NCBI GenBank assembly: GCA_013343275.1
Contig: CP046106.1
Span: 96,001-160,000 of the forward strand
Direction: 5' to 3'
Length of the DNA: 64,000 nt
Source: Candidatus Nanohaloarchaea archaeon
GTDB taxonomy: Archaea > Nanohalarchaeota > Nanosalinia > Nanosalinales > Nanosalinaceae
The notes beneath the pieces were generated by a model. It ran no database searches, was not told where the DNA came from, and saw nothing but the letters and a program-made list of their open reading frames with translations. Of the stretch, positions 1 through 64,000 are shown piece by piece (the stretch's first letter is position 1; the number at the start of each line of letters is the position of its first letter). Made by a program: the position numbers and the translations under genes.

Positions 1-634
1 TGGACTCCATTGAGCGGCCTCTGACCAGTCCCTGGTCTACAGCTTTCTCGTATAGTCGGGCTGTCTCTTCGTGGACTGATTCAGGCAGGTTGAGGTTTGA
101 GATCATGGAGTTTAGCTCGGATAGGGCGAATCCAAGGTTGCGGTCCTTTGACTTAGTCAGTCTCTTGTGCCATTTTCTCAGGCGGTAGTACTGAGCTCTC
201 TTGTTTCCAGATACTTTGTAGAGCTCTCCGGATCCTTTTCCGATCTCTGTGGAGACTCCCATGTCGTGTTTCGTATATGTTAGTGGCTGTCCTGCACGGG
301 CCTTTTTCTCTTTTTCTTCAGCGTTGAATGCTCTCCATTCTGCGGATTCGTCGATCCTGTCTTCGTCAATCACGAAACCACATTCGATACAGATAAGCTC
401 ACCCTTCGAGGAGTCTTCCTCGAACCTCTGGGAGCCACATTCGGGACATGTAAGTACTGTTTCGCCTTCTTCGGCTTCTTCCTGTACTACCTCATATCCT
501 TCCTCGCCTTCGACCTCTTCCTCGGCCTCGGCGCCTTCTGCTTCCTGTTCCTCTGTTTCTTCATCTTCCTCCCATTCTTCTGGGACCTCGTAATTATCAA
601 ACTGCCTTCGTGGAATGTTGCCATCTTCCGTCAT
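1..634 (-). CDS. tfb: Transcription initiation factor IIB, paralog 1 (runs off window start; long acidic N-terminal extension)
   Basis: Manual translation from ATG at 634: MTEDGNIPRR...CPECGS...GELICIECG...EWRAF...LRKWHKRL...RNLGFALSEL...ETARLYEKA...RGRS (Zn ribbon, B-reader, first cyclin repeat). Not in the ORF track. Confidence 0.95.
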   Translation of the reverse strand, partial: MTEDGNIPRRQFDNYEVPEEWEEDEETEEQEAEGAEAEEEVEGEEGYEVVQEEAEEGETVLTCPECGSQRFEEDSSKGELICIECGFVIDEDRIDESAEWRAFNAEEKEKKARAGQPLTYTKHDMGVSTEIGKGSGELYKVSGNKRAQYYRLRKWHKRLTKSKDRNLGFALSELNSMISNLNLPESVHEETARLYEKAVDQGLVRGRSMES

Positions 635-767
635 TTTTATTTACACCTAAACAAGGACTATGGGAAGGCCAAATTTTTTATAACTTAGCCTCTCTGGTTT
701 TATCTTCCAGTAGTAACACTCCGCGCGTAAGGGAGGCTAGATAATTTAACAGTCCTTCTGTTATAAC

Positions 768-1838
768 TTGGATATGGATGAGGAAAAGCTCCGAACACAG
801 AGAGAGACGCTGGTAGTCGCCGGCCTACTCCTTGTTGGAAGCCTTTTCATCCTGTACCCGTTCCTGGACTCCATACTTATGGCGGTAGTTGTCTCCTATC
901 TGCTGAAGTTCGCACATGATTGGGTCAATGGCTACCTGAAAAATGACCTGCTCTCATCAATTACCGTTATCTCGGCAGTTATATCTACTATATCAATGGG
1001 CCTGTACCTCTTCCTGAACAACTTCTTCGTGATACTATCAGAGGTGGAGGAGTTCTCAGGCCAGCTCAGTAACCTGGTAACTAACTTGGTGATGTTCCTT
1101 AACCTCTCGCCCTCTTTCCAGCAGAACCTTCAGGACTTCATAGACCAGATGTCAAGCGAAGTATCGAACATGTTAATACAGATGTTTGTCTCCGCACCAT
1201 CACTTCTAGTTGATCTAGGTATATTCTTCGTAACAGCAATCTTCCTCTACCGAGACAGAGCCAAGCTCGGCAACCAGATCAAGGGAATACTGGATGAGAT
1301 GCCTAGGCCTGAAGAGAAAATACTGAGATCGCTACTCCATTCTATCGACAAGATCTTCCGGGGAGTATTCATGACCCAGATAATAGTAGCAGTAATACTT
1401 GGAATCGCAACAGGTATAGGCCTCTACCTGATCGCACTTCTGACATCGCCAATACCGCTAATCCCTCTATGGGCCTTCCTTGTAGGCGTAGCAGCTCTAC
1501 TCCCGCTTGTAGCAGCATTCATGTTCTATGTGCCGATAGGAGGATACTACATAATGGTCGGGCAGCCTTTCAAAGGAACTCTGATAATAGTATTCGGAAT
1601 ACTGGCGCTTAACGTAATGACGGAAATATTCCTCAGACCTTACATCGGGTCCAAACAGATGGAGGAACACCCGCTGGTAGTATTCCTTGGTTTCCTAGCA
1701 GGCCCTCTAGTACTCGGTCTCAAAGGGCTTATAATCGGTCCTCTGCTGCTGATTCTGACAAAAGAATTTGTCCTGGACTACGCTAATCTAGTTTCCGACG
1801 AACCTGCTGGCATCCACAGTACCGACACGGAGGACTAG
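768..1838 (+). CDS. AI-2E (PerM) family transporter
   Basis: Multi-TM protein with LRPYIG...HPLVVFLGFLAG...GLIIGPLL signature. Confidence 0.85.
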   Translation: MDMDEEKLRTQRETLVVAGLLLVGSLFILYPFLDSILMAVVVSYLLKFAHDWVNGYLKNDLLSSITVISAVISTISMGLYLFLNNFFVILSEVEEFSGQLSNLVTNLVMFLNLSPSFQQNLQDFIDQMSSEVSNMLIQMFVSAPSLLVDLGIFFVTAIFLYRDRAKLGNQIKGILDEMPRPEEKILRSLLHSIDKIFRGVFMTQIIVAVILGIATGIGLYLIALLTSPIPLIPLWAFLVGVAALLPLVAAFMFYVPIGGYYIMVGQPFKGTLIIVFGILALNVMTEIFLRPYIGSKQMEEHPLVVFLGFLAGPLVLGLKGLIIGPLLLILTKEFVLDYANLVSDEPAGIHSTDTED

Positions 1839-2229
1839 AAATCTCTCTACCACAGTTACTGCATACAGTTTTCCACTCCAGTTTCTCATCAATTCTGTCC
1901 TCAAGAAAACCTTCAACATCGGCACCCAGGTGGAGACCTAGATTCTGAAGATCCTTGTCATCGGTAACCAGTGCCTGATCAAGTGTAAGAGCCAGTGCCA
2001 ACAGTTTCTCATCGGTATCCGAGGTAGCGGCCTCTATCTTTTCAGACCTCTCCTGAACCTTCTCAAATATCTCCGGATCAGGCTGCGAAACCTGAAGGTC
2101 CAGCAGGTCGGCCTTCATACTGGCCTCACTGCTCTTCATCTCCTCCATCACTTCGGGAACTGTGTAGGCCTTCTTGAATCTCTGGTCGGCCCTGCCATGA
2201 ATGATTACGTTGGCATCGACAACTACCAT
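1783..2229 (-). CDS. nob1: Nob1-like PIN endonuclease with C-terminal Zn ribbon
   Basis: VVVDANVII, SDTD, LVTDDKDLQN and CSNCG...CRYCG; start placed at ATG 2229. Confidence 0.85.
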   Translation of the reverse strand: MVVVDANVIIHGRADQRFKKAYTVPEVMEEMKSSEASMKADLLDLQVSQPDPEIFEKVQERSEKIEAATSDTDEKLLALALTLDQALVTDDKDLQNLGLHLGADVEGFLEDRIDEKLEWKTVCSNCGREISSPPCRYCGCQQVRRKLD

Positions 2230-2294
2230 ATGGAACTCTGAAAGACCTATCCTTATTAAAAAATATTTTGAACATGGTTTACCTGTGATTAACA

Positions 2295-2492
2295 ATGAGT
2301 CTACCTAACGCACCAGTCGAACGAATAATTAGAAATGCAGGCGCAGAAAGAGTTTCAGAAGATGCAGTTGAAGAACTAAAAGACGCTCTCGAAGATCTAG
2401 GAGAGGAAATTGCTTCTGATGCAAACGAAGTCGCCGACCACGCAGGAAGAAACACAATCAAAAAAGAAGATATCGATCTAGCTACTCGGTGA
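2295..2492 (+). CDS. Archaeal histone (HMf family)
   Basis: LPNAPVERIIRNAGAERVSEDA...HAGRNTIKKEDIDLA histone fold. Confidence 0.95.
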   Translation: MSLPNAPVERIIRNAGAERVSEDAVEELKDALEDLGEEIASDANEVADHAGRNTIKKEDIDLATR

Positions 2493-2497
2493 AATAA

Positions 2498-2881
2498 ATG
2501 CCGAGACAGATTGAAGCATCCAAGGTAAACAGCGGAACATACATCATGCTGGACGGAGAGCCATGTGAAGTAAGAAGCATGAGCAAGTCCAGCCCCGGAA
2601 AACACGGATCCGCAAAGTGTAAGATCAAGGCCAGAGGAGTGTTCGACGACAAAGACCGGCACGTAACCAAGCCAGGGGACGCAATGCTGATGTCTCCAGA
2701 CGTCGACAAGAAGATTGGCCAGGTTGTATCCCGTGAAGGAGATATTGCACAGGTAATGGATATGGATACCTACGAGACGGAGGAGATGGAACTACCTGAA
2801 GACCTCAACGCTGGAGAAGGCGACGAGATCGAGTACTGGGTCATTGACGACCGAAAGCTTGTGAAAGGTCTCAACAAGTAA
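2498..2881 (+). CDS. eif5a: Translation factor aIF5A
   Basis: Hypusination loop SSPGKHGSAK. Confidence 0.95.
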   Translation: MPRQIEASKVNSGTYIMLDGEPCEVRSMSKSSPGKHGSAKCKIKARGVFDDKDRHVTKPGDAMLMSPDVDKKIGQVVSREGDIAQVMDMDTYETEEMELPEDLNAGEGDEIEYWVIDDRKLVKGLNK

Positions 2882-2959
2882 GAGAACTTTCTCCTAGCTC
2901 ACATATTCCTGCCCTTCTTTTTCTTAACTAAATTAAATGAAGAACCCGCAACTCTCTAT

Positions 2960-4318
2960 ATGAACTGGGAAAGACTGAGAGAAAAAATACTGGAGGAAAA
3001 CTATCCGACAGAAGAAGAGTTCCAGAAAATACAGGAACTGTATGACAAAATATCAGGGTTCATTGAGGAAGAGTACGGCCTGGAGACTCATTTCGCTGGG
3101 TCAGCAGGCAGGAAGACATGTATGGCTGGCGACAAAGATATAGATCTATTTGTTCTCTTCCCTGAAGACACTGAGAGACATGAACTGGAGCAGAAAGGCC
3201 TGGAAGTTGGAAAGAAGACTTTCGAAAACTTTAACGCAGACTACCATGTAGAATACGCAGAACATCCATACAGTAAAGGCCGTATCGAAGGTGTGGAGGT
3301 CGAGATAGTACCGTGCTTCGATACAGATCCTGAAGACATACGGAGTGCTGTAGACAGGACTCCACATCACTCTCGCTGGGCAAGGGAAAACCTGGATGAA
3401 GAACAGAGAAAAGAGGCAGTACTTCTCAAGAAGTTCCTCAAGACCCAAGGCCTCTACGGTTCGTCTCTCAAGAGGAGAGGGTTCTCCGGATATCTATGTG
3501 AAATACTAATATCGGAGTTCGGTGATTTCAGAAGTCTGCTGGAAAGCGCTGAGGACTGGCCTGAAAGAAAGCTGCTTGACCCGGAAGACTATCATCCAGA
3601 GGGCCTTTCTCAGGAGCTGGAGAGCAAGTTTTCAGGCGATAATCTGGTGGTTGTAGATCCTGTTGATCCTGAGAGAAATGTGGCCGCAGTACTGTCAACC
3701 CAGAACTACGCAGAGTTCATACATGAGGCCTGGAAGTTCAACAAACAGCCCGGGATAGATTTCTTCCAGGAGGCCGAGCCTGATTACGAGAGGTTTGAGC
3801 TTGAGCAGGAGATCAAGGATAGAGGTGATTTCCTCGTGATCGAGTTCGACAGCCCTGAAGAAGTTGATGACGTAGTGTACCCGCAGATGAGGAAGGCAGT
3901 CTCCCGTCTGAAGTCCAAGCTGCAGAAGAACGATTTCCGTCTGTTTGAATCCGGGTTCTACGTTGGAGATGAGGAGACACGGGTCTTCTTCGAACTAGAC
4001 CAGCATCTGCCTGCTGTCGAAGAACTGAAAGGCCCTAGAGTCTTCCACGGAAAAGATCACATGGAGCAGTTCACCTCAAAGTACGATAACACGTTTATCC
4101 AGGGTGACAGGCTGGTTGCAAAGACGGAAAGAGAGTACACTGATGCGAGAAATCTGCTGAAGGACTTTATCTCACGTGAAAGGGATGAACTGAAGGAGGA
4201 TGGTATTCCGAACTATGTGGCTGAGAAGATGGAGGAGGCCAGGTTCACTGAGCCAGTCATTGAAGACGATAAATGGTTAAACTATTTGGCCGAAAAACTA
4301 CACGTGATCGATCAATGA
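2960..4318 (+). CDS. cca: CCA-adding enzyme (class I)
   Basis: GSAGRKT..DIDLF, YAEHPY, SAVDRTPHH, GFSGYLCEILI, DPVDPERNVAA. Confidence 0.95.
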   Translation: MNWERLREKILEENYPTEEEFQKIQELYDKISGFIEEEYGLETHFAGSAGRKTCMAGDKDIDLFVLFPEDTERHELEQKGLEVGKKTFENFNADYHVEYAEHPYSKGRIEGVEVEIVPCFDTDPEDIRSAVDRTPHHSRWARENLDEEQRKEAVLLKKFLKTQGLYGSSLKRRGFSGYLCEILISEFGDFRSLLESAEDWPERKLLDPEDYHPEGLSQELESKFSGDNLVVVDPVDPERNVAAVLSTQNYAEFIHEAWKFNKQPGIDFFQEAEPDYERFELEQEIKDRGDFLVIEFDSPEEVDDVVYPQMRKAVSRLKSKLQKNDFRLFESGFYVGDEETRVFFELDQHLPAVEELKGPRVFHGKDHMEQFTSKYDNTFIQGDRLVAKTEREYTDARNLLKDFISRERDELKEDGIPNYVAEKMEEARFTEPVIEDDKWLNYLAEKLHVIDQ

Positions 4319-4893
4319 GCAGCGTAAATATTGTAGTAGGACTTTCAGGAGTTGGAAAATCAACAGTACTTGAAGAAGCCATGCTTCTCGCAGATGAGGA
4401 ATATGAAGTAATCAACTACGGCGACAGAATGCTTGAAACCGCCAAGCAGCAAGGCCTGGTAGATACCCGAGATGAGATGAAAGACATTGGAGTTGAGAAG
4501 TACAAGGAGATTCAGAAGGATGCTGCAGAATCAATAGTAGATGATGCGGAGGAAGCTGAAGATGGAAACGTAATTGTAGACACTCATGCAGCAATCAAAA
4601 CACCTTACGGCTACATTCCAGGTCTACCGAAATGGACTGTTGAGAACCTTGATCCCGAGAAAATAATTATACTGGATGCTTCCGCAGAGGAGCTCTACAG
4701 GAGAAGCCAGAAGGATGAAGACAGGGATAGAGAGCACGATGATGTAGAGGACATAGAAGAGTACAGACAGGTCGCCAGAGAAATGGCCTCAGCAGGTTCT
4801 GTACTTACCGGAGCATACCTCAAAGTCATAGAGAACAAGAAAGGAAAGGCTCAGCAGGCAGCAAGAGATCTTATCGACACTCTTAACGCCTAA
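4315..4893 (+). CDS. adkA: Archaeal adenylate kinase
   Basis: GLSGVGKST, NYGD, VDTHAAIKTPYGYIPGLP; ATGA overlap with the cca stop. Confidence 0.95.
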   Translation: MSSVNIVVGLSGVGKSTVLEEAMLLADEEYEVINYGDRMLETAKQQGLVDTRDEMKDIGVEKYKEIQKDAAESIVDDAEEAEDGNVIVDTHAAIKTPYGYIPGLPKWTVENLDPEKIIILDASAEELYRRSQKDEDRDREHDDVEDIEEYRQVAREMASAGSVLTGAYLKVIENKKGKAQQAARDLIDTLNA

Positions 4894-4903
4894 TTCTTTC
4901 CAC

Positions 4904-5599
4904 TTAATTCTCTTTATCTTTTCCTTTCTCCAGGTAGTACTTCGGACTTACGACGATCAGGTAGGTAGCTACAACTGCTGATGTGAATCTGCCAAGTACG
5001 AAACCTATGAGACCCAGAGTCTGCAGTACGCCGCTGGAGGCTGCTGAAAGGCCGAAAAGAAGGAAGGAGAACAGCAGTAGCGCTGTGACTTCACGGCTGT
5101 TCTGTGAGGAGAAACTGGCGGATTCCCGGAAGCTCTCTATAACCCCGTTCCGGATCAAGGTTATCGGCAGGAAGTACGTGGCAAAACCTGTAGCTAGAAT
5201 CAGGAGCAGTGAGAGAGAACCTCCGATTACAAGGCCTGCGATATTTCTATTCATTATGTAGAGCGCTGTGCCGAGTACTGTAGGTAGGGCTGCAACTGCT
5301 GCTGCAGCGAAGAACACGAGCGTCGAGAGGAATATATCATCGGCCTTTCTAAGGGTTGTCTGAAAGCCTTCTATCAGCCCGGACCTGTTCTCCACCATGT
5401 ATGCTACCATGACTGGTACGAAGAGGCCCATGAATATGATGAAAGGTGCCGTGGCCAGGTAGAGATTGGTTTTCAGGTTGGAGAGTATGTAGATAAACCA
5501 GGCCGTGCTTATCCCGGTCGATATGAACCGGGGCACGAAGTAGACAGGCCTTTCCCTCAGCTCCTGAAAGCTTTCCTCCAGTATTTCTATCAGTCTCAC
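4904..5599 (-). CDS. Integral membrane protein, unknown function
   Basis: About six hydrophobic segments. Confidence 0.7.
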   Translation of the reverse strand: MRLIEILEESFQELRERPVYFVPRFISTGISTAWFIYILSNLKTNLYLATAPFIIFMGLFVPVMVAYMVENRSGLIEGFQTTLRKADDIFLSTLVFFAAAAVAALPTVLGTALYIMNRNIAGLVIGGSLSLLLILATGFATYFLPITLIRNGVIESFRESASFSSQNSREVTALLLFSFLLFGLSAASSGVLQTLGLIGFVLGRFTSAVVATYLIVVSPKYYLEKGKDKEN

Positions 5600-5778
5600 A
5601 TCATAGACTGTTAACCGGACACTCGAAAAAGGTTTGCCTGCTCAAAAAACACTTGTTTCAAATGAAAACAAAAGAAGTGTATTTATTGTCTCGTGACAAC
5701 GATTAATGGCTGTGAGGGCCTCGATTCTAATTTAACGGGTGGAAAAGGTTAATAATAGTTACAACCCCTACTGGGATT

Positions 5779-6060
5779 ATGGCAAGCCTCTGGGATTTAG
5801 GAAAGAGTTCTAAGGAGAAGCTTGCCGATGAATGGGAAGATGACGGAGTGCTCGAGGATAAAGTTAACGAGCACCGTCACAAGTTTGAGGATCAGTTCCA
5901 AGAAAACATGGATGACGAAGTACCGACACATCCATACAAGATTTACCGTGAAATAGTGGAATCCAACGAATTAACGGATGAAGAGCGCGTAGCTCTTGAA
6001 CAGATGAAGGACGAGTTCTCCGAAAGATGGCAGGAACTCAAGAATACTCACTCCAACTAG
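5779..6060 (+). CDS. Hypothetical acidic protein
   Basis: Host-like codon use, AT-rich upstream region, hairpin downstream. Confidence 0.65.
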   Translation: MASLWDLGKSSKEKLADEWEDDGVLEDKVNEHRHKFEDQFQENMDDEVPTHPYKIYREIVESNELTDEERVALEQMKDEFSERWQELKNTHSN

Positions 6061-6073
6061 AAATTCATCGGCA

Positions 6074-6115
6074 GTAGCTCTCCAGGGGAGGGGACTACCC
6101 GTCTTTTTATTTTTC
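6074..6115 (+). terminator. Hairpin plus U-tract between convergent genes
   Basis: GTAGCTCTCC-AGG-GGAGGGACTAC followed by TCTTTTTATTTTT. Confidence 0.45.
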
Positions 6116-6124
6116 CCAATGATT

Positions 6125-7735
6125 TTACTCCAAATACTTGACCATGTAAGGCCCTTCCTTCTCGTATCCCATCTTCCTGTAGTACTCGCGGGTACCTACT
6201 GCCGAAATCACGACAACCTTCCTCTTCCCAAGCTCACGGGCCTTTTCCTCCGCATTCTCCATTAACTTCCGGCCGTAACCCTGGTGCTGGGTATCGGAAC
6301 CTTCCTCGCCGATACTGGTGGCCGAGCCCATAACCTTCAGCTGCCTGACAATCAAAGTATCTTCATCTATCTCAGACCTGAAGCTTTCAGGAGTAGTCCT
6401 CAATCTGGAGAAACCTAGAATAATATCGTTCTCGGTATCCTCGAAGCTGGCAAAGTATTCGTGGCCTTCAGAGGCCTCGTAATCTCTTTCAACTAGCTCT
6501 ATATTTTCTTCCTGAGGCTCGAGATCGTGGTTCTTCTTGACGTGGCCAACCTCTCTCGCTCTGATATTTCTGGATCTCTCATCGTTCTCCCATAGCTCCT
6601 GTAAAGCCATCTGCCGCATGTTTGTCAGCTGAGGGCCTGCGTCAACCTCTGTAGAAGGGATATCACGCATGACGCGTTTGACTCTGACGTGTGGAGGGAT
6701 ATGGTCTCTAAGTATCTCTTTTAATCGGTCCTTGGCCTCATCGTCGTCGATAGGCTCGAACTCTCCCTCCTCGTACTGCCTGTAAAGCTCGGTACCCTGA
6801 ATTACCTCGCAGGGATAGATCTTGACTTCGTCAGGCTGGTAATCTGCATTCGAGAAAGTTTCCTTGAACTTCTCGATGTCTTCCTCGTAGCCTTCGCCGG
6901 GCAGGCCGAGCATAAGGTGGTATGCAACCTTGAAACCTGCATTCTTCAAACGTTTCGTAGCCTCGATTACCGGTTCCATGCCGTGGCCTCTATTGGTAAT
7001 CTCATGGGTCTCATCGAATACTGTCTGGACACCCATCTCTACACGTGTACCGCCCATCTCAAGAATCCTATCGATATGCTTGGTCTCAGCAATATCAGGC
7101 CTTGTCTCGAAAGTTACTCCTACATTCCTGACATCTGCGGTCTCGTTAATCTTCTTCGCTTCCTCCAGAGAATCTGCTCCTTCAAACTCGTCAGGATCGT
7201 CGATCTCTTCTTTGTCTTTGTATGTGTTCAGGCCGTCGAACGCTCTCTTGATGAACTCTTTCTGGTAGTCCGGGTCCTGGAACGGGAAGGTTCCGCCCAT
7301 GATAATTAGTTTGGATTTGTCGATGCTGTGGCCGTTTTTCTCGTACTGTCCCAGTCTGTCGTGCGTCTGCTTGAAAGGGTCGTACTGGTTTCTGATAGCT
7401 CTCCGGGTGGCTGGCTCCTTGCCTGTGTAACTCTGTGGCGCGTCCTTTCCTTTAGGACAGTAAATACATCCTCCACCACAGGGGGCAGGCCTTGCCATGA
7501 TCGCAACGTTCGCGATACCGGAGAGGGTTCTCGTAGGCTTAGTCAAAAGGACTTTCTTGGCCTTTTCCTCGTCGTCATCTACGAACTCTAGTATATCCGA
7601 GTTTTTCGGGAGGCCTGGGAAACTCAGTTCTGAGCATAGCTGTTTCTTCCGGGTCTCTACATCGTCTTTATCCTCTATTTCGCCGGCCTCTATCTCCTCG
7701 ATAATCTTTCTTGAGAGCTGTTTTAAGTCAGACAT
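6125..7735 (-). CDS. elp3: Elp3 tRNA U34 acetyltransferase (radical SAM plus GNAT)
   Basis: CGGGCIYCP, QSYTGKEPA, ETRPD, QHQGYGRKLM, SAVGTREYYRK. Confidence 0.95.
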   Translation of the reverse strand: MSDLKQLSRKIIEEIEAGEIEDKDDVETRKKQLCSELSFPGLPKNSDILEFVDDDEEKAKKVLLTKPTRTLSGIANVAIMARPAPCGGGCIYCPKGKDAPQSYTGKEPATRRAIRNQYDPFKQTHDRLGQYEKNGHSIDKSKLIIMGGTFPFQDPDYQKEFIKRAFDGLNTYKDKEEIDDPDEFEGADSLEEAKKINETADVRNVGVTFETRPDIAETKHIDRILEMGGTRVEMGVQTVFDETHEITNRGHGMEPVIEATKRLKNAGFKVAYHLMLGLPGEGYEEDIEKFKETFSNADYQPDEVKIYPCEVIQGTELYRQYEEGEFEPIDDDEAKDRLKEILRDHIPPHVRVKRVMRDIPSTEVDAGPQLTNMRQMALQELWENDERSRNIRAREVGHVKKNHDLEPQEENIELVERDYEASEGHEYFASFEDTENDIILGFSRLRTTPESFRSEIDEDTLIVRQLKVMGSATSIGEEGSDTQHQGYGRKLMENAEEKARELGKRKVVVISAVGTREYYRKMGYEKEGPYMVKYLE

Positions 7736-7802
7736 ATTCAGGTATACAGGTTGAAAAGTTAAAAAGAAAAGTTAAAAGAAAACCACAGTCGCAACAGTAA
7801 AC

Positions 7803-8666
7803 ATGAAGAGAAAAATAGCAGTACTTCTAACCGCTTTTCTGATAATTTCAACAGGCCTTGCATCCGCATTCTCACTGAGTTCTATATTTGAGCCAACAGG
7901 ACAGGCCGCTGTAATACAGCTTTCTGGCAGTATAACTCCCACGGCTTCAGGTTTCAGCTCAGGGATAACGCCGGAAAAGGTAAGGACTCTGAACGACAAG
8001 GCCCGTCAGAGAAATGTAGATGCAGTTGTGTACGAGATAAACTCTGGCGGCGGTGCGGTAGTGGCCTCGAAGGAGATAATGCGTGCAATAGAATCTATGG
8101 AGGTTCCTACGGTCTGCCGTTTCCGGGATGTAGGGGCTTCTGGAGCATACATGGCAGCTCTCGGCTGCGACAGGGTAGTGGCAGATTCTGCTACTTTAAC
8201 CGGCAGTATCGGTGTTAAAAGCTCTTACCTGCAGTACACAGGCCTGATGGATAAACTGGGTCTGAAATACGTCAATATCACTTCTGGAGAATACAAGGAT
8301 CTTGGTTCTCCGTATCAGAATGCATCTGAAAGGGAGAAACAGATGTTGCAGGCGAAGGCCGATAAAATCCATAGAGAGTTCTACAGAATGGTGGATGAGG
8401 AGAGAAATCTTACTGAGGTCCAGCTTGAAGAAGTGAAGACTGGAGAGCCGTTCCTTGGTTCGAAGGCTAAGGAACTCGGTCTTGTAGATAGGCTTGGAGG
8501 GCGACAGACTGCTTACAGTGTTGCAGAGAATCTTACGGACATGAAGCTCCGTTTTACTAAGATTGAAACTGAGTCAAGCTTCAGCTTTTTCTCCTTGCTA
8601 GGAGCCAGTATTGCGGACAGTTTTCTCAGCTCCGATAGCTCTGCGTTTGAATCTGAGTTCCGCTAG
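7803..8666 (+). CDS. sppA: Signal peptide peptidase (S49)
   Basis: INSGGGAV, GASGAY, LTGSIGV, LGLVDRLG. Confidence 0.9.
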   Translation: MKRKIAVLLTAFLIISTGLASAFSLSSIFEPTGQAAVIQLSGSITPTASGFSSGITPEKVRTLNDKARQRNVDAVVYEINSGGGAVVASKEIMRAIESMEVPTVCRFRDVGASGAYMAALGCDRVVADSATLTGSIGVKSSYLQYTGLMDKLGLKYVNITSGEYKDLGSPYQNASEREKQMLQAKADKIHREFYRMVDEERNLTEVQLEEVKTGEPFLGSKAKELGLVDRLGGRQTAYSVAENLTDMKLRFTKIETESSFSFFSLLGASIADSFLSSDSSAFESEFR

Positions 8667-8695
8667 AAACAGAGAAAAGTAAAAAAGAGGGTATG

Positions 8696-9544
8696 TTATT
8701 CAGGTCTCTTAGGGCCTTCAGGCCCTTCTGGCTCCTCTGAGTGGTGCCATAGAACGTCGAACATTGGGCTGAGGGTTTCCTCGGCCATGTGATCGCTCTT
8801 GGACCAGAAAGCTGTTTCCTGAGTGTTGTGGACTTCGTCGTGAGTCATCGACATTGTGAGTGCATCGTCGTCGACAACTGCAAACCTTCCGTTTGGAATA
8901 TCGAACTCGTCCTTGTCCTGTAGATGCCTGACTTCGGCAAACTCTCGCAGGTCCTCGACTACATCGGCGTTCTCCTCTGTGACTGGTGCAAGAACTTTCA
9001 CATTAACACCGTTCTCCCTGGCTTCTTTCAGCAGGTTGTAATGGTTATCTCTTAGATCTTTGAGCCCTTCTTCAGAAGTAAGGATCTTGATACTATCATC
9101 AGCTTCCTGGAACATTGTTCCAACATGCTGATCGATCTGATGCTTGCCTTTAAGCGATCCAGACATCTCTGCAGGTTCTACAAGGTCGAGACCCTGATCG
9201 TAGAGCTCTTCAAGCTCCTCTACAGCTTCTGAATCCTTGAAGCCATCCAGTTTTCCAAGCTTCTCTTCCAGCTCCTGCCTGTGCTGTTTCTTGATATTCT
9301 CTATTGCCTGGTTCGGTGGTATGGCAACGTATTCCATGGGTTTGCTTGACTTTATGACGGCGAAACCTTTCTCGGCCAGAGACTCTAAAACATCATAAGC
9401 ACGTGAACGTGGAACATTAGTCATCTCAGATAGTTCACCGGCCGTAGAAACTCCTCTGCCCAGTAGAGCAGAGTAAATCTTTCGCTCGTACATGTTCAGC
9501 CCTATATCTTCAAGGGCGTCCAGTGTGTCTTGACTTGCGACCAT
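8696..9544 (-). CDS. trmB: TrmB family transcriptional regulator
   Basis: GLNMYE..YSALL, VPRSRAYDVLESLAEKG wHTH plus PLD-like C-terminal domain. Confidence 0.9.
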   Translation of the reverse strand: MVASQDTLDALEDIGLNMYERKIYSALLGRGVSTAGELSEMTNVPRSRAYDVLESLAEKGFAVIKSSKPMEYVAIPPNQAIENIKKQHRQELEEKLGKLDGFKDSEAVEELEELYDQGLDLVEPAEMSGSLKGKHQIDQHVGTMFQEADDSIKILTSEEGLKDLRDNHYNLLKEARENGVNVKVLAPVTEENADVVEDLREFAEVRHLQDKDEFDIPNGRFAVVDDDALTMSMTHDEVHNTQETAFWSKSDHMAEETLSPMFDVLWHHSEEPEGPEGPKRPE

Positions 9545-9672
9545 TTGTATTTACACCTAAGTAACGGTTGCTTGAAGGCAGTTATAAACCTTTTCGGCTC
9601 GTTTCCCTGTGTGGTAAATACACAGTCCGATCAGGTTTTATTATGCTCTAGTAATTAAACAGAGCTGAAAGT

Positions 9673-10317
9673 TTATAAAACCTTTCTCAACTTACGTCGT
9701 AGCTTGTCTTTCAGGCCTTTAGCCTTCTTTCCGTAGATCCTCTTCTCCTCCTTCACACCTTTCCACTCGAGGCCTTCGAAAGCACTCTGGATCTGACGAC
9801 CGTAACTATCGTAGTAACATCTCTGGTTCAACCTGAACTTGTGCTCGCTGGTATGAGGGTTGTCGGTATAACCGATGGAAACAGCCATTAAAGGTACTTT
9901 ACTCTCAGGAACCTCGAACTTCTGGGCTACCATCTCCTCATCGAAACCAGATACAAGTATCGAGGCCAGGTCGTTCTCGTTTGCAACCAGCCTCATATTC
10001 TGTACAGAGAAAGCAGCCTCGGCCATACACGCCTTCCGGGCCTCAGAGCTTCCTACTCTCTTCCTCATCCGTGGAATATCGGCGACCACAAGAATAGTTG
10101 TAGGTGCCTTAGTAATCTTCTTATTTCCAGTAGAGTCCTCAAGCTTCTCCAGAGCATCATCGCTCTCAATTACGATGAACTCCAGGCACTGAACGTTTCC
10201 TGGCGAAGGAGCGTATCTGCCGGCCTCAAGTATCTTGCCTACAGTTTTCCGTGGAATGGTCTCATCTCTGCATTTTTCAAAAGTCTTCAGATTCAGGGCA
10301 GACTCGAAGGTAGACAT
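9673..10317 (-). CDS. Nitroreductase family protein
   Basis: LEAGRYAPSPGNVQ, QNMRLVA, IGY. Confidence 0.85.
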   Translation of the reverse strand: MSTFESALNLKTFEKCRDETIPRKTVGKILEAGRYAPSPGNVQCLEFIVIESDDALEKLEDSTGNKKITKAPTTILVVADIPRMRKRVGSSEARKACMAEAAFSVQNMRLVANENDLASILVSGFDEEMVAQKFEVPESKVPLMAVSIGYTDNPHTSEHKFRLNQRCYYDSYGRQIQSAFEGLEWKGVKEEKRIYGKKAKGLKDKLRRKLRKVL

Positions 10318-10374
10318 TACAATAACAAACTGCGAGAGCATACGGTTTAAACCTTCAGGTGGCAAAATCTAGAT

Positions 10375-12048
10375 GTGAAATACTCAAAACTCGTGGAGAC
10401 ATACCAGCAGCTCGATCAGACACAGGCCACACTGGAGAAGACTGATATCCTGGCCGAGCTATTTGAGGAATCAAGAGACGATCTGGACTACGTCGTGCTC
10501 CTAGCGCTGGGCAGAATCTACCCGGAATGGATGGAACCGGAGATCGGCGTATCCAGCCAGACAATGGTCGACATAATACACCAGGCCACAGGCCGTGGAA
10601 AAGACGAGGTAGAAGAAGTCTGGAAAGAGAAGGGAGATCTCGGATTTGCAGCCGAAGAAATGGTCGAGAACAAGACACAGCAGAAACTGATGACCAAAAC
10701 TCTCACAGTAGAATCTGTTATCGAGAGACTCAGAAAAGTAGCAGAGATGGACAAAGAAGGCCTCAGCCAGTCGGTAAACATGGATAAAAAGAAGAAAGAA
10801 ATCGCCGACCTCATCTCTAACGCAGAACCAGTAGAGGCCTGCTACATTACAAGAACAGTACTCAACCATCTCAGACTTGGAATAGGAGAGGGAACAGTGA
10901 GGGATGCGCTCGATGAAGCCTTCTTCGATGGAGAATATTCGGAGGATATCCAGAGAGCCTACGACTTTACCAATGATTTTTCACGTGTAGCAGAGGCCTG
11001 TCAGAAAGGCCTGGAAGAGGTGAACTCCCTAGATATAGAGCTTTTCAGACCTATCAAATCTATGCTTGCGAAGAAAGTAGATACTATAGAGGAAGGTTTC
11101 GACACTGTTGGAAAACCTGCTGCTATCGACTACAAATATGATGGAATGAGAGCCCAGATACATGTTAAGGATGGAGAGGTCAAGGTCTTCACCCGTCGAC
11201 TGGAGGATGTCACCAAGCAGTTTCCCGACGTCGTCGAGGCCGTCGAAGAGAAAGTTGAATCAGATAACTGTATAATTGACTCCGAAATTGTTGGCTATGA
11301 TCCGGAAGACGGTGGAATGATTCCTTTCCAGAAGCTTTCGAAGAGGATCAAGAGGAAGTACGATATCCAGAAACTGAGAAAGGAGATACCTGTAGAGGTA
11401 AGGCCTTTCGACCTGATCTACGATGAAAAGTCGCTGCTGGAGAGGTCTTACAGCGAGAGATGGTCTCTGCTTCAGGAAGAAGTCGAAGAGGAGGAAAATA
11501 TTCTCAGACTGGTTGACCATGAGGAAACTTCTGAAGAGGAAACTGTGCAGGAGATGCAGCAGAGATCTCTCAGCGAAGGTCACGAAGGAATAATGATGAA
11601 ATCACTGGACGCGGAGTACAAGCCTGGCTCCCGTGTAGGATATATGGTTAAGCTGAAGCCAGTGATGGAAACCCTAGATCTGGCGATTATCGGCGCTAAA
11701 TGGAGTGAAGGCCGCAGAAGCGGGTGGCTTGGACGACTATATCTCGGATGCTACGACGAGGAGAACGACGAATATCTGGAGGTGGGCCGAATGGCGACAG
11801 GCCTTACAGATGAACAGTTCGAAGAGATCACTGAGAAGCTGAAGCCTTTGATCACGAAAGAGGAAGGCCGTAAGGTTGAGGTCAGGCCTGAGGTAATTGT
11901 AGAGGCAGAGTATGAGGAGATTCAGGAAAGCCCTGAGTATTCGTCAGGCTACGCTCTGCGTTTTCCACGCATGAAACAGTTTCGTGAGGATAAGGAAGAG
12001 GCCGACTCACTGGAGAAGGTAAAGAATCTATACAAAGATCAGAAATAG
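10375..12048 (+). CDS. lig: ATP-dependent DNA ligase
   Basis: KYDGMRAQIH, EGIMMK, ALRFPR motifs. Confidence 0.97.
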   Translation: MKYSKLVETYQQLDQTQATLEKTDILAELFEESRDDLDYVVLLALGRIYPEWMEPEIGVSSQTMVDIIHQATGRGKDEVEEVWKEKGDLGFAAEEMVENKTQQKLMTKTLTVESVIERLRKVAEMDKEGLSQSVNMDKKKKEIADLISNAEPVEACYITRTVLNHLRLGIGEGTVRDALDEAFFDGEYSEDIQRAYDFTNDFSRVAEACQKGLEEVNSLDIELFRPIKSMLAKKVDTIEEGFDTVGKPAAIDYKYDGMRAQIHVKDGEVKVFTRRLEDVTKQFPDVVEAVEEKVESDNCIIDSEIVGYDPEDGGMIPFQKLSKRIKRKYDIQKLRKEIPVEVRPFDLIYDEKSLLERSYSERWSLLQEEVEEEENILRLVDHEETSEEETVQEMQQRSLSEGHEGIMMKSLDAEYKPGSRVGYMVKLKPVMETLDLAIIGAKWSEGRRSGWLGRLYLGCYDEENDEYLEVGRMATGLTDEQFEEITEKLKPLITKEEGRKVEVRPEVIVEAEYEEIQESPEYSSGYALRFPRMKQFREDKEEADSLEKVKNLYKDQK

Positions 12049-12125
12049 AAAAAGAAGAACTGAAAAGAAATTGGAAGCCATTTCTTGAATGGCTTAACGC
12101 GTGTTGAGCTCCGCGTCAGGAGTCA

Positions 12126-12494
12126 CTATTCGTGTTTCTGGGAGCGGTGGATCTTCATTCCTCTTTCTGTGTCGAATTCTTTGCCGCAGTCAGGGCAGGC
12201 GTGTTTCTCTTCTTCTTCTGTTTCCTGGGTTACCTGTTCCTTGACTTCTTCCTGGACTTCTTCGTTGTTCGCTGGCTGGAACTGTTGCTGAACGCTTCTC
12301 TCGCTTTCGCTTTCCTCTCTTATCATCTTCCATTCGTCGCTCTCTAGCCAGATGATGAAGGCGCCTATAAGTACTAGTAGAGGCCCTATTGCTCCTTTAG
12401 CAAGGTATAGAAGTTTGTCAAGCTGCGTGGCTGTGGAGTATACTCCGACTACCACCATCAATGCTCCGATTAGTATCTTAACAACTGGGTGCAT
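12126..12494 (-). CDS. Two-TM protein with C-terminal C2H2-type Zn finger
   Basis: CPDCGKEFDTERGMKIHRSQKH. Confidence 0.8.
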   Translation of the reverse strand: MHPVVKILIGALMVVVGVYSTATQLDKLLYLAKGAIGPLLVLIGAFIIWLESDEWKMIREESESERSVQQQFQPANNEEVQEEVKEQVTQETEEEEKHACPDCGKEFDTERGMKIHRSQKHE

Positions 12495-12613
12495 GGTATC
12501 ACACCTGAATGATAACAAGTTGATCTTTTATTTGTTATCTTCCGGGAAACAATGCAGACCCGACAGGGTTTATAATATTTTCCGGCTAAAAATTCGTGTA
12601 CGAGGCACCAAAA

Positions 12614-13189
12614 ATGAGTTACTACAAATACGCCCAGGAGCAGTACGAACAGCCTAAAGAGAACCTGGACGAACTCTGGCAACAGAGACTTGTCGAATGG
12701 AGACAGCAGGATGCAATTGTAAAACTTGACAACCCAACACGAATTCCAAAAGCCCGACAGCTAGGATACAAGGCAAAGAACGGGTTTACACCTGTAAGAG
12801 TCAGAGTCGATAAAGGAGGAAGCAAGAGAGAAAGACCAAGCGGAGGCCGCAAGCCTAAGAACGCTGGTCAGAGCCGATACTCTTCCAAGAAATCCAAGAG
12901 AGTAATCGCAGAGCAGAGGGCCTCGGATCAGTATCCGAACCTTGAAGTTCTGAACAGTTACTGGGTAGCAGAAGACGGAAACCGCAAATGGTACGAGATC
13001 ATCATGGTTGACCCAGAGCATCCAGAGATTGAATCCGATGATGATATCAACTGGATCTGCGACAAGAGAAACAGAGCAGAGAGAGGACTTACACCTGCAG
13101 CCAAGGAAAGCCGAGGACTCAAGAACAAAGGCAAAGGCGCAGAGAAAGTAAGGCCTTCGCAGTCAGCTAACGACAACAAAGGAAAGTAA
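12614..13189 (+). CDS. rpl15e: 50S ribosomal protein L15e
   Basis: PTRIPKARQLGYKAK, NLEVLNSYWVAEDG, RGLT, KVRPS. Confidence 0.97.
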   Translation: MSYYKYAQEQYEQPKENLDELWQQRLVEWRQQDAIVKLDNPTRIPKARQLGYKAKNGFTPVRVRVDKGGSKRERPSGGRKPKNAGQSRYSSKKSKRVIAEQRASDQYPNLEVLNSYWVAEDGNRKWYEIIMVDPEHPEIESDDDINWICDKRNRAERGLTPAAKESRGLKNKGKGAEKVRPSQSANDNKGK

Positions 13190-13239
13190 AAACGCACATA
13201 TTCTTTTCACATTTCCCTTCCATCTATATTTCTACACCG

Positions 13240-13851
13240 ATGTCACAGTTCCACGAACTCTGCCTGAAAAACAGTTCAGAGAAACTTTGCAGTAAGGCCG
13301 AAGAAATAGGCTGGAACACCACTAACTGCCGTGTAAACACAGTATTCATTCAGGCAGATGGCTGGGGCGAGCTGAAGAGAAAGATCCGAGAGAAAAGAGA
13401 AAACGCTGATATACTTGTATTTGAGGGCGGAGACGAGGAGCTTAACAGGAAGGCCTGTGAAAGCTCCCGGATTGATGTACTTCTGCATCCGGAAAAAGGC
13501 CGGAAAGATTCCGGACTCAATCATATCATGGCTGAGGAAGCAGCAGAGAATAATGTCGCAATCGGGCTTGATTTCGCCCAGCTGGATGACTCGGGAAAGA
13601 AAAGAGTACACGTTCTTTCTCACTGGAGGAGAAACCTCAAACTGTGCGAAAAATACGGTGCACAGTATCTTATTACCACAGGAGCTGAACAGGTACACCA
13701 GTTAAGAGCTCCAAGAGAGCTGAGGGCCTTGATTGATTCTATAGGTTATTCCGGTCAAGAAGCTGTATCTGGTACTCCGGAAAAGATTCTCAGAGAGGTA
13801 GAAAAAGCTAGTTCCGATAAAAATATACGGCCGGGAGTTGAAGAGAAATGA
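13240..13851 (+). CDS. rnp3: RNase P protein Rpp30
   Basis: NRKACE..IDVL, HIMAEEAAENNV, LRAPREL; conserved L15e-Rpp30-Pop5 order. Confidence 0.9.
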   Translation: MSQFHELCLKNSSEKLCSKAEEIGWNTTNCRVNTVFIQADGWGELKRKIREKRENADILVFEGGDEELNRKACESSRIDVLLHPEKGRKDSGLNHIMAEEAAENNVAIGLDFAQLDDSGKKRVHVLSHWRRNLKLCEKYGAQYLITTGAEQVHQLRAPRELRALIDSIGYSGQEAVSGTPEKILREVEKASSDKNIRPGVEEK

Positions 13852-14186
13852 AGCATCTGCCGCCAACACTTAGAGAGGATCAGAGGTATCTGAAGTACAG
13901 AGTTCACTCTGAGAAGGATATAGAGTTTTCGGAAGTTGTAGAGGCTATATGGGAGGCTTGCCTCAACTTTATGGGGGAGAAAGGAGCAAGCAACGCTGAT
14001 CCATGGATTATGAAAAATCTCTACAGCTACAGCGATCAGGTAGGTGTGGTAAAAGTTAATTCTCAGTCAGTTACGGATTTCAGAGCAGCTCTTGCTTTTG
14101 TAGATAGTTTTGGCTCTGAGAAAGGCTTTCTGACTGTTGAACAGGTCAGCGGAACCGTTAAATCTCTTGAGGGCGTAGAAAACTAG
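13848..14186 (+). CDS. rnp2: RNase P protein Pop5/Rpp14
   Basis: MKHLPPTLREDQRYL ... VSGTVK. Confidence 0.9.
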   Translation: MKHLPPTLREDQRYLKYRVHSEKDIEFSEVVEAIWEACLNFMGEKGASNADPWIMKNLYSYSDQVGVVKVNSQSVTDFRAALAFVDSFGSEKGFLTVEQVSGTVKSLEGVEN

Positions 14187-14333
14187 CTCTGGTTTGAAGT
14201 TTTTATGATTTCAGAAAGTCTTTTAAGCGGACTATTTAAAAGGTTTCACTTATAAACGGTATATAAAGTATATAAACTGGTCTTAAGTTTCCAAATGAGG
14301 CCAGATTTTCCCAATTCCAGGTGAAATCCAAAA

Positions 14334-14882
14334 ATGGTAGAAGACGAAGACATTGAGATTCAAAACGTTGTTGCTTCCGCAACATTCGACCAACGACTGC
14401 CTCTAGACAGAATTGCAATTTATCTAGAAAACACAGAGTACGAGCCAGAGCAGTTCCCAGGCCTAGTATACAGACTTGAAGAGCCTAAGGCCGCAGCACT
14501 GCTTTTCGGTTCAGGAAAGATCGTCTGTACAGGAACTCAGAGTCCAGAACAGGCGAAAGAAGCGACCCACAAGATCATCGACGAACTGCGTGAAGCAGAC
14601 GTCGAGATCGGAAACAAACCAGAGATAACAGTACAGAACATCGTAGCATCCTCAGAGCTAGGAGCTACACTCAACCTCAACAGAATCGCATTCGAACTCG
14701 TAGGAACAGAGTACGAGCCAGAGCAGTTCCCAGGCCTAGTATACAGACTTGAAGAACCACAGGTAGTATTCCTGCTGTTCAGCTCAGGTAACCTGGTATG
14801 CACAGGTGGCCGAACCTACGAAGACGTCAAAGAAGGAATCGCAACACTGGAAGAGAACCTGAAAGAAATTGGAGCACTTTAA
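14334..14882 (+). CDS. tbp: TATA-box binding protein
   Basis: Two IQNVVAS/VQNIVAS...YEPEQFPGLVYR...SG.VCTG repeats. Confidence 0.97.
   Translation: MVEDEDIEIQNVVASATFDQRLPLDRIAIYLENTEYEPEQFPGLVYRLEEPKAAALLFGSGKIVCTGTQSPEQAKEATHKIIDELREADVEIGNKPEITVQNIVASSELGATLNLNRIAFELVGTEYEPEQFPGLVYRLEEPQVVFLLFSSGNLVCTGGRTYEDVKEGIATLEENLKEIGAL
14433..14755 (+). repeat. 50-bp perfect direct repeat within tbp (14433-14482 and 14706-14755)
   Basis: ACAGAGTACGAGCCAGAGCAGTTCCCAGGCCTAGTATACAGACTTGAAGA twice, 273 bp apart. Confidence 0.95.
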
Positions 14883-14927
14883 AGCTCCACCACATATTTT
14901 CTCTTCCAAATTTCTACACGCATAACC

Positions 14928-15371
14928 ATGATAAGCTCTCACCTTGCCGCCGCAGCGATCGCAACCAACGAAGACGGAGAAATCCTGATGGTGCAGGAAG
15001 GAAAAGGCCATGTAGAGGGTACCTGGAACTTCCCTGGCGGAAGCTTTGAACAGGAAGAAGGCCTGAAAGAGACAGCAGCCAGAGAATTCCTTGAGGAAAC
15101 AGGCTACAGGATCAAACCGCAGGAAGTAATAGGAGTATACCTGGAAGAAAGCGTAAGAACAGGCAACACTGTAGCAGTATTCCTGTATGAAGCACAGATA
15201 ATAGAAAGAGAACACAACGGCCTCGACGATGGAGAAATACTTGATACACAGTTCTTCTCACCTCACCAGATCCAGGGCCTCAATCTCAGAAAAGAAAACA
15301 GGTTGAAGATGCTGGAAGACTACCTTGAAGGCCGGAGATTCTCTGATTCAAGAGTAGTAGATACTCGCTAA
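14928..15371 (+). CDS. Nudix hydrolase
   Basis: PGGSFEQEEGLKETAAREFLEETG Nudix box. Confidence 0.9.
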   Translation: MISSHLAAAAIATNEDGEILMVQEGKGHVEGTWNFPGGSFEQEEGLKETAAREFLEETGYRIKPQEVIGVYLEESVRTGNTVAVFLYEAQIIEREHNGLDDGEILDTQFFSPHQIQGLNLRKENRLKMLEDYLEGRRFSDSRVVDTR

Positions 15372-15667
15372 TCCCAGTCAATATTCCTGACCTTATCCTC
15401 AATTCTCTCAGCGAGATCGAAATCTCTCTCGGTAAGGCCTTCCACATCGTGACTCCATAGATCGATCTCTACAGCGCCGTACTCCACAGTCACTGAAGGA
15501 TGGTGGAACTCCTCTTCTGCCAGCGAAAAGACCGAGTTAGCGAAGAAAACAGACTTCTTGTAATCATCAAACTCCACACGACAGACCAGCTTCTCAGCCT
15601 CTATACCCCAGATTTCCAGCTCTTCAAGCCTCTCATTAATTTCAGAATCATCAAGTTTATCTGACAT
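15368..15667 (-). CDS. Pterin-4a-carbinolamine dehydratase
   Basis: AEEEFHHP...LWSHDVEGLTERDFDLA. Confidence 0.9.
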   Translation of the reverse strand: MSDKLDDSEINERLEELEIWGIEAEKLVCRVEFDDYKKSVFFANSVFSLAEEEFHHPSVTVEYGAVEIDLWSHDVEGLTERDFDLAERIEDKVRNIDWD

Positions 15668-15727
15668 GAAAGAGTTTTACTGCCTGACTGCTTTTCACTT
15701 TTATCACTTATCACACAATAACTAACC

Positions 15728-17719
15728 ATGGAGTACGGGGAGGCAGTCAACGAGTTCGAAGAATTCTTCTCGGAGAAATACTACAAAAAAGTTGCTACTG
15801 CCGTACAGGATGGCCAGGACTCCATAGTAGTCGACTTCCAGGACATGGACATCTTCAATTTTGAATTAAGTGACTACCTGCGTGAAAACCCGACTTCAGC
15901 TATAGATGCGGCAGAGGAAGGCCTCGAAGGCCACGACCAGGTAACAGATGAAGGCCTCCACGTCAGATTCGTCAACATGCCGGAAGAAGACTTCGTATTT
16001 CTACGCAACCTTAGATCAGAGCATATCGGCAAGTTCATACCGGTAGAAGGTATGATAAAACGGGCCTCACAGGTAAAGCCTGAAGTAGTATCCGCAATAT
16101 TCGAATGTACTCAGTGTGGGGACCGATACGAAAAAGAACAGGACTCCTCACAGCTGAAATCACCTTACAAATGCGACTGCGGCTCGAGAAAGTTCGAAGT
16201 CGAAGAAAAAGTCATGACAGACACCCAGATAATAACCGTAGAGGAGAATCCTGAGTCCAGGGAAGGTTCGGAACAGCCATCCTCGCTGAAAGTCCGGCTG
16301 GAAGGAGACCTCGTAGACCCTGACTTCCAGAAAAGAGTTGTACCAGGTAATGTAGTAGAGATCACTGGTGTTATGAGAGAGAGGCCTATGAAGAAGAACT
16401 CGAAGAAGTTCGATATCTATATGGAGGCCAACTACCTTGATCCTACAGAACAGGAGTTCGAGGAACTCGAGCTGACAGATGAGGAGATAGAGGAGATTGA
16501 GGCCCTCTCAAATGAAGATGAAATATTCGAGAAGATCGCAAGATCCATCGCGCCATCGATATTCGGCCACCACCAGATCAAGAAGGCCATCGCGCTCCAG
16601 CTGTTCGGAGGAGTGAAGAAAACCCGTGATGACGGTGTGAAATCAAGAGGAGATATCCACGTACTGCTTATCGGAGAACCAGGAACAGGAAAATCCCAGC
16701 TACTGAAGTTCACGGGAGAACTATCGCCAAAAGGCCGATACGTAGTAGGTAAGTCATCTACAGGTGCAGGCCTGACAGCTTCCGTAGTAAAAGAGGAATC
16801 CACAGGAGAGTTCAGCCTTGAGGCCGGTGCAGTCGTCCTTGCAAACAAAGGAATGGCAGCTATCGATGAGATCGACAAGATGGCTGCAGAAGACCGGTCC
16901 AGCTTGCACGAGGCTATGGAGCAACAGCAGATCTCTGTATCCAAGGCCAATATTCAGGCAACACTTAACGCTGAGACATCGATCCTAGCAGCAGGTAACC
17001 CGAAGATGGGACGTTTCGATCCATACGAACCGATACCACAGCAGATTGACATCGGCGATACACTACTCTCGCGTTTCGACTTTATCTTCCCTGTAAAAGA
17101 CCAACCAGATGAGGAGAAGGATACCAAACTATCCCGACAAGTGCTACAGAATCACCTGGACCCAGAGGAGACGGATGCTGAAATACCGCAGGACCTGCTG
17201 ATGAAATATGTGGCTCATGCCAAACAGCTCCGGCCACAGCTCACACAAGAAGCTGCAGATGAGATACAGGATTTCTATGTCAGCATGCGTGCAACCGGAA
17301 GCGGTGAGGAAAACAGCAGCGTACCAATTACTGCAAGGCAGCTGGAGGCGCTTGTAAGAGTAGCGGAGGCCTCTGCAAGAGCAGAACTTAAGGATAAAGT
17401 AGAAGTCAGTGATGCTCAGAGAGCGATCGATATATTGAAGTACTCGCTGGAGCAGATCGGTGTCGACCCGGAGACAGGAGAGTTTGATATCGACAGGATT
17501 GAGTCAGGAGTCTCCAGCAGCCAGAGAAACAGGGTTCAGACTATTAAACACATAATTGATCAGGTTTCAGGTTCCAGCGATTCGGCGCCGATCGAAGACG
17601 TACTTGATGAGGCCGAGGAGGAAGGAATAGGCCGTGACAAAGCGGAAGAAGTTATTGAAAATCTGAAGCGTGACGGCGAGCTTTTCGAGCCGAAACAGGG
17701 CCAGGTCCAGAAGATTTAA
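15728..17719 (+). CDS. mcm: Chromosomal MCM helicase (no intein)
   Basis: GEPGTGKS, IDEIDKM, SRFD, ITARQLE, Zn finger, C-terminal wHTH. Confidence 0.97.
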   Translation: MEYGEAVNEFEEFFSEKYYKKVATAVQDGQDSIVVDFQDMDIFNFELSDYLRENPTSAIDAAEEGLEGHDQVTDEGLHVRFVNMPEEDFVFLRNLRSEHIGKFIPVEGMIKRASQVKPEVVSAIFECTQCGDRYEKEQDSSQLKSPYKCDCGSRKFEVEEKVMTDTQIITVEENPESREGSEQPSSLKVRLEGDLVDPDFQKRVVPGNVVEITGVMRERPMKKNSKKFDIYMEANYLDPTEQEFEELELTDEEIEEIEALSNEDEIFEKIARSIAPSIFGHHQIKKAIALQLFGGVKKTRDDGVKSRGDIHVLLIGEPGTGKSQLLKFTGELSPKGRYVVGKSSTGAGLTASVVKEESTGEFSLEAGAVVLANKGMAAIDEIDKMAAEDRSSLHEAMEQQQISVSKANIQATLNAETSILAAGNPKMGRFDPYEPIPQQIDIGDTLLSRFDFIFPVKDQPDEEKDTKLSRQVLQNHLDPEETDAEIPQDLLMKYVAHAKQLRPQLTQEAADEIQDFYVSMRATGSGEENSSVPITARQLEALVRVAEASARAELKDKVEVSDAQRAIDILKYSLEQIGVDPETGEFDIDRIESGVSSSQRNRVQTIKHIIDQVSGSSDSAPIEDVLDEAEEEGIGRDKAEEVIENLKRDGELFEPKQGQVQKI

Positions 17720-17762
17720 GGCCTGTGAAACATTCAAAAGATTGAGTTAAAACTGTGATACT

Positions 17763-18509
17763 ATGCCTCAACAGAAAAGACAGACAGCAAAACTAACGAA
17801 CACGGACGAACTGAATTCAGGTAAATACTTTCAGAAAGAGGGATTCACTCCTAACTACCTTCTAACGCCTGAAGGAAGAAGACTTTCACGTGCACGGCTC
17901 GTGGCTACCGTAGTCGACACTTTCACGAATGAAGACGAAACATACGGATCGATAACACTGGACGACGGCCGAGATACGACCCAGGTCAAGTTCTTCAACG
18001 ACATAGACGATGTCCAGGAGTATGATGAAGGCGATATTGTTGAGGCTATCGGCAAGGTTAGAGAGTACCAGGGCCAGATCTACATGGATGCAGAAGTCCT
18101 AAAACAGGTTTCTGTCGAGAAAGAGCTCCTTCACCAGCTCAAGTACCGGAAGACCATGGAGGAATGGAGCCAGATAAGAGATACTGTCAAACAGCTTAAG
18201 GAATCCGGTAAAGATCAGGAAGATATCGAGAAAGAAATGGCCGGTAAACTTGATGAGGAAGAGGTCGACTCCCTGCTTCAGAGCTTTGGCGAGAGCTTCT
18301 CAGTATCTGAAACACAGGAAGATATCGAGAACCTGGAGAAAGACGTACTTGACGCAGTAGAGAACCTGGACGAAGGAGAAGGAGCAGACTACGCTGACAT
18401 CGTCGACGAACTCGACGAACCAGAGGACAAACTCGAAGACACAATCAACGGCCTACTCAGCGATGGAACCTGCTACGAACCAAAGCCGGGGAAGATCAAG
18501 AAGCTTTAA
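17763..18509 (+). CDS. RPA32-like OB-fold protein with C-terminal wHTH
   Basis: RARLVATVVD, LDDG, IGKVREYQG, C-terminal CYEPKPGKIK. Confidence 0.8.
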   Translation: MPQQKRQTAKLTNTDELNSGKYFQKEGFTPNYLLTPEGRRLSRARLVATVVDTFTNEDETYGSITLDDGRDTTQVKFFNDIDDVQEYDEGDIVEAIGKVREYQGQIYMDAEVLKQVSVEKELLHQLKYRKTMEEWSQIRDTVKQLKESGKDQEDIEKEMAGKLDEEEVDSLLQSFGESFSVSETQEDIENLEKDVLDAVENLDEGEGADYADIVDELDEPEDKLEDTINGLLSDGTCYEPKPGKIKKL

Positions 18510-18512
18510 CTT

Positions 18513-19091
18513 ATGACTTCTGAGTCTCACGAACGTCTGTTTGAAGAAGTAAAGGCTATTAATGAGACGCAGGTTTCTTGGCTAGAGACCATCTATCAAA
18601 ATATTCACAAGAATCTTCGATTTAATCTACTCTTTCTCTCTATTCTGATTGGAGCAGGTACAGTGGCTGCAGAGGCAGGCTATTTTAATTTTTCAGAAAG
18701 TCTAAATCCGATGTTGAAGTGGGGTATTGTCTCCATGACTTCTGGTATTGCATTATCTGCTATCCCCTACTTCCAGGCCGAAAGGAGATTCATGGTTAAC
18801 GGTGATGAAATAATTGAGATATTGGAAGCAGATGTTGGTCAGCAAGGCTGGGTTGAAAGTCAATTAGAGGATTATGCGGAATCCATAGATAGGAATGAGA
18901 AGTTCTTGAGATTCAAGAGCGGTGTCTTGCTAGTATCACAACTCCTTTTCATCGGTTCGGTAATTTTGATACTTTCCGGCATACTGCATCTTTATAATAC
19001 GCATCTAGCAGGGTTGATGTTAGGAATACCAACGATTATAGCTGTTATAGCTCTAATTTTAGAATTACTTTACACTGATCCGCTTTGGTAG
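18513..19091 (+). CDS. Membrane protein (about 4 TM), AT-rich, probably acquired
   Basis: Hydrophobic segments; T-ending codons unlike neighbours. Confidence 0.65.
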   Translation: MTSESHERLFEEVKAINETQVSWLETIYQNIHKNLRFNLLFLSILIGAGTVAAEAGYFNFSESLNPMLKWGIVSMTSGIALSAIPYFQAERRFMVNGDEIIEILEADVGQQGWVESQLEDYAESIDRNEKFLRFKSGVLLVSQLLFIGSVILILSGILHLYNTHLAGLMLGIPTIIAVIALILELLYTDPLW

Positions 19092-19145
19092 GCCTGATAA
19101 ATTAAGAAACTTCCCTTCTATTCTTTGGTATAAGAGGCGATAAAA

Positions 19146-19544
19146 ATGGATTATGATGATTTACTGGAGAAGGGCCGTGAAGAGGTCTCTGAGGAGGAAG
19201 GTTCTGCTGAGAGGTTTGAGATGCCTGAGGTCAAGAGCCGTAAGAAAGGTTCAAACACTGCTATAGAGAATTTCTCGGAGATTGCTGATAAGCTGGGTCG
19301 TGATGAGAAGCATCTTTCAAAGCATATTCAGAGCGATCTAGGTACTTCGGGCCAGATTGAAGGCAGTGAACTGGTTCTGAACGGCGAGTTCCGTAGAGGC
19401 CATGTTCAGTCCAAGGTAGAGGATTACGCCGAGGATTATGTGATCTGTCCGGAGTGTAACAGGCCGGATACGAAGCTTACGAAGGAGAAAGGCGTTGAGA
19501 TCTTGAAGTGCCAGGCCTGTGGCGCTCGAACAGTTGTAGAATAG
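19146..19544 (+). CDS. eif2b: Translation initiation factor aIF2 beta
   Basis: ERFEMP, YVICPECNRPDTKL, CQACGA. Confidence 0.95.
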   Translation: MDYDDLLEKGREEVSEEEGSAERFEMPEVKSRKKGSNTAIENFSEIADKLGRDEKHLSKHIQSDLGTSGQIEGSELVLNGEFRRGHVQSKVEDYAEDYVICPECNRPDTKLTKEKGVEILKCQACGARTVVE

Positions 19545-19628
19545 GTTTTTCTCCCTTCTTTTTCTCCACTCTTTTATTCCACTTCTTTAAAGCTTGGGTT
19601 GTAACCGGTTGTTATAGGTGTAAAAATT

Positions 19629-19841
19629 ATGGACGGACAAGAAGCATCACCGGAACAGGCAATGCAGATGATCCAGCAGCGACTAAACGATCTTCAGCTA
19701 ACACTTCACGCCCTTATGAGCGTACTAGATGAAGATGACATGATCGACCAGGAGAGGATCAACGAGAAGGCACAAGAGATCGTTGAGAACCTGGAAGAAC
19801 AGCAGGAAGCTGGTGGACCACAGCCAGAAGACCTAGAATAA
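19629..19841 (+). CDS. Small hypothetical protein
   Basis: Host-like acidic ORF with upstream AGGTG SD-like motif and U-rich downstream region. Confidence 0.65.
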   Translation: MDGQEASPEQAMQMIQQRLNDLQLTLHALMSVLDEDDMIDQERINEKAQEIVENLEEQQEAGGPQPEDLE

Positions 19842-19907
19842 CAGTTTTCTAGGCCTCTTCACTGAATTTTTCTCTACATATTTCTCTTAATTTTCTTCCA
19901 ACTGACT

Positions 19908-20660
19908 CTAGAAATCTTCAGGATCAAGATCTCCCTTGTAAACTTCCTGATAGTAGTCGCATTCTTCAGGCCAGATACAGTTCTCGCAGTCAGGATTCTG
20001 AGCCTTTGCGGTATCACGGCCGTACTCGATCATCAAACGATGCAGCTCGTACTTGATATCATCAGGAACTTTCTCCTCAAGTATATCGTGGGCCTTCTCT
20101 CTGCCTGCGTTACGTGGAATAAGGCCTAGTCTCTTTGAAACTCGGTGGACGTGCGTATCCACGGGGAAAACAGGTTTCTTGAAGTAGAAGCACAGAATTA
20201 TTGCTGCCGTCTTCGGCCCGACACCTGGGATCTTTGTCAGCCAGTCCTTGGCCTCGTCAACACTCATATCCTCAAGGAACTCAAGAGAATACCTGTCTTC
20301 GTCCGGAAATCCTGTCCCCGAGTTTTCTTCTGAACCAGGAACACTCCCAGAGTTTCGCTCATCCTCTCTGACAATCTTCAAGGCTTCCTGAATTCTCTCA
20401 GCCTTAGTTGGTCCAAGCCCTGCAATTCTGATAGTATCGACAAGTTCCTCGTAGTCAGCGTTCTCAACTTCCTCCCACGAATCGTATTCTTCTTTCAGCT
20501 GCTTGAAGGCCTTGTCGCGGTTAATGTCGTTGGTGTTCTGCGATAGAATGGTTTCGACAAGGTAGTCAACGCTGCTCTTCTCCTCTGAAGGCTCTGGTGG
20601 TTCGCCGTATCTCACCTTCAGTCTGCGGTTAAGCTCCCGGATTTTCTCTTCTTCGTTCAT
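19908..20660 (-). CDS. nth: Endonuclease III (HhH-GPD glycosylase)
   Basis: ILSQNT, IPGVGPKTA, PVDTHVHRV. Confidence 0.9.
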   Translation of the reverse strand: MNEEEKIRELNRRLKVRYGEPPEPSEEKSSVDYLVETILSQNTNDINRDKAFKQLKEEYDSWEEVENADYEELVDTIRIAGLGPTKAERIQEALKIVREDERNSGSVPGSEENSGTGFPDEDRYSLEFLEDMSVDEAKDWLTKIPGVGPKTAAIILCFYFKKPVFPVDTHVHRVSKRLGLIPRNAGREKAHDILEEKVPDDIKYELHRLMIEYGRDTAKAQNPDCENCIWPEECDYYQEVYKGDLDPEDF

Positions 20661-20692
20661 AAAGATGTGTCGGTTAGACAGATTTTTATGGT

Positions 20693-21193
20693 TCAAAGAC
20701 TGTCCTGGAAGAAAGGATCCTGTTTGTCTGCTAGAGTCAGCATAGTATTGTAGAACTGGCTGTCGTAGAAATCGGAGTCCTCATCTACCTGTAGAACAAG
20801 TTCTCCGTTCTTCTTGGCACGCCCATCAAGAACGTGAAGGAACTGGAAGAAGTTCTTGTCGCCGCCATTCGATTCCATAAGCTCTGCCGCATCATCAAAA
20901 TTGTTGAAATAGGTTAGTACATCATCACAGTTCTCATAAAAACCGGAGGCTCTCATACCTGCACCGGTCAGATCGTTGTAGTCAACAGCGTCAACAGTAT
21001 CGACATCTAGTTCCCGGGGATCGGCCTCAGGAAACTCGGGGTGACGCATCTCGATACCTGCAAAATTTCTGCCTGGGCTATATTCTCCGCCGTCACGGAA
21101 ATGAAAGCCTAGAACGCCATCCATGCCTTCCTGATCCGCATACTCGAGGGCAGAATCGTAGCTTTCTTCCTCCGAAACAATATGAAACTTCAT
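20693..21193 (-). CDS. Hypothetical protein
   Basis: Acidic 166-aa ORF, host-like. Confidence 0.65.
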   Translation of the reverse strand: MKFHIVSEEESYDSALEYADQEGMDGVLGFHFRDGGEYSPGRNFAGIEMRHPEFPEADPRELDVDTVDAVDYNDLTGAGMRASGFYENCDDVLTYFNNFDDAAELMESNGGDKNFFQFLHVLDGRAKKNGELVLQVDEDSDFYDSQFYNTMLTLADKQDPFFQDSL

Positions 21194-21232
21194 ATCAAAC
21201 TCAGTAATCCAAAAACATATAAAGCAAATTGT

Positions 21233-22114
21233 TTACTTTAGAGTCACAAATCCTGTGCTGTAGAGTGCCTCCAGGTCAGGCCTGTTGGGATCAAAGCCTC
21301 CTAGGTACTCTCCAGGAAGATCCTTACACAAACTGCGCTCGCCCACGAGAAAAACATGCTCGTGATCAGGAATTGCCTCTCTGACGTTCTCCAGATGTCC
21401 TTCGATCTGCTCTTCCCTCTTCTTCTCGAAACGGCCCTGCGAGAAACCACCGCTAGAATGCTGACGGTTAACACGATCCTTAACATGCTCGATAACTTCC
21501 AGTTCTCCGGAAGCCTCACGGAAAACCTTGGTGTCGCCGGCAGAGGCTTTTACCCAGACTTTCTCCATCTCGATAAATTCAGAGACCTGATCCAGCTCGA
21601 AACTCTGGCCCGAAAACCATTCTGCCTGGAAGAAAGGCCTGAAATCCAGGAAAATATCGAAAACCTGATCCTCATCAAACAGGTATACCCCCGAGTCATC
21701 GATCTCTCTGAACTGATCTCCTGTAATCGAGTTCTTCAAACCGCTCAAATCACCGAGATCATTCCTATCGCCGGTATGATACACTGTGGCGAGGTCTCCT
21801 ACAGGAGAGTTTATGGAGTCAAGCTTGGAGATAACTCTGCGGGCCTCGTCAAATGAGAGATCCCTCCTCTCGGACTCTTCCTCGGCGTCTTCCTCTTTCT
21901 CCGTGCTTTCTGATTTAAGGCCTTCTAGCTTGTCCTCCAGCCTGTTGGCTCTCTCCTCGGCCTCCTGCTTTTTCTTTGAAAGTTTGCTTCTGCGTTCCTC
22001 CTCTGCCTCAAATCTGTTCCTCCACTTTTCTTTCTCCTCTTCCAGTTCCTCTATCCTATTCTCGAGTTCCTCTATTTTCTCCTCTTTCTCGTTTTCAGAG
22101 TTCCAGGGCCACAT
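21233..22114 (-). CDS. acVLRF1/Vms1-like peptidyl-tRNA hydrolase with N-terminal coiled coil
   Basis: HSSGGFSQGRFEKKREEQI motif. Confidence 0.85.
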   Translation of the reverse strand: MWPWNSENEKEEKIEELENRIEELEEEKEKWRNRFEAEEERRSKLSKKKQEAEERANRLEDKLEGLKSESTEKEEDAEEESERRDLSFDEARRVISKLDSINSPVGDLATVYHTGDRNDLGDLSGLKNSITGDQFREIDDSGVYLFDEDQVFDIFLDFRPFFQAEWFSGQSFELDQVSEFIEMEKVWVKASAGDTKVFREASGELEVIEHVKDRVNRQHSSGGFSQGRFEKKREEQIEGHLENVREAIPDHEHVFLVGERSLCKDLPGEYLGGFDPNRPDLEALYSTGFVTLK

Positions 22115-22222
22115 AACTACGTGTTTTCGGCCTCAGTATTTACAGGGTTTGGTGTTTCTACTGCTGGAAAACAAAAACCCTTTTAAATTTCGTTAGGGGA
22201 ATTCTGTAATAGTGGTAAAATA

Positions 22223-22516
22223 ATGCCCGAAATGACTGTTGAGGAACTTCAAGCGGATTCAGATGATGTTGAAATCAAAGGAACGATCAAAAAGCTTCCA
22301 ACCCCTAGAGCAGTATCAACTCAGTACGGCCAGAAAAGAATTACTACAGTAGTATTCGAAGATGATACAGGAGAAATCGACCTGACGCTCTGGGAAGAAG
22401 AGATCGATGCGATCGAGGAAGGAGCCGACGTAGTAATTGAAGGCGGATACGTCCGTGAATGGGCTGACGACCTCCAACTCAACATCGGAAGAGACGGCAA
22501 CATAGAGCAGGCATAA
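22223..22516 (+). CDS. ssb: Single-OB ssDNA-binding protein
   Basis: DDTGEIDLTLWEE, GYVREW..LQLNIGR. Confidence 0.9.
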   Translation: MPEMTVEELQADSDDVEIKGTIKKLPTPRAVSTQYGQKRITTVVFEDDTGEIDLTLWEEEIDAIEEGADVVIEGGYVREWADDLQLNIGRDGNIEQA

Positions 22517-22627
22517 ACTTTCGGGCCTGACCAGTATCCTTTTTCTTCCATATCTCTATTCTCTATTTCTATATTAGACGCTCACCACCGAAACAGATTT
22601 AAATTTGTGACTCGCTGGTAATAATAG

Positions 22628-23392
22628 GTGTCTCTGGTGTCAAAATCAACATTCGGCTACGGTAGCTTGATACTACCAACTTCAGTAATAGCCAGATTTG
22701 ATGATGATATAGGCCCGGCTAAACCTATCTACGATGAAGGTAAGACGCTGGGAGATGAAGGTCTTCTCAGGGATGAAGCCGTAGAGGCCTGGAAGAATGA
22801 GAAGGAGAAAGACGACGGCATCGAGATGGTGCCGGTAAAAATCCCTGGTTTCAGGAGGAATTATACTCTGGAGAAGTATGGGGGAACGATGCTGGAGGGA
22901 GAATCTGGAGACAGAGATGACTTTATCAACGGCGTAGTTATCAGAGGCCTTACCGACGAACAGTACGAAGGTATAGCAAGCACAGAGAACTACGGCAGCG
23001 AAGAGGTGCCTCCTGAAGAGATTGAGAGCTATGTTGATGGGCTTGAGATCGATGAGCCTGTTACTCTCTACACTGAGAGCGTGGATGATCGTTCCGACTA
23101 CTTCACTTCCAGAACCCGTCAGCCGACATACCATGCCAGAATACTGAAAGGCATAGAGATGCTGGGCGAAATGTATGGAGAGGAAGTAGCTCAGGAGTTT
23201 CTGGACGACTTCGAGGAAAACACCTATGAGAATCCGGTTCCTGGCAACTCCTTCAGTGAGGAGACGCCAGAGGATGACAGAAGAGAACTTAGATCAGAGC
23301 TTATGAACACGGTAAGAGCGCAGGACAGATCAATTCAGGGATTCAAGAACCTGATCGAAGGAATCGACCAGGACTACCAGCAGGCCCGCTAA
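22628..23392 (+). CDS. Gamma-glutamylcyclotransferase-like protein
   Basis: N-terminal FGYGSLI, GFRRNY, INGVV. Confidence 0.65.
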   Translation: MSLVSKSTFGYGSLILPTSVIARFDDDIGPAKPIYDEGKTLGDEGLLRDEAVEAWKNEKEKDDGIEMVPVKIPGFRRNYTLEKYGGTMLEGESGDRDDFINGVVIRGLTDEQYEGIASTENYGSEEVPPEEIESYVDGLEIDEPVTLYTESVDDRSDYFTSRTRQPTYHARILKGIEMLGEMYGEEVAQEFLDDFEENTYENPVPGNSFSEETPEDDRRELRSELMNTVRAQDRSIQGFKNLIEGIDQDYQQAR

Positions 23393-23466
23393 ACCCATTT
23401 TATCATCTTTCTTCTCTAACTCGAAAATAGTAAGACTTTTTGAAACTCAACCTTCACGGTAACAGT

Positions 23467-24552
23467 ATGGGCCTTGAAGACGAGATTCAGCGAGTAGAGG
23501 ATAAGCTTGAAGAGACTCCTGTAAACAAGGCGACCGAAAAAGAAAGAGGCCGACTGAAGGCCCGTATCGCCGAGCTGAAGGAGGAGAAGCAGCAGAAACA
23601 GAAAGGAACCGGCGAGACCTCAGGCTACGCAGTGAAGAAACAGGGAGATGCAACAGTGGCCCTGGTAGGATTTCCATCGGTAGGAAAGTCCACGCTTCTG
23701 AACCAGTTGACGAACGCAGACTCGGATACAGGGGCCTATGAGTTCACAACTCTCGATGTAGAGCCTGGCATGATGAAGCACAGAGGCGCCAATATCCAGA
23801 TACTTGACGTACCCGGACTGATCGGGGGTGCAGCAGAAGGCCGTGGAGGCGGAACGCAGGTACTTTCCGTGGTCAGGAACGCTGATCTCGTGCTGGTAAT
23901 GCTTGATCCCGAGGAGATGCGTTACGATAAGATTACCGGCGAGTTATACGATGCTGGTATCAGGGTTAACATGAGCCCGCCGGACATGAAGGTGGAGAAG
24001 AAAGGCCGTGGAGGAATCAACATATCTACAACAGTTGATCTTGATATCGAAGAGGATACTATCAAGCAGCTCATGCAGCAGAAAGGATATACTAATGCAG
24101 AAGTCGTGATTAGGGAAGAACTGGACCTCGACAGATTCATCGATGGACTGATGAGAAACAGGAAATACGTGCCGGGAATAACTGCGGTTAACAAGATGGA
24201 CTTGCTCTCTGACCCGGAAAGAGAGGAGTACAAGGAGAAGTACGATTTACTGATCTCAGCAGAAGAGGGAAAGAACCTCGACGAGCTCAGAGACATGATA
24301 TTCGAAAGCATAGGCCTTATCAGGATCTACATGAAGGAGAAAGGAGAGGAACCTGACAGGGAGGATCCGCTGATCCTTAGAGAGGGAGATACTGTTGAGA
24401 ACGCTCTTGAAGTACTGCCCGGAGATATGAAGGACCGGTTCAAAAAGGCCAAAGTTACGGGCGAAAGCTCCAAATTCCCTGAACAGAAGGTAGGCATGGA
24501 TCACGAACTTATGGACGAAGACATACTCGAACTCAACCTCCGCCACGTATAG
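23467..24552 (+). CDS. drg: DRG family GTPase
   Basis: GFPSVGKST, YEFTTL, DVPGLI, NKMD, TGS-like tail. Confidence 0.95.
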   Translation: MGLEDEIQRVEDKLEETPVNKATEKERGRLKARIAELKEEKQQKQKGTGETSGYAVKKQGDATVALVGFPSVGKSTLLNQLTNADSDTGAYEFTTLDVEPGMMKHRGANIQILDVPGLIGGAAEGRGGGTQVLSVVRNADLVLVMLDPEEMRYDKITGELYDAGIRVNMSPPDMKVEKKGRGGINISTTVDLDIEEDTIKQLMQQKGYTNAEVVIREELDLDRFIDGLMRNRKYVPGITAVNKMDLLSDPEREEYKEKYDLLISAEEGKNLDELRDMIFESIGLIRIYMKEKGEEPDREDPLILREGDTVENALEVLPGDMKDRFKKAKVTGESSKFPEQKVGMDHELMDEDILELNLRHV

Positions 24553-24649
24553 CCGAAATCTTCTTAGAACAGGCCTTATTCTCTATAAAGTGATTAAAAC
24601 CCTTCAAACATCGATTAGTTTATAAGAGTTGACCTCGGCTTTTCACTTG

Positions 24650-24763
24650 ATGATGGAGTCCGAATTCATGGACGAAGCCGGAAGACAGATCCCGGTAGAG
24701 TTCAACAACGAAGGAATCCATATGAAGATTTTCTCCTACGTTAAAGGCCTAGTCAAAGCATAA
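24650..24763 (+). CDS. Putative 37-aa microprotein
   Basis: MMESEFMDEAGRQIPVEFNNEGIHMKIFSYVKGLVKA; TTTATAAG about 25-30 bp upstream; U-rich downstream. Confidence 0.5.
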   Translation: MMESEFMDEAGRQIPVEFNNEGIHMKIFSYVKGLVKA

Positions 24764-24935
24764 GTTTTCGGCCCTTTAACCTCTCTATTTATTTTTCTAT
24801 TACCTTTATCGTATTTCGCTGTCAAAAATTCTGCTGGGGAACTAGATAGGGAATGAAAATTAGGGAATAAGAACGGAGAAATTCCGGAAATAGAAGAATT
24901 TCCTGTGAATACAGAAACTCTCCGAGTTTCGAATT

Positions 24936-25313
24936 TTACTCCTCTACAGGTACTGCGTTGACAACTCCGTTCTGTCCAGGCCTGGAAGTAATCTTGGCCT
25001 TTCCTTCGGAGGTCTCAACGATGGTTCCTTCTGTAAGTAGAGATCTTCTGACGAAGTTAGGGTTCGCAGGGTTCTCAACTACAGCCTCGATCTCTGCCTT
25101 CTTAACCTCTCCATCCTCAGCAAGGTTAACTGTCTCAGATCTCTTTGCTCTGACCTTTGTAGTATTACCCCTAGCATCCTTCACTGTAATTCTCTGCTCT
25201 CCTACCTCTGGTTCGGAGAACTCTGATCCTAGATCGTATTTTCGAGATTTCCTGTATCTACGGGTTTTACCGCCCGTCTTCTTAGTCATTGATCTTTTAT
25301 GCCAAACAGCCAT
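24936..25313 (-). CDS. rps8e: 30S ribosomal protein S8e
   Basis: KKTGG, RKYDLG, ENPANPNFVRR, TSRPGQNGVVNA. Confidence 0.97.
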   Translation of the reverse strand: MAVWHKRSMTKKTGGKTRRYRKSRKYDLGSEFSEPEVGEQRITVKDARGNTTKVRAKRSETVNLAEDGEVKKAEIEAVVENPANPNFVRRSLLTEGTIVETSEGKAKITSRPGQNGVVNAVPVEE

Positions 25314-25444
25314 AACACCAGTTCATGCGTAAAAATTTATAAAGAATCTTGATATCGAGGCCTCAAAAACCCTTGCAATCGATGGCCTCAAGTTAGGTTT
25401 ATATAAGTTGTCAGGGTTCTGTATGTTTACAGGTGTTCTAAACA

Positions 25445-25684
25445 ATGGCAGATAACAAGAGGCCTTTTGACGTTCTAGATGGGGCCAAGCAAGGAAACGT
25501 ACTAGTAAAGCTAAAAGCATACGGAAGAGATCAGGAACCTACAGTTTCAGGAGAACTTCAGGCATTTGACAAGCATCTTAACATCTGGCTTGAGAATGCT
25601 TCCGTAAAGACAGAAGATGGACAGACAGACTACGGAAAGCTCTTCGTCAGAGGAGACAACGTACTGTTCGTCAGTCCAGAATAA
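25445..25684 (+). CDS. Sm-like (Lsm/SmAP) RNA-binding protein
   Basis: RPFDVL, GELQAFDKHLNI, VRGDNVLFVSP; upstream of L37e as in most archaea. Confidence 0.92.
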   Translation: MADNKRPFDVLDGAKQGNVLVKLKAYGRDQEPTVSGELQAFDKHLNIWLENASVKTEDGQTDYGKLFVRGDNVLFVSPE

Positions 25685-25701
25685 ATTAACGTGATCATAC
25701 A

Positions 25702-25863
25702 ATGGGATTGAACAAAGGTAAACGGAACAAGAAAAGCCACGGCAAATGCCGCAGATGTGGCAAGAAAGCCTTCCACCTCAGAAAGAAGGAATGCGCAGCA
25801 TGTGGCTTCGGAAAGACCTCGAAGAGAAACGACTTTGACAAGGCAAAGCCACGGAAAGACTGA
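25702..25863 (+). CDS. rpl37e: 50S ribosomal protein L37e
   Basis: Manual translation [37 protein letters not shown]...; below the ORF-track cutoff. Confidence 0.95.
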
Positions 25864-26084
25864 TGGCAGAATTCGAAGTAATCCTGTTAACTGAATCCGG
25901 CGACTTCCTGCTGGAGAAGGAAGAACACCTGCACAGAGAGGGTAAAGGGGTAGAGGCTCAGCAACCGCACGTAATGACGGAAGACGAGAAAGCCCACCGG
26001 ATTGCGGCCCACGAAATATTCGTCCCTTACAGCTCTCTACAGAACATTCAGTTCGGTAATTTCGAGCAGGAAACCGTTGACTAA
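25863..26084 (+). CDS. Small hypothetical protein
   Basis: TGATG coupling to rpl37e. Confidence 0.7.
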   Translation: MAEFEVILLTESGDFLLEKEEHLHREGKGVEAQQPHVMTEDEKAHRIAAHEIFVPYSSLQNIQFGNFEQETVD

Positions 26085-26135
26085 CAGGGATTACTTAAAT
26101 TCTACCATCTCATTTTTCTACATACCTTACCATAA

Positions 26136-26209
26136 GGGCTCGTAGCTCAGTCTGGCAGAGCACCGGCCTTTTAAGCCGGTAGTCGCGGGTTCAAATCCCG
26201 TCGAGCCCA
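26136..26209 (+). tRNA. tRNA-Lys(TTT)
   Basis: Cloverleaf; anticodon arm CCGGC-CTTTTAA-GCCGG; T-loop TTCAAAT. Confidence 0.97.
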
Positions 26210-26222
26210 ATCGTTATTCAGA

Positions 26223-26624
26223 TCATTCTTGAGGGAAAGGTCTTTCTGGTTCGATAGCTTCAACAGGATACCTATCTACTAGCTCTATAATGCTTTCCGG
26301 TTCCGGAAGTTTGAGTGTGTAAGAATGAAATCCAAGAGGATCCAGTAAATATTTTTGTCCTTCAAGCTCTATTGAAGCAGTCTGTTTAAGATTTCTCTCC
26401 TCCTTGTGAATATCGTCCGAGCTTCTATCGGACGATTCAATGGGAGATCCTTGAGCTAAGTCTAATCCCTCATAATCCGGAATCAGCTCATTCACAGATT
26501 GGGAATCTTCGAAACGGATAAAAACCTCTACGCCTCCCCTTTCGAAAAACTCCTCGAACTCGCTGTCAAAGTAGTCTAAGTCATATTCCTCCTCAACCTT
26601 ATCGAGGTTAAAATCTAGAGACAT
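26223..26624 (-). CDS. Hypothetical protein
   Basis: Acidic 133-aa ORF convergent on tRNA-Lys. Confidence 0.6.
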   Translation of the reverse strand: MSLDFNLDKVEEEYDLDYFDSEFEEFFERGGVEVFIRFEDSQSVNELIPDYEGLDLAQGSPIESSDRSSDDIHKEERNLKQTASIELEGQKYLLDPLGFHSYTLKLPEPESIIELVDRYPVEAIEPERPFPQE

Positions 26625-26691
26625 AGAGCTTTATACTGTATCAAATATTAAATCTGTGGCTACGTAGTATGGATTCTAGAGTAATTTCTCT

Positions 26692-27165
26692 CTAGAACTG
26701 GAAGCTTCTTTTGATCATTCTTGTGATACGTGTCATCTTGGCGGATAGATCCAGGTTCCGGATGATTGCCAGGCCTGCTGTGGCTTTTTCTCCGGCGATT
26801 TCCTGCTCAAGTACTCCGCCCATCTCAAGCTCCTCGGCGATGCTCAATGCAGGTATCACCATTAATATGTCCAGCCAGTGATCTTCCACAAATTTTGTGT
26901 TCGACTTCGCCAGCCGGAAACCTATTCCCAGTCGGGCTGCGAAGAAGACTATCACAATCCAGTTAAAGTAGTTGATATAGGCCTCTGCAGTTGATCCGAG
27001 ACTGAAGAACTGGAAAAATACTACAAAGGCCATCAGGATCAGTGCAAGAGGCAGAAAATAATCCAGTACAGACTTCAGACGGGAGGCCGACTTCTTGGAG
27101 GTAATCAGGCTTACGGACTCCTCAACGTTCCGAACCTTTTCGCCGTACTCATCATTCAGTCCCAC
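26692..27165 (-). CDS. Membrane protein resembling the S1-S4 (sensor) part of ion-transport proteins
   Basis: TM helices, FVEDHWLDILMVIP, basic RITRMIKR helix; no pore domain. Confidence 0.55.
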   Translation of the reverse strand: MGLNDEYGEKVRNVEESVSLITSKKSASRLKSVLDYFLPLALILMAFVVFFQFFSLGSTAEAYINYFNWIVIVFFAARLGIGFRLAKSNTKFVEDHWLDILMVIPALSIAEELEMGGVLEQEIAGEKATAGLAIIRNLDLSAKMTRITRMIKRSFQF

Positions 27166-27259
27166 TACAGAGAATAATTAGATAAAACCCGAATAAAAAT
27201 AATGTGCCGTGGCGTTGCATTAAAAATACTTACCCGTCAACACTACTACACAGCCCAAA

Positions 27260-27334
27260 GGACCGGTAGCTTAGCCAGGTTATAGCGCCACGCTGATAAC
27301 GTGGAGATCCCCAGTTCAAATCTGGGCCGGTCCA
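27260..27334 (+). tRNA. tRNA-Ile(GAT), integration target
   Basis: Cloverleaf; anticodon arm CCACG-CTGATAA-CGTGG. Confidence 0.97.
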
Positions 27335-27350
27335 TCAACCTCTCTGTTCA
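27324..27350 (+). repeat. att site 1: core GGGCCGGTCCA (27324-27334) plus arm TCAACCTCTCTGTTCA
   Basis: Core equals the tRNA-Ile 3' end and recurs at 44487 and 45905; arm is a 14/16 inverted match to 44467-44482. Confidence 0.9.
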
Positions 27351-27394
27351 ATTACTGTAAAGTTCTTATAAGGACCTTCTTCGCCTTCTAAAAT

Positions 27395-28831
27395 ATGGAT
27401 AAAACAAAAGCAGAAGGCGTAAAGAGGGCAAAAATGGCATTTGACTCACTGGGGCAAACTAATCAAAAACTCGCAAAGAATCCAGATCTATCAGAGCATA
27501 ACAAAGAGGTTCTGGATGACTTCTTCAGAAAATCCAGAAGTGGAGGAGCAGGCTCTGCAACACTAAGAGACTACAGCTCCAGGTTCAACAAACTAGCAGA
27601 AGAAATAGATTTCCAGTTAGATAATCCCTCCCAGAGAGACTTAGAGGAATTAGTATCTAAGTTCAATACTGATGAGATCAGGAAAAACAATGGAGAGAAA
27701 TACTCAGACTACTCAAAGGATAAATTCTGGTCCACACTTTCTAAGTTCTACAACTGGTTCATCAAGAAAGAAGGCAAAGGATACAATGAGGACATAGATG
27801 GGCCTAACCTGCTAGAGGACCTGGAAATCAGTATAGATCTCTCAACAGAAGTAGATCCTGATACCAAACCCTCACCTGAACAGGTAAAGAAGGTAGCAAA
27901 CCACGCTAACAACCTGAGAGACAGAGCAATAATCCTGTTCTGTTGGGCTACAGGAACTAGAGTTGGAGAAGTTTTCACAACTCAATATGATGATGAACCT
28001 TTGACCTGGAGGGACATAGATTTCAATGGAGACAAAATGTGGGTGACTGTGGATGGCAAGACAGGGGAGAGAACCATCCCTGTAAAGACTTCCATGCCTG
28101 TTATGAAAGAGCTATGGGAGGAAAGCAATGCCTCACTGGATGACCCTGTCTTCTTCAAGCAGAATAGAACCTATTGCTGTCCCAAATGCTCAGGAGAAGT
28201 CAACTTAGCTTCAAGCAACACCACTAAAGAATACAAGAAATACAAATGCCCTGCCTGTGAATGGGAAGGAGACTATTCTCAGGTAGAGAAAGAAGTTCAA
28301 CCACTTACAGATAATGCAGTGAGAAGAATCCTGGAGAGAACTGTAGAAAGAGCAGGCCTAAATAATGAGCTTGATGATAATCCTCATGACTTTTTCAGGA
28401 AAGCCAGAGCTATATACAAGGTTAGAATAGGGAATACAGAGCATCAGCTCAGAGCTTTCTTTGGATGGAGTGAAACCAGTGATGCACCAAAACACTACAT
28501 TGCCCTGGTAAAAGAAGATCTAGAAAAGGCCCTGGCAGAGGAATATGGAGAAGAAGTAGAGTATGAAAATGGATATGATGAAGATGCATTAAGGCCTGTA
28601 GAATGTGAGAACTGTGGCAAGATCTGCTCTGCTACTGAAGACATCTGCAAAGACTGTGGTAATGGATTGACAGAGCAAGGAGAAGAACTCACTCAAGATA
28701 GTTCAGATGATCAGGATATGAGAGATTCCTTCATTGATATTGCCAGGGAGAGAGGGATGGATACAGAGGACTTTGATGAGATGCTAGACATGTCTGTAGC
28801 AGAGTTCATGGAGTTCATGGCAGAAAATTAA
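27395..28831 (+). CDS. int: Tyrosine recombinase/integrase with inserted and C-terminal Zn ribbons (SNJ2-like architecture)
   Basis: TGTRVGE (R), GKTGER (K), PHDFFRKA (H..R), FFGWSETSDAPKHY (W, Y); CPKC..CPAC insert; CENC..CKDC tail. Confidence 0.92.
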   Translation: MDKTKAEGVKRAKMAFDSLGQTNQKLAKNPDLSEHNKEVLDDFFRKSRSGGAGSATLRDYSSRFNKLAEEIDFQLDNPSQRDLEELVSKFNTDEIRKNNGEKYSDYSKDKFWSTLSKFYNWFIKKEGKGYNEDIDGPNLLEDLEISIDLSTEVDPDTKPSPEQVKKVANHANNLRDRAIILFCWATGTRVGEVFTTQYDDEPLTWRDIDFNGDKMWVTVDGKTGERTIPVKTSMPVMKELWEESNASLDDPVFFKQNRTYCCPKCSGEVNLASSNTTKEYKKYKCPACEWEGDYSQVEKEVQPLTDNAVRRILERTVERAGLNNELDDNPHDFFRKARAIYKVRIGNTEHQLRAFFGWSETSDAPKHYIALVKEDLEKALAEEYGEEVEYENGYDEDALRPVECENCGKICSATEDICKDCGNGLTEQGEELTQDSSDDQDMRDSFIDIARERGMDTEDFDEMLDMSVAEFMEFMAEN

Positions 28832-29427
28832 TCTATTCCTATGTTAGGAGCAACTGAAACTTCTTCTAAATCATCTATTTCTATTTTTTGTCTAACCCCT
28901 TTTCCTTTCAAAGGTTTAACTACCAGGTAAACTTCTTCTCCTTCTCTATTTAGAGGTTGTCTCTTCTTTATTTGTTCTTTATCGTGTTTGGAGTTATTTT
29001 CAGAATTGTGGGAATAATAATCTCCCTCTATTTTAACTATGCTAAACGCCTCTGCAGTTTCTCCTGAATAAATGTCTCTTTTTCTTTTGTAACCTGGATC
29101 TAGATGAAATTCGTCAAAAACTAGAAATGTCTTCTGCCTGCTTCCTTTACTATTAGGTCCATGTTTGATGTATAGATAAGCCTTGCACTTTTCAGCAGTA
29201 TTCCTTTCTATTATAGATAAACCTCTTGTATTCTTGATCCCAAAAGAGAATTTCTCTATAGTGCCATCCTCAACTGATATATTTCTCTTATATACCTTTT
29301 CAAGCTCTAGCTTTGGCCTTTTAAGCCATTCATTGATGAATACAGATACAAATGCACTAACAAATATTGTGATTACTGAGCTAATTCCTATGCTACTTGT
29401 TGCCAGAACTAATAGATCATCAATCAA
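28828..29427 (-). CDS. Membrane-anchored hypothetical protein (cargo)
   Basis: N-terminal TM then beta-rich domain; 4-bp overlaps with neighbours. Confidence 0.65.
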   Translation of the reverse strand: MIDDLLVLATSSIGISSVITIFVSAFVSVFINEWLKRPKLELEKVYKRNISVEDGTIEKFSFGIKNTRGLSIIERNTAEKCKAYLYIKHGPNSKGSRQKTFLVFDEFHLDPGYKRKRDIYSGETAEAFSIVKIEGDYYSHNSENNSKHDKEQIKKRQPLNREGEEVYLVVKPLKGKGVRQKIEIDDLEEVSVAPNIGID

Positions 29428-30095
29428 GGGTTGCCCTCCTGATTTAACTCATCAACCATTGAATCCTCAATTCCAAACCAGCTCTCATAAATTTTAATTG
29501 CCTGATCAACTCGATCATAACTATCTATACCTTTGTCATTCTCAGGTGAGAAGGCCTCTATGTTGTGAGCATAGTCGTTCCTATACATTCTTATTTCATT
29601 CATTACTGAATACTCATTTTCTGAGAGAATACCATGAATCCTAGCTAGAGTTAACTTTCTTTCAAAATTCATATCGTCAAGGAATGAAGTGGAGCCATTG
29701 GTTCCTTTTTCCTCTTTCACCTCTTCCATGTGTTCTTCCAGGCTTTCTGTGACAGCAGACTCAAAGAAAGTTGAAAGCAAGATAACTACTACACTGTATT
29801 CCTCTCTCAAGTAGGATTGCTTTAGAGTATTATAGTGCCAATGTTTGGGTTCAAGTTCTAGAGAACCTAAAATTTCAGAGAAATCTGGGATATCAGGGAC
29901 TAAAAGACTAGGATCTGGTATAGCCTTGGACATCTGGTCTAAAGAGTTCTGCATCTTTAAGGCTCCATGAAGTGCATCTCCAGATTGTAAGGCTCTATGA
30001 ATTACATCCATCTGGCTTTGGAGATTATTTATACCTGCTAGAAAGTTAGAATTTGAACTATTATTTTCGTTGTCTTCTGAATTATTTTCTGTCAT
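29424..30095 (-). CDS. HEPN-domain protein (putative RNase)
   Basis: VILLSTFFE helix and RxxxxH motif RNDYAH. Confidence 0.7.
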   Translation of the reverse strand: MTENNSEDNENNSSNSNFLAGINNLQSQMDVIHRALQSGDALHGALKMQNSLDQMSKAIPDPSLLVPDIPDFSEILGSLELEPKHWHYNTLKQSYLREEYSVVVILLSTFFESAVTESLEEHMEEVKEEKGTNGSTSFLDDMNFERKLTLARIHGILSENEYSVMNEIRMYRNDYAHNIEAFSPENDKGIDSYDRVDQAIKIYESWFGIEDSMVDELNQEGNP

Positions 30096-30544
30096 TTAGA
30101 CACCTCTTGATGGTTTTTCTCCACTAAGATAAATCCTACTAATCCTGCTAAGAGGACTAATAGAATCATAATTACTCGAATAAGCAAAGCTAAGAATTCT
30201 CCAAGTAGCTCTCCTGTTGTACCTAACGATCCAATCTCATAGCTGGATGAGGTAGAGACAATTATTCCTCCTGCTACACCTGCTACAATGCTTTTGGCAT
30301 ATTTTAGAGTTTCTTCTGTGAAATCATGGTATATATCGAAGATTGAAAGATTTAGCTGAACAAGAGCTGAACTTAATGAGAGTACTACTAAAAAGACAGC
30401 AAGATATATTGCTAAAACTGGAGGTATAACTTCTGGGAAATATTTAGCTCCTATATAGAGTAATCCTTCGATTAATGCAAAAATTATCAGTACCTTGGTA
30501 AATATAGAGAGTTCTAAGTTCTTCAGCCTGCTAGAGATATTCAC
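30092..30544 (-). CDS. 4-TM membrane protein (cargo)
   Basis: Hydrophobic profile; coupled to the HEPN gene. Confidence 0.65.
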   Translation of the reverse strand: MNISSRLKNLELSIFTKVLIIFALIEGLLYIGAKYFPEVIPPVLAIYLAVFLVVLSLSSALVQLNLSIFDIYHDFTEETLKYAKSIVAGVAGGIIVSTSSSYEIGSLGTTGELLGEFLALLIRVIMILLVLLAGLVGFILVEKNHQEVSK

Positions 30545-30652
30545 AAATGGTAATTGAAACTATACTATTTTCAGTTTTTACATGGAATAAGCTAAAAGCT
30601 CCTTCTTTATGGTAGGAGCAGATATTAGTTAGTTTATAATGAATTAATCTAT

Positions 30653-31774
30653 ATGGTTGAGGAGCAATTTAAGAAAAATCCTGTTGAGGTTGTTGAGAAA
30701 AATTTAGATGAGATCTCTCAGGACATGGAAGATCTAGATAAATGGGAGAGAGAATTATTTTCTAGTATAAGTCATGAGGGCAGAGTAAGACCTTCCAGCG
30801 TGGAGAAAAGTATGGAGGCAGGAATTATTGGAGTCCCAATGGATGAAGAAGAGGAAAAGATTATTGAAAATATTATAGAGACAGTTGAGGAAAGTATATT
30901 GCCGAAATTAACTACTATAGATAATCTTTCAGAAAGATTTGCTGTTTACAGAAACAAAGATTCTGGATCTTTGGAAGAATTTGGAAGTCTGTGGGGTAAG
31001 GTAAGCAGTTTGAAGTCTCATGAGTTTGAAGCGTATCTAAAATCCTATTATGATTTGAAGCAAAAAGGTGAAACTAAGTTTGTACCTTATGACTTAGCAA
31101 GGATAAAAAATGATTTTTTTGAGTTTAGTAAGACATTCAAATCAAGATACAAAGGCAGAAATATTGGTAAGAGAGATTTGATACGCACAGAGGACATAGC
31201 TAATATGAAAGAGAGCATAAGTAGGAGTGCTAATGAGAGTTGCTTATCACTGTATAAGAGAAAGTATGGGCAAGATGCACTTCCAGAATTGGAAAAGAGA
31301 CTGACAATGACTGACAATTATAATCATAATGAGGTAGAGGAGGCACTAAAGGACTTATTTTGGATAACTGGAATGAGAACTATCAGGGTAGGAGGAGAAA
31401 ATAGGCCTGGTTCAGATCTGGATGTAATATCTTTCTCTGTAGTTGATGATTTTGGGGTTGCTGTCGAATCTACATCAGGTAATCTCTCAGAAAAGAAGGT
31501 GGGGCAACTACTTAAGCATCCTTCAAAACTACAAAGGGAGCTTGAATCTAAGGTCTATCCCTTGCTTGTTTGTCATGACTATGATGACTTAGAAAATCTT
31601 GATATTGGGGAAAAAGAAGGTTTGAGAAAATGTGCTGAGAATAATGTGGCTATATGGACAAAAGAAACTCTAGAAGAAATACTGGGCCGTCTTGCAACAG
31701 GCAGGCTCAGGCCTGACGGCATTAAGGACTTGTTGGAAGCGTCCATCCCTAATTCTGGAGCTAAAGGCAACTAG
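30653..31774 (+). CDS. Protein with C-terminal PD-(D/E)xK restriction-endonuclease-like domain
   Basis: EEALKDLF..GM..GGENRPGSDLDVI....VAVESTS (ExK variant ExT). Confidence 0.6.
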   Translation: MVEEQFKKNPVEVVEKNLDEISQDMEDLDKWERELFSSISHEGRVRPSSVEKSMEAGIIGVPMDEEEEKIIENIIETVEESILPKLTTIDNLSERFAVYRNKDSGSLEEFGSLWGKVSSLKSHEFEAYLKSYYDLKQKGETKFVPYDLARIKNDFFEFSKTFKSRYKGRNIGKRDLIRTEDIANMKESISRSANESCLSLYKRKYGQDALPELEKRLTMTDNYNHNEVEEALKDLFWITGMRTIRVGGENRPGSDLDVISFSVVDDFGVAVESTSGNLSEKKVGQLLKHPSKLQRELESKVYPLLVCHDYDDLENLDIGEKEGLRKCAENNVAIWTKETLEEILGRLATGRLRPDGIKDLLEASIPNSGAKGN

Positions 31775-32391
31775 CTCTCTTTGTCGAAGAAGGACTCCAG
31801 ATCTGCAGTTGCCTTAACCTTCTCTGTGGTAGTTCCTTGATTGTCTCTTATATTGAATTTCAGGGTGAATGTGAGGGCCTTAAAATCTTCCACAATTTTT
31901 CCATGATGTCTCACTGCTCCTGCAGGGAGAACTACTTTTCCTCTTATATGATCTAAGCTCTGAATAGTGTCTCCAATACCTTTGCTCTTTCTGCGAATCT
32001 TTTCCTCTTTTATCTGCAAGGTATTAGAGGTTATCTCTTTTTCCTGCTTGGGTGTAACCTCTACATCTGCTAAGTCTACTCTGACTACTTTCCCTTTCAT
32101 CTCTCCATGGTTTACTGCCTTGAATGGTAGAGCGTATTTTCCTGGATAATCTTTCTCCCAGTTAGGTTTGCCTTCAGATCTTATCTTTAGCTCATCTCCT
32201 GGTTGAATCTCTATATCTGATGATGGTTTCTTGAAGTGGTTGAGGTATAGAGATGCAGATACTATTCCAAAAGTCAAGATTGAGAGGAGGGAGCTATAGT
32301 TCTCCCAGACTCCAGGGAGGAAAATATTAACTAGAATTAGTAAAACTACTAAACATCCAATTCCTCCAAGAATTATCCTGTCTGAGTCCAT
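31771..32391 (-). CDS. Two-TM protein with soluble beta-sandwich domain
   Basis: Two hydrophobic N-terminal helices; AVNHGEMKG. Confidence 0.6.
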   Translation of the reverse strand: MDSDRIILGGIGCLVVLLILVNIFLPGVWENYSSLLSILTFGIVSASLYLNHFKKPSSDIEIQPGDELKIRSEGKPNWEKDYPGKYALPFKAVNHGEMKGKVVRVDLADVEVTPKQEKEITSNTLQIKEEKIRRKSKGIGDTIQSLDHIRGKVVLPAGAVRHHGKIVEDFKALTFTLKFNIRDNQGTTTEKVKATADLESFFDKES

Positions 32392-32525
32392 GGGCGTAAT
32401 TTTGGAGACAAGACTTTACCTTCTTTGGGTAGGGGTTGGAGGCCAGATAGGTGCATAAACAAGATCAAGGAATGAATTATAGTAGGAATAAAGGGTAGGA
32501 AATACTTAGTTCTCTCATTCAAGGA

Positions 32526-32846
32526 TTAGGCCTTGATTTTAGTCCACTGGTTTCTTGGATTCTTATGCTCTGAGTCAATGCCTTCTATATACTGAGTTAG
32601 CTTGCCTTTTTCTCTCCTGAAACTATCCTGCTCTATCTCACCAAACCAGACCTGCCTATAACCTCTCTGACCTTTCTTTACAATCATCAAATTATACTTG
32701 CCAGTTCCAAAACGATCTCTCACTTTCTTAACCAGTTCAGATTCCCTCTTTATCCTACTATCATCTATCCTGATAGTATCTATGTTCTTGAACTGCTTAG
32801 GACTTAGCTCTTTAGCCACTATCAGTTTAGCATTGTTATCTGCCAT
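32526..32846 (-). CDS. Hypothetical basic protein, last gene of the element backbone operon
   Basis: AGGTG SD-like motif upstream; CG-poor codon use like the backbone. Confidence 0.65.
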   Translation of the reverse strand: MADNNAKLIVAKELSPKQFKNIDTIRIDDSRIKRESELVKKVRDRFGTGKYNLMIVKKGQRGYRQVWFGEIEQDSFRREKGKLTQYIEGIDSEHKNPRNQWTKIKA

Positions 32847-33020
32847 GATGACACCTTCTCAAATTATATTTTCTTTTTTGATTTGGAGATCTCTGGCTTC
32901 CAGGTCTTCTCATGTGCGTGCGTATGCGTGGATAACCAGGATTTTTCTTTGGCTGATTCAGTGCTGATGATGTTGAGGGTTTCTCCAGGAAGGGCCTCCA
33001 GGAGGAGAGGGCTGTTGATG

Positions 33021-34499
33021 TCATACAGATAGCTCATAGAAAACTTCTCTTCCTTCTCTGGTTTTCTCTATCAATCCTTCTTCTCTCCAGTCTGACAGGT
33101 GATTTCTGGCCATTGTCTCTCCTATATCCATTACTTGCTCCACTTTCTTTCTCTTGAACTTTTGCTCCTTGACAAGCTCTCCTGGAATGCTCACATAGTC
33201 ATTGGAGTTCTCTCCATCGCTCTCTTGCTCCTTGATCTTCTCCTCTACTCTCTCATTATGCTCTTCTACACTCTCCTGGATCTCTTCTCTTACCTGTTTA
33301 ACTTCATTATCCCAGTTCCTGAGTTCTCCATCAAGTTTCAACCATTCCTGTCTAAAGTTCTCTCCAGGTTCTCTATGCCTGGCTCTTGTAGGATAACTCT
33401 TGAAGTCTTTAATCAATGTCTCTGGAGTCCAGAGATAGAAATAATGATCTTCAAGGCCTTTGATCCTCTCCTTATCCTGTTTGGAAAACTCTTCTTTAGT
33501 TCTCTCATCAAGAACTGTCTGGATTCCTTTAGCAGTATTCAACCTGCCAGTAAACAGGTAGTTTAACTGACTTCTAGCTATATCTGAAAGCTCCTCAGGG
33601 TTCTGAGTATCAATGAAAACACTTACTCCCATCTGCCTGCTTTCCTTCAAGAACTCCTCTATAATCTCTCTAAAGGCCTCTGAACTACCTCCATTACCAT
33701 TATCATCTTTCAACAGTTTATGACCTTCTCTAATGAAGATAACAAGGTAAGGCTCTATATCCCCCTGTTTCAATAGTTCCAAGATTCTCTGCAAGATATG
33801 GACTACAGTGAACTTAGTGATTTTATCTGACTGAACTTGAGCAGTCTCCAATATCATTCTCCTGTCCTCACTGTTCAACTCCTTAAACAAGTTGAGTGAG
33901 AGAGGACTGTTTTCACTGGTTACAAGCCTGTGATCTGCAAGCTCTATCAGTGAGTGCTGTATAGGTCTCTTACCTCTCTTAGTTGGAGAACTGATCTTGA
34001 TCCCTGAACTACTTTCTATATAGTCCTGATCTGGTAGCTCCTCAGAGAGCTTCAATAGATCTGCAACATTAGGACTATCCATCTCCTGAATATCGTTTAT
34101 CATGGCGTTAAACAAGGCCTCATGGCTTTGTGATACATCTCCAAGAAGTGCTTTCAAGGAGTCCTCTGAGAGAGTCTTGATAGGTATAGTGAATGGTTGA
34201 ACTGGCTCTGGTTGAGTAAGATTCAAATCAGGTGTAAGTGGTTTGTAGATCTTTCCAGGAAAGGCCTTAGGCTCAGGGTTCTCAGGGTCCTGCCATACCT
34301 CATAGTTTGATCCTTCAGGTAGAACTGAGAATGAGCCTTCTATCTTTGATGAGAATATATCTACTACTTTGACATTCTCCTTTTCCTGGAATACTTCCAT
34401 AGCTCTCTCCAGGATCATTGATTTACCAGTTCCACTTTGTCCTGTTACTCCTGCTCTAACAGGTTTCTTACTGGGATGTGGGAATCTGACCTGTTTCAT
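33021..34499 (-). CDS. HerA/FtsK/VirB4-superfamily ATPase with C-terminal wHTH
   Basis: Walker A GQSGTGKS; atypical Walker B IFIREGH; ESRQMGVSVFIDTQNP...RSQ. Confidence 0.8.
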   Translation of the reverse strand: MKQVRFPHPSKKPVRAGVTGQSGTGKSMILERAMEVFQEKENVKVVDIFSSKIEGSFSVLPEGSNYEVWQDPENPEPKAFPGKIYKPLTPDLNLTQPEPVQPFTIPIKTLSEDSLKALLGDVSQSHEALFNAMINDIQEMDSPNVADLLKLSEELPDQDYIESSSGIKISSPTKRGKRPIQHSLIELADHRLVTSENSPLSLNLFKELNSEDRRMILETAQVQSDKITKFTVVHILQRILELLKQGDIEPYLVIFIREGHKLLKDDNGNGGSSEAFREIIEEFLKESRQMGVSVFIDTQNPEELSDIARSQLNYLFTGRLNTAKGIQTVLDERTKEEFSKQDKERIKGLEDHYFYLWTPETLIKDFKSYPTRARHREPGENFRQEWLKLDGELRNWDNEVKQVREEIQESVEEHNERVEEKIKEQESDGENSNDYVSIPGELVKEQKFKRKKVEQVMDIGETMARNHLSDWREEGLIEKTREGREVFYELSV

Positions 34500-35074
34500 A
34501 GCTCATCTCCTCCATAGATAAGTTCTTCCATAGTTTGAACTCTATCCTGAACATAATCACTGGTTATCTGGTTCTCTGAGGTTGCCTCTCCTATTGCATC
34601 TACCTTGCCTTCTGAACTGGAGAACTCTTCTGTAGATATGAAACCTAGATCAGAGAAGGCCTCTTTAACAGATTTCTCTACTTCTTGCTCCCATTCTCTT
34701 ATAGGCTCTTCTAACTTCTCTGCTCTCTCCTTTTTCCCTTCATCTTTCTTATTATACTTCTTAACCTGTTCCTTCAACTCCTCAGCCTTAGAATAGTGCT
34801 TTTTAGCCTCTTTACCATTCTCTACTAGGTAATGGCCTAATTCTGTTACTTCATCAGGCTCTATATCAAAGAAATCAGCTAAAACCTGCTTATTTTCATT
34901 GTATATCTCCTTAATTATCTCAAAGTCATCCATTTTCCTGTAGTCATGCCTTCTACTGCTCTCCTCACAGAACTCCATTAATACCAGTCTAAGCCTCTGA
35001 TCTCTGAAAGAGAACCTATAGCAACTGTAACTTAGCCTGGAGTAACTGCCTGGTTGATATTTCTGTATTCTCAT
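34496..35074 (-). CDS. Hypothetical backbone protein
   Basis: ATGA-coupled operon. Confidence 0.7.
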   Translation of the reverse strand: MRIQKYQPGSYSRLSYSCYRFSFRDQRLRLVLMEFCEESSRRHDYRKMDDFEIIKEIYNENKQVLADFFDIEPDEVTELGHYLVENGKEAKKHYSKAEELKEQVKKYNKKDEGKKERAEKLEEPIREWEQEVEKSVKEAFSDLGFISTEEFSSSEGKVDAIGEATSENQITSDYVQDRVQTMEELIYGGDEL

Positions 35075-35424
35075 AGCTCCACCTCCCCAACCTCTCTATG
35101 CAGGGTTTCCAAGATTATCTCATACTGCTCTTGCAGTGAATTAGCCTCTAAAACAAACTCTGCAGGCTCTCCAGTGTAAAGAGAAACCAGGTATTTGAGT
35201 TCTATCTTACTGATCTCCTGCAGGCCTGTAGATTTGAGGACTTCACTGAGTGAGTCATGCTCCTCTATCAAGGACTCTATCCTTTGAAAAGTAGAGGTAG
35301 GGAGTTCCCTCCTTAATTTCTCCAGTCCTGGTTCCTCAGTAATCTTATCTCTGTATTTCTCTAGGAGGCTATCCTGGACATAATTTCCATCATGGAACTC
35401 CTCAGTCATACCTTCTTTCCCCAT
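35071..35424 (-). CDS. Hypothetical backbone protein
   Basis: Operonic, AGGTGA SD. Confidence 0.7.
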   Translation of the reverse strand: MGKEGMTEEFHDGNYVQDSLLEKYRDKITEEPGLEKLRRELPTSTFQRIESLIEEHDSLSEVLKSTGLQEISKIELKYLVSLYTGEPAEFVLEANSLQEQYEIILETLHREVGEVEL

Positions 35425-35426
35425 TT

Positions 35427-35699
35427 TTACTCACCTTGGAGGTGTTTCTGCCCCTCAATCATCTTCTGGACAATCCTTCTCCATTCCTCTCTACCTAGTG
35501 AGTTAGAAGTGCCTCCAGGTTGCATGTCTTGGGCTATACTGAGTGCTAATTCTTTGAGCTGTCCTGCATCTAAATCTCTTATCTCAGAGTGTTTTAGGTT
35601 CCTGAACTCTCTGCCCTCAGTAAGGTCTCTAAGCTCTTGGATTTTGTTTTCTGAGATTTTGAAGTCTTCTGGAAAGTTTGTTGTGTTGTCGTCTTTCAT
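35427..35699 (-). CDS. Hypothetical backbone protein
   Basis: AGGTGA SD upstream; first gene after the structured leader. Confidence 0.7.
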   Translation of the reverse strand: MKDDNTTNFPEDFKISENKIQELRDLTEGREFRNLKHSEIRDLDAGQLKELALSIAQDMQPGGTSNSLGREEWRRIVQKMIEGQKHLQGE

Positions 35700-35736
35700 T
35701 GTGGTTCACCTTTTTGGTTAAATCTGGAAATGTAGA

Positions 35737-35860
35737 TCCTGGCAGGAGGGATTTTAGCCCCCTGCTCAGGAGAGGGAGCCATGGCTCTTACTTGGAAATG
35801 GCTCAGACCTGCCTTGCGACAGGTAAAAAGTCTAGATAGCCAGTTAGACTGCTCTAGACT
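35737..35860 (-). ncRNA. Candidate structured RNA or leader in the element backbone
   Basis: Minus-strand hairpins AGTCTAGA..TCTAGACT, ACCTGTC-GCAA-GGCAGGT (GNRA loop, G-U pair), TCCTG(A)GCAGG..CCTGCCAGGA. Confidence 0.5.
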
Positions 35861-36177
35861 CATCTTTCTGGAATATTGATCTTGTTGAGGACTATCTCCC
35901 CTTTCTCAGTGGTTTTGTAGAAAGTCCTACCATCTGCCTCACCTGTTTCCTTAACTAGGCCTTTTTCCTGCAGTTTCTCTACATGGTATTCTATGGTCTG
36001 ATGGGCCTTTCTGAGGTCTTTTGCAATGCTTGAGATGTAATCCTGATTCTCCAAGTGAGCTAATACTTTCCTGGTAGTTCTGCCTCCTACTTCTCTCACC
36101 AATGCATCAAAGTTGGTTTCCTCAGTGTTTCCAGAGTCTTTACCTATACTACTCATGGAACTCACCCCAATTCTCAA
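35860..36177 (-). CDS. ArsR-like winged-helix regulator
   Basis: TRKVLAHL..YISSIAKDL..HQTIEYHVEKLQEKGLV..GRTFYKTTEKG. Confidence 0.85.
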   Translation of the reverse strand: MRIGVSSMSSIGKDSGNTEETNFDALVREVGGRTTRKVLAHLENQDYISSIAKDLRKAHQTIEYHVEKLQEKGLVKETGEADGRTFYKTTEKGEIVLNKINIPER

Positions 36178-36250
36178 CTCTATCTACTGATTTTCTCACT
36201 TGATTCTGAACTGTATCTGAGTGGTTGAATGACTCCATAATCTTGATCAC

Positions 36251-38515
36251 CTAGACTTTTGCAACCTTTCCAGGTTCAGGCTCAAAGAACTCGCCCTCAC
36301 TTTTCAGAGATTTTAAGGCCTCCTCTATCTTCTCTTCATCTGCATCCAGAGACTCTATAACTTCTTGCTCATCTTTCTGGCTATCTCCAACTTTCTCCCT
36401 AACTAGCTCCATTACTCCTTTCTTAACCTGAACTGAATCAGTGTTATCAGAGCTTTCAGAACTATCCAAGCCTTGAATCTGTTCTACTGTTATAGGCTCT
36501 CCTTCTCTGAAATCCATAGAACATCTGCATTTAGTGAAAAGCTCTATAGCCCTCTGAGCATCAATCTTCTGGGCTTTATCATCCAGTCTAGACTTTGCAA
36601 ACATCAAAGTGAGCTGGATGAGGTTCCTGATCATTCTTGGGCTTTCAGACTTAACCTCTGCCTTAATGTTGTTAGCCTCAGCATCTGCTAGATTTCCTTT
36701 GATGAATTTGTTGATCAGGTTTCCTGCATCCTCAGTTAATACTGGCTCTTTCTCCTTTGCTAGGCCTCTGTAAATGACCTGAGTCTGCTTATCCATTCCT
36801 TCATCTCTCTCACTGCCTCCTGTTTCCTGGTATCCCTGAATCATCTCATTTGCTATCTCAGAGAGATTCTGTTGCCTGATTCCATAGATCAAAGAGAATC
36901 TATCCTTGAAACCTTGAACCATCTCAGGCAGGTAACTATGTAGTTCCTCATACTGCCCTGTTTCAAAGTCTAGTTTCTCAGTAAAGTTACCAGTAGCTAT
37001 TATAGTGGCTCTACCATTCAGTTCAACATTCTGTGAGGCCTTATCAATAGGAAATTTACCTCTCTCCATAGCAGTGTTAAGCCTGCCTAGTTGCTCACTT
37101 CCTATCTTATCCATCTCATCTACTGAAAGAACTCCTTGATCTGCATAGACTAGCTTTCCTGCTCTGATCTCATAGCCTCCATTATCTAGGTTCTCAACTG
37201 TGGCAGTAAGGCCTACTCCTGTAGAGTTATTATCTGCATAGTATGTGTTTGAGAAAGTCTCCTGGATGTATTCCTGCAGATCTGATTTAGCTAACCCTGG
37301 ATTAGCAACTATCAGGGAATGGATTCTGTCATCATCTCCTCTAGATTCATTCTCTACTCCTCCTATCAGGCTTGCACCCATCACCTCTTTCAAGGTCTGA
37401 GCATCCACAATGTGAGGAGCAAGGCCTAGAGCAAACTCTTTGAAGGCATATGTATCAGGACTATTATTCCAGACCTTAACCTTCTCTTTTACCTCTTCTA
37501 TATCCTCTTGAGAAACTTCCTGCATCTGATCCTTTCTATCCAACCTCTTGAAACTCATTACATCTAGAACAGGATCTAACTCTGTCTGATCATTCTGTCT
37601 AGGAACTCCTCTGATAACTCCTGAAACTCTTACTTTCCTACCTGGAGTAAAGGCCTGCTTAGTATCCTCACTGATATTCTCCTTCTTGATAAAGGCCTCT
37701 AAAGGCTTATTTTCTACAGTCTGAGTTGAAAGAGTAATCTCCTTAACATCCTGAAAGTTTCTATCAACAAGGTCAAATTTCCTGCTACCACATTGACACT
37801 TGTAAGGAGATTTCAGCTTATCTCCATCCTGCTCCTTCTCATACAGGTCTCCACACTTAGAACATTCAAACTCTGCAGAAACTACTTTGGTATAGGAATC
37901 TTTCTCTCCCTCTACCATGGCCTCAATCGTTACAAACTCTCCAATATTCCTGTTATCTCTGGCCTCAGAGATCGTTTTCTCATAGTAATCAACATCTACA
38001 TCAAGCTCCAAGGTAAGACCAGGCAGGTTATCTGATAGATCCTTCTCTATCTCATCCAGAAGATCTATGAACTCATCAGTATTTTCCTCTGCCCAGTCCA
38101 AGATCTCAAACCTTATGCTCTCCAATTCACTCAGGCTTAACTCATAGACTCCATCATCTAATAAGGCCTGAGAAACCTTTTCTCTACCTTCTAAGGATAA
38201 ATAGTTCTTGATATCGCTCCTGATGTCCTTGTAACCTTCAGGTTTGCTGACCTCTTGCTCATCAGGGTTGAGAAGAGTTTCTGCAACATTCTCTCCTCTC
38301 TCATTAATCTCATAGTGGCCTCTCTCAGGTTTGTCCAGGAGGTTTCTCTCATCCTTACTTTCCAGTTTTCTCACTATCTTTGAGAAAGCAGGCTTAGATC
38401 CCTCATAGTTATGATCCTCTCTGAACTTCTCATAAAGATCTGATAAACTTGCAGGAGAGCCTATCTCATCCTGTTTTTCGTAAAACCAGGTAAGGAATTG
38501 GTCCTGTCTGTTCAT
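36251..38515 (-). CDS. mcm: Element-encoded MCM helicase with extra N-terminal wHTH
   Basis: ANPGLAKS, SVDEMDK, TAMERG, DRFS, SPRMIRNL; Zn finger CSKCGDLYEKEQD..LKSPYKCQCGSRKF; start at 38515 after GGAGG. Confidence 0.92.
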   Translation of the reverse strand: MNRQDQFLTWFYEKQDEIGSPASLSDLYEKFREDHNYEGSKPAFSKIVRKLESKDERNLLDKPERGHYEINERGENVAETLLNPDEQEVSKPEGYKDIRSDIKNYLSLEGREKVSQALLDDGVYELSLSELESIRFEILDWAEENTDEFIDLLDEIEKDLSDNLPGLTLELDVDVDYYEKTISEARDNRNIGEFVTIEAMVEGEKDSYTKVVSAEFECSKCGDLYEKEQDGDKLKSPYKCQCGSRKFDLVDRNFQDVKEITLSTQTVENKPLEAFIKKENISEDTKQAFTPGRKVRVSGVIRGVPRQNDQTELDPVLDVMSFKRLDRKDQMQEVSQEDIEEVKEKVKVWNNSPDTYAFKEFALGLAPHIVDAQTLKEVMGASLIGGVENESRGDDDRIHSLIVANPGLAKSDLQEYIQETFSNTYYADNNSTGVGLTATVENLDNGGYEIRAGKLVYADQGVLSVDEMDKIGSEQLGRLNTAMERGKFPIDKASQNVELNGRATIIATGNFTEKLDFETGQYEELHSYLPEMVQGFKDRFSLIYGIRQQNLSEIANEMIQGYQETGGSERDEGMDKQTQVIYRGLAKEKEPVLTEDAGNLINKFIKGNLADAEANNIKAEVKSESPRMIRNLIQLTLMFAKSRLDDKAQKIDAQRAIELFTKCRCSMDFREGEPITVEQIQGLDSSESSDNTDSVQVKKGVMELVREKVGDSQKDEQEVIESLDADEEKIEEALKSLKSEGEFFEPEPGKVAKV

Positions 38516-38559
38516 TGTCCTCCAAACCTCCTCTGAGAGAAATGCCCATGGCCCCATGT

Positions 38560-38672
38560 GGTTAAGATGGTTAATTGGGTTAATTGAGGTAAATAAACCA
38601 TCTTGTTAGGCCTTGATAGTAGATTTTTCTGGGAATTAACCTCCTTTCTTAACCTAATTAACCTAATTAACC
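38560..38672. repeat. Two inverted clusters of 9-bp iterons, putative element replication origin
   Basis: GGTTAAGAT, GGTTAATTG, GGTTAATTG (38560-38586) face AATTAACCT, TTAACCT, AATTAACCT, AATTAACC (38634-38672). Confidence 0.75.
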
Positions 38673-38708
38673 ACCTACCCCCTAAGGTGTTTCTATATAG
38701 TATTTCTT

Positions 38709-39044
38709 TCATTGGATCAAATCACCATTACTTGGAATACGCTTTCTGTGGTTGACTGGAGCTTTTTGCAGGCCTACAGTTCTTCTGCAGTTAGGACAGG
38801 CCCAGTTCAAAAGGTCTTTCTGAGAATCTAGTTGATCTATCAGGTGTTCAGATGCAGGATCTTGGTTAAGGAATTGCTTGAGCTTCTTCTCAAAAACTGC
38901 TCTATGAAATACTGCCTCACATTCTGGGCATTGCAGTCTTCTAGGAGCTTCAAATCTGAACAGCTCCAGGACTCTTTCAGTTTTCTCACTGGACTTGAAC
39001 TCAAAGTTTGTTGGAGTCTCTACCATTGTCCTCATCAGAATCAC
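38709..39044 (-). CDS. Zn-finger protein
   Basis: CPEC...CPNC. Confidence 0.65.
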   Translation of the reverse strand: MILMRTMVETPTNFEFKSSEKTERVLELFRFEAPRRLQCPECEAVFHRAVFEKKLKQFLNQDPASEHLIDQLDSQKDLLNWACPNCRRTVGLQKAPVNHRKRIPSNGDLIQ

Positions 39045-39274
39045 CTCTCCATCTCTGGAGCTGTCTGTTCTCCTGGTTTTGAGTTCATTAATTGTCTGAA
39101 GGCCATGTCAAGAAGATCTCTAACTACTTGGTTTCTGGATTTGTCTTCTGAGGTCTCTGCCAGATCTCTGATTATCTCATCTTGGTAGTTATCTATGTAG
39201 AAACCTACTTTGACTTTCTCTGATTCCTTATTCTGTAATGTAAAGCCTTTTTTAGGGTCTCTAAGCTGATACAT
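39041..39274 (-). CDS. Ribbon-helix-helix regulator
   Basis: KVKVGFYIDNYQDEIIRDLAE...KSRNQVVRDLLD. Confidence 0.75.
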   Translation of the reverse strand: MYQLRDPKKGFTLQNKESEKVKVGFYIDNYQDEIIRDLAETSEDKSRNQVVRDLLDMAFRQLMNSKPGEQTAPEMER

Positions 39275-39413
39275 TGTTAGAGCTTACCTCATTGCCAGGG
39301 CCACCAACCCTGGTATCTTCAGATTTTTCTTCTCTGACTTCCTGGAGCTTCTTCTCCAGGTGTCTTTCTAGCTCCTCTCTACTAGCGCCGTCGTTTTCAG
39401 ACTCTGTTCTCAT
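39261..39413 (-). CDS. Putative 50-aa protein, first gene of the leftward operon
   Basis: Manual translation MRTESENDGASREELERHLEKKLQEVREEK... Confidence 0.45.
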   Translation of the reverse strand: MRTESENDGASREELERHLEKKLQEVREEKSEDTRVGGPGNEVSSNNVSA

Positions 39414-39449
39414 ACTTAGTTCTTACAGCTAACATCATCTTATATTCGA

Positions 39450-39467
39450 ACTAACATAGATGTTAGT
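39450..39467. promoter_or_regulatory. Palindromic operator between divergent promoters
   Basis: ACTAACAT-AG-ATGTTAGT; half-sites CTAACA at 39429 and 39523. Confidence 0.6.
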
Positions 39468-39538
39468 AAAATAGAACTTCTTTAGAGGGTTTTTTCCTGT
39501 GAGAAAGACTTAAAATAATAGACTAACAAAAACTTACT

Positions 39539-40732
39539 ATGGAAGATCTGAAAACTGAAAGCGATCTGATTCCTCTAGGCTCAGTTAAAGGAGACCAGGT
39601 GAAGTTCGAACTTGCCTACATCTATACTCTAGGATTAATGCAGGAAGAAATGAAGGATCCATATCAGGATCGAATAATTGAGGAAATGAAACCGCATTTA
39701 AGGAAAATATATGGGGAAGAATGGGTTGTTAACCAAAGTAAGCCTAAATTACGGCAGAAGATTAAAAGACTCGGAGGAGGCTCAGATCTTGTCGAAAAAA
39801 CGAGAGATGAAAGAAAAGTATATCATAAGCTTTCTACAAGGGGAAAAGAGTTCTACAAGAATATTAAGCCAATATTTTCCAGTTTTTCCTCAACAGACAT
39901 TGAAGAAGCGATAATTGACGAAATGGAGACATATATCCATGGTGATCATCACTCTGAATATTACGGGCATGGATATACCTTAGACGACTTCAAGGACTTG
40001 GTGGAAAGGGATTATGATGGAGAAAGAGATTTCGACAAACTTAAGGAAGATGTGGCAACCAGGCTTGGGGTAGGGCCATCTAGAGAAGTATTTGAAAACC
40101 AGTTCTATCAGGTTTTCTCTGATATGCGAGAACAAGCTGTTCCTCGAAAAATGGCTACTTTCCAATCTAGAAAAAACCTCATTATAGAGGCTTTTGAAGA
40201 GCAAAATTCCTCAAAAGAATTGCTTTCATTTGAAGAGATTGGAAATAAGACTGAAATTCTAGATTATCTGCCAAGAAAGGTTTTGAAAAGAGATGTAGAT
40301 AGGTTGCAAGGAGTAGAACCATCTTCAGATAGGATAAAGAAGGCTGTAAAGCAATATGGAAAAAAGGAAGATGAAATACATGTGGCTGATGTAAATGAAG
40401 TATTGAGGCTCTTTAACGACTATGAAAGAGCTGAAGAGATTTTAGAACAGGCAATAAGTAATGATGCTATTTATTTAGAGAGGGAAGGTTCAAAAATCAA
40501 GTGGAAATCTTACGAGTCTCGAAGAAAAGAGAAAGAGAGTAAAGAGGATAAAGAGAATAATGGATACTTAAATTCGCATTCCTACGGTGTCGAAGATTTA
40601 GGTTTCGCTAAAAAGCATCAACTCAAACCTGTTTTGAAAGAAAAGAAAGGTAAATACAAGCTGAGTGATATGGCTAAAGAGTTCCATAGGTCAAATGTTT
40701 ATCTTCCTAACAGGGATATAATCGGTCAATAA
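39539..40732 (+). CDS. Multi-wHTH-like protein, candidate repressor or initiator
   Basis: KLRQKIKRL..DLVEKTRDERKVYHKLSTRG wing motif; divergent from the backbone. Confidence 0.6.
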   Translation: MEDLKTESDLIPLGSVKGDQVKFELAYIYTLGLMQEEMKDPYQDRIIEEMKPHLRKIYGEEWVVNQSKPKLRQKIKRLGGGSDLVEKTRDERKVYHKLSTRGKEFYKNIKPIFSSFSSTDIEEAIIDEMETYIHGDHHSEYYGHGYTLDDFKDLVERDYDGERDFDKLKEDVATRLGVGPSREVFENQFYQVFSDMREQAVPRKMATFQSRKNLIIEAFEEQNSSKELLSFEEIGNKTEILDYLPRKVLKRDVDRLQGVEPSSDRIKKAVKQYGKKEDEIHVADVNEVLRLFNDYERAEEILEQAISNDAIYLEREGSKIKWKSYESRRKEKESKEDKENNGYLNSHSYGVEDLGFAKKHQLKPVLKEKKGKYKLSDMAKEFHRSNVYLPNRDIIGQ

Positions 40733-40752
40733 GAGAAGCACTATTTCATATA

Positions 40753-41142
40753 TTATCTCTTTCTATATCTCCACTTATTCTCTCCAGGCATCAAAGGGGA
40801 TAGAATCTTCTTATTGTAGTTCTTACTACTTTGATTTAGCTTCTTCAATCCTTTTTTAGCAACACCTGCAGAGAATCCATAGTCAGCTCCTAAAGCAGTT
40901 GCTAAAGTCTTGAGATTCTTCATTGCTAGACCCATTCTGGTTACTTCAGGACCTATTCTGTCAGTATTATGTTTGAATGTCAGAAGGAACTTATCTTCTT
41001 CTGAGTGTAGCCTGCCTGGTAGATAGTGTCTGTTCAGTGCTAGAGTTCCTTTACTATTCTTCGCTATTTCTAATCTGCCTGCAGGTTTGGCCTCTTGGGG
41101 AACTTTCTCTTTTATTCCAATTTTATTGTAAATTCTTCTCAT
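40753..41142 (-). CDS. Basic hypothetical protein
   Basis: ATGA-coupled to the AbiTii gene. Confidence 0.45.
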   Translation of the reverse strand: MRRIYNKIGIKEKVPQEAKPAGRLEIAKNSKGTLALNRHYLPGRLHSEEDKFLLTFKHNTDRIGPEVTRMGLAMKNLKTLATALGADYGFSAGVAKKGLKKLNQSSKNYNKKILSPLMPGENKWRYRKR

Positions 41143-41930
41143 TCTTGAACCTCCTTTGCTCTAGAAACAAAGTCGTTAATTTCTCTCCTAGCTCCATCTA
41201 AGAGAGATTCTAACTCGCTTACTTTGGTTATGTAAGGAACTTTTTCTCCTGGGTTTACTCCAAGCTCATCCACCATTACCTGCATTGGAGGTGCTTTCAT
41301 CATTATTTTGTCTGACTCAGCTTTCTCAACTGCTGACTCTACCATATCTAGAGGTTGGGAAATATACATTTCTAGAGGTAGCTCCTCTATCTGTCCACTA
41401 TCGTCCATTAATCTAAATTTCATGGATAATTTCCTGTAATCTTTGTAGTAGTGAGCAGAAGTATCTTCTACCTCTGTTACTCCACTGCTTTCTTCATCTC
41501 TGAATCCATGAACCTCTTTCTCCAGCCATTCAACTTCTTTTTTCATATCTAACTGCTTAGCAAGCCTTAAAGCCATTCTAGCTATAGTGGAGACATCTTC
41601 ATCTGAGTCTATCTTGCTTTCAATTTTCTTTAGAAGTTTTCTTTCATCAGAGGTCTTTTCTTCTTCCTCTTTTCCAGATTCTTCCTCAAATTTCTGCTCA
41701 ATCCTGTCAAAGTTAATGTCTCCTTGGGCTTGGAATGCGTTAACTCCTTCAGCATCTTCAAATATCTGCTCTTGAGACCTATCTATCAGGTTTTTGATCT
41801 CATAACCTACTTTACCTACTCCAAGAAATCCTAGAGTGGTAACAATTAGAGATAGTATTCCTATGGCATGCTCTTGTAGGTATACTGCTAGTGAAATATT
41901 TTCACATCCTTTGGGAATTTTAATATTCAA
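41139..41930 (-). CDS. AbiTii-domain protein with N-terminal TM
   Basis: IARMALRLAKQLDMKKEVEWLEKEVHGF...DYRKL matches the AbiTii pattern (LxxAxxLAxxL..WxxxELxGY..YR). Confidence 0.7.
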   Translation of the reverse strand: MNIKIPKGCENISLAVYLQEHAIGILSLIVTTLGFLGVGKVGYEIKNLIDRSQEQIFEDAEGVNAFQAQGDINFDRIEQKFEEESGKEEEEKTSDERKLLKKIESKIDSDEDVSTIARMALRLAKQLDMKKEVEWLEKEVHGFRDEESSGVTEVEDTSAHYYKDYRKLSMKFRLMDDSGQIEELPLEMYISQPLDMVESAVEKAESDKIMMKAPPMQVMVDELGVNPGEKVPYITKVSELESLLDGARREINDFVSRAKEVQE

Positions 41931-41944
41931 AGTAGAGTTTTCTT

Positions 41945-42346
41945 TTAAGTTCCAAATTCTTCCTTGTAATGATCATAACTCGTTAGAATATCCATTGACA
42001 ATCCTATCAACATGCAAATACCATTATTTTCTACACCTGTCTTTCTTTTCAAGTTTCTCTTACTTGCTAGACCTCCCCACCGCTGCATGAGCCATTCATG
42101 GTAGGAGTCCATATTTCCTTGTTTTATAGTAGTTAAATCTATTTCCTCTTCAAATTCTTCCTCAAGTAATGCCGTTACACGGTAGTTCTCAATGGCTTCT
42201 ATAGTCTTATCTAAGTCTAGTTCTTCTCCTTTATCGAGCAATATATTCAGTCGACTAACATGTTCTCGCCATAGACTTGGATATTCCATGAAATATCCTC
42301 TAAACCCGAAATTTAAGACTCTTTTGACTATTGTGGTTAGATGCAT
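41945..42346 (-). CDS. Hypothetical protein
   Basis: Acidic ORF; true start probably at MEYPSLW. Confidence 0.55.
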   Translation of the reverse strand: MHLTTIVKRVLNFGFRGYFMEYPSLWREHVSRLNILLDKGEELDLDKTIEAIENYRVTALLEEEFEEEIDLTTIKQGNMDSYHEWLMQRWGGLASKRNLKRKTGVENNGICMLIGLSMDILTSYDHYKEEFGT

Positions 42347-42491
42347 ATGATTAGAAATTCTCTGTATCGATTACAGTAGCAAATAAATCCCCTGACCTTT
42401 GATTGCGCTCTCCAATTATAGTAATCTGTCTGTTAATTGATAACTCTCCAATATAGACGACCTTTCATTACAAGTCCTTTCTGAGTTAGGT

Positions 42492-43172
42492 TCATTCTTC
42501 GTCACCAAAAACTTTGGACTTAAAGCGGGATTTATAGTAGCCTATAGGGCCAGCAGGCGTTGTTGTTTCTTCTATTTCAAAACCTAAAAATTCTGTGCTA
42601 AATATTATGAAGAAAGAATACAACATTGCTACAGAGAAAGTCGATGATGCGCCCAAAATAAGCAAGTAGGTGAAGACAAAAATTATTGCAGTTTCTGTGC
42701 CCTGAAAAAGGGTTAATTCAGCCAACGTCATCCCAAATTCTACAGTAGTTGAAACTTCTAGGTCCTGAGGTATTAAGTTAGCTCCTGCTATAATAACTGC
42801 AAAAATGTGTAACAAAAGTATCTGACCTCCTGTATACAGAAAGTTATGAGCTGTTCTAACATAGTGATACTCCTCCAGGCCACTAGAAAATTTGCTCAGA
42901 GGCTCTTCAAATGCCAGGATAACACTTCCTGCTGTAAAACACAGGAAAGAAAGATTGAATATAAGGCTCCCAAATCTCTGAAATTCTATCACGGCTATAC
43001 CAAGGGCTAAAAGTGCAGTGACTTGAATTAAGAGAAAAAATATGTTTGCAAAAACCTTGTGCGAGAGAAATTCTTTTGCTATCTGCTTCCAAGTCTGGAG
43101 ATCTCTCAGAGACCCATATTCATCCTTTCTCCAGCTCCACGGCGATCTTACTTTTCTATTATCATCACTCAT
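42492..43172 (-). CDS. Multi-TM membrane protein (cargo)
   Basis: 4-5 hydrophobic segments. Confidence 0.65.
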   Translation of the reverse strand: MSDDNRKVRSPWSWRKDEYGSLRDLQTWKQIAKEFLSHKVFANIFFLLIQVTALLALGIAVIEFQRFGSLIFNLSFLCFTAGSVILAFEEPLSKFSSGLEEYHYVRTAHNFLYTGGQILLLHIFAVIIAGANLIPQDLEVSTTVEFGMTLAELTLFQGTETAIIFVFTYLLILGASSTFSVAMLYSFFIIFSTEFLGFEIEETTTPAGPIGYYKSRFKSKVFGDEE

Positions 43173-43689
43173 CTTCAGTTTTCTGAGCCTCCTTAGACAC
43201 TAATGGAATAGTCCATTTTGTTTGATTGGCAACATCTTCAAGGTTATCGCCATTTATTTCCAGTGCTACATATATTACTGCTATCATGAATATAGTGACT
43301 ATAATTGTGGTAAGATAATCTGAACCCGTAGGCTGCCCTCTAAGAAGTAAAGTTGTAATTTGAACAAAGGAGAAGGCGACTAGTGTAATTGTGAACAAGG
43401 TCTCCACTGCGGAGGACTTTTTCTCCTGCTCCATCAATTTCTGATTAAACTGTCTATTTTTCTCAATTTCCTCTAGGAGCGTGTAGTCTTGGAGCTTATC
43501 TATGCCATTATGAGTTAGAACTATGCTATGATTCCAATCAACTAAGTTATAGTCCTCAAGATATTCTATATCCGCTTTACTCACTTCTCTACCATCTACT
43601 TCATCGAAACTCCTGATAGTTGGGGCAGCACCAGTTCTCTCCTTGTGATTCCATATTTCTCTCAGAATTTTTAGGTGTCTCTCATCCAT
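43165..43689 (-). CDS. wHTH plus two-TM protein
   Basis: HLKILREIW..IEYLEDYNLVD..LTHNGID followed by two TM helices. Confidence 0.6.
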   Translation of the reverse strand: MDERHLKILREIWNHKERTGAAPTIRSFDEVDGREVSKADIEYLEDYNLVDWNHSIVLTHNGIDKLQDYTLLEEIEKNRQFNQKLMEQEKKSSAVETLFTITLVAFSFVQITTLLLRGQPTGSDYLTTIIVTIFMIAVIYVALEINGDNLEDVANQTKWTIPLVSKEAQKTEDE

Positions 43690-44256
43690 TTAGACCACTT
43701 CAAAACTCTTTACTACAGTTTCTGTATGCTTTTCCCCATCCTCCAAGTATTCGATCAGGATTTGAACTCTCCATTCCCCTTTTTTGGTAGGTTTATACCA
43801 AGAACTGTAAGGATTTGAAGCATTAGTTGTATTATATATCTTGGTGCTTCTTGTCTGCCATCCTTTATGTCTCGTATTGCCATTTAACCAGTCTACAGAT
43901 ACATTATAGGGGAGTTCCTTGGTGTTCCATACCCTAAAATAGATTGTAATATTGTCTCCTGGACTATAGATTTCTCTATCTCCAATTATCTTGGAGTTCG
44001 ATATTTTTAGCTCAGGTTCATATTCTGTCTGAGGTTGTTCTGCCCAAACTGGCTTTATGTAAGGCTCTGAGCCAATAAAATCTATATCAGGAAGTTCTCC
44101 AGTAACATAGACTCCTGCTATAAGATGTCTGGCATAAGGGGAAGTAAAAGGAACAGTAATAATAAATACGATCAAACCACCTATAACAGCAGAAATGAGC
44201 TGTTTTCTAGATACATGAGAGAAAAACTTGTCCTTTAATTTACTATAATATCCCAT
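43690..44256 (-). CDS. Membrane-anchored Ig-like extracellular protein
   Basis: TM, then YSPGDNITIYFRVWN...GEWRVQI..KSFEV; several NxT/S sequons. Confidence 0.65.
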   Translation of the reverse strand: MGYYSKLKDKFFSHVSRKQLISAVIGGLIVFIITVPFTSPYARHLIAGVYVTGELPDIDFIGSEPYIKPVWAEQPQTEYEPELKISNSKIIGDREIYSPGDNITIYFRVWNTKELPYNVSVDWLNGNTRHKGWQTRSTKIYNTTNASNPYSSWYKPTKKGEWRVQILIEYLEDGEKHTETVVKSFEVV

Positions 44257-44399
44257 TATTCAACCTCCTTCAGGACTAACTTTCCCTCTTTATTTAAAAC
44301 AAACTCTAGTTCTTGACCATTTTCCCATCCTTTGGCTTTTCTCATTGATTTGGGAACTGTGATTACTGCTTGGCCATTGGGTTTGACTTGGAGCTTCAT
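44256..44399 (-). CDS. AbrB/MazE/SpoVT family small DNA-binding protein (47 aa)
   Basis: Manual translation MKLQVKPNGQAVITVPKSMRKAKGWENGQELEFVLNKEGKLVLKEVE; TAATG overlap with the next gene. Confidence 0.85.
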   Translation of the reverse strand: MKLQVKPNGQAVITVPKSMRKAKGWENGQELEFVLNKEGKLVLKEVE

Positions 44400-44466
44400 A
44401 CAGTTATGGTTACTGTTAAAAAGTTAAGAACTTATTGCGTTAATAGAAGGTAGGAAGGCCTTATAA

Positions 44467-44513
44467 TAAACAGCGAGGTTGAAGAAGGGCCGGTCCACTA
44501 CTCTACGTGTTCA
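44467..44513 (+). repeat. att site 2 (hybrid junction): arm TAAACAGCGAGGTTGA, core at 44487-44497, arm CTACTCTACGTGTTCA
   Basis: Core identical to the tRNA-Ile 3' end; left arm pairs with 27335-27350, right arm pairs with 45885-45900. Confidence 0.9.
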
Positions 44514-44854
44514 TTTACATTACTCGCTTTCTGAACCACTTCTTCGTCAACCTAAATAAACCGCTCGAAAAACTACGCTCAACCACGGGCGAAGAGGTTC
44601 CGGCAAGTGGGGAAAAGCGATTCTTCTCTTCAGAGCGAGAGAACAAGCTATCAAGAGAAGGAGCTGAATGATGCCTATGACTTAGGAAACTCTGTGAGCA
44701 GGTTCCCTCCTCTGCGAGGATTAGATCCTATGCGCGCGCAGACCTCAAAATTTCTGGAATCTTCGTAATAAATCAGAAGTTTACGTTCTATGCGCATAGG
44801 CGGGCGTAGAAATAATGAGAAATCTTATAGTATTTATTTTATACTCTTGTAGAT

Positions 44855-45556
44855 ATGGGGCAGAGTAGGAGACAAAACGAGCCAGAAGTAGAGGATATTA
44901 ATTTAGATGAAATACCTCCAATTGGAGCTCCTATTCTTTCACTAGGCCTTCTCTATGCGGCAGTTACAGTAGGTTTTGGAGATCTAATGATAAACTTAGT
45001 AGTCGGTGGCGCAGGAGTAGTGCTCTTGGGATTTTTCGCTTTCAAGCTTGGAACATTGTACAAACAGCGAGGCCCTAAAAGAGCAGTTAGATGGGCGACA
45101 ACCGCGCCCGTCGATAGAGTAGAAGACTATTCTCTCGACCTCCAAACAAGCTCGGGAGTAGAGAAAACAGAGGAAGGGATAACTCTAGAGCACTTGAGAG
45201 AGATAGATCCTTATGATTTCGAAGAGTTCGTAGCGAAGGTATGGAGAGGTAGAGGATATGAAGCAGAAGTAACACAGGGAAGTCAGGATCGAGGAATCGA
45301 TGTTGTAGCAGAGAAATCAGAACCATACAACGAGAAAGAGCTTATACAGGTAAAGCGGAAAGGAGAAGGAAACAAGGTTAGCGCTCCAACAGTTCGGAAA
45401 TGTTCTGGACTGAAAAACAAGAACGGGGTCGATAAAGTATTGGTAGTTACTTCAACAGACTTCACAGCTCAGGCAAAGGAAGAAGCCGAAGATTATAACT
45501 TAAAATTAGTAGATGGACGTAAACTTTTGGAATTATACGAAGATAACGTAGAATAA
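44855..45556 (+). CDS. Membrane-anchored Mrr-family (Mrr_cat) endonuclease
   Basis: IDPYDFEEFVAKVW..GY, QDRGIDVVA, LIQVKR, VTSTDFTAQA, LVDGRKL; two N-terminal TMs. Confidence 0.9.
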   Translation: MGQSRRQNEPEVEDINLDEIPPIGAPILSLGLLYAAVTVGFGDLMINLVVGGAGVVLLGFFAFKLGTLYKQRGPKRAVRWATTAPVDRVEDYSLDLQTSSGVEKTEEGITLEHLREIDPYDFEEFVAKVWRGRGYEAEVTQGSQDRGIDVVAEKSEPYNEKELIQVKRKGEGNKVSAPTVRKCSGLKNKNGVDKVLVVTSTDFTAQAKEEAEDYNLKLVDGRKLLELYEDNVE

Positions 45557-45573
45557 TAGGTGAAAAATACTTT

Positions 45574-45816
45574 ATGGGAGTTGTAAAGCGCGACGGCAAA
45601 TGGAGACTTGAAAAGAAGAAAGAAGGAGTTTACCTAGTGACGGAGAGAGGCGAACAAAAGGCAAAAATCATTACAGGAGAATATGAGCCCTCAGGCCCAA
45701 TGAATGATGAGAGAAATGATATGATGTCCCAAGTGATAGAGGTTAGAGATTTCGAAGAGGCGAAGAAAGAGTTCAAGAGTTTCGCCTCAGGAGGATCTTC
45801 CGGAGGCCTTTTCTAA
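45574..45816 (+). CDS. Small hypothetical protein in the mini-element
   Basis: AGGTGA SD upstream. Confidence 0.7.
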   Translation: MGVVKRDGKWRLEKKKEGVYLVTERGEQKAKIITGEYEPSGPMNDERNDMMSQVIEVRDFEEAKKEFKSFASGGSSGGLF

Positions 45817-45884
45817 TGGAAATAATGGTATAACTATCTATGGATTTTGACAGCTTTGATGCCACTCAGAAGAAGAGGTTCATC

Positions 45885-45915
45885 TGAACACGTACCTCAG
45901 ATAAGGGCCGGTCCA
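45885..45915 (+). repeat. att site 3: arm TGAACACGTACCTCAG plus core at 45905-45915
   Basis: Followed by AGCTTTTT, the probable original tRNA trailer and terminator. Confidence 0.88.
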
Positions 45916-45945
45916 AGCTTTTTCCTTTGGTGGACTTGTCTTCTT

Positions 45946-46602
45946 TCAGTTTTCTTTGATTGTGTGGTATAACTGGGAAGGAGTGTATATCTCAGGTCCG
46001 TGTCTCATTGTAAAGTCTTCAGTATCTGTGAAGTCTTCGTCGTATGTCACGATTACCGCATCTCTTTCTAGGGCCTCTGCCACTATTCCTGCATCTTCTG
46101 GATAGTCGCTTGTAGGTATAGGCTCGATTTCTACCGGTGTCGCATTTTCCTGGAGGAATTGGTGAACGGTATCGTTTGTTTTGTTTTCTTTGATGTGTGC
46201 GAATGTTGAAGGAAAATACAGTTCAACGTCTTTCTCTGCCGCTTTCTCGAGCATTTGAACTGTTTCTTCAAGAGGCTCCCTTATTTCAAGGCGCCGGTAG
46301 TCTAGGCCATCTTCTCCTCTGATATCTGACTGGTCTGATGAGTTAACGGGCAGATATGCCGTGGTTGATCTATCGGCGTTCATCTGCAAATCTATCAGAA
46401 TATTTTCATCCAGAAATATGTTATTATGCAGGGGCTCTTTGTAGTCCTTAATCAGATTTTGATTGAATCCTTTCGTGGCACGAGGTGTATCCGATATTGC
46501 TGCCTGCAGGTCTGACTCCGTTTCTCCAGAATCGCTGGGTTCAAGAAACCGGGATTTAAGCTTCACCAGCGACTCTCTCATAGAATGTAAACTGAGATCC
46601 AT
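45946..46602 (-). CDS. PIN-domain protein
   Basis: IFLDENILID, PEDAGIVAEA, IVTYDEDF, IYTPSQL. Confidence 0.75.
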   Translation of the reverse strand: MDLSLHSMRESLVKLKSRFLEPSDSGETESDLQAAISDTPRATKGFNQNLIKDYKEPLHNNIFLDENILIDLQMNADRSTTAYLPVNSSDQSDIRGEDGLDYRRLEIREPLEETVQMLEKAAEKDVELYFPSTFAHIKENKTNDTVHQFLQENATPVEIEPIPTSDYPEDAGIVAEALERDAVIVTYDEDFTDTEDFTMRHGPEIYTPSQLYHTIKEN

Positions 46603-46632
46603 TTTTTAATATTTGTCGGTGACAACATATGT

Positions 46633-47034
46633 ATGGGTTTTTCAGCGCAGGAACTGGATACTCGACAGACTGATGTAGAAGATCTGAGCGAACTTGAGAC
46701 TGTTTCTCACATGTATGGCCTTGTACAGAGCTATCAGAACGATAGGGAACAGAAGCAACTCGAAAAAGTCTATGATCAGGTGAAGAATTACAAGATAGCC
46801 AAGGCACCGGGAACACGTAGCGATCCTGTTGAGGAAGGCCTTGATCTCTGGGGAGAGATCGGCGCTTACTGGGATATGACAGGTAAGTACGATGGCAAGG
46901 CTCTGGCAGCTGCAACACCTATACTTGCTACAGAGGCCGATGATCTCGGAGTGAACGTGGAAGATGCTGAGAGCTTGGAGGAACTGAGAGATATACTGGA
47001 TGAAGGAATCGACTACTTTGAAGGCCTGGAATAA
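46633..47034 (+). CDS. Hypothetical protein
   Basis: Acidic host-like ORF. Confidence 0.65.
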   Translation: MGFSAQELDTRQTDVEDLSELETVSHMYGLVQSYQNDREQKQLEKVYDQVKNYKIAKAPGTRSDPVEEGLDLWGEIGAYWDMTGKYDGKALAAATPILATEADDLGVNVEDAESLEELRDILDEGIDYFEGLE

Positions 47035-47058
47035 ATAGAAAAAGAGAAAGAGGTCGTT

Positions 47059-47310
47059 TTATCCGTAGTGTTCTTCCAGATAGTCTACGATGTCGTCAGA
47101 TTCCGGCATCGTGGTATCGGTGTTTGGATCGACAAGTACAGGTACTCCGGTCTGACCTGATACTTCTTCTACACGTGCTCTGTCGCCGTTAGGCCTTACC
47201 TGGCGTGCGACGAAGTCGATCTGTAGTTCTGTAAGTTTTTCACGCACTTTCTTGCAGTAAGGGCATCCTTCGAACTGGTAGAGTTCAAGCATTTCATCTG
47301 GTTCTGACAT
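47059..47310 (-). CDS. Glutaredoxin / GST-N-terminal domain protein
   Basis: GCPYC, QTGVPVLVD, ESDDIVDYL. Confidence 0.9.
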   Translation of the reverse strand: MSEPDEMLELYQFEGCPYCKKVREKLTELQIDFVARQVRPNGDRARVEEVSGQTGVPVLVDPNTDTTMPESDDIVDYLEEHYG

Positions 47311-47372
47311 AGTTTTCTTTCACCTGTCAAAAAGATGCTCTCCAGAAACTTTTATCGTAAATGGAAAAATGT

Positions 47373-47810
47373 TTACTCGGCTTTCTTCGAGGCCAGCTCC
47401 AGGACCTCTTTATGCTCATCGTATGTCAGAAGGCCGTTACAGTCCTCCTTTGATAGGAAAAACCCTTTCTCGTGTTCGTCGTGAGGGTTCTGCTCGACAT
47501 CAGCAATCGCCTCGGGATCGACTTCTACAAGAAAGGCCTTGTACTCTCGCTTAACTTCTTCGCCATCTTCGTCTTCGAAGCTCCACTCGACAGTGTGGTC
47601 CAGGTTCTCGATACTTTGAATCTGGCCTTCGTCAATACCGGCTTCCTCCCCCAGTTCCAGCTTTACGGTATGCTGGTAGTCGTCTTCCTCTAGGTGGCCT
47701 TTCGGCAGCTCCCATCCCTCCCAGTTCTTCTTCCTGTTCAGGATCAGGTACCGGTTCTCCCTGCTTGGCTTCTTGTGTGCTACGATAACTACGCCTTTTT
47801 CAGTTCTCAT
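47373..47810 (-). CDS. Nudix hydrolase (Ap4A hydrolase-like)
   Basis: WELPKGHLE...ELGEEAG, EHEK. Confidence 0.85.
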   Translation of the reverse strand: MRTEKGVVIVAHKKPSRENRYLILNRKKNWEGWELPKGHLEEDDYQHTVKLELGEEAGIDEGQIQSIENLDHTVEWSFEDEDGEEVKREYKAFLVEVDPEAIADVEQNPHDEHEKGFFLSKEDCNGLLTYDEHKEVLELASKKAE

Positions 47811-47909
47811 ACTCTGGATTTTCTACCTCTGATTTTATTATTTTGATTGTATCTGGGGAACGGTTTTTATACCTACGGACCTGATTTATTATTGTCCGGT
47901 GTCAAAACT

Positions 47910-48539
47910 ATGATAGGCCGTCTTAAAAAGTTAATATCTGATCTATTCAGCTCAACTGAACAGGATGACATAAGTATAGGCCTTTATGGTCCTCCAAACG
48001 CAGGTAAGTCCACGCTCGCTAACCAGATCTCCAAGGATTTAACAGGAGAGGAAATGAGCAATGTTTCGGAGGTGCCTCACGAAACCAGGGCTGTAGAGAA
48101 GAAGGAGCAGGTAACACTGGAAGCTGAGGACGGCCGGACGATCGACATGAATCTTCTGGACATGCCAGGTATTTCCACCAATGTAGATTTCCAGGACTTT
48201 ACAGAGCACGGCCTTGAAGAAGAGGAATCGAAGGATCGTGCAAAAGAAGCGACAAAAGGAATTGTAGAGGCTATCAAGTATCTTGATGATGTCGATGCAT
48301 GTCTTGTGATCTTTGATTCGACTGAGGATCCTTACACTCAGGTAAATGTTACTATAATTGGAAACTTGGAGGCCAAGGATATCCCGATCTTGATCCTGGC
48401 GAACAAGACGGACCTTGAGGATGCTGATCCTTCCAGAGTCCGTGATGCTTTCCCTCAACACCCTGTTCTGGAGGTTTCTGCGAAGGAAGGTGAAAATATT
48501 GACAAACTTTATCAGGAAATAATTGAAAGGTTAAGTTGA
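47910..48539 (+). CDS. oapA: Era-like small GTPase (OapA)
   Basis: IGLYGPPNAGKSTLAN, PHETR, DPYTQVN, ANKTD. Confidence 0.9.
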   Translation: MIGRLKKLISDLFSSTEQDDISIGLYGPPNAGKSTLANQISKDLTGEEMSNVSEVPHETRAVEKKEQVTLEAEDGRTIDMNLLDMPGISTNVDFQDFTEHGLEEEESKDRAKEATKGIVEAIKYLDDVDACLVIFDSTEDPYTQVNVTIIGNLEAKDIPILILANKTDLEDADPSRVRDAFPQHPVLEVSAKEGENIDKLYQEIIERLS

Positions 48540-48928
48540 TGAGCGACGATGGAGTTACAATAGAATTTCTCTCAAGAGACAAGCTTTCCGGCCACGAGCT
48601 TGACGACAAGCTCGACTTGGTGCTGGAGAAGGTGAAGGACGACGCAGTCCTCGTACTTGAGGAAGGATGGACTCCTGAAGAAAAGCGTACGCTCATCACC
48701 GATGCAATGGAGCAGGTGGACGACGAATTCCCGGGAATCGAGTTCATGGGGCTTAACTCCGGTCAGTCAAGACTTGACAAGGCCCGTAATCTTGTATATG
48801 ACAAACTTTTCGATGAGAAACCGCGCAGAGGCCTGACAATTGTCGGTAACTCCCGTGTAATGGAGAAAATCAAGGAAGAGAGGGACGCTGTTTCGTTCCT
48901 CGCAAAACTTGAGAATGAAAAGGAGTAG
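48536..48928 (+). CDS. oapB: DUF2073 family protein (OapB)
   Basis: VLEEGWTPEEK..LI..M...FPGIE, GLTIVG; operon context. Confidence 0.85.
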   Translation: MMSDDGVTIEFLSRDKLSGHELDDKLDLVLEKVKDDAVLVLEEGWTPEEKRTLITDAMEQVDDEFPGIEFMGLNSGQSRLDKARNLVYDKLFDEKPRRGLTIVGNSRVMEKIKEERDAVSFLAKLENEKE

Positions 48929-48982
48929 GTCGAAAATCCTATGGCAGATTTTCTTGATCAGACTTCACGAGGTGAACTCTAA

Positions 48983-49363
48983 GTGCCTCACCGTTGTATG
49001 AACTGCGGTAAAACTTACGATGAGGATTCTGAGGAGCTTATCTCTGGATGTGAATGCGGTTCATCTCTTTTCATGTATGAGAACGAGCCGGAGGCCTCTG
49101 AAGAAGAGGAGGTTGAGGAAGAGCTGGTTAAATCTGATATCGAGGAGATGGTTGCCGCCGGTGAGAAGCAGAGAGGCAACATCAGTATAGAGTTCGACCT
49201 CGAATCGATCAAAGTTGAGGAAGAAGGAGTCTACAATATCAATGTCTCCCGACTCCTGGAAGAAGTACCACTTGTAATCGAGAAAAGAGAGGGAACATAC
49301 CATATACACCTGCCTTCAGCCTTCAACAGGCAGGACAGAAATGTAGATGTTCAGGATCTGTAG
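48983..49363 (+). CDS. oapC: Zn-ribbon protein DUF2072 (OapC)
   Basis: MPHRCMNCG...GCECG..F; GVYNINV. Confidence 0.85.
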   Translation: MPHRCMNCGKTYDEDSEELISGCECGSSLFMYENEPEASEEEEVEEELVKSDIEEMVAAGEKQRGNISIEFDLESIKVEEEGVYNINVSRLLEEVPLVIEKREGTYHIHLPSAFNRQDRNVDVQDL

Positions 49364-49418
49364 CCTGAAGCTTTAAATCGAGGCCTTCTAAACTTTAACT
49401 TAAGGTGCACGGTTTTTT

Positions 49419-49700
49419 ATGAGCGAAGACGAAGATACGGAAGAAGTGCGGGAGAAAGATGTTTTCGGCCTTCCTAAGCTTACATTAAATGCTGAAGTTG
49501 GAATCTCCTTCACGTTGTTCATCCTGGGGTCGCTGTTACTGTTCTCAGTGCTTTACCCGATGAGATACTCTGCAGACCTGATGCCTGCATACCTAGGCTT
49601 CCTGATGATCATGGTGGCCTACTTTTTCAGTATAGAGGCAATCAGGGAGCTGGAGGATAAGGAGCACTACCTTTCCGAGAGACTGATGGGCGGCGAGTGA
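49419..49700 (+). CDS. Two-TM protein
   Basis: Hydrophobic profile. Confidence 0.65.
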   Translation: MSEDEDTEEVREKDVFGLPKLTLNAEVGISFTLFILGSLLLFSVLYPMRYSADLMPAYLGFLMIMVAYFFSIEAIRELEDKEHYLSERLMGGE

Positions 49701-49749
49701 TTGACACTCTTCAGTTACAAATAAAACTCTTAACCATTCTATTTTTTCT

Positions 49750-50031
49750 ATGGCCAGCAGGGAACTTGACCTCGACTTCGAATTTTCAAACGATGAACTA
49801 GCAAATTTTCTGGAAAGCTTCGCAGATAAGATAAGAGAAGGAGAAGTAGGCCTGAGCTTCAAAGGTAAGGAAGAAGTAAGAATCGAGCCAAACCAGGAGA
49901 ACACATTAAGTATGGAGTTCGAGGAAGGCGACGAATACCGGGAACTTGAAATAGAGTTCGTACTCAAGGAAGAAAGAGCGGTATCCAAGGACGCTGACGG
50001 AAGAAAGAAGATCTCAGTAGAAATAGTATAA
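49750..50031 (+). CDS. Amphi-Trp domain-like protein
   Basis: ELANFLESFADKIREGEV..EVRIEP..ELEIEF. Confidence 0.75.
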   Translation: MASRELDLDFEFSNDELANFLESFADKIREGEVGLSFKGKEEVRIEPNQENTLSMEFEEGDEYRELEIEFVLKEERAVSKDADGRKKISVEIV

Positions 50032-50087
50032 AAATAATTTCCTTCTCTACTTTTGTCTTCCTTGGGAGCTGAGACAGCAGAATATTT

Positions 50088-50465
50088 CTAATTCCCGAAG
50101 CTCTCAAGCACTTCAATCATCCGGGCGTTCTGCTCTATAATCTTGTCCAGCTTCTCCTCGATATTCGAGGAGTTCATAGAACCTGAACCTTCGGATACAT
50201 CCTTGCTGCTGTTCTGACTGCTCTGAGTCATAGGGTTGCTACCTGAGGAATCGCTGCCGCTACTGGAACTGTCCTTCTGCAGGCCTCCCTCCTCAAGCAC
50301 CTCTATAGGAGTATCATCTTCCTCCTGATTATCGGCGTTCTTCTCAGCCTCTTCACGGAGTGTGGAGAAGTTTCCTGGGCCTCCACCTCCTCCGCCATCG
50401 CTGGCGCTCTTGGCTTTTTCCTTTTCATCCTTTACAGAATCCTTCACGTTATCATAGTAGCTCAT
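50088..50465 (-). CDS. Low-complexity acidic protein with C-terminal EQN helix
   Basis: Ser/Gly-rich; LDKIIEQNARMIEVLES. Confidence 0.7.
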   Translation of the reverse strand: MSYYDNVKDSVKDEKEKAKSASDGGGGGGPGNFSTLREEAEKNADNQEEDDTPIEVLEEGGLQKDSSSSGSDSSGSNPMTQSSQNSSKDVSEGSGSMNSSNIEEKLDKIIEQNARMIEVLESFGN

Positions 50466-50817
50466 TTTCTATATCACCTTTCAACTTGTCGTTGCTGTCG
50501 TCCTGAGTATCTCGAGTATTTTTTACATCGCTGTCCGGAATGCTTTCAAGCAGCTGGATAATCCTCTCGTTCTGCTCGTGGATATCCTCCAAAGTAACCT
50601 TGCTCTCATCCACCGCATTGCCATCGCCTTCAGCACTTGGAATAGCAATACCGCTACCGCTGCTGGAATCAGAGTCACTGTCCTGACTCTTGCTATCCTT
50701 GCCCTGGCTGACACGGGCCTCGTTACCTCGATCACGGCCTTTACGTGAGTTATCGGCAGGGCTGATAGAAACCTCTTCCTCCTCGGAGTCGGAATTCCCT
50801 CTATTATCGAACAGCAT
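50452..50817 (-). CDS. Low-complexity acidic protein with EQN helix
   Basis: Start MLFDNRG at 50817; LEDIHEQNERIIQLLES. Confidence 0.7.
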   Translation of the reverse strand: MLFDNRGNSDSEEEEVSISPADNSRKGRDRGNEARVSQGKDSKSQDSDSDSSSGSGIAIPSAEGDGNAVDESKVTLEDIHEQNERIIQLLESIPDSDVKNTRDTQDDSNDKLKGDIENELL

Positions 50818-50870
50818 AAAGAGAGACTTTACAGTCCTGAAATAAAAGCTTTGCCGGGACAACGGTAAAC

Positions 50871-51350
50871 ATGAAAGTAGAAATAAAACCAACCGAGAAA
50901 CCAGAACAGCTGGAAGACAACCTTGAGAAACGAGCAGAAGACGCAGAAACCAGTAACGGCCACGTAATAGCCGAGGTAAGAAACCCGGCAATCATTGAGA
51001 GGCTTCCAGGAGTAGAGAAATACTGGATCGACGATGAGGAACACGAAGGCCTCAAAGGAAGACCTGTACAGGAACAGGCCTACGCCCGAATACACTCCAA
51101 AGAAGACTTAGTGAAGGCCTTCCTGGCAACAGTCGACGGCTACGACCTGAGAATTCTAGACTGCGGCGATGAATGGGATCTCAGGCTGTTGAAAAGGTTC
51201 AACCCTGATATCAAGGAACTGGAGTTCGACGAACCAAAGGAAGTGCTCGGAATCAATAAGGCACTTTTCCAGCATGAAGGCCTTGAAGAGATAGAGATAG
51301 AGGTCGACCAGGAAGACATTCAAATGGTTTACGAATTCATGATGTACTAG
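50871..51350 (+). CDS. Hypothetical protein
   Basis: Host-like acidic ORF. Confidence 0.7.
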   Translation: MKVEIKPTEKPEQLEDNLEKRAEDAETSNGHVIAEVRNPAIIERLPGVEKYWIDDEEHEGLKGRPVQEQAYARIHSKEDLVKAFLATVDGYDLRILDCGDEWDLRLLKRFNPDIKELEFDEPKEVLGINKALFQHEGLEEIEIEVDQEDIQMVYEFMMY

Positions 51351-51408
51351 TCGTGAAGTTCCGTTGCAAAACTTAAAATTGATTGACTACTAAGATATGT
51401 GATATAGA

Positions 51409-51720
51409 ATGGAAAAGGAGATAGATTTCGACCGCGTAGAATACGCAACTAACAGAGAGATAGAAAACGATGAAGGAGAGAAAACCGGCTACGTCAAAAT
51501 GTTTTCCTATGATACAGAGCTGTACTTCTACGAGATCGAATGCCCTTACTGCCAGAACGTTTTCGAGGGTGAACAGGAACTAGACCAGCGACCTTGGTGG
51601 ATCGAATGCCCTGACTGCACGAGAAGCATCAACGTCTACCGCATCAAGGACAAGGCCGAGAAAAAAGTCAAGAACCGAGGCCCTGAAGGCGTAGAAGACG
51701 CAGACGTAGACGTCACATAA
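51409..51720 (+). CDS. Zn-ribbon protein
   Basis: CPYC...CPDC. Confidence 0.75.
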   Translation: MEKEIDFDRVEYATNREIENDEGEKTGYVKMFSYDTELYFYEIECPYCQNVFEGEQELDQRPWWIECPDCTRSINVYRIKDKAEKKVKNRGPEGVEDADVDVT

Positions 51721-51722
51721 AC

Positions 51723-52421
51723 TTATTCATCAATTCTTCTTTCCTCATATTCGTTCAACATAAAGGCCATCGCTTCTTCAGGCCCTACATCGTTCTCAAG
51801 TAGATTGTTGTAGCTTTCAGCAGCCAGTTCTGTCTCCTCTGCTAGAGCTTCAGGATCGGAGTAGTTGGAGTCGCGTAGACTATCTACTCTTCTATCGACT
51901 TTTCTATCCTCTTCTAGGATGCCTTCTCTGTACATGTTCAGTAACTGGGTTGAGGCCTCTGTGACAGGGAGGTTGTCTGAAAAAGTTCCTTCATAGCGGA
52001 GCTCCTGATCTCTGTGCTTTAGTTCATGTGCAACGCTACCGACAGGATCGAACTCAGAATACGTTCCATCGCGGGTTCTGGTAAAGACAAGAACTTCGTC
52101 CTCGCCGTGAATATAGGCTGCGCCCTGAGTTAGGTCAAGATCCTCGTCTATATAATCTACATCCTCTCTATCATCTACAATAACTAAATCTGCTTCGTCA
52201 ACAGCAGGATCAACATCAAACTGCGACAGGTAATCGCTTCCTGCTTCAAGAAGCCGGCCTTCAAAACCATCTTTCCTCTCATTAAGTTTACTGACTTCTT
52301 TCTTTGTCAGGCCTCTACTGTTTTCTAACACAGGCTCTCCATCCATAACAGACTTCATATCATCGGACCAGAATCGCTCCTCGTCTTTGACTTCGTCTTC
52401 TTCAGTAACAGGACGCGGCAT
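51723..52421 (-). CDS. Zincin-like metallopeptidase
   Basis: VAHELKH...VTEAST (HExxH plus downstream E). Confidence 0.65.
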   Translation of the reverse strand: MPRPVTEEDEVKDEERFWSDDMKSVMDGEPVLENSRGLTKKEVSKLNERKDGFEGRLLEAGSDYLSQFDVDPAVDEADLVIVDDREDVDYIDEDLDLTQGAAYIHGEDEVLVFTRTRDGTYSEFDPVGSVAHELKHRDQELRYEGTFSDNLPVTEASTQLLNMYREGILEEDRKVDRRVDSLRDSNYSDPEALAEETELAAESYNNLLENDVGPEEAMAFMLNEYEERRIDE

Positions 52422-52451
52422 AACTGTTGTTACTCATAGATAAATAAAAGT

Positions 52452-53411
52452 TTACTGGTGGAGCTCGGACTCGGAAATATACTTTTTCTCTTCACCTAGC
52501 CAGTCTCTAATCTGGCCCGCTAATTCGCTTCCATATTTCTTCAGATTATCTATCTCGGAGACAGTGGTTCCGGTATCTTTAGATTTACTCAGCGGCTTCC
52601 CCTGCTCGTCGGCAATCATCGGGCCAAGGAAGTAGGCCGGCGTCTCTCCGCATGCAAGGTCGGTGATTCTCGCGACTTTAAGCACCTTGGAAGTCTTCTG
52701 ACCCTTCTCCGCATCCCTGTAGTCGCCGCCAAAAACATGCACCGCGACATCCCGGCCAGGATCACGCACAGGATCAACCAGGTAATAAACACCGATAGGC
52801 CCGTCAAGAGAAGTAGATGAGAAACCGGAGCTGCATTCAGAGCTCCAGCACGAATGCACCATCTCATCACACTCGCTGGAAAAGGCCGAACCCTTCGCAT
52901 GAGAGAAACCACAGCTACTGCATACACCAGTCACAGGAGACCGATACCTTCTCCTGAAGCCGCCGCCAAATATCTCGTCAAAATCATCAATATTATTCAA
53001 AACATTACGCAAGGCCTGAAGATAGGACTCATCACGGTAATCAGAAAGATAGTTAACCTCAATATCGACAGTTTCGGCCTCAAGGCCTTCCAGAAAATCT
53101 TTGATCTCATCTACTCTATGCTCAGCAACGTTCTCATGTTTTCCGCAGCTGCAGTCTCGCTGGAAAAACAATTTCATCACTCTGCTGTTGTCAGGCCTGT
53201 GATGCTCGTGGATGTGCGCGCTCCAGTCAGTATCGCAGCACCAGAGATCCAGCTCCATACCCAGTTCATCGGCGATCACCGCCGCATAACCGATACTTAA
53301 CAGGTTACCGACGTGAAGCTCTCCTGAAGGCCTGAATCCTACAGCAACTTTCTCTCCTTCCACGTTCTGAATTTCCTGAAAATCTGACGTGATCTCAAAA
53401 TCCTTCTTCAT
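52452..53411 (-). CDS. Class I lysyl-tRNA synthetase catalytic-domain paralog lacking the anticodon-binding domain
   Basis: GFRPSGELHVGN (HIGH), CGKHENVAEH, PVTGVCSSCG, GGDY, GKPLSKSK (KMSKS); ends about 40 aa after KMSKS. Confidence 0.75.
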   Translation of the reverse strand: MKKDFEITSDFQEIQNVEGEKVAVGFRPSGELHVGNLLSIGYAAVIADELGMELDLWCCDTDWSAHIHEHHRPDNSRVMKLFFQRDCSCGKHENVAEHRVDEIKDFLEGLEAETVDIEVNYLSDYRDESYLQALRNVLNNIDDFDEIFGGGFRRRYRSPVTGVCSSCGFSHAKGSAFSSECDEMVHSCWSSECSSGFSSTSLDGPIGVYYLVDPVRDPGRDVAVHVFGGDYRDAEKGQKTSKVLKVARITDLACGETPAYFLGPMIADEQGKPLSKSKDTGTTVSEIDNLKKYGSELAGQIRDWLGEEKKYISESELHQ

Positions 53412-53553
53412 ACAGCTTGGTTTAAGTTCTCAAGATTCAAAAAAATAGCAAACATCTTTCGCTGTAACTTATCTAAATTTCTGCAATACACATAATTAGC
53501 TCCCGACCACCAACCATATTTAACAGTTAACACCTCCTACAACAAATACACAG

Positions 53554-53628
53554 GCCTCGATGGCTCAGCCTGGCTAGAGCGGCCCCCTTGTAAGGGGCAG
53601 GTCGAGGGTTCAAATCCCTCTCGGGGCT
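53554..53628 (+). tRNA. tRNA-Thr(TGT)
   Basis: Cloverleaf; anticodon arm GCCCC-CTTGTAA-GGGGC. Confidence 0.97.
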
Positions 53629-53663
53629 TAATCTGAAAGCGAGGTGTGCGGAGAAAAATATTT

Positions 53664-54446
53664 TTATTCTTCTATCTGCTGCCTTATATGATCTAATCTT
53701 TCATCTTCGCCTCTGATATTGTCCTCTACTCTTTTCACAACTTTTATGAAGTTTTTTAAGCCTATTTTCCCTCCTTCGGCTTCGCCAGCATTTAATACTC
53801 TCTCAATTTGGTTTATCCGGTCAGAAGATATCTCTTCAGCATACTTCACTGCTTTAAGTTCATCTTCGGGCATAGAAATACTTCTTTTGCTCTCCTCATG
53901 GTTTGAAAGGTGTTCCAGATATTTGAGATGTCTCTGGATTTTAGCATATTTGCTTTTCAAGGGTGTAAGCGATAGAGAACCTCGCCCATACAGATAATGG
54001 TTAATGGGACCGTTAGCATTCTTCTCTATCTTTCCTTCTGAATCTATTTTGCTCAATCTTTTTTCCAGAGATCTATCAACTTTCTCTATCCTTTCTAGAT
54101 TGTACTCAAATAGAGCATCGTAAATTGCTTTATAGACCTCTTTGTGGGAAATATCTTCTTTTCCTCTCAAATCGAATTTTTTCTTACTTCTTCCACCTGG
54201 CACCTTGTAATACTCCTCTTCGTTAAATTTGTCGATCAAGAAATCAATCCGGGAGTCAGCAGCCTCAAAAACTTCTTTCAACTGCTCTTTGCTAGATGTC
54301 TTATCTAACTGGTTCATGCCACCACTCGCAATAAAATGAACCGCCTCTTCCCGCCCTTTTCTATCGACGAGACCTAATTTTGAAAAGAAATCATCGAACT
54401 TCTTCTCGAGTTTTGATGGCATTGAAACTATGTTTTCTGACCTCAA
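53664..54446 (-). CDS. AT-rich, Lys-rich hypothetical protein
   Basis: Long ORF with atypical composition next to a tRNA. Confidence 0.6.
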   Translation of the reverse strand: MRSENIVSMPSKLEKKFDDFFSKLGLVDRKGREEAVHFIASGGMNQLDKTSSKEQLKEVFEAADSRIDFLIDKFNEEEYYKVPGGRSKKKFDLRGKEDISHKEVYKAIYDALFEYNLERIEKVDRSLEKRLSKIDSEGKIEKNANGPINHYLYGRGSLSLTPLKSKYAKIQRHLKYLEHLSNHEESKRSISMPEDELKAVKYAEEISSDRINQIERVLNAGEAEGGKIGLKNFIKVVKRVEDNIRGEDERLDHIRQQIEE

Positions 54447-54644
54447 ATAAAAATTCTTTTATCTTAACAGATGGTTTTCTAAGAGGGCAAGGCTTTCAGA
54501 GTCTCTTTTTCTTCCCCTCTTTCTTTGACTCTCCATACTCCCTCGGTTTTGGAGTTGTAGCTGTTCTTATGCCTCAATAAAGGATAGATACTGCTGCGGA
54601 AATAATATTCCTACTATTTAAAGTTGAGGCCTCAAGTTTTCTGT

Positions 54645-54821
54645 ATAGGTTCCCGTTGCATTTGTGAGGTGTAGCGGATAGACCTGCTCAGGAACTCTTT
54701 TTGGGGTTCTAGGGGTCGGAGGCTTTGTTGATCTTCAGTCCCTTAATGAGTTTGCTTTTTTCTCGAGTTTTCAGATTTTTTTGGTAGCCCGGGTTTTGCT
54801 TGGCGGCTGGCCGGGCTAAAC
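54645..54821 (+). ncRNA. Candidate structured ncRNA
   Basis: TTTAAA box near 54617; four G-U-rich hairpins (54653-54677, 54691-54710, 54711-54744, 54785-54818); no ORF. Confidence 0.5.
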
Positions 54822-54825
54822 ACAC

Positions 54826-55098
54826 TTATTCCTCTGATTCCTGGGCCTCGACTTCTTTCTCGAACATCTCTGGCAGTTTCTCCACTACATGATCTACAGC
54901 CTTCTCATCTGTCGGTACTGTGAACCTTTTCTTGTACTGCGGTTCTTCGTCCTGGTAGAAGCCGGTGGCGATCTGCAGGAAGCTGTTCTCCGATCCGTCG
55001 TCCTGTATGGCCTTATTGCGGCTTACCTCGATGAATTTTTCTCCTGGAAAGTTTCCGTAGTCTCGTCTTTCTTTCTCGATTGTTTCAAATTCTACCAT
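54826..55098 (-). CDS. Small beta-rich protein, possibly PC4/whirly-like nucleic-acid binding fold
   Basis: MVEFETI...FIEVSRNKA...FLQIATGFY...KKRFTVP; fold inferred from strand/helix pattern. Confidence 0.6.
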   Translation of the reverse strand: MVEFETIEKERRDYGNFPGEKFIEVSRNKAIQDDGSENSFLQIATGFYQDEEPQYKKRFTVPTDEKAVDHVVEKLPEMFEKEVEAQESEE

Positions 55099-55251
55099 GA
55101 TATCAGGTAGTTTTACGGTAGAATTTGATTTAAGCATTCTTCCTCTGGAAGATGCGTTTCTCAAACTCTACCATATCTGATTTTTGAGGTAAAAGCTATT
55201 TGTAGAAAAGGGATTCAAAAATAGGAGAACTGTATGATGAAGCAAGGCCTG

Positions 55252-55329
55252 TTATTCGTCGTCCTCTTCTTCGTCTTCATCGTTGTCTTCTTCCATCTTG
55301 CTGAACTTCTTTGTAAGGCCTAGTCCCAT
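55252..55329 (-). CDS. Putative 25-aa acidic microprotein
   Basis: MGLGLTKKFSKMEEDNDEDEEEDDE; TTTAAATA box about 25 bp upstream. Confidence 0.5.
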   Translation of the reverse strand: MGLGLTKKFSKMEEDNDEDEEEDDE

Positions 55330-55394
55330 AACGTGGTGTGGTATAGGTCTGTATTTAAAGAGAGCGGATAGAAGAAAAGAGGTAAATCCGGGGT

Positions 55395-56366
55395 TTATTC
55401 TTTTTCTTCGATGTCGAGGCCTTCCATGAGGTCTCTGTAGCCTTTCCGGACTGTGACTTCTGTTACTCCTACTGTGTCTGCTATCTCTGTCTGTGTGAGT
55501 TCCTGGTCTCTCTGCTGTGATGCGAGGTAGATCGCTGCGGCTACGATGCTGCCTGGGCTTCTGCCTGCGAGAAGGTTTTCTCTTCTTGCGTCAAGGATGT
55601 ATTTCCGGGCCTGTGCCTGTGTCTCTCCTGAGATTCCGAGTTCCTCGGAGAACCTCGGCAGGAAATCTTCTGGTTTAACTGGTGTAATTCCTAGGTCGAG
55701 TTCTTTGGCGATGTACCGGTAGGTCTGGCCCAGCTTTCTCTTGTCGACGCCGCCTTCGTCCGAGATCTCCTTCATTGTACGTGGGATTCTCTGATTTCTT
55801 GCCACGATGTATACCAGTGCCGCGACAACCCTCTCGATTCTCCGACCTTTGATCAGACCTTCTTCCAGTGCCTTCTCGTAGAGTCTGGATGCTTCCTCCT
55901 TGACGGTTTCCGGGAGGTTGAGAACATCGACCAGCCGACCTATATCTCTGAGAGCTGTCTTCATCTTCTTGTCTTTAGACTCGCCGATCCTGTTCTGCCA
56001 CTTCTGCATCCTGTAGTACTGCCCACGCTTACCTGACGAAACATTTCTCATCTCGGAGCCACGGCCTATCGAGGTCCGGATCCCTTTACCTGCTTTAGTA
56101 TATGTTATAGGTGAACCTGTTCGGGCCTTCTTCTGTTTCTCCTCTGCTGAGAAAGCTCTAGGGCTTGCTGACTCCTCTACACGGTCCTCGTCAACAACTG
56201 TGCCACATTCTCTGCATATAAGCTCTGCCTGCGCCGATTTCTCTATAAAATCGGAAGCACCGCAGTTAGGGCACTTGAATCCTTCCTCTTCGTTTTTCTC
56301 TTCGGCCTCTTCCGGCCCTTCAAACTTGGTGTCTTCACTATCTACATCTACTTCTCCCATAACCAA
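55395..56366 (-). CDS. tfb: Transcription initiation factor IIB, paralog 2
   Basis: CPNCG..ELICRECG, RAFS, KGRRIE, GRSPGSIVAAAIY, VGVTEVTVR. Confidence 0.95.
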   Translation of the reverse strand: MVMGEVDVDSEDTKFEGPEEAEEKNEEEGFKCPNCGASDFIEKSAQAELICRECGTVVDEDRVEESASPRAFSAEEKQKKARTGSPITYTKAGKGIRTSIGRGSEMRNVSSGKRGQYYRMQKWQNRIGESKDKKMKTALRDIGRLVDVLNLPETVKEEASRLYEKALEEGLIKGRRIERVVAALVYIVARNQRIPRTMKEISDEGGVDKRKLGQTYRYIAKELDLGITPVKPEDFLPRFSEELGISGETQAQARKYILDARRENLLAGRSPGSIVAAAIYLASQQRDQELTQTEIADTVGVTEVTVRKGYRDLMEGLDIEEKE

Positions 56367-56496
56367 TCACCTTCACTATTATATGGACAGAAAGCTTCAA
56401 AAACCTTTTCCTCGGTAAATACAGGGCCTCTACCAGTGTTTAACAGTATCTCTCATCTGGGTCGGTGATTTAATACCTGAAACCGGTAATTATGTC

Positions 56497-57258
56497 TTGA
56501 TGGATGTCGAGGAACTCGGAAGACTGTGGGGATCTCTAGACGATATAGAAAACTACACGTACAGAGAGGTCCATGATAACGATAAACCGGATTTTGAAGG
56601 CCTGAAAGAAGGTTTCAACGATCTCGAGGATCTAAACCGTTTGAAAGCTGCTCTCGTAATGCTCCGCCAGAAGAAGGGAGCAAGTATAACCCAGAAGTTC
56701 GATAGCAAAAACTCTCTGGAGGAATTCGCGGACTTTCTATCAGAACAAGGCCTCCACGTCTGGACAGGAGTAGGCTTGGAGGAAGATGATTTCGTCTACG
56801 CAGAGGTCTTCCTCAGTTACCGGAGTCGGCCTAAAGGCTTCTTCGACAGCTACCAGGATATGAGGGATAAGAGACCGGCACAGTACCACAGAAAGATGGG
56901 AGAGTTCTTCGGCTACCCGGAGGAAAGCATAGAGGCCTTTCTCCGCAAGCCTTCGCTGCTGCAGAGGGCAAGAGAGTTCCTGGCCTACCATCTGGGACTG
57001 TCGCTGGAAAGGCAGAATATCAACGGGGTAAAGGAGTCTATAGAGAAGTACGGCGATGACTTATCTGACAGGCAGAAAAAAGATGTCAGGACCTTGATCT
57101 TCTACATGCTGGATGACTCCGAGCAAGCGTTTAACTGTGCCGTGGAGACTGCCGAGGCCCGCAGGGAAAGCCTGGAAGAACTGAGGGATGAGGAAGATGT
57201 AGATTTCACAGGCCTTCAGGAGAGTTATGCAGAGATGCTGGATGGTTTCGGGGAGTAG
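56497..57258 (+). CDS. Hypothetical protein with GxxxGYP motif
   Basis: MGEFFGYPEESIEAF. Confidence 0.65.
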   Translation: MMDVEELGRLWGSLDDIENYTYREVHDNDKPDFEGLKEGFNDLEDLNRLKAALVMLRQKKGASITQKFDSKNSLEEFADFLSEQGLHVWTGVGLEEDDFVYAEVFLSYRSRPKGFFDSYQDMRDKRPAQYHRKMGEFFGYPEESIEAFLRKPSLLQRAREFLAYHLGLSLERQNINGVKESIEKYGDDLSDRQKKDVRTLIFYMLDDSEQAFNCAVETAEARRESLEELRDEEDVDFTGLQESYAEMLDGFGE

Positions 57259-57298
57259 GTATACTTTCTTTAGTGCTGACTACTAATTTCTGGATAGA

Positions 57299-57658
57299 AT
57301 GGCTGTTGCTATTGTAGAGCTCAAGAACGACGTGAATCTAGGCCGGAACGCTACTGTTCAGCTGGAGGAGATGGGTGTGAACTCGAACACCTATACTGTC
57401 GACCAGCTGATGGATCTGCCTGGAGAGGTAGCAAGGAGACTGGAGGAGGCAGATGCGGTAATAGCTCTGGCAGATATGACCGACAGCAACTATATCTCGG
57501 AGGCCGTCTCCCAGATAATAAAGATAGATGCCGGTACAGAGAAACCGGTAGCAAAGGTACTAGATGAAAAAGGCGTTAGAGACAGGCACACATACCAGAG
57601 AGAGCTCAAAAGCCTTACAAACGAGAGAGCTGAAAGACTCGCCAGAGAAATAAACTGA
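57299..57658 (+). CDS. Degenerate archaeal riboflavin-synthase/lumazine-synthase-fold protein
   Basis: VAIV..NLG..YTVDQLMDLPGEVARRLEE.DAVIAL resembles RibC YTVPGIKDLPVAAKKLIEE..DIVMALG. Confidence 0.5.
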   Translation: MAVAIVELKNDVNLGRNATVQLEEMGVNSNTYTVDQLMDLPGEVARRLEEADAVIALADMTDSNYISEAVSQIIKIDAGTEKPVAKVLDEKGVRDRHTYQRELKSLTNERAERLAREIN

Positions 57659-57691
57659 CTACTTAAAAATAAAACCTCAAACTGAAACTCT

Positions 57692-58519
57692 ATGGAACTA
57701 CCTGACAAATCCAGCATACTAGGCCTCGCTCTAACACTAGTATTCATAGCTACATCCATATACACTTTCTCAACAACTCCAAAAGTAGTAACTATAGGCT
57801 TTGTAGCATTTGCAGCAATGATGATGGGAGGCCTCCTGGCACTTAGAGATATCAAGTCTCACAAAATGATAGTCTGGCTCTACGGAATGTCAGGTGGCGC
57901 AGCCTTCGCATCGGTAATGCTTTTCATACTGCCACAGGCCCTCAACTTATCCAAAAACTTTGGAGCAGCAGGAATAATCGCAGGTTTCCTGGCAGGGCTT
58001 GTACTTCACTCGGCAAGCCACAGACTTACACACAGCGTGACAAAAGGCCACAGCAGCCTCTGGTCTGTATCCCTGCACTCGATAACAGCAGGACTTATTA
58101 TAGGCCTGATCTACAACCAGATGCCGTCCGCAGCACTAACACTCGGCCTTGCAATAGTATCACACAAGCTTCCAGCAGGATACATGGTTGCTGACAGATT
58201 GAAGAGAGATAGGGAATCCTTCTGGATGAAACTTCTACTGCCAGCATCAGGCATCGGAGCAATGGCCTCCCTTGTCAATATCTTCTCTGTTTCACTGGGA
58301 ACTACTTCGAGAGCACTGTTCTTCGGTTTCTCGGCCGGAATATTTCTTCACCTTGCGCTTGACTTCATACCGAACCCGGAGCCGGAATCGCATCTACGGA
58401 AAATCCTTACCGGCGATGAAGACCCGCATCACCACGAACTTGACGAAATCACAATACACTGCCTGGCCTCGACAATTATAGGGGCAGCAGTAATAATACT
58501 TGCAGCATTAACAGTTTAG
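57692..58519 (+). CDS. ZIP family metal transporter
   Basis: LHSITAG, VSHKLPAG, GFSAGIFLHLA. Confidence 0.9.
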   Translation: MELPDKSSILGLALTLVFIATSIYTFSTTPKVVTIGFVAFAAMMMGGLLALRDIKSHKMIVWLYGMSGGAAFASVMLFILPQALNLSKNFGAAGIIAGFLAGLVLHSASHRLTHSVTKGHSSLWSVSLHSITAGLIIGLIYNQMPSAALTLGLAIVSHKLPAGYMVADRLKRDRESFWMKLLLPASGIGAMASLVNIFSVSLGTTSRALFFGFSAGIFLHLALDFIPNPEPESHLRKILTGDEDPHHHELDEITIHCLASTIIGAAVIILAALTV

Positions 58520-58530
58520 GAGGGGGAAAG

Positions 58531-59679
58531 TTGATGATACGTGACTCTCTACACGGATATATACAGCCAAGTGAGGAGGAGTGGGCGGTGCTTGACTCGC
58601 CGGAAATGCAGAGACTTAGAAGAATAAGACAGATGGGGCTATCACCTCTGGTATATCCTTCTGGCACACATACCCGTTTCCAGCACTCTCTGGGCGTGAT
58701 GCATATTGCAGGTAGATTTGCGGAAAGTTTAAACCTCAACGAACAGAGAACCAAGGAAGTCAGAATGGCAGGACTACTGCACGACATTGGTCATGGTCCT
58801 TTCAGCCATGCCTCTGAAACAGTGGCGGAGCAGAAAGGCCTTTCCCATGAGGAAATCTCCTGTAGAAAGGTCGATAAGCTGGAAGACAAGTTCTCTGTAT
58901 CTGCGGACAGAGTCAAGAAAATGATAAGAGGTGAGCTAGAGGTAGGGCAGATAGTAGCAGGCGATATCGATGCAGACAGGATGGACTATCTACAGAGGGA
59001 TGCGCATACTTCAGGTGTGGAGTACGGCCATATAGATTCAGATACTATTATACGGCTGGCTCAGATAGACTCTCGCAGACTTGTATTCGACTACAAGGCA
59101 GTTCAGGCGCTGGAAGCACTTCTAACAGCCCGCTTCCATATGATAAAATCGGTTTATGTCCACGATACTTCAAGGATAGCGGAGAAAATGCTGGAGAGGG
59201 CTCTGGAGGACTATGTTCAGAAGAACTCTCTGGAGAAAATGATGGGTATGGATGACTACACTGCCCATACTGAACTCCTCAACTCAAGCGGAGTTGCCGA
59301 GAAATATTACTCAAGAATCAAGGACCGGAAACTGTTTAAGACAGCGCTCAGCTGGGACGTGGAAAACCGTTCAAGAGAGGAGCTGGAACGTCTGGAGGAA
59401 AAGATAGATGAGAAACAACTGGAGAAGGAGATTGCTGAAACAGCAGCCGTGCCGCAGGAAAAAGTAATTACAAGCAAACCCTGGACGCCTGAAATCAAGG
59501 ATATTGATATAAAAGTGAAGAGAGGTTCCAAGGTCCAGAAACTCTCCAGCTACTCTCCGATACCAGAAGCACTTAGCAGGGCCGAATGGAGACTGGTCGA
59601 TATGAACGTGTACACAGATCAGGCTCGTAAAGCAAAAGTCAGGGAAGCCGCGGAACAGGTACTTGAGGAAAAGCTATGA
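58531..59679 (+). CDS. HD-domain phosphohydrolase (dNTPase/SAMHD1-like)
   Basis: QRLRRIRQMG, HTRFQHSLG, LLHDIGHGPFSH, DADRMDYL. Confidence 0.92.
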   Translation: MMIRDSLHGYIQPSEEEWAVLDSPEMQRLRRIRQMGLSPLVYPSGTHTRFQHSLGVMHIAGRFAESLNLNEQRTKEVRMAGLLHDIGHGPFSHASETVAEQKGLSHEEISCRKVDKLEDKFSVSADRVKKMIRGELEVGQIVAGDIDADRMDYLQRDAHTSGVEYGHIDSDTIIRLAQIDSRRLVFDYKAVQALEALLTARFHMIKSVYVHDTSRIAEKMLERALEDYVQKNSLEKMMGMDDYTAHTELLNSSGVAEKYYSRIKDRKLFKTALSWDVENRSREELERLEEKIDEKQLEKEIAETAAVPQEKVITSKPWTPEIKDIDIKVKRGSKVQKLSSYSPIPEALSRAEWRLVDMNVYTDQARKAKVREAAEQVLEEKL

Positions 59680-60200
59680 CTCTCAATGTAGAGAAATACC
59701 TGGAACTCTACAGTGAGACACAGGGCCTCATGCCAGAGAAACTGCAGGAATACGGCGAAAAATATCGGGAGCAAGGCCATCTGACTCAGGATCAGCTATA
59801 TGAGATAGCGTATGAGTCATCGACTAGAAGCGCCTACCACGTCAGAAAGAATCCGGAGAAAATCTGTCGGGAGGTAACAACCAACATTCTTGGGGCCGAA
59901 GGCGATTTCTCGAAAATCGCACTGGCCTCGTCGCTGAAAGGGTTCAAGGCCCCAACAGCTTCCTGCATACTCACCGCACTAAACCCGGAGAAACACGCAG
60001 TAGTTGACACCCGGGTATGGGCCTCGCTAGAACGGTTTGGAGGCCTGGAAAGGAGAAAAGAGAGCTTCGGCCCGTTCGACTACATAGAAATGATAAAGCC
60101 TATTCGGGAAATCGCGGAGGAGCAAGGCTATTCAGCAGCCGAGATAGGATATGCGCTGTTCGCCCACGACTACGACAAAAGAGAAGGAACACTCCACTGA
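59676..60200 (+). CDS. HhH-glycosylase-like protein
   Basis: LKGFKAPTASCILT..P...VVDTRVW. Confidence 0.6.
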   Translation: MTLNVEKYLELYSETQGLMPEKLQEYGEKYREQGHLTQDQLYEIAYESSTRSAYHVRKNPEKICREVTTNILGAEGDFSKIALASSLKGFKAPTASCILTALNPEKHAVVDTRVWASLERFGGLERRKESFGPFDYIEMIKPIREIAEEQGYSAAEIGYALFAHDYDKREGTLH

Positions 60201-60249
60201 TATGGTTTAAAAGAATTCACTTCAAACCAGTTCAACACAGGCCTCGAAT

Positions 60250-60340
60250 GCCATTTCTCTGGAAATGGCCTCAGCTTGATCAAACTTAGCTCGAAAGTTT
60301 GGCGAGGGTCGAAAACTCTAAAGAGTTTTCTTGGCCCACA
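60250..60340 (+). ncRNA. Structured RNA or long leader upstream of tRNA-Pro
   Basis: Three consecutive hairpins downstream of TTTAAAA (60206). Confidence 0.4.
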
Positions 60341-60354
60341 CAAGATTAAATCTT

Positions 60355-60427
60355 GGCGGGATGGTGTAGTGGACTATCATTGGCCGTTTGGGACGGCCAG
60401 ACCCCGGTTCAAATCCGGGTCCTGCCA
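60355..60427 (+). tRNA. tRNA-Pro(TGG)
   Basis: Cloverleaf; anticodon arm GGCCG-TTTGGGA-CGGCC. Confidence 0.95.
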
Positions 60428-60576
60428 AAATTTATTCCTTAGCTGTTTTTCTCCCTAAGTTTTTGTGTGCGTGGATATAGGATCTGTTATTTTAGATAAA
60501 GTATCAACTGCACTCGTATCGAAAAAGTTTTTAACTATTTTCGAGTGATAACCTCTTATGAATCTGGAAAATTCTG

Positions 60577-61791
60577 GTGGGTACGAAAAGCAGTCCGGAA
60601 CTACCCGGCTGGCTTGATGAAGAGGCCTACAGTAATCATAGAGATACTGTTGAATATTGCTATGAGAATGGCTGGATAACAGGTCTGGCTGTAGCTCTTG
60701 ATACTTTCTTTCAAACTTGGTCTAGGAATGAATTAGCTGATCGTCCTGATTTTGAGCTGGTTGATACTGATGAAGGGTATTCGGCTCTGCAGGAGGAAGG
60801 CGAAGAAGTTAGGTATAGCGAACTTTACGATAGACTACTGCAGGCGCAGGATCTAGGATCAGAGTTTCTGCAGAACAGCCCATCTAACCCAGCTCAGGTA
60901 CTGGATAATGTATCAATGATAAGGAATGTAGCAACTCATAGAGCATCGGATGATGGTGATGGCTACTATGCGGAACCTCCTCTGGATGAAGAGGGCGATT
61001 TCTTTGATTATACTGAGGAAGGTTTGATTGACGCCAGTCCGGAAGATGCGGTAAACATTTATGAGGAGATTCTGGGGATTTCGGAAGAGGAGTCATTAAT
61101 GCAACGGGGGATGGGAGATGCAGAAATGAGCTTTTATGGTGAAGAGATTCTATCTAGCCCTGATATTGATACTGTGCTGGATACGGATTCAGAGGAGTCT
61201 AACTCTTCTGGAATAAACTACCTAAACTCTATAGCCTCTGCAATGTATCATGGATTAGGAAGCCCGCATTTGAATGAAACTTCCAGAAACGGCTATACTA
61301 CCCGCTATAATCCAGCTCAGCCTGCAGCAGCTATATTGTTTTGTAACTGGTTTGAACAGACTATACCTGAGTTGGTTGAAAGTGAATACCGATCCCAGGG
61401 TTTAGATGAAAGCATTCTCCCTGATGAGAGTCCTGAAAGAGATAATCAGGTCTTCCTGAGTGATTGGGTTGAGGAAGATATAATCTCTGACCTCGATATT
61501 TTGCCGACAACTGCCTACCCTAATGCTCTTGAAAACCCTCAACAGAGACTTCAAGACCTAGATGATCTAGCGCAAGATTTCAGGCACAACTTGAACTCTT
61601 ATGGAAGAATAGAGGATCTAGAGGTAAGAGATAACATATGGCATGCCTACGAGATGATGCATCTCATGAGCGACCGGGAAGGCCATACAACCAACAATTT
61701 CGAATTATTCGGAGAAGAGGCCGAACAACAGAGAAGATCCAGGCCCTATATGTTGAAGACAGAGAGACTTTCCCGATGGCCCAGTTCTTAG
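60577..61791 (+). CDS. Tandem HEPN-like protein
   Basis: AVALDTFFQ...IRNVATH...AVNIYEEILGI, then AAILFCNWFE...FRHNLNSYG/VRDNIWH; start codon uncertain. Confidence 0.55.
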   Translation: MGTKSSPELPGWLDEEAYSNHRDTVEYCYENGWITGLAVALDTFFQTWSRNELADRPDFELVDTDEGYSALQEEGEEVRYSELYDRLLQAQDLGSEFLQNSPSNPAQVLDNVSMIRNVATHRASDDGDGYYAEPPLDEEGDFFDYTEEGLIDASPEDAVNIYEEILGISEEESLMQRGMGDAEMSFYGEEILSSPDIDTVLDTDSEESNSSGINYLNSIASAMYHGLGSPHLNETSRNGYTTRYNPAQPAAAILFCNWFEQTIPELVESEYRSQGLDESILPDESPERDNQVFLSDWVEEDIISDLDILPTTAYPNALENPQQRLQDLDDLAQDFRHNLNSYGRIEDLEVRDNIWHAYEMMHLMSDREGHTTNNFELFGEEAEQQRRSRPYMLKTERLSRWPSS

Positions 61792-61838
61792 AACCGTACC
61801 CGATTGGATTTTTATCTTTTGAAGGTAACAAATATCTC

Positions 61839-62576
61839 ATGGAGCTAGGTATTCTTGGGCCTGAGGATCATGATGTTTTCGGGGAAGTAGCTGAGATCTT
61901 GAGTGATGGAGATGTATCTGTCGACTTTCTGGATCCAGAGAGCTATCATTCTCCAGAGGATCTTGAGAGTTACGATGGTGTTTTCCTGAAGAAGTCTAGA
62001 GAGCCTGGTTTCCGAACTTTAAAAGATGCTGAACTTGATGGCATACCTACTTTCAATGGTTTCTGTGCACATATGAAGACCAATCATAACCCTGGTTCTT
62101 ACTGGCATCTCAAGCAGGCAGGGCTCGATGTTCCCGAGGGTTCTTCTACAGGCCTGGACGGTGATGTAGTGGTGAAGCCGAGGACGGAGACTATGAGAGA
62201 GGAGCCCTGGAGAGAGCAGGATCCTGAACCTGATACTGATCACTTTTACCAGAGATTTATTGAAAACGGAGGTATAGACTACAAGCTCTATGTCACAGAT
62301 CTGGGGAGCGAGACAAATGTTACAGCGCTCTCAGCTGATTCCAAGCTTCTCTATAACCCTGACGAGAGAACCCAGATCGAAACAGATCAGGAGATGCAGG
62401 AGATCGGGGAAAAATGTGTAGAGGCCTTTGATGCAAGGATTTTAGGTATAGATCTGATAAGGCCGGATTCTGGTACCTATGTTGTAGATGTTAACGCTGC
62501 ACCGAGTTACAGAGGTACAGGTGATGAAGAAGTGGTTGCGGAAAGCCTTGAAGATTTCTTGTATGAAAATATTTAG
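61839..62576 (+). CDS. RimK/LysX-like ATP-grasp ligase
   Basis: VVVKP, YQRFIENGGIDYKLYV, GIDLI, VVDVNAAPSY; start moved to ATG 61839. Confidence 0.85.
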   Translation: MELGILGPEDHDVFGEVAEILSDGDVSVDFLDPESYHSPEDLESYDGVFLKKSREPGFRTLKDAELDGIPTFNGFCAHMKTNHNPGSYWHLKQAGLDVPEGSSTGLDGDVVVKPRTETMREEPWREQDPEPDTDHFYQRFIENGGIDYKLYVTDLGSETNVTALSADSKLLYNPDERTQIETDQEMQEIGEKCVEAFDARILGIDLIRPDSGTYVVDVNAAPSYRGTGDEEVVAESLEDFLYENI

Positions 62577-64000
62577 TCCAGCAAGTCTTTAACCTCTTCT
62601 ATTGAGCTCACCTGCAGAACTTCTTCCGCTTTACTTGACGACTTCTCCTGTTCTATCTCTTTAATCTCTGACTTTACGCCCGGTACTACTCCGGAGGACA
62701 TGCTTAATTCATCGAGACCGAGGCCGACAAGAAGTTCTGTTAGTTGAGGGTTTCCTGCCATTTCTCCGCACATTCCTACCCATGCATCGTTTTCACGGCC
62801 TTTCTCAACTGTCTGTTTAATTGAACGCAGTACTGAAGGGTAAAGAGGGTTCTGGAGCTCTGCTACTTCGCTGTCTGTTCTGGAAGCTGCCATGGTGTAC
62901 TGTGTGAGGTCGTTGGTGCCGATACTCAGGAAGTCTGCTCTCTCCGCCAGCTCACCTGCCATCTGAACTGTGGAAGGAGTCTCCACCATTAACCCAAGTT
63001 CAGGCCTCGCATAGTCTTTCTCTTCTTCCTCAAGTTCCTGTTCCAGCTCTTCTACTTTTTCTAGCGCGCTGTCGAACTCCTCTACGCTGGAAACCATAGG
63101 AAACATTACTCCGAGGTTGCTACCGTTCTCGGAAGCAGCTGCGCGGAGCAAGGCCTTCATCTGAGTATCGAACAGTTCTTCTCCCTCGCTGTCGAATGCC
63201 AGTCTTATACCTCTCTTTCCCAGGAATGGGTTGTCGGTTTCCTCAAGATCTAGATAAGGTACAGGTTTATCCCCGCCTATATCCATAGTTCTTACAATCA
63301 CTCTGTCGTCAGGGAACTGGTCCAGGGCATCTACATAGTTTTCGTAGTGTTCTTCCTCTGTAGGAGGCTGTTCACGATCCAGGAACATGAACTCTGTGCG
63401 GTAGAGGCCTATTCCATCTGCGCCTTTTTCAGCAGCTTGCTTAACTTCTTCATGGTTGGCTACATTGGCTGCGACTTCTATCTTTTTCCCGTCTCCGGTT
63501 GCAACGCGTTCTCTGATTACTTCTGCCTTTTCAGACTTCTTTACCTGCTTCAACTGCTCCTCACTGGGATCTACAACCACGTTTCCGTTTTCCCCATCTA
63601 CAAGCACTTCCTCTCCTTCCTTCAGGCCTTCCAGGGTTCCGGTACCGACTACAGCAGGGATGCCCATAGATTTCGATAGTATAGCTACGTGCGATGTTCT
63701 GCTCCCTTTTGCTGTTACCAGGCCCTCTACCTTTGATCTATCCATCTCAGAGGTATCGGACGGCTTCAGGTTCTCGGCAACTATAACTGCTTCATCTGGA
63801 ATATCTGAGAGATTCGTACGCTCCTCGCCTACAAGGATACTGATCAGGCGATCCCTAACATCCCGCAGATCGTCCGCTCTCTCCTTCATACGGCCTTCCT
63901 GAGACTCCAGCTGACTGATAGGATCTTCGAACCCTTTCCTGACCGCGGCTTCTGCTGTAATGCCTTCCTCAATATTGTCCTCTATACCGGAGGTGATCTG
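62573..64000 (-). CDS. ptsI: PTS enzyme I (5' end outside window)
   Basis: SRTSHVAIL (phospho-His), GIGLYRTEF, RTMDIGGDK, SIGTNDLTQY, GMCGE; frame stays open to 64000. Confidence 0.95.
   Translation of the reverse strand, partial: QITSGIEDNIEEGITAEAAVRKGFEDPISQLESQEGRMKERADDLRDVRDRLISILVGEERTNLSDIPDEAVIVAENLKPSDTSEMDRSKVEGLVTAKGSRTSHVAILSKSMGIPAVVGTGTLEGLKEGEEVLVDGENGNVVVDPSEEQLKQVKKSEKAEVIRERVATGDGKKIEVAANVANHEEVKQAAEKGADGIGLYRTEFMFLDREQPPTEEEHYENYVDALDQFPDDRVIVRTMDIGGDKPVPYLDLEETDNPFLGKRGIRLAFDSEGEELFDTQMKALLRAAASENGSNLGVMFPMVSSVEEFDSALEKVEELEQELEEEEKDYARPELGLMVETPSTVQMAGELAERADFLSIGTNDLTQYTMAASRTDSEVAELQNPLYPSVLRSIKQTVEKGRENDAWVGMCGEMAGNPQLTELLVGLGLDELSMSSGVVPGVKSEIKEIEQEKSSSKAEEVLQVSSIEEVKDLLD

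What the first reader, a model, noticed from the sequence alone, without database searches (positions are those of the whole stretch)
27324..45915. Tandem att array at tRNA-Ile: autonomous element plus an integrase-less cassette with the same attP geometry
Seen: GGGCCGGTCCA at 27324, 44487 and 45905. Rejoining each unit's ends gives the same layout, TRAACA-N14-core-N10-TGTTCA. Unit 1 arms TAAACAGCGAGGTTGA (44467-44482) and TCAACCTCTCTGTTCA (27335-27350) match 14/16 as an inverted repeat. Unit 2 arms TGAACACGTACCTCAG (45885-45900) and CTACTCTACGTGTTCA (44498-44513) match 12/16, with 10 contiguous. Each unit's arms match each other better than they match the other unit's arms. A U-tract after core 3 looks like the original tRNA trailer. 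Inference: a tRNA-anchored stacking system in which non-autonomous gene cassettes are excised and inserted in trans by the neighbouring integrase, functionally similar to an integron or satellite array. I do not know of one described in a DPANN archaeon.
Basis: partly seen in the sequence, partly recalled or inferred. Interest (0 to 1): 0.88.

Follow-up and report, generated by a model that had tools for sequence, protein, structure and literature searches.

The report
Stacked mobile elements at tRNA-Ile
Two mobile DNA units sit one behind the other at the end of a tRNA-Ile gene in a tiny salt-lake archaeon: a complete 17-kb element, and a 1.4-kb leftover that has lost its integrase but keeps both recombination sites and a working defence-like gene pair, a pattern already known in bacteria and other archaea.

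Summary
The last 11 bases of tRNA-Ile(GAT) occur three times in the window, and those are the only copies in the 916-kb genome. Rejoining each unit's ends gives significant inverted repeats in one shared register.

Related genomes show this is the attP layout of a whole integrase family, not a local oddity. About 20-24 bp of inverted repeat flank a 7-bp centre, GGGCCGG, with TGAACA/TGTTCA 14 bp away on each side.

Unit 1 (17.2 kb) is an integrative element with an intact integrase and an MCM helicase. Unit 2 (1.4 kb) has no integrase. It does keep both arms, the family's purine-rich box and a remnant of the integrase leader.

In relatives, small att-flanked units demonstrably arise by deletion. 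One 2.75-kb unit is 98% identical to a 6-kb element minus 3.3 kb that include the integrase; others carry truncated integrases.

Unit 2's arms were found in 0 of 69 other genomes of the order. Its gene pair also occurs in other backbones and is under purifying selection.

The best reading is tandem site-specific accretion followed by decay, leaving a CIME-like remnant. Trans-mobilisation is possible but untested. An integron-like cassette system is not supported.

The parts
27260..27334 (+). tRNA-Ile(GAT). Its last 11 nt (27324-27334) are core copy 1, the attL side of the array.
   Evidence: ARAGORN; Rfam tRNA at 68.4 bits; pattern search.
27335..27350 (+). Unit 1 right arm (C' half-site), N10 + TGTTCA.
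   Evidence: It matches the unit 1 left arm as an inverted repeat at 14/16.
27351..27394 (+). Conserved leader upstream of the integrase start (CTTCTTCGCC...AAT-ATG).
   Evidence: Alignment of 13 post-core sequences.
27395..28831 (+). Unit 1 tyrosine integrase, 478 aa, with two zinc-ribbon-like Cys clusters and an acidic tail.
   Evidence: PF00589 at E=7e-13. The putative catalytic R, H..R, W and Y columns are invariant in 6 of 6 aligned homologues. Weak XerA-like matches.
28828..44256 (.). Unit 1 cargo and replication genes: weak, sub-threshold HEPN/DUF4145 matches 29424-30095(-), HerA-like ATPase 33021-34499(-), wHTH 35860-36177(-), MCM helicase 36251-38557(-), AbiTii 41139-41930(-), and many ORFs with no family. 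GC is 0.393, against about 0.46 in the flanks.
   Evidence: Pfam; PADLOC; PHROGs; GC.
44444..44458 (+). Purine-rich box at the left end of unit 1.
   Evidence: A box of this kind lies about 27-43 nt before the distal core in all 15 left ends printed.
44467..44486 (+). Unit 1 left arm (C half-site): TAAACA + N10 + 4 nt.
44487..44497 (+). Core copy 2, the junction between unit 1 and unit 2.
44498..44513 (+). Unit 2 right arm (C' half-site), N10 + TGTTCA.
44527..44558 (+). Remnant of an integrase leader in unit 2. The start codon is lost and no integrase ORF follows.
   Evidence: 27/33 match to the leader of G011:C117 (z=7.8, 0 of 500 shuffles) and to the G001 remnant (z=4.5, 0 of 500). tblastx finds no integrase-coding remnant at E<0.01.
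44855..45556 (+). Unit 2 cargo gene 1: 233-aa protein with a hydrophobic N-terminal part and an Mrr_cat restriction-endonuclease domain.
   Evidence: PF04471 at E=3.9e-29. PADLOC PDC-S02 and type IV REase models. dN/dS 0.13 against the G011:C43 copy.
45574..45816 (+). Unit 2 cargo gene 2: 80-aa ORF with no family, always next to gene 1 or its variant.
   Evidence: No hits in Pfam, PADLOC or NCBIfam. Homologues in G011:C43, G022:C59, G004:C7 and G047:C5. dN/dS 0.04.
45867..45878 (+). Purine-rich box at the left end of unit 2.
45885..45904 (+). Unit 2 left arm (C half-site): TGAACA + N10 + 4 nt.
45905..45915 (+). Core copy 3, the distal attR end of the array, followed by a T-run.
45916..47207 (.). 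Strain-specific stretch between the array and conserved host genes. Its status is unknown; it may be an older remnant.
   Evidence: No homology to G002 before window position 47208. The 218-aa ORF was found in 0 of 5 relatives. No degenerate core (up to 2 mismatches) lies here.

Best explanation
The 3' end of tRNA-Ile(GAT) is the chromosomal attachment site for a family of archaeal integrative elements. Their roughly 475-aa tyrosine integrases recombine a simple, lox/dif-like attP. This site has two inverted half-sites of 20-24 bp (outer hexamer TGAACA, 10 variable bases, then usually TGGA) around a 7-bp centre, GGGCCGG, taken from the tRNA.

Each integration duplicates the 11-bp core, so successive integrations stack units head to tail. 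In this window, unit 2 probably integrated first. It then lost its integrase and most of its other genes by deletion, keeping both half-sites and a selected Mrr-like + ORF80 gene pair. Unit 1, an MCM-encoding element with an intact integrase, later integrated at the tRNA-proximal core.

Unit 2 is therefore a decayed, att-flanked remnant. It is the archaeal counterpart of a bacterial cis-mobilisable element (CIME).

Shown: the repeats, the arm symmetry, the family-wide geometry, the deletion origin of a homologous small unit, the leader remnant in unit 2, and purifying selection on the cargo.

Inferred: the 7-bp overlap and cleavage positions, the order of integration, and any present-day mobility of unit 2.
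For: 1. Three cores, all on one strand, and the only copies in the genome.
2. Arm inverted repeats of 14/16 and 12/16, against null frequencies of 1e-5 and 8e-5.
3. The same register appears in units of G054:C61, G055:C47 and G011:C117 and in metagenome contig L078. G004:C7 and G047:C5 show it shifted by 1 nt. The 4 nt before the core are TGGA, the complement of the core's TCCA, in G054:C61, G011:C72, G004:C34, G011:C117 and G049:C54.
4. In 43 of 50 genomes of the family the 11-mer is present, usually once. Multi-copy, mostly same-strand arrays occur in G011, G004, G055, G054 and G047.
5. Among 7 units with both ends on one contig, the integrase frame is uninterrupted in 3 (unit 1, G011:C117, G055:C47), interrupted in 1 (G004:C7), truncated in 1 (G054:C61) and absent in 2 (unit 2, G047:C5).
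6. The G047:C5 unit is 98% identical over 2,685 bp to the distal part of G004:C7. A further 78 bp at the tRNA-proximal end match at 92%, and 3.28 kb that include the integrase are missing.
7. Unit 2 keeps the integrase leader and the purine-rich box.
8. The same-genus genome G002 has a nearly empty site. G001 has only an integrase N-terminal remnant with stop codons.
9. A metagenome contig carries the unit-1-like left end plus core followed by different DNA, so unit 1 relatives occur without unit 2.
10. Tandem integration and integrase loss are documented for archaeal elements (PMC8371274, passages). The three-step CIME accretion model is described in PMC5704250 (passage).
Against: No parent element with unit-2 arms and an integrase was found: 0 of 69 other genomes of the order, and only 1 metagenome hit to the generic attP pattern, which is of another arm type.

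No coding remnant of an integrase is detectable in unit 2. The deletion origin of unit 2 itself therefore rests on a 32-nt leader match plus analogy.

The outer 10 nt of unit 2's two arms are still perfectly complementary, and its genes are under purifying selection. That also fits a unit that is still maintained as a mobile entity.

The Mrr/ORF80 pair lies in the opposite orientation in the G004:C7 and G047:C5 units. Unit 2 is therefore not a simple derivative of that particular element.

The cleavage sites and the 7-bp overlap are inferred from symmetry only.
Confidence: 0.7

Rival explanations
1. Active trans-mobilised cassette system. Unit 2 and similar small units are non-autonomous cassettes that are routinely excised and inserted by the integrase of a neighbouring element, building a stack of defence genes at the tRNA.
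For: Unit 2 has both arms, with the conserved hexamers in the correct register and a perfect 10-nt outer inverted repeat. Two integrase-less units in different genera (unit 2 and G047:C5) carry an ORF80 homologue next to the Mrr gene or a related protein sharing only its N-terminal part. The G047:C5 unit is 98% identical to DNA in another genus. The cargo is under purifying selection. The only other PF00589 match in the genome is a weak one (20.7 bits, below the cut-off) elsewhere, so unit 1's integrase is the only candidate helper.
Against: Unit-2 arms were found in 0 of 69 other genomes. The Mrr+ORF80 pair in G011:C43 (91% nt identity) has unrelated flanks with no core within 437 or 905 bp, so the genes move without these arms. 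The inner 10 nt of the unit 1 and unit 2 arms share little; by eye only 7 of 16 left-arm positions agree. Small units are demonstrably deletion products or carry integrase stubs. The array holds only two units.
Confidence: 0.17
2. Unit 2 never had an integrase. It arose when a resident gene pair, or a fragment of another element, was placed between two cores by homologous or illegitimate recombination between tandem elements (module shuffling).
For: The gene pair is found in at least three other backbones. One is an element at tRNA-Cys with an unrelated integrase (G022:C59). Homology to G011:C43 stops at 44821 and 45809, inside unit 2. Module exchange between tandem integrated elements is discussed in PMC8371274 (passage).
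Against: Both ends of unit 2 carry family-specific end features in the right order: right arm + leader remnant, and purine-rich box + left arm. This is what a shrunken element would retain.
Confidence: 0.1
3. Chance or artefact: the extra 11-mers and arms are coincidental, or are produced by misassembly.
For: The core is only 11 bp. One of 100 window shuffles reached 3 matches at up to 1 mismatch.
Against: The three cores are the only copies in 916 kb, all on one strand and within 18.6 kb. The arm inverted repeats are far beyond the null. Independent genomes show the same architecture. Eleven bases are too few to misjoin an assembly.
Confidence: 0.02

Closest known systems
CIMEs (cis-mobilisable elements) and site-specific tandem accretion of ICEs/IMEs in Streptococcus and other bacteria (PMC5704250, passage read; it cites Pavlovic 2004 and Bellanger 2011, which I did not read)
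   Same: [quoted passage not shown] It sits in tandem with an integrase-bearing element at the 3' end of a conserved gene. It arose by integration, then decay, then a second integration.
   Different: The host is a DPANN-like archaeon, not a bacterium. The helper is an MCM-encoding element with no recognisable conjugation genes. Cis- or trans-mobilisation has not been demonstrated here.
Tandemly integrated archaeal elements and integrase loss after integration (review PMC8371274, passages; Thaumarchaeota survey PMC6563490, passages)
   Same: Tyrosine-recombinase elements re-use the same tRNA site and form arrays. Short att sites occur (8-26 bp in Thaumarchaeota). Some integrated elements lack an integrase. 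MCM-encoding cryptic integrated elements are known.
   Different: Those passages do not describe DPANN or nanohaloarchaeal hosts (0 mentions in PMC8371274). They also do not describe this integrase clade or its 24-7-24 symmetric attP with fixed hexamers.
Simple tyrosine-recombinase sites such as archaeal XerA/dif (11-6-11; PMC8371274 passage); loxP and FRT are recalled from memory
   Same: Two inverted half-sites flank a short central spacer where strand exchange would occur. The integrase's best NCBIfam and PDB matches are XerA-like.
   Different: The half-sites are longer (20-24 bp), with a variable middle. The partner site attB (tRNA plus trailer) lacks the hexamers. The enzyme is 478 aa with zinc-ribbon inserts, and its scores are far below the XerA cut-off (55.9 against 220 bits).
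Integrons
   Same: Only a superficial likeness: a tyrosine recombinase next to a head-to-tail series of units.
   Different: See the membership test. There is no IntI-type integrase, no attC-type cassette site and no promoterless single-ORF cassettes, and the array has only two units.

Membership tests
Tyrosine recombinase (Phage_integrase, PF00589) | Catalytic domain match above the curated cut-off | tested here: met
   49.1 bits against a cut-off of 27.1, E=7e-13, residues 162-372.
Tyrosine recombinase (Phage_integrase, PF00589) | Conserved catalytic Arg, His-x-x-Arg, Trp/His and Tyr. My assignment of these motifs is from recall. | tested here: met
   The columns WA[TS]GxR[VI]GE, PH...R..RA, FFGW and P[KG]HY are invariant for R, H, R, W and Y in 6 of 6 aligned integrases. 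They are also present in the open frame of G055:C47.
tRNA-targeting integrative element | Direct repeats identical to the tRNA 3' end bound the insert, with the integrase next to one end | tested here: met
   The integrase starts 60 bp after core 1.
tRNA-targeting integrative element | Empty site in a close relative | tested here: met
   G002 (same genus) has the core, then about 675 bp, then homology to window position 47208 onward. The conserved GTPase lies downstream in 5 of 5 relatives.
CIME (cis-mobilisable element) | Flanked by attL and attR | tested here: met
   Cores at 44487 and 45905, with cognate arms at 12/16.
CIME (cis-mobilisable element) | No integration or transfer genes of its own | tested here: met
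   The only ORFs of 50 aa or more given to a family search are the Mrr-like gene and ORF80. There is no integrase similarity at E<0.01.
CIME (cis-mobilisable element) | Derived by decay of an autonomous element | tested here: inconclusive
   A leader remnant is significant and the homologous case G047:C5 against G004:C7 is proven. No parent of unit 2 itself was found.
CIME (cis-mobilisable element) | Excised or transferred together with, or by, a related element's integrase | not testable with these tools
   No sequencing run holds the locus; the best share of words was 0.12.
Integron | IntI-type integrase with adjacent attI | tested here: not met
   The best NCBIfam match is XerA_Arch at 55.9 bits against a cut-off of 220. 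The attachment site is a tRNA 3' end.
Integron | Cassettes each ending in an attC imperfect palindrome and usually consisting of one promoterless ORF | tested here: not met
   The units are bounded by identical 11-bp cores. The inverted repeat is split between the two ends of a unit. Unit 2 has two genes and 340 bp of upstream non-coding DNA.
Phage/virus satellite (P4-, PICI-, pSSVx-like) | Own integrase or replication module, plus genes that hijack a helper's particles | tested here: not met
   Unit 2 encodes only an Mrr-like nuclease and an 80-aa ORF. Nanohaloarchaeal satellites described so far are circular Rep-encoding molecules (10.1101/2025.02.15.638363, abstract and passages).

The most novel reading that the evidence does not exclude
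In these reduced-genome archaea the tRNA-Ile site works as a site-specific defence-gene dock. Integrase-less mini-units, which keep only the two half-sites and a selected nuclease module, are excised, exchanged between genera and re-inserted in trans by the integrases of co-resident MCM elements. The shared TGAACA-N14 geometry, rather than the variable inner arm sequence, is what the integrases recognise.
Probability: 0.17. Interest if true: 0.7.

Novelty: new member of a known kind. Interest (0 to 1): 0.4.

Why it matters
The finding gives a clean, comparative picture of how integrative elements enter, stack and decay in very small archaeal genomes of the DPANN type, where such loci have hardly been described.

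It defines a testable attachment site for a new clade of zinc-ribbon-bearing tyrosine integrases: a 24-7-24 symmetric site on a tRNA 3' end.

It also shows that a defence-like gene pair outlives the element that brought it in.

The principle is not new. Tandem accretion, integrase loss and CIME-like remnants are established in bacteria, and tandem integration and integrase loss are established in other archaea.

Tried and rejected
Read-level test of excision. No public run holds the locus; the best share of sampled words was 0.12. Laying the contigs of 4 runs on 26800-46600 gave only fragments of related elements. Nothing bridged an empty site or a circle junction. This says nothing for or against mobility.

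attP pattern scans (AACA-N14-core-N10/11-TGTTCA):
- Viral contigs: 0 hits.
- Metagenome contigs: 1 hit, L078.
- Genome contigs: 2 hits. One is the contig already held as G054:C61. The other is a Clostridiales MAG, which I take to be chance.

The integrase as a query in viral contigs gave 9 pattern hits, none confirmed.

Search for an integrase remnant in unit 2 by tblastx and short-word blastn against 6 integrase regions and 2 small units. There was no integrase hit at E<0.01; the only significant hits were the ORF80 and Mrr N-terminal matches to the G047:C5 unit.

Other checks that gave nothing:
- Degenerate further cores after 45915: none at up to 2 mismatches.
- Rfam on 26000-47500: only the two tRNAs.
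- PHROGs on 10 unit-1 proteins: only the integrase, the ATPase and MCM matched. No capsid-like hit, so whether unit 1 is a virus or a plasmid stays open.

I rejected the integron and satellite readings on the membership tests. I rejected chance.

Literature. Searches (Nanohaloarchaeota + integrase/tRNA/integrated; nanohaloarchae + provirus + integrase) listed 7 and 10 papers. I read only abstracts in the listings, and the outline and passages of 10.1101/2025.02.15.638363. None of what I saw describes this array.

The taxon is not verified by a marker tree. 'DPANN/nanohaloarchaeal-like' rests on four things: the genome size, the salt-lake metagenome hits, the very acidic integrase, and one relative's record title, 'uncultured archaeon'.

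Full report
**The observation**

The 11-mer GGGCCGGTCCA occurs at 27324, 44487 and 45905 on the + strand. These are the only copies on either strand of the 915,886-bp single-contig genome in which the window lies. The first copy is the 3' end of tRNA-Ile(GAT), 27260-27334.

Rejoining the ends of each unit gives inverted repeats of 14/16 (unit 1) and 12/16 (unit 2, with 10 contiguous). In 200,000 random pairs of genome positions scored in the same register, 12 or more matches occurred at 8e-5 and 14 or more at 1e-5. Within-unit arm matches over 24 nt (17 and 14) exceed the cross-unit ones (12 and 10).

**Contents of the two units**

Unit 1 (27335-44486, GC 0.393 against about 0.46 in the flanks) starts 60 bp after the tRNA. 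It encodes:
- a 478-aa tyrosine integrase (PF00589);
- a HerA-like ATPase;
- a winged-helix protein;
- an MCM helicase;
- an AbiTii protein, plus an ORF with only weak, sub-threshold HEPN/DUF4145 matches;
- many ORFs with no family.

The integrase's presumed catalytic R, H..R, W and Y are invariant in 6 of 6 aligned homologues. Two Cys clusters resembling zinc ribbons are conserved as well. Its nearest named relatives are XerA-like, but far below the family cut-offs.

Unit 2 (44498-45904, GC 0.427) has two credible genes. One is a 233-aa protein with a hydrophobic N-terminal part and an Mrr_cat nuclease domain (PADLOC PDC-S02 and type IV restriction models). The other is an 80-aa ORF with no family.

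The genome has only one other, weak PF00589 match, elsewhere on the chromosome.

**The site in relatives**

In 50 genomes of the same family, 43 carry the 11-mer, mostly once. Arrays of several copies, mostly on one strand, occur in G011 (5), G004 (5), G055 (4), G054 (3) and G047 (3). A few extra copies, such as G055:C112, G047:C1 and G013:C17, have no att-like context.

Integrases 40-68% identical to the window's are found in 5 relatives. In G011 and G004 they sit next to the same core. In G003 a 48% relative sits at tRNA-Pro.

The same-genus genome G002 has a nearly empty site: the core, about 675 bp, then homology to window position 47208 onward. A conserved GTPase lies downstream of the site in 5 of 5 relatives tested. 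The same-genus genome G001 has one core followed by an integrase N-terminal remnant with stop codons.

**The attachment-site architecture**

I printed every junction. The left ends of 15 units carry T[GAT]AA[CGT][AT] exactly 14 nt before the core. The right ends carry the complementary hexamer 10 nt after it (11 nt in two units).

The core's last four bases are TCCA. In five elements the 4 nt before the core are TGGA. The site is therefore best read as symmetric: about 20-24 bp of inverted repeat on either side of the 7-bp centre GGGCCGG.

This is the layout of a simple tyrosine-recombinase site. For comparison, archaeal dif is 11-6-11 (PMC8371274 passage). The placement of strand exchange at the borders of the 7-bp centre is my inference.

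One metagenome contig (L078) carries left arm, core, right arm and an integrase start in one piece, with 16/24 arm complementarity. This is either a free attP or a junction of two like elements.

Two further conserved features frame the site. One is a purine-rich box about 27-43 nt before the distal core in all 15 left ends, including both window units. The other is a leader (CTTTTGAA..CTTCTTCGCC..AAT-ATG) between the right arm and the integrase start.

**How small units arise**

Seven units have both ends on one contig. Their integrase status is:

| Unit | Size | Integrase |
|---|---|---|
| Window unit 1 | 17.2 kb | open frame |
| G011:C117 | 10.2 kb | open frame |
| G055:C47 | 4.0 kb | open frame |
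| G004:C7 | 6.0 kb | interrupted |
| G054:C61 | 2.2 kb | cut down to residues 10-173 |
| Window unit 2 | 1.4 kb | absent |
| G047:C5 | 2.75 kb | absent |

The G047:C5 unit is 98% identical over 2,685 bp to the distal part of the G004:C7 unit. It shares that unit's proximal 78 bp at 92%, and it lacks 3.28 kb that contain the integrase. This is a direct example of an integrase-less, att-flanked unit made by internal deletion. It is also an example of near-identical element DNA in two genera.

Unit 2 shows no coding trace of an integrase. However, positions 44527-44558 match the integrase leader of G011:C117 at 27/33 (z=7.8, 0 of 500 shuffles). They also match the G001 remnant (z=4.5, 0 of 500), at the expected distance from the core and with the start codon gone. 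Unit 2 thus retains both family-specific ends around a small cargo.

**The cargo**

The Mrr-like gene plus ORF80 (window 44821-45809) is 91% identical at the DNA level to G011:C43. The flanks there are unrelated, and no core lies within 437 or 905 bp.

The pair also sits, pseudogenised, inside an 8.4-kb element at tRNA-Cys with a different integrase and a 14-bp direct repeat (G022:C59). A variant of the pair lies in the opposite orientation at the distal end of the G004:C7 and G047:C5 units.

Against the G011 copy, dN/dS is 0.13 for the nuclease gene and 0.04 for ORF80. The pair is therefore a selected module that moves between backbones independently of unit 2's arms.

With up to 3 mismatches, unit 2's right-arm and left-arm sequences were found in 0 of 69 other genomes of the order.

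**Interpretation**

The simplest account is tandem site-specific accretion followed by decay. The bacterial version of this model, ending in a CIME, is described in PMC5704250 (passage). Tandem integration and integrase loss are recorded for archaeal elements in PMC8371274 (passages) and PMC6563490 (passages).

Three things suggest, but do not prove, that unit 2 came first and that unit 1 integrated later at the tRNA-proximal core:
- unit 1 lies next to the intact tRNA;
- unit 2's GC content is closer to the host's;
- a metagenome contig carries a unit-1-like left end and core followed by other DNA.

Unit 2 could still be excised, either together with unit 1 or by unit 1's integrase. In each such reaction at least two of the four half-sites would be unit 1's own or the host's. 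That is a hypothesis, not a result.

**What is not supported**

An integron- or satellite-like system is not supported. The integrase is not of the IntI type. There are no attC-like cassette ends. Unit 2 is not a promoterless single-ORF cassette. The array has two units. No further copies or alternative cargos with unit-2 arms were found (see Membership tests).

**Limits**

- No reads of the organism itself were available.
- The parent of unit 2 was not found.
- Cleavage positions are inferred.
- The taxon label rests on indirect evidence.
- Supplementary files of the papers were closed.

Noticed in passing
window 27298; L082 (G002:C39), L026 and L063 (G011), L059 (G047:C5), L060 (G055:C47), L068 (G046:C74): In several relatives the sequence upstream of ACGTGGAG (tRNA position 38 onward) is unrelated to the window's 5' half, and ARAGORN calls no tRNA-Ile there. 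Metagenome contigs also diverge right after 27298. This fits an intron at the canonical 37/38 position in the tRNA-Ile of relatives but not in this genome.
   Followed up: partly
window 45916-47207: The 1.29 kb between core 3 and the conserved host genes has no counterpart in G002. Its 218-aa ORF was found in 0 of 5 relatives. It has no family hits and no degenerate core, and may be an older remnant.
   Followed up: partly
L023 (G004:C7) and L059 (G047:C5): The element DNA is 98% identical over 2.7 kb between genomes of two different genera, which implies recent transfer between genera.
   Followed up: partly
L063 (G011:C38) and L026 (G011:C117): The same tRNA-Ile 3' exon, with the same preceding bases, is followed by an element on one contig and by a T-rich trailer-like sequence on another. 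This may reflect occupied and empty sites coexisting in that population.
   Followed up: no
window 44444-44466 and 45867-45884; 27351-27394: A purine-rich box and AT-rich, TATA-like stretches lie before the left arm, and a conserved leader lies after the right arm. A promoter might therefore read across attP into the integrase gene only in the circular form. This is speculation.
   Followed up: no
window 45208-45573: Contigs of two salt-lake runs skip 364 bases here, removing the nuclease domain and joining the N-terminal part to ORF80. This resembles the shorter protein found in G004:C7 and G047:C5.
   Followed up: no
L024 (G022:C59) 5163-13600: An 8.4-kb element at tRNA-Cys(GCA) is bounded by a 14-bp direct repeat. 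It has its own 417-aa integrase and a pseudogenised Mrr gene plus ORF80.
   Followed up: partly
L066 (G001:C1:738000-753000): In the same-genus complete genome about 14 kb separate tRNA-Ile from the conserved GTPase. There is only one core and an integrase stub, which suggests an old island that has lost its distal repeat.
   Followed up: partly
window 27395-28831: Across 6 homologues the integrase family carries a conserved CxxC...CxxC cluster inside the catalytic domain, a second cluster near the C-terminus, and an acidic tail.
   Followed up: partly
window 28456-44497, against run X1: One 8.6-kb metagenome contig joins a unit-1-like integrase 3' end to a unit-1-like left end, with 8.0 kb of other DNA between them in place of 15.5 kb. 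Unit-1-type backbones therefore carry variable cargo.
   Followed up: no
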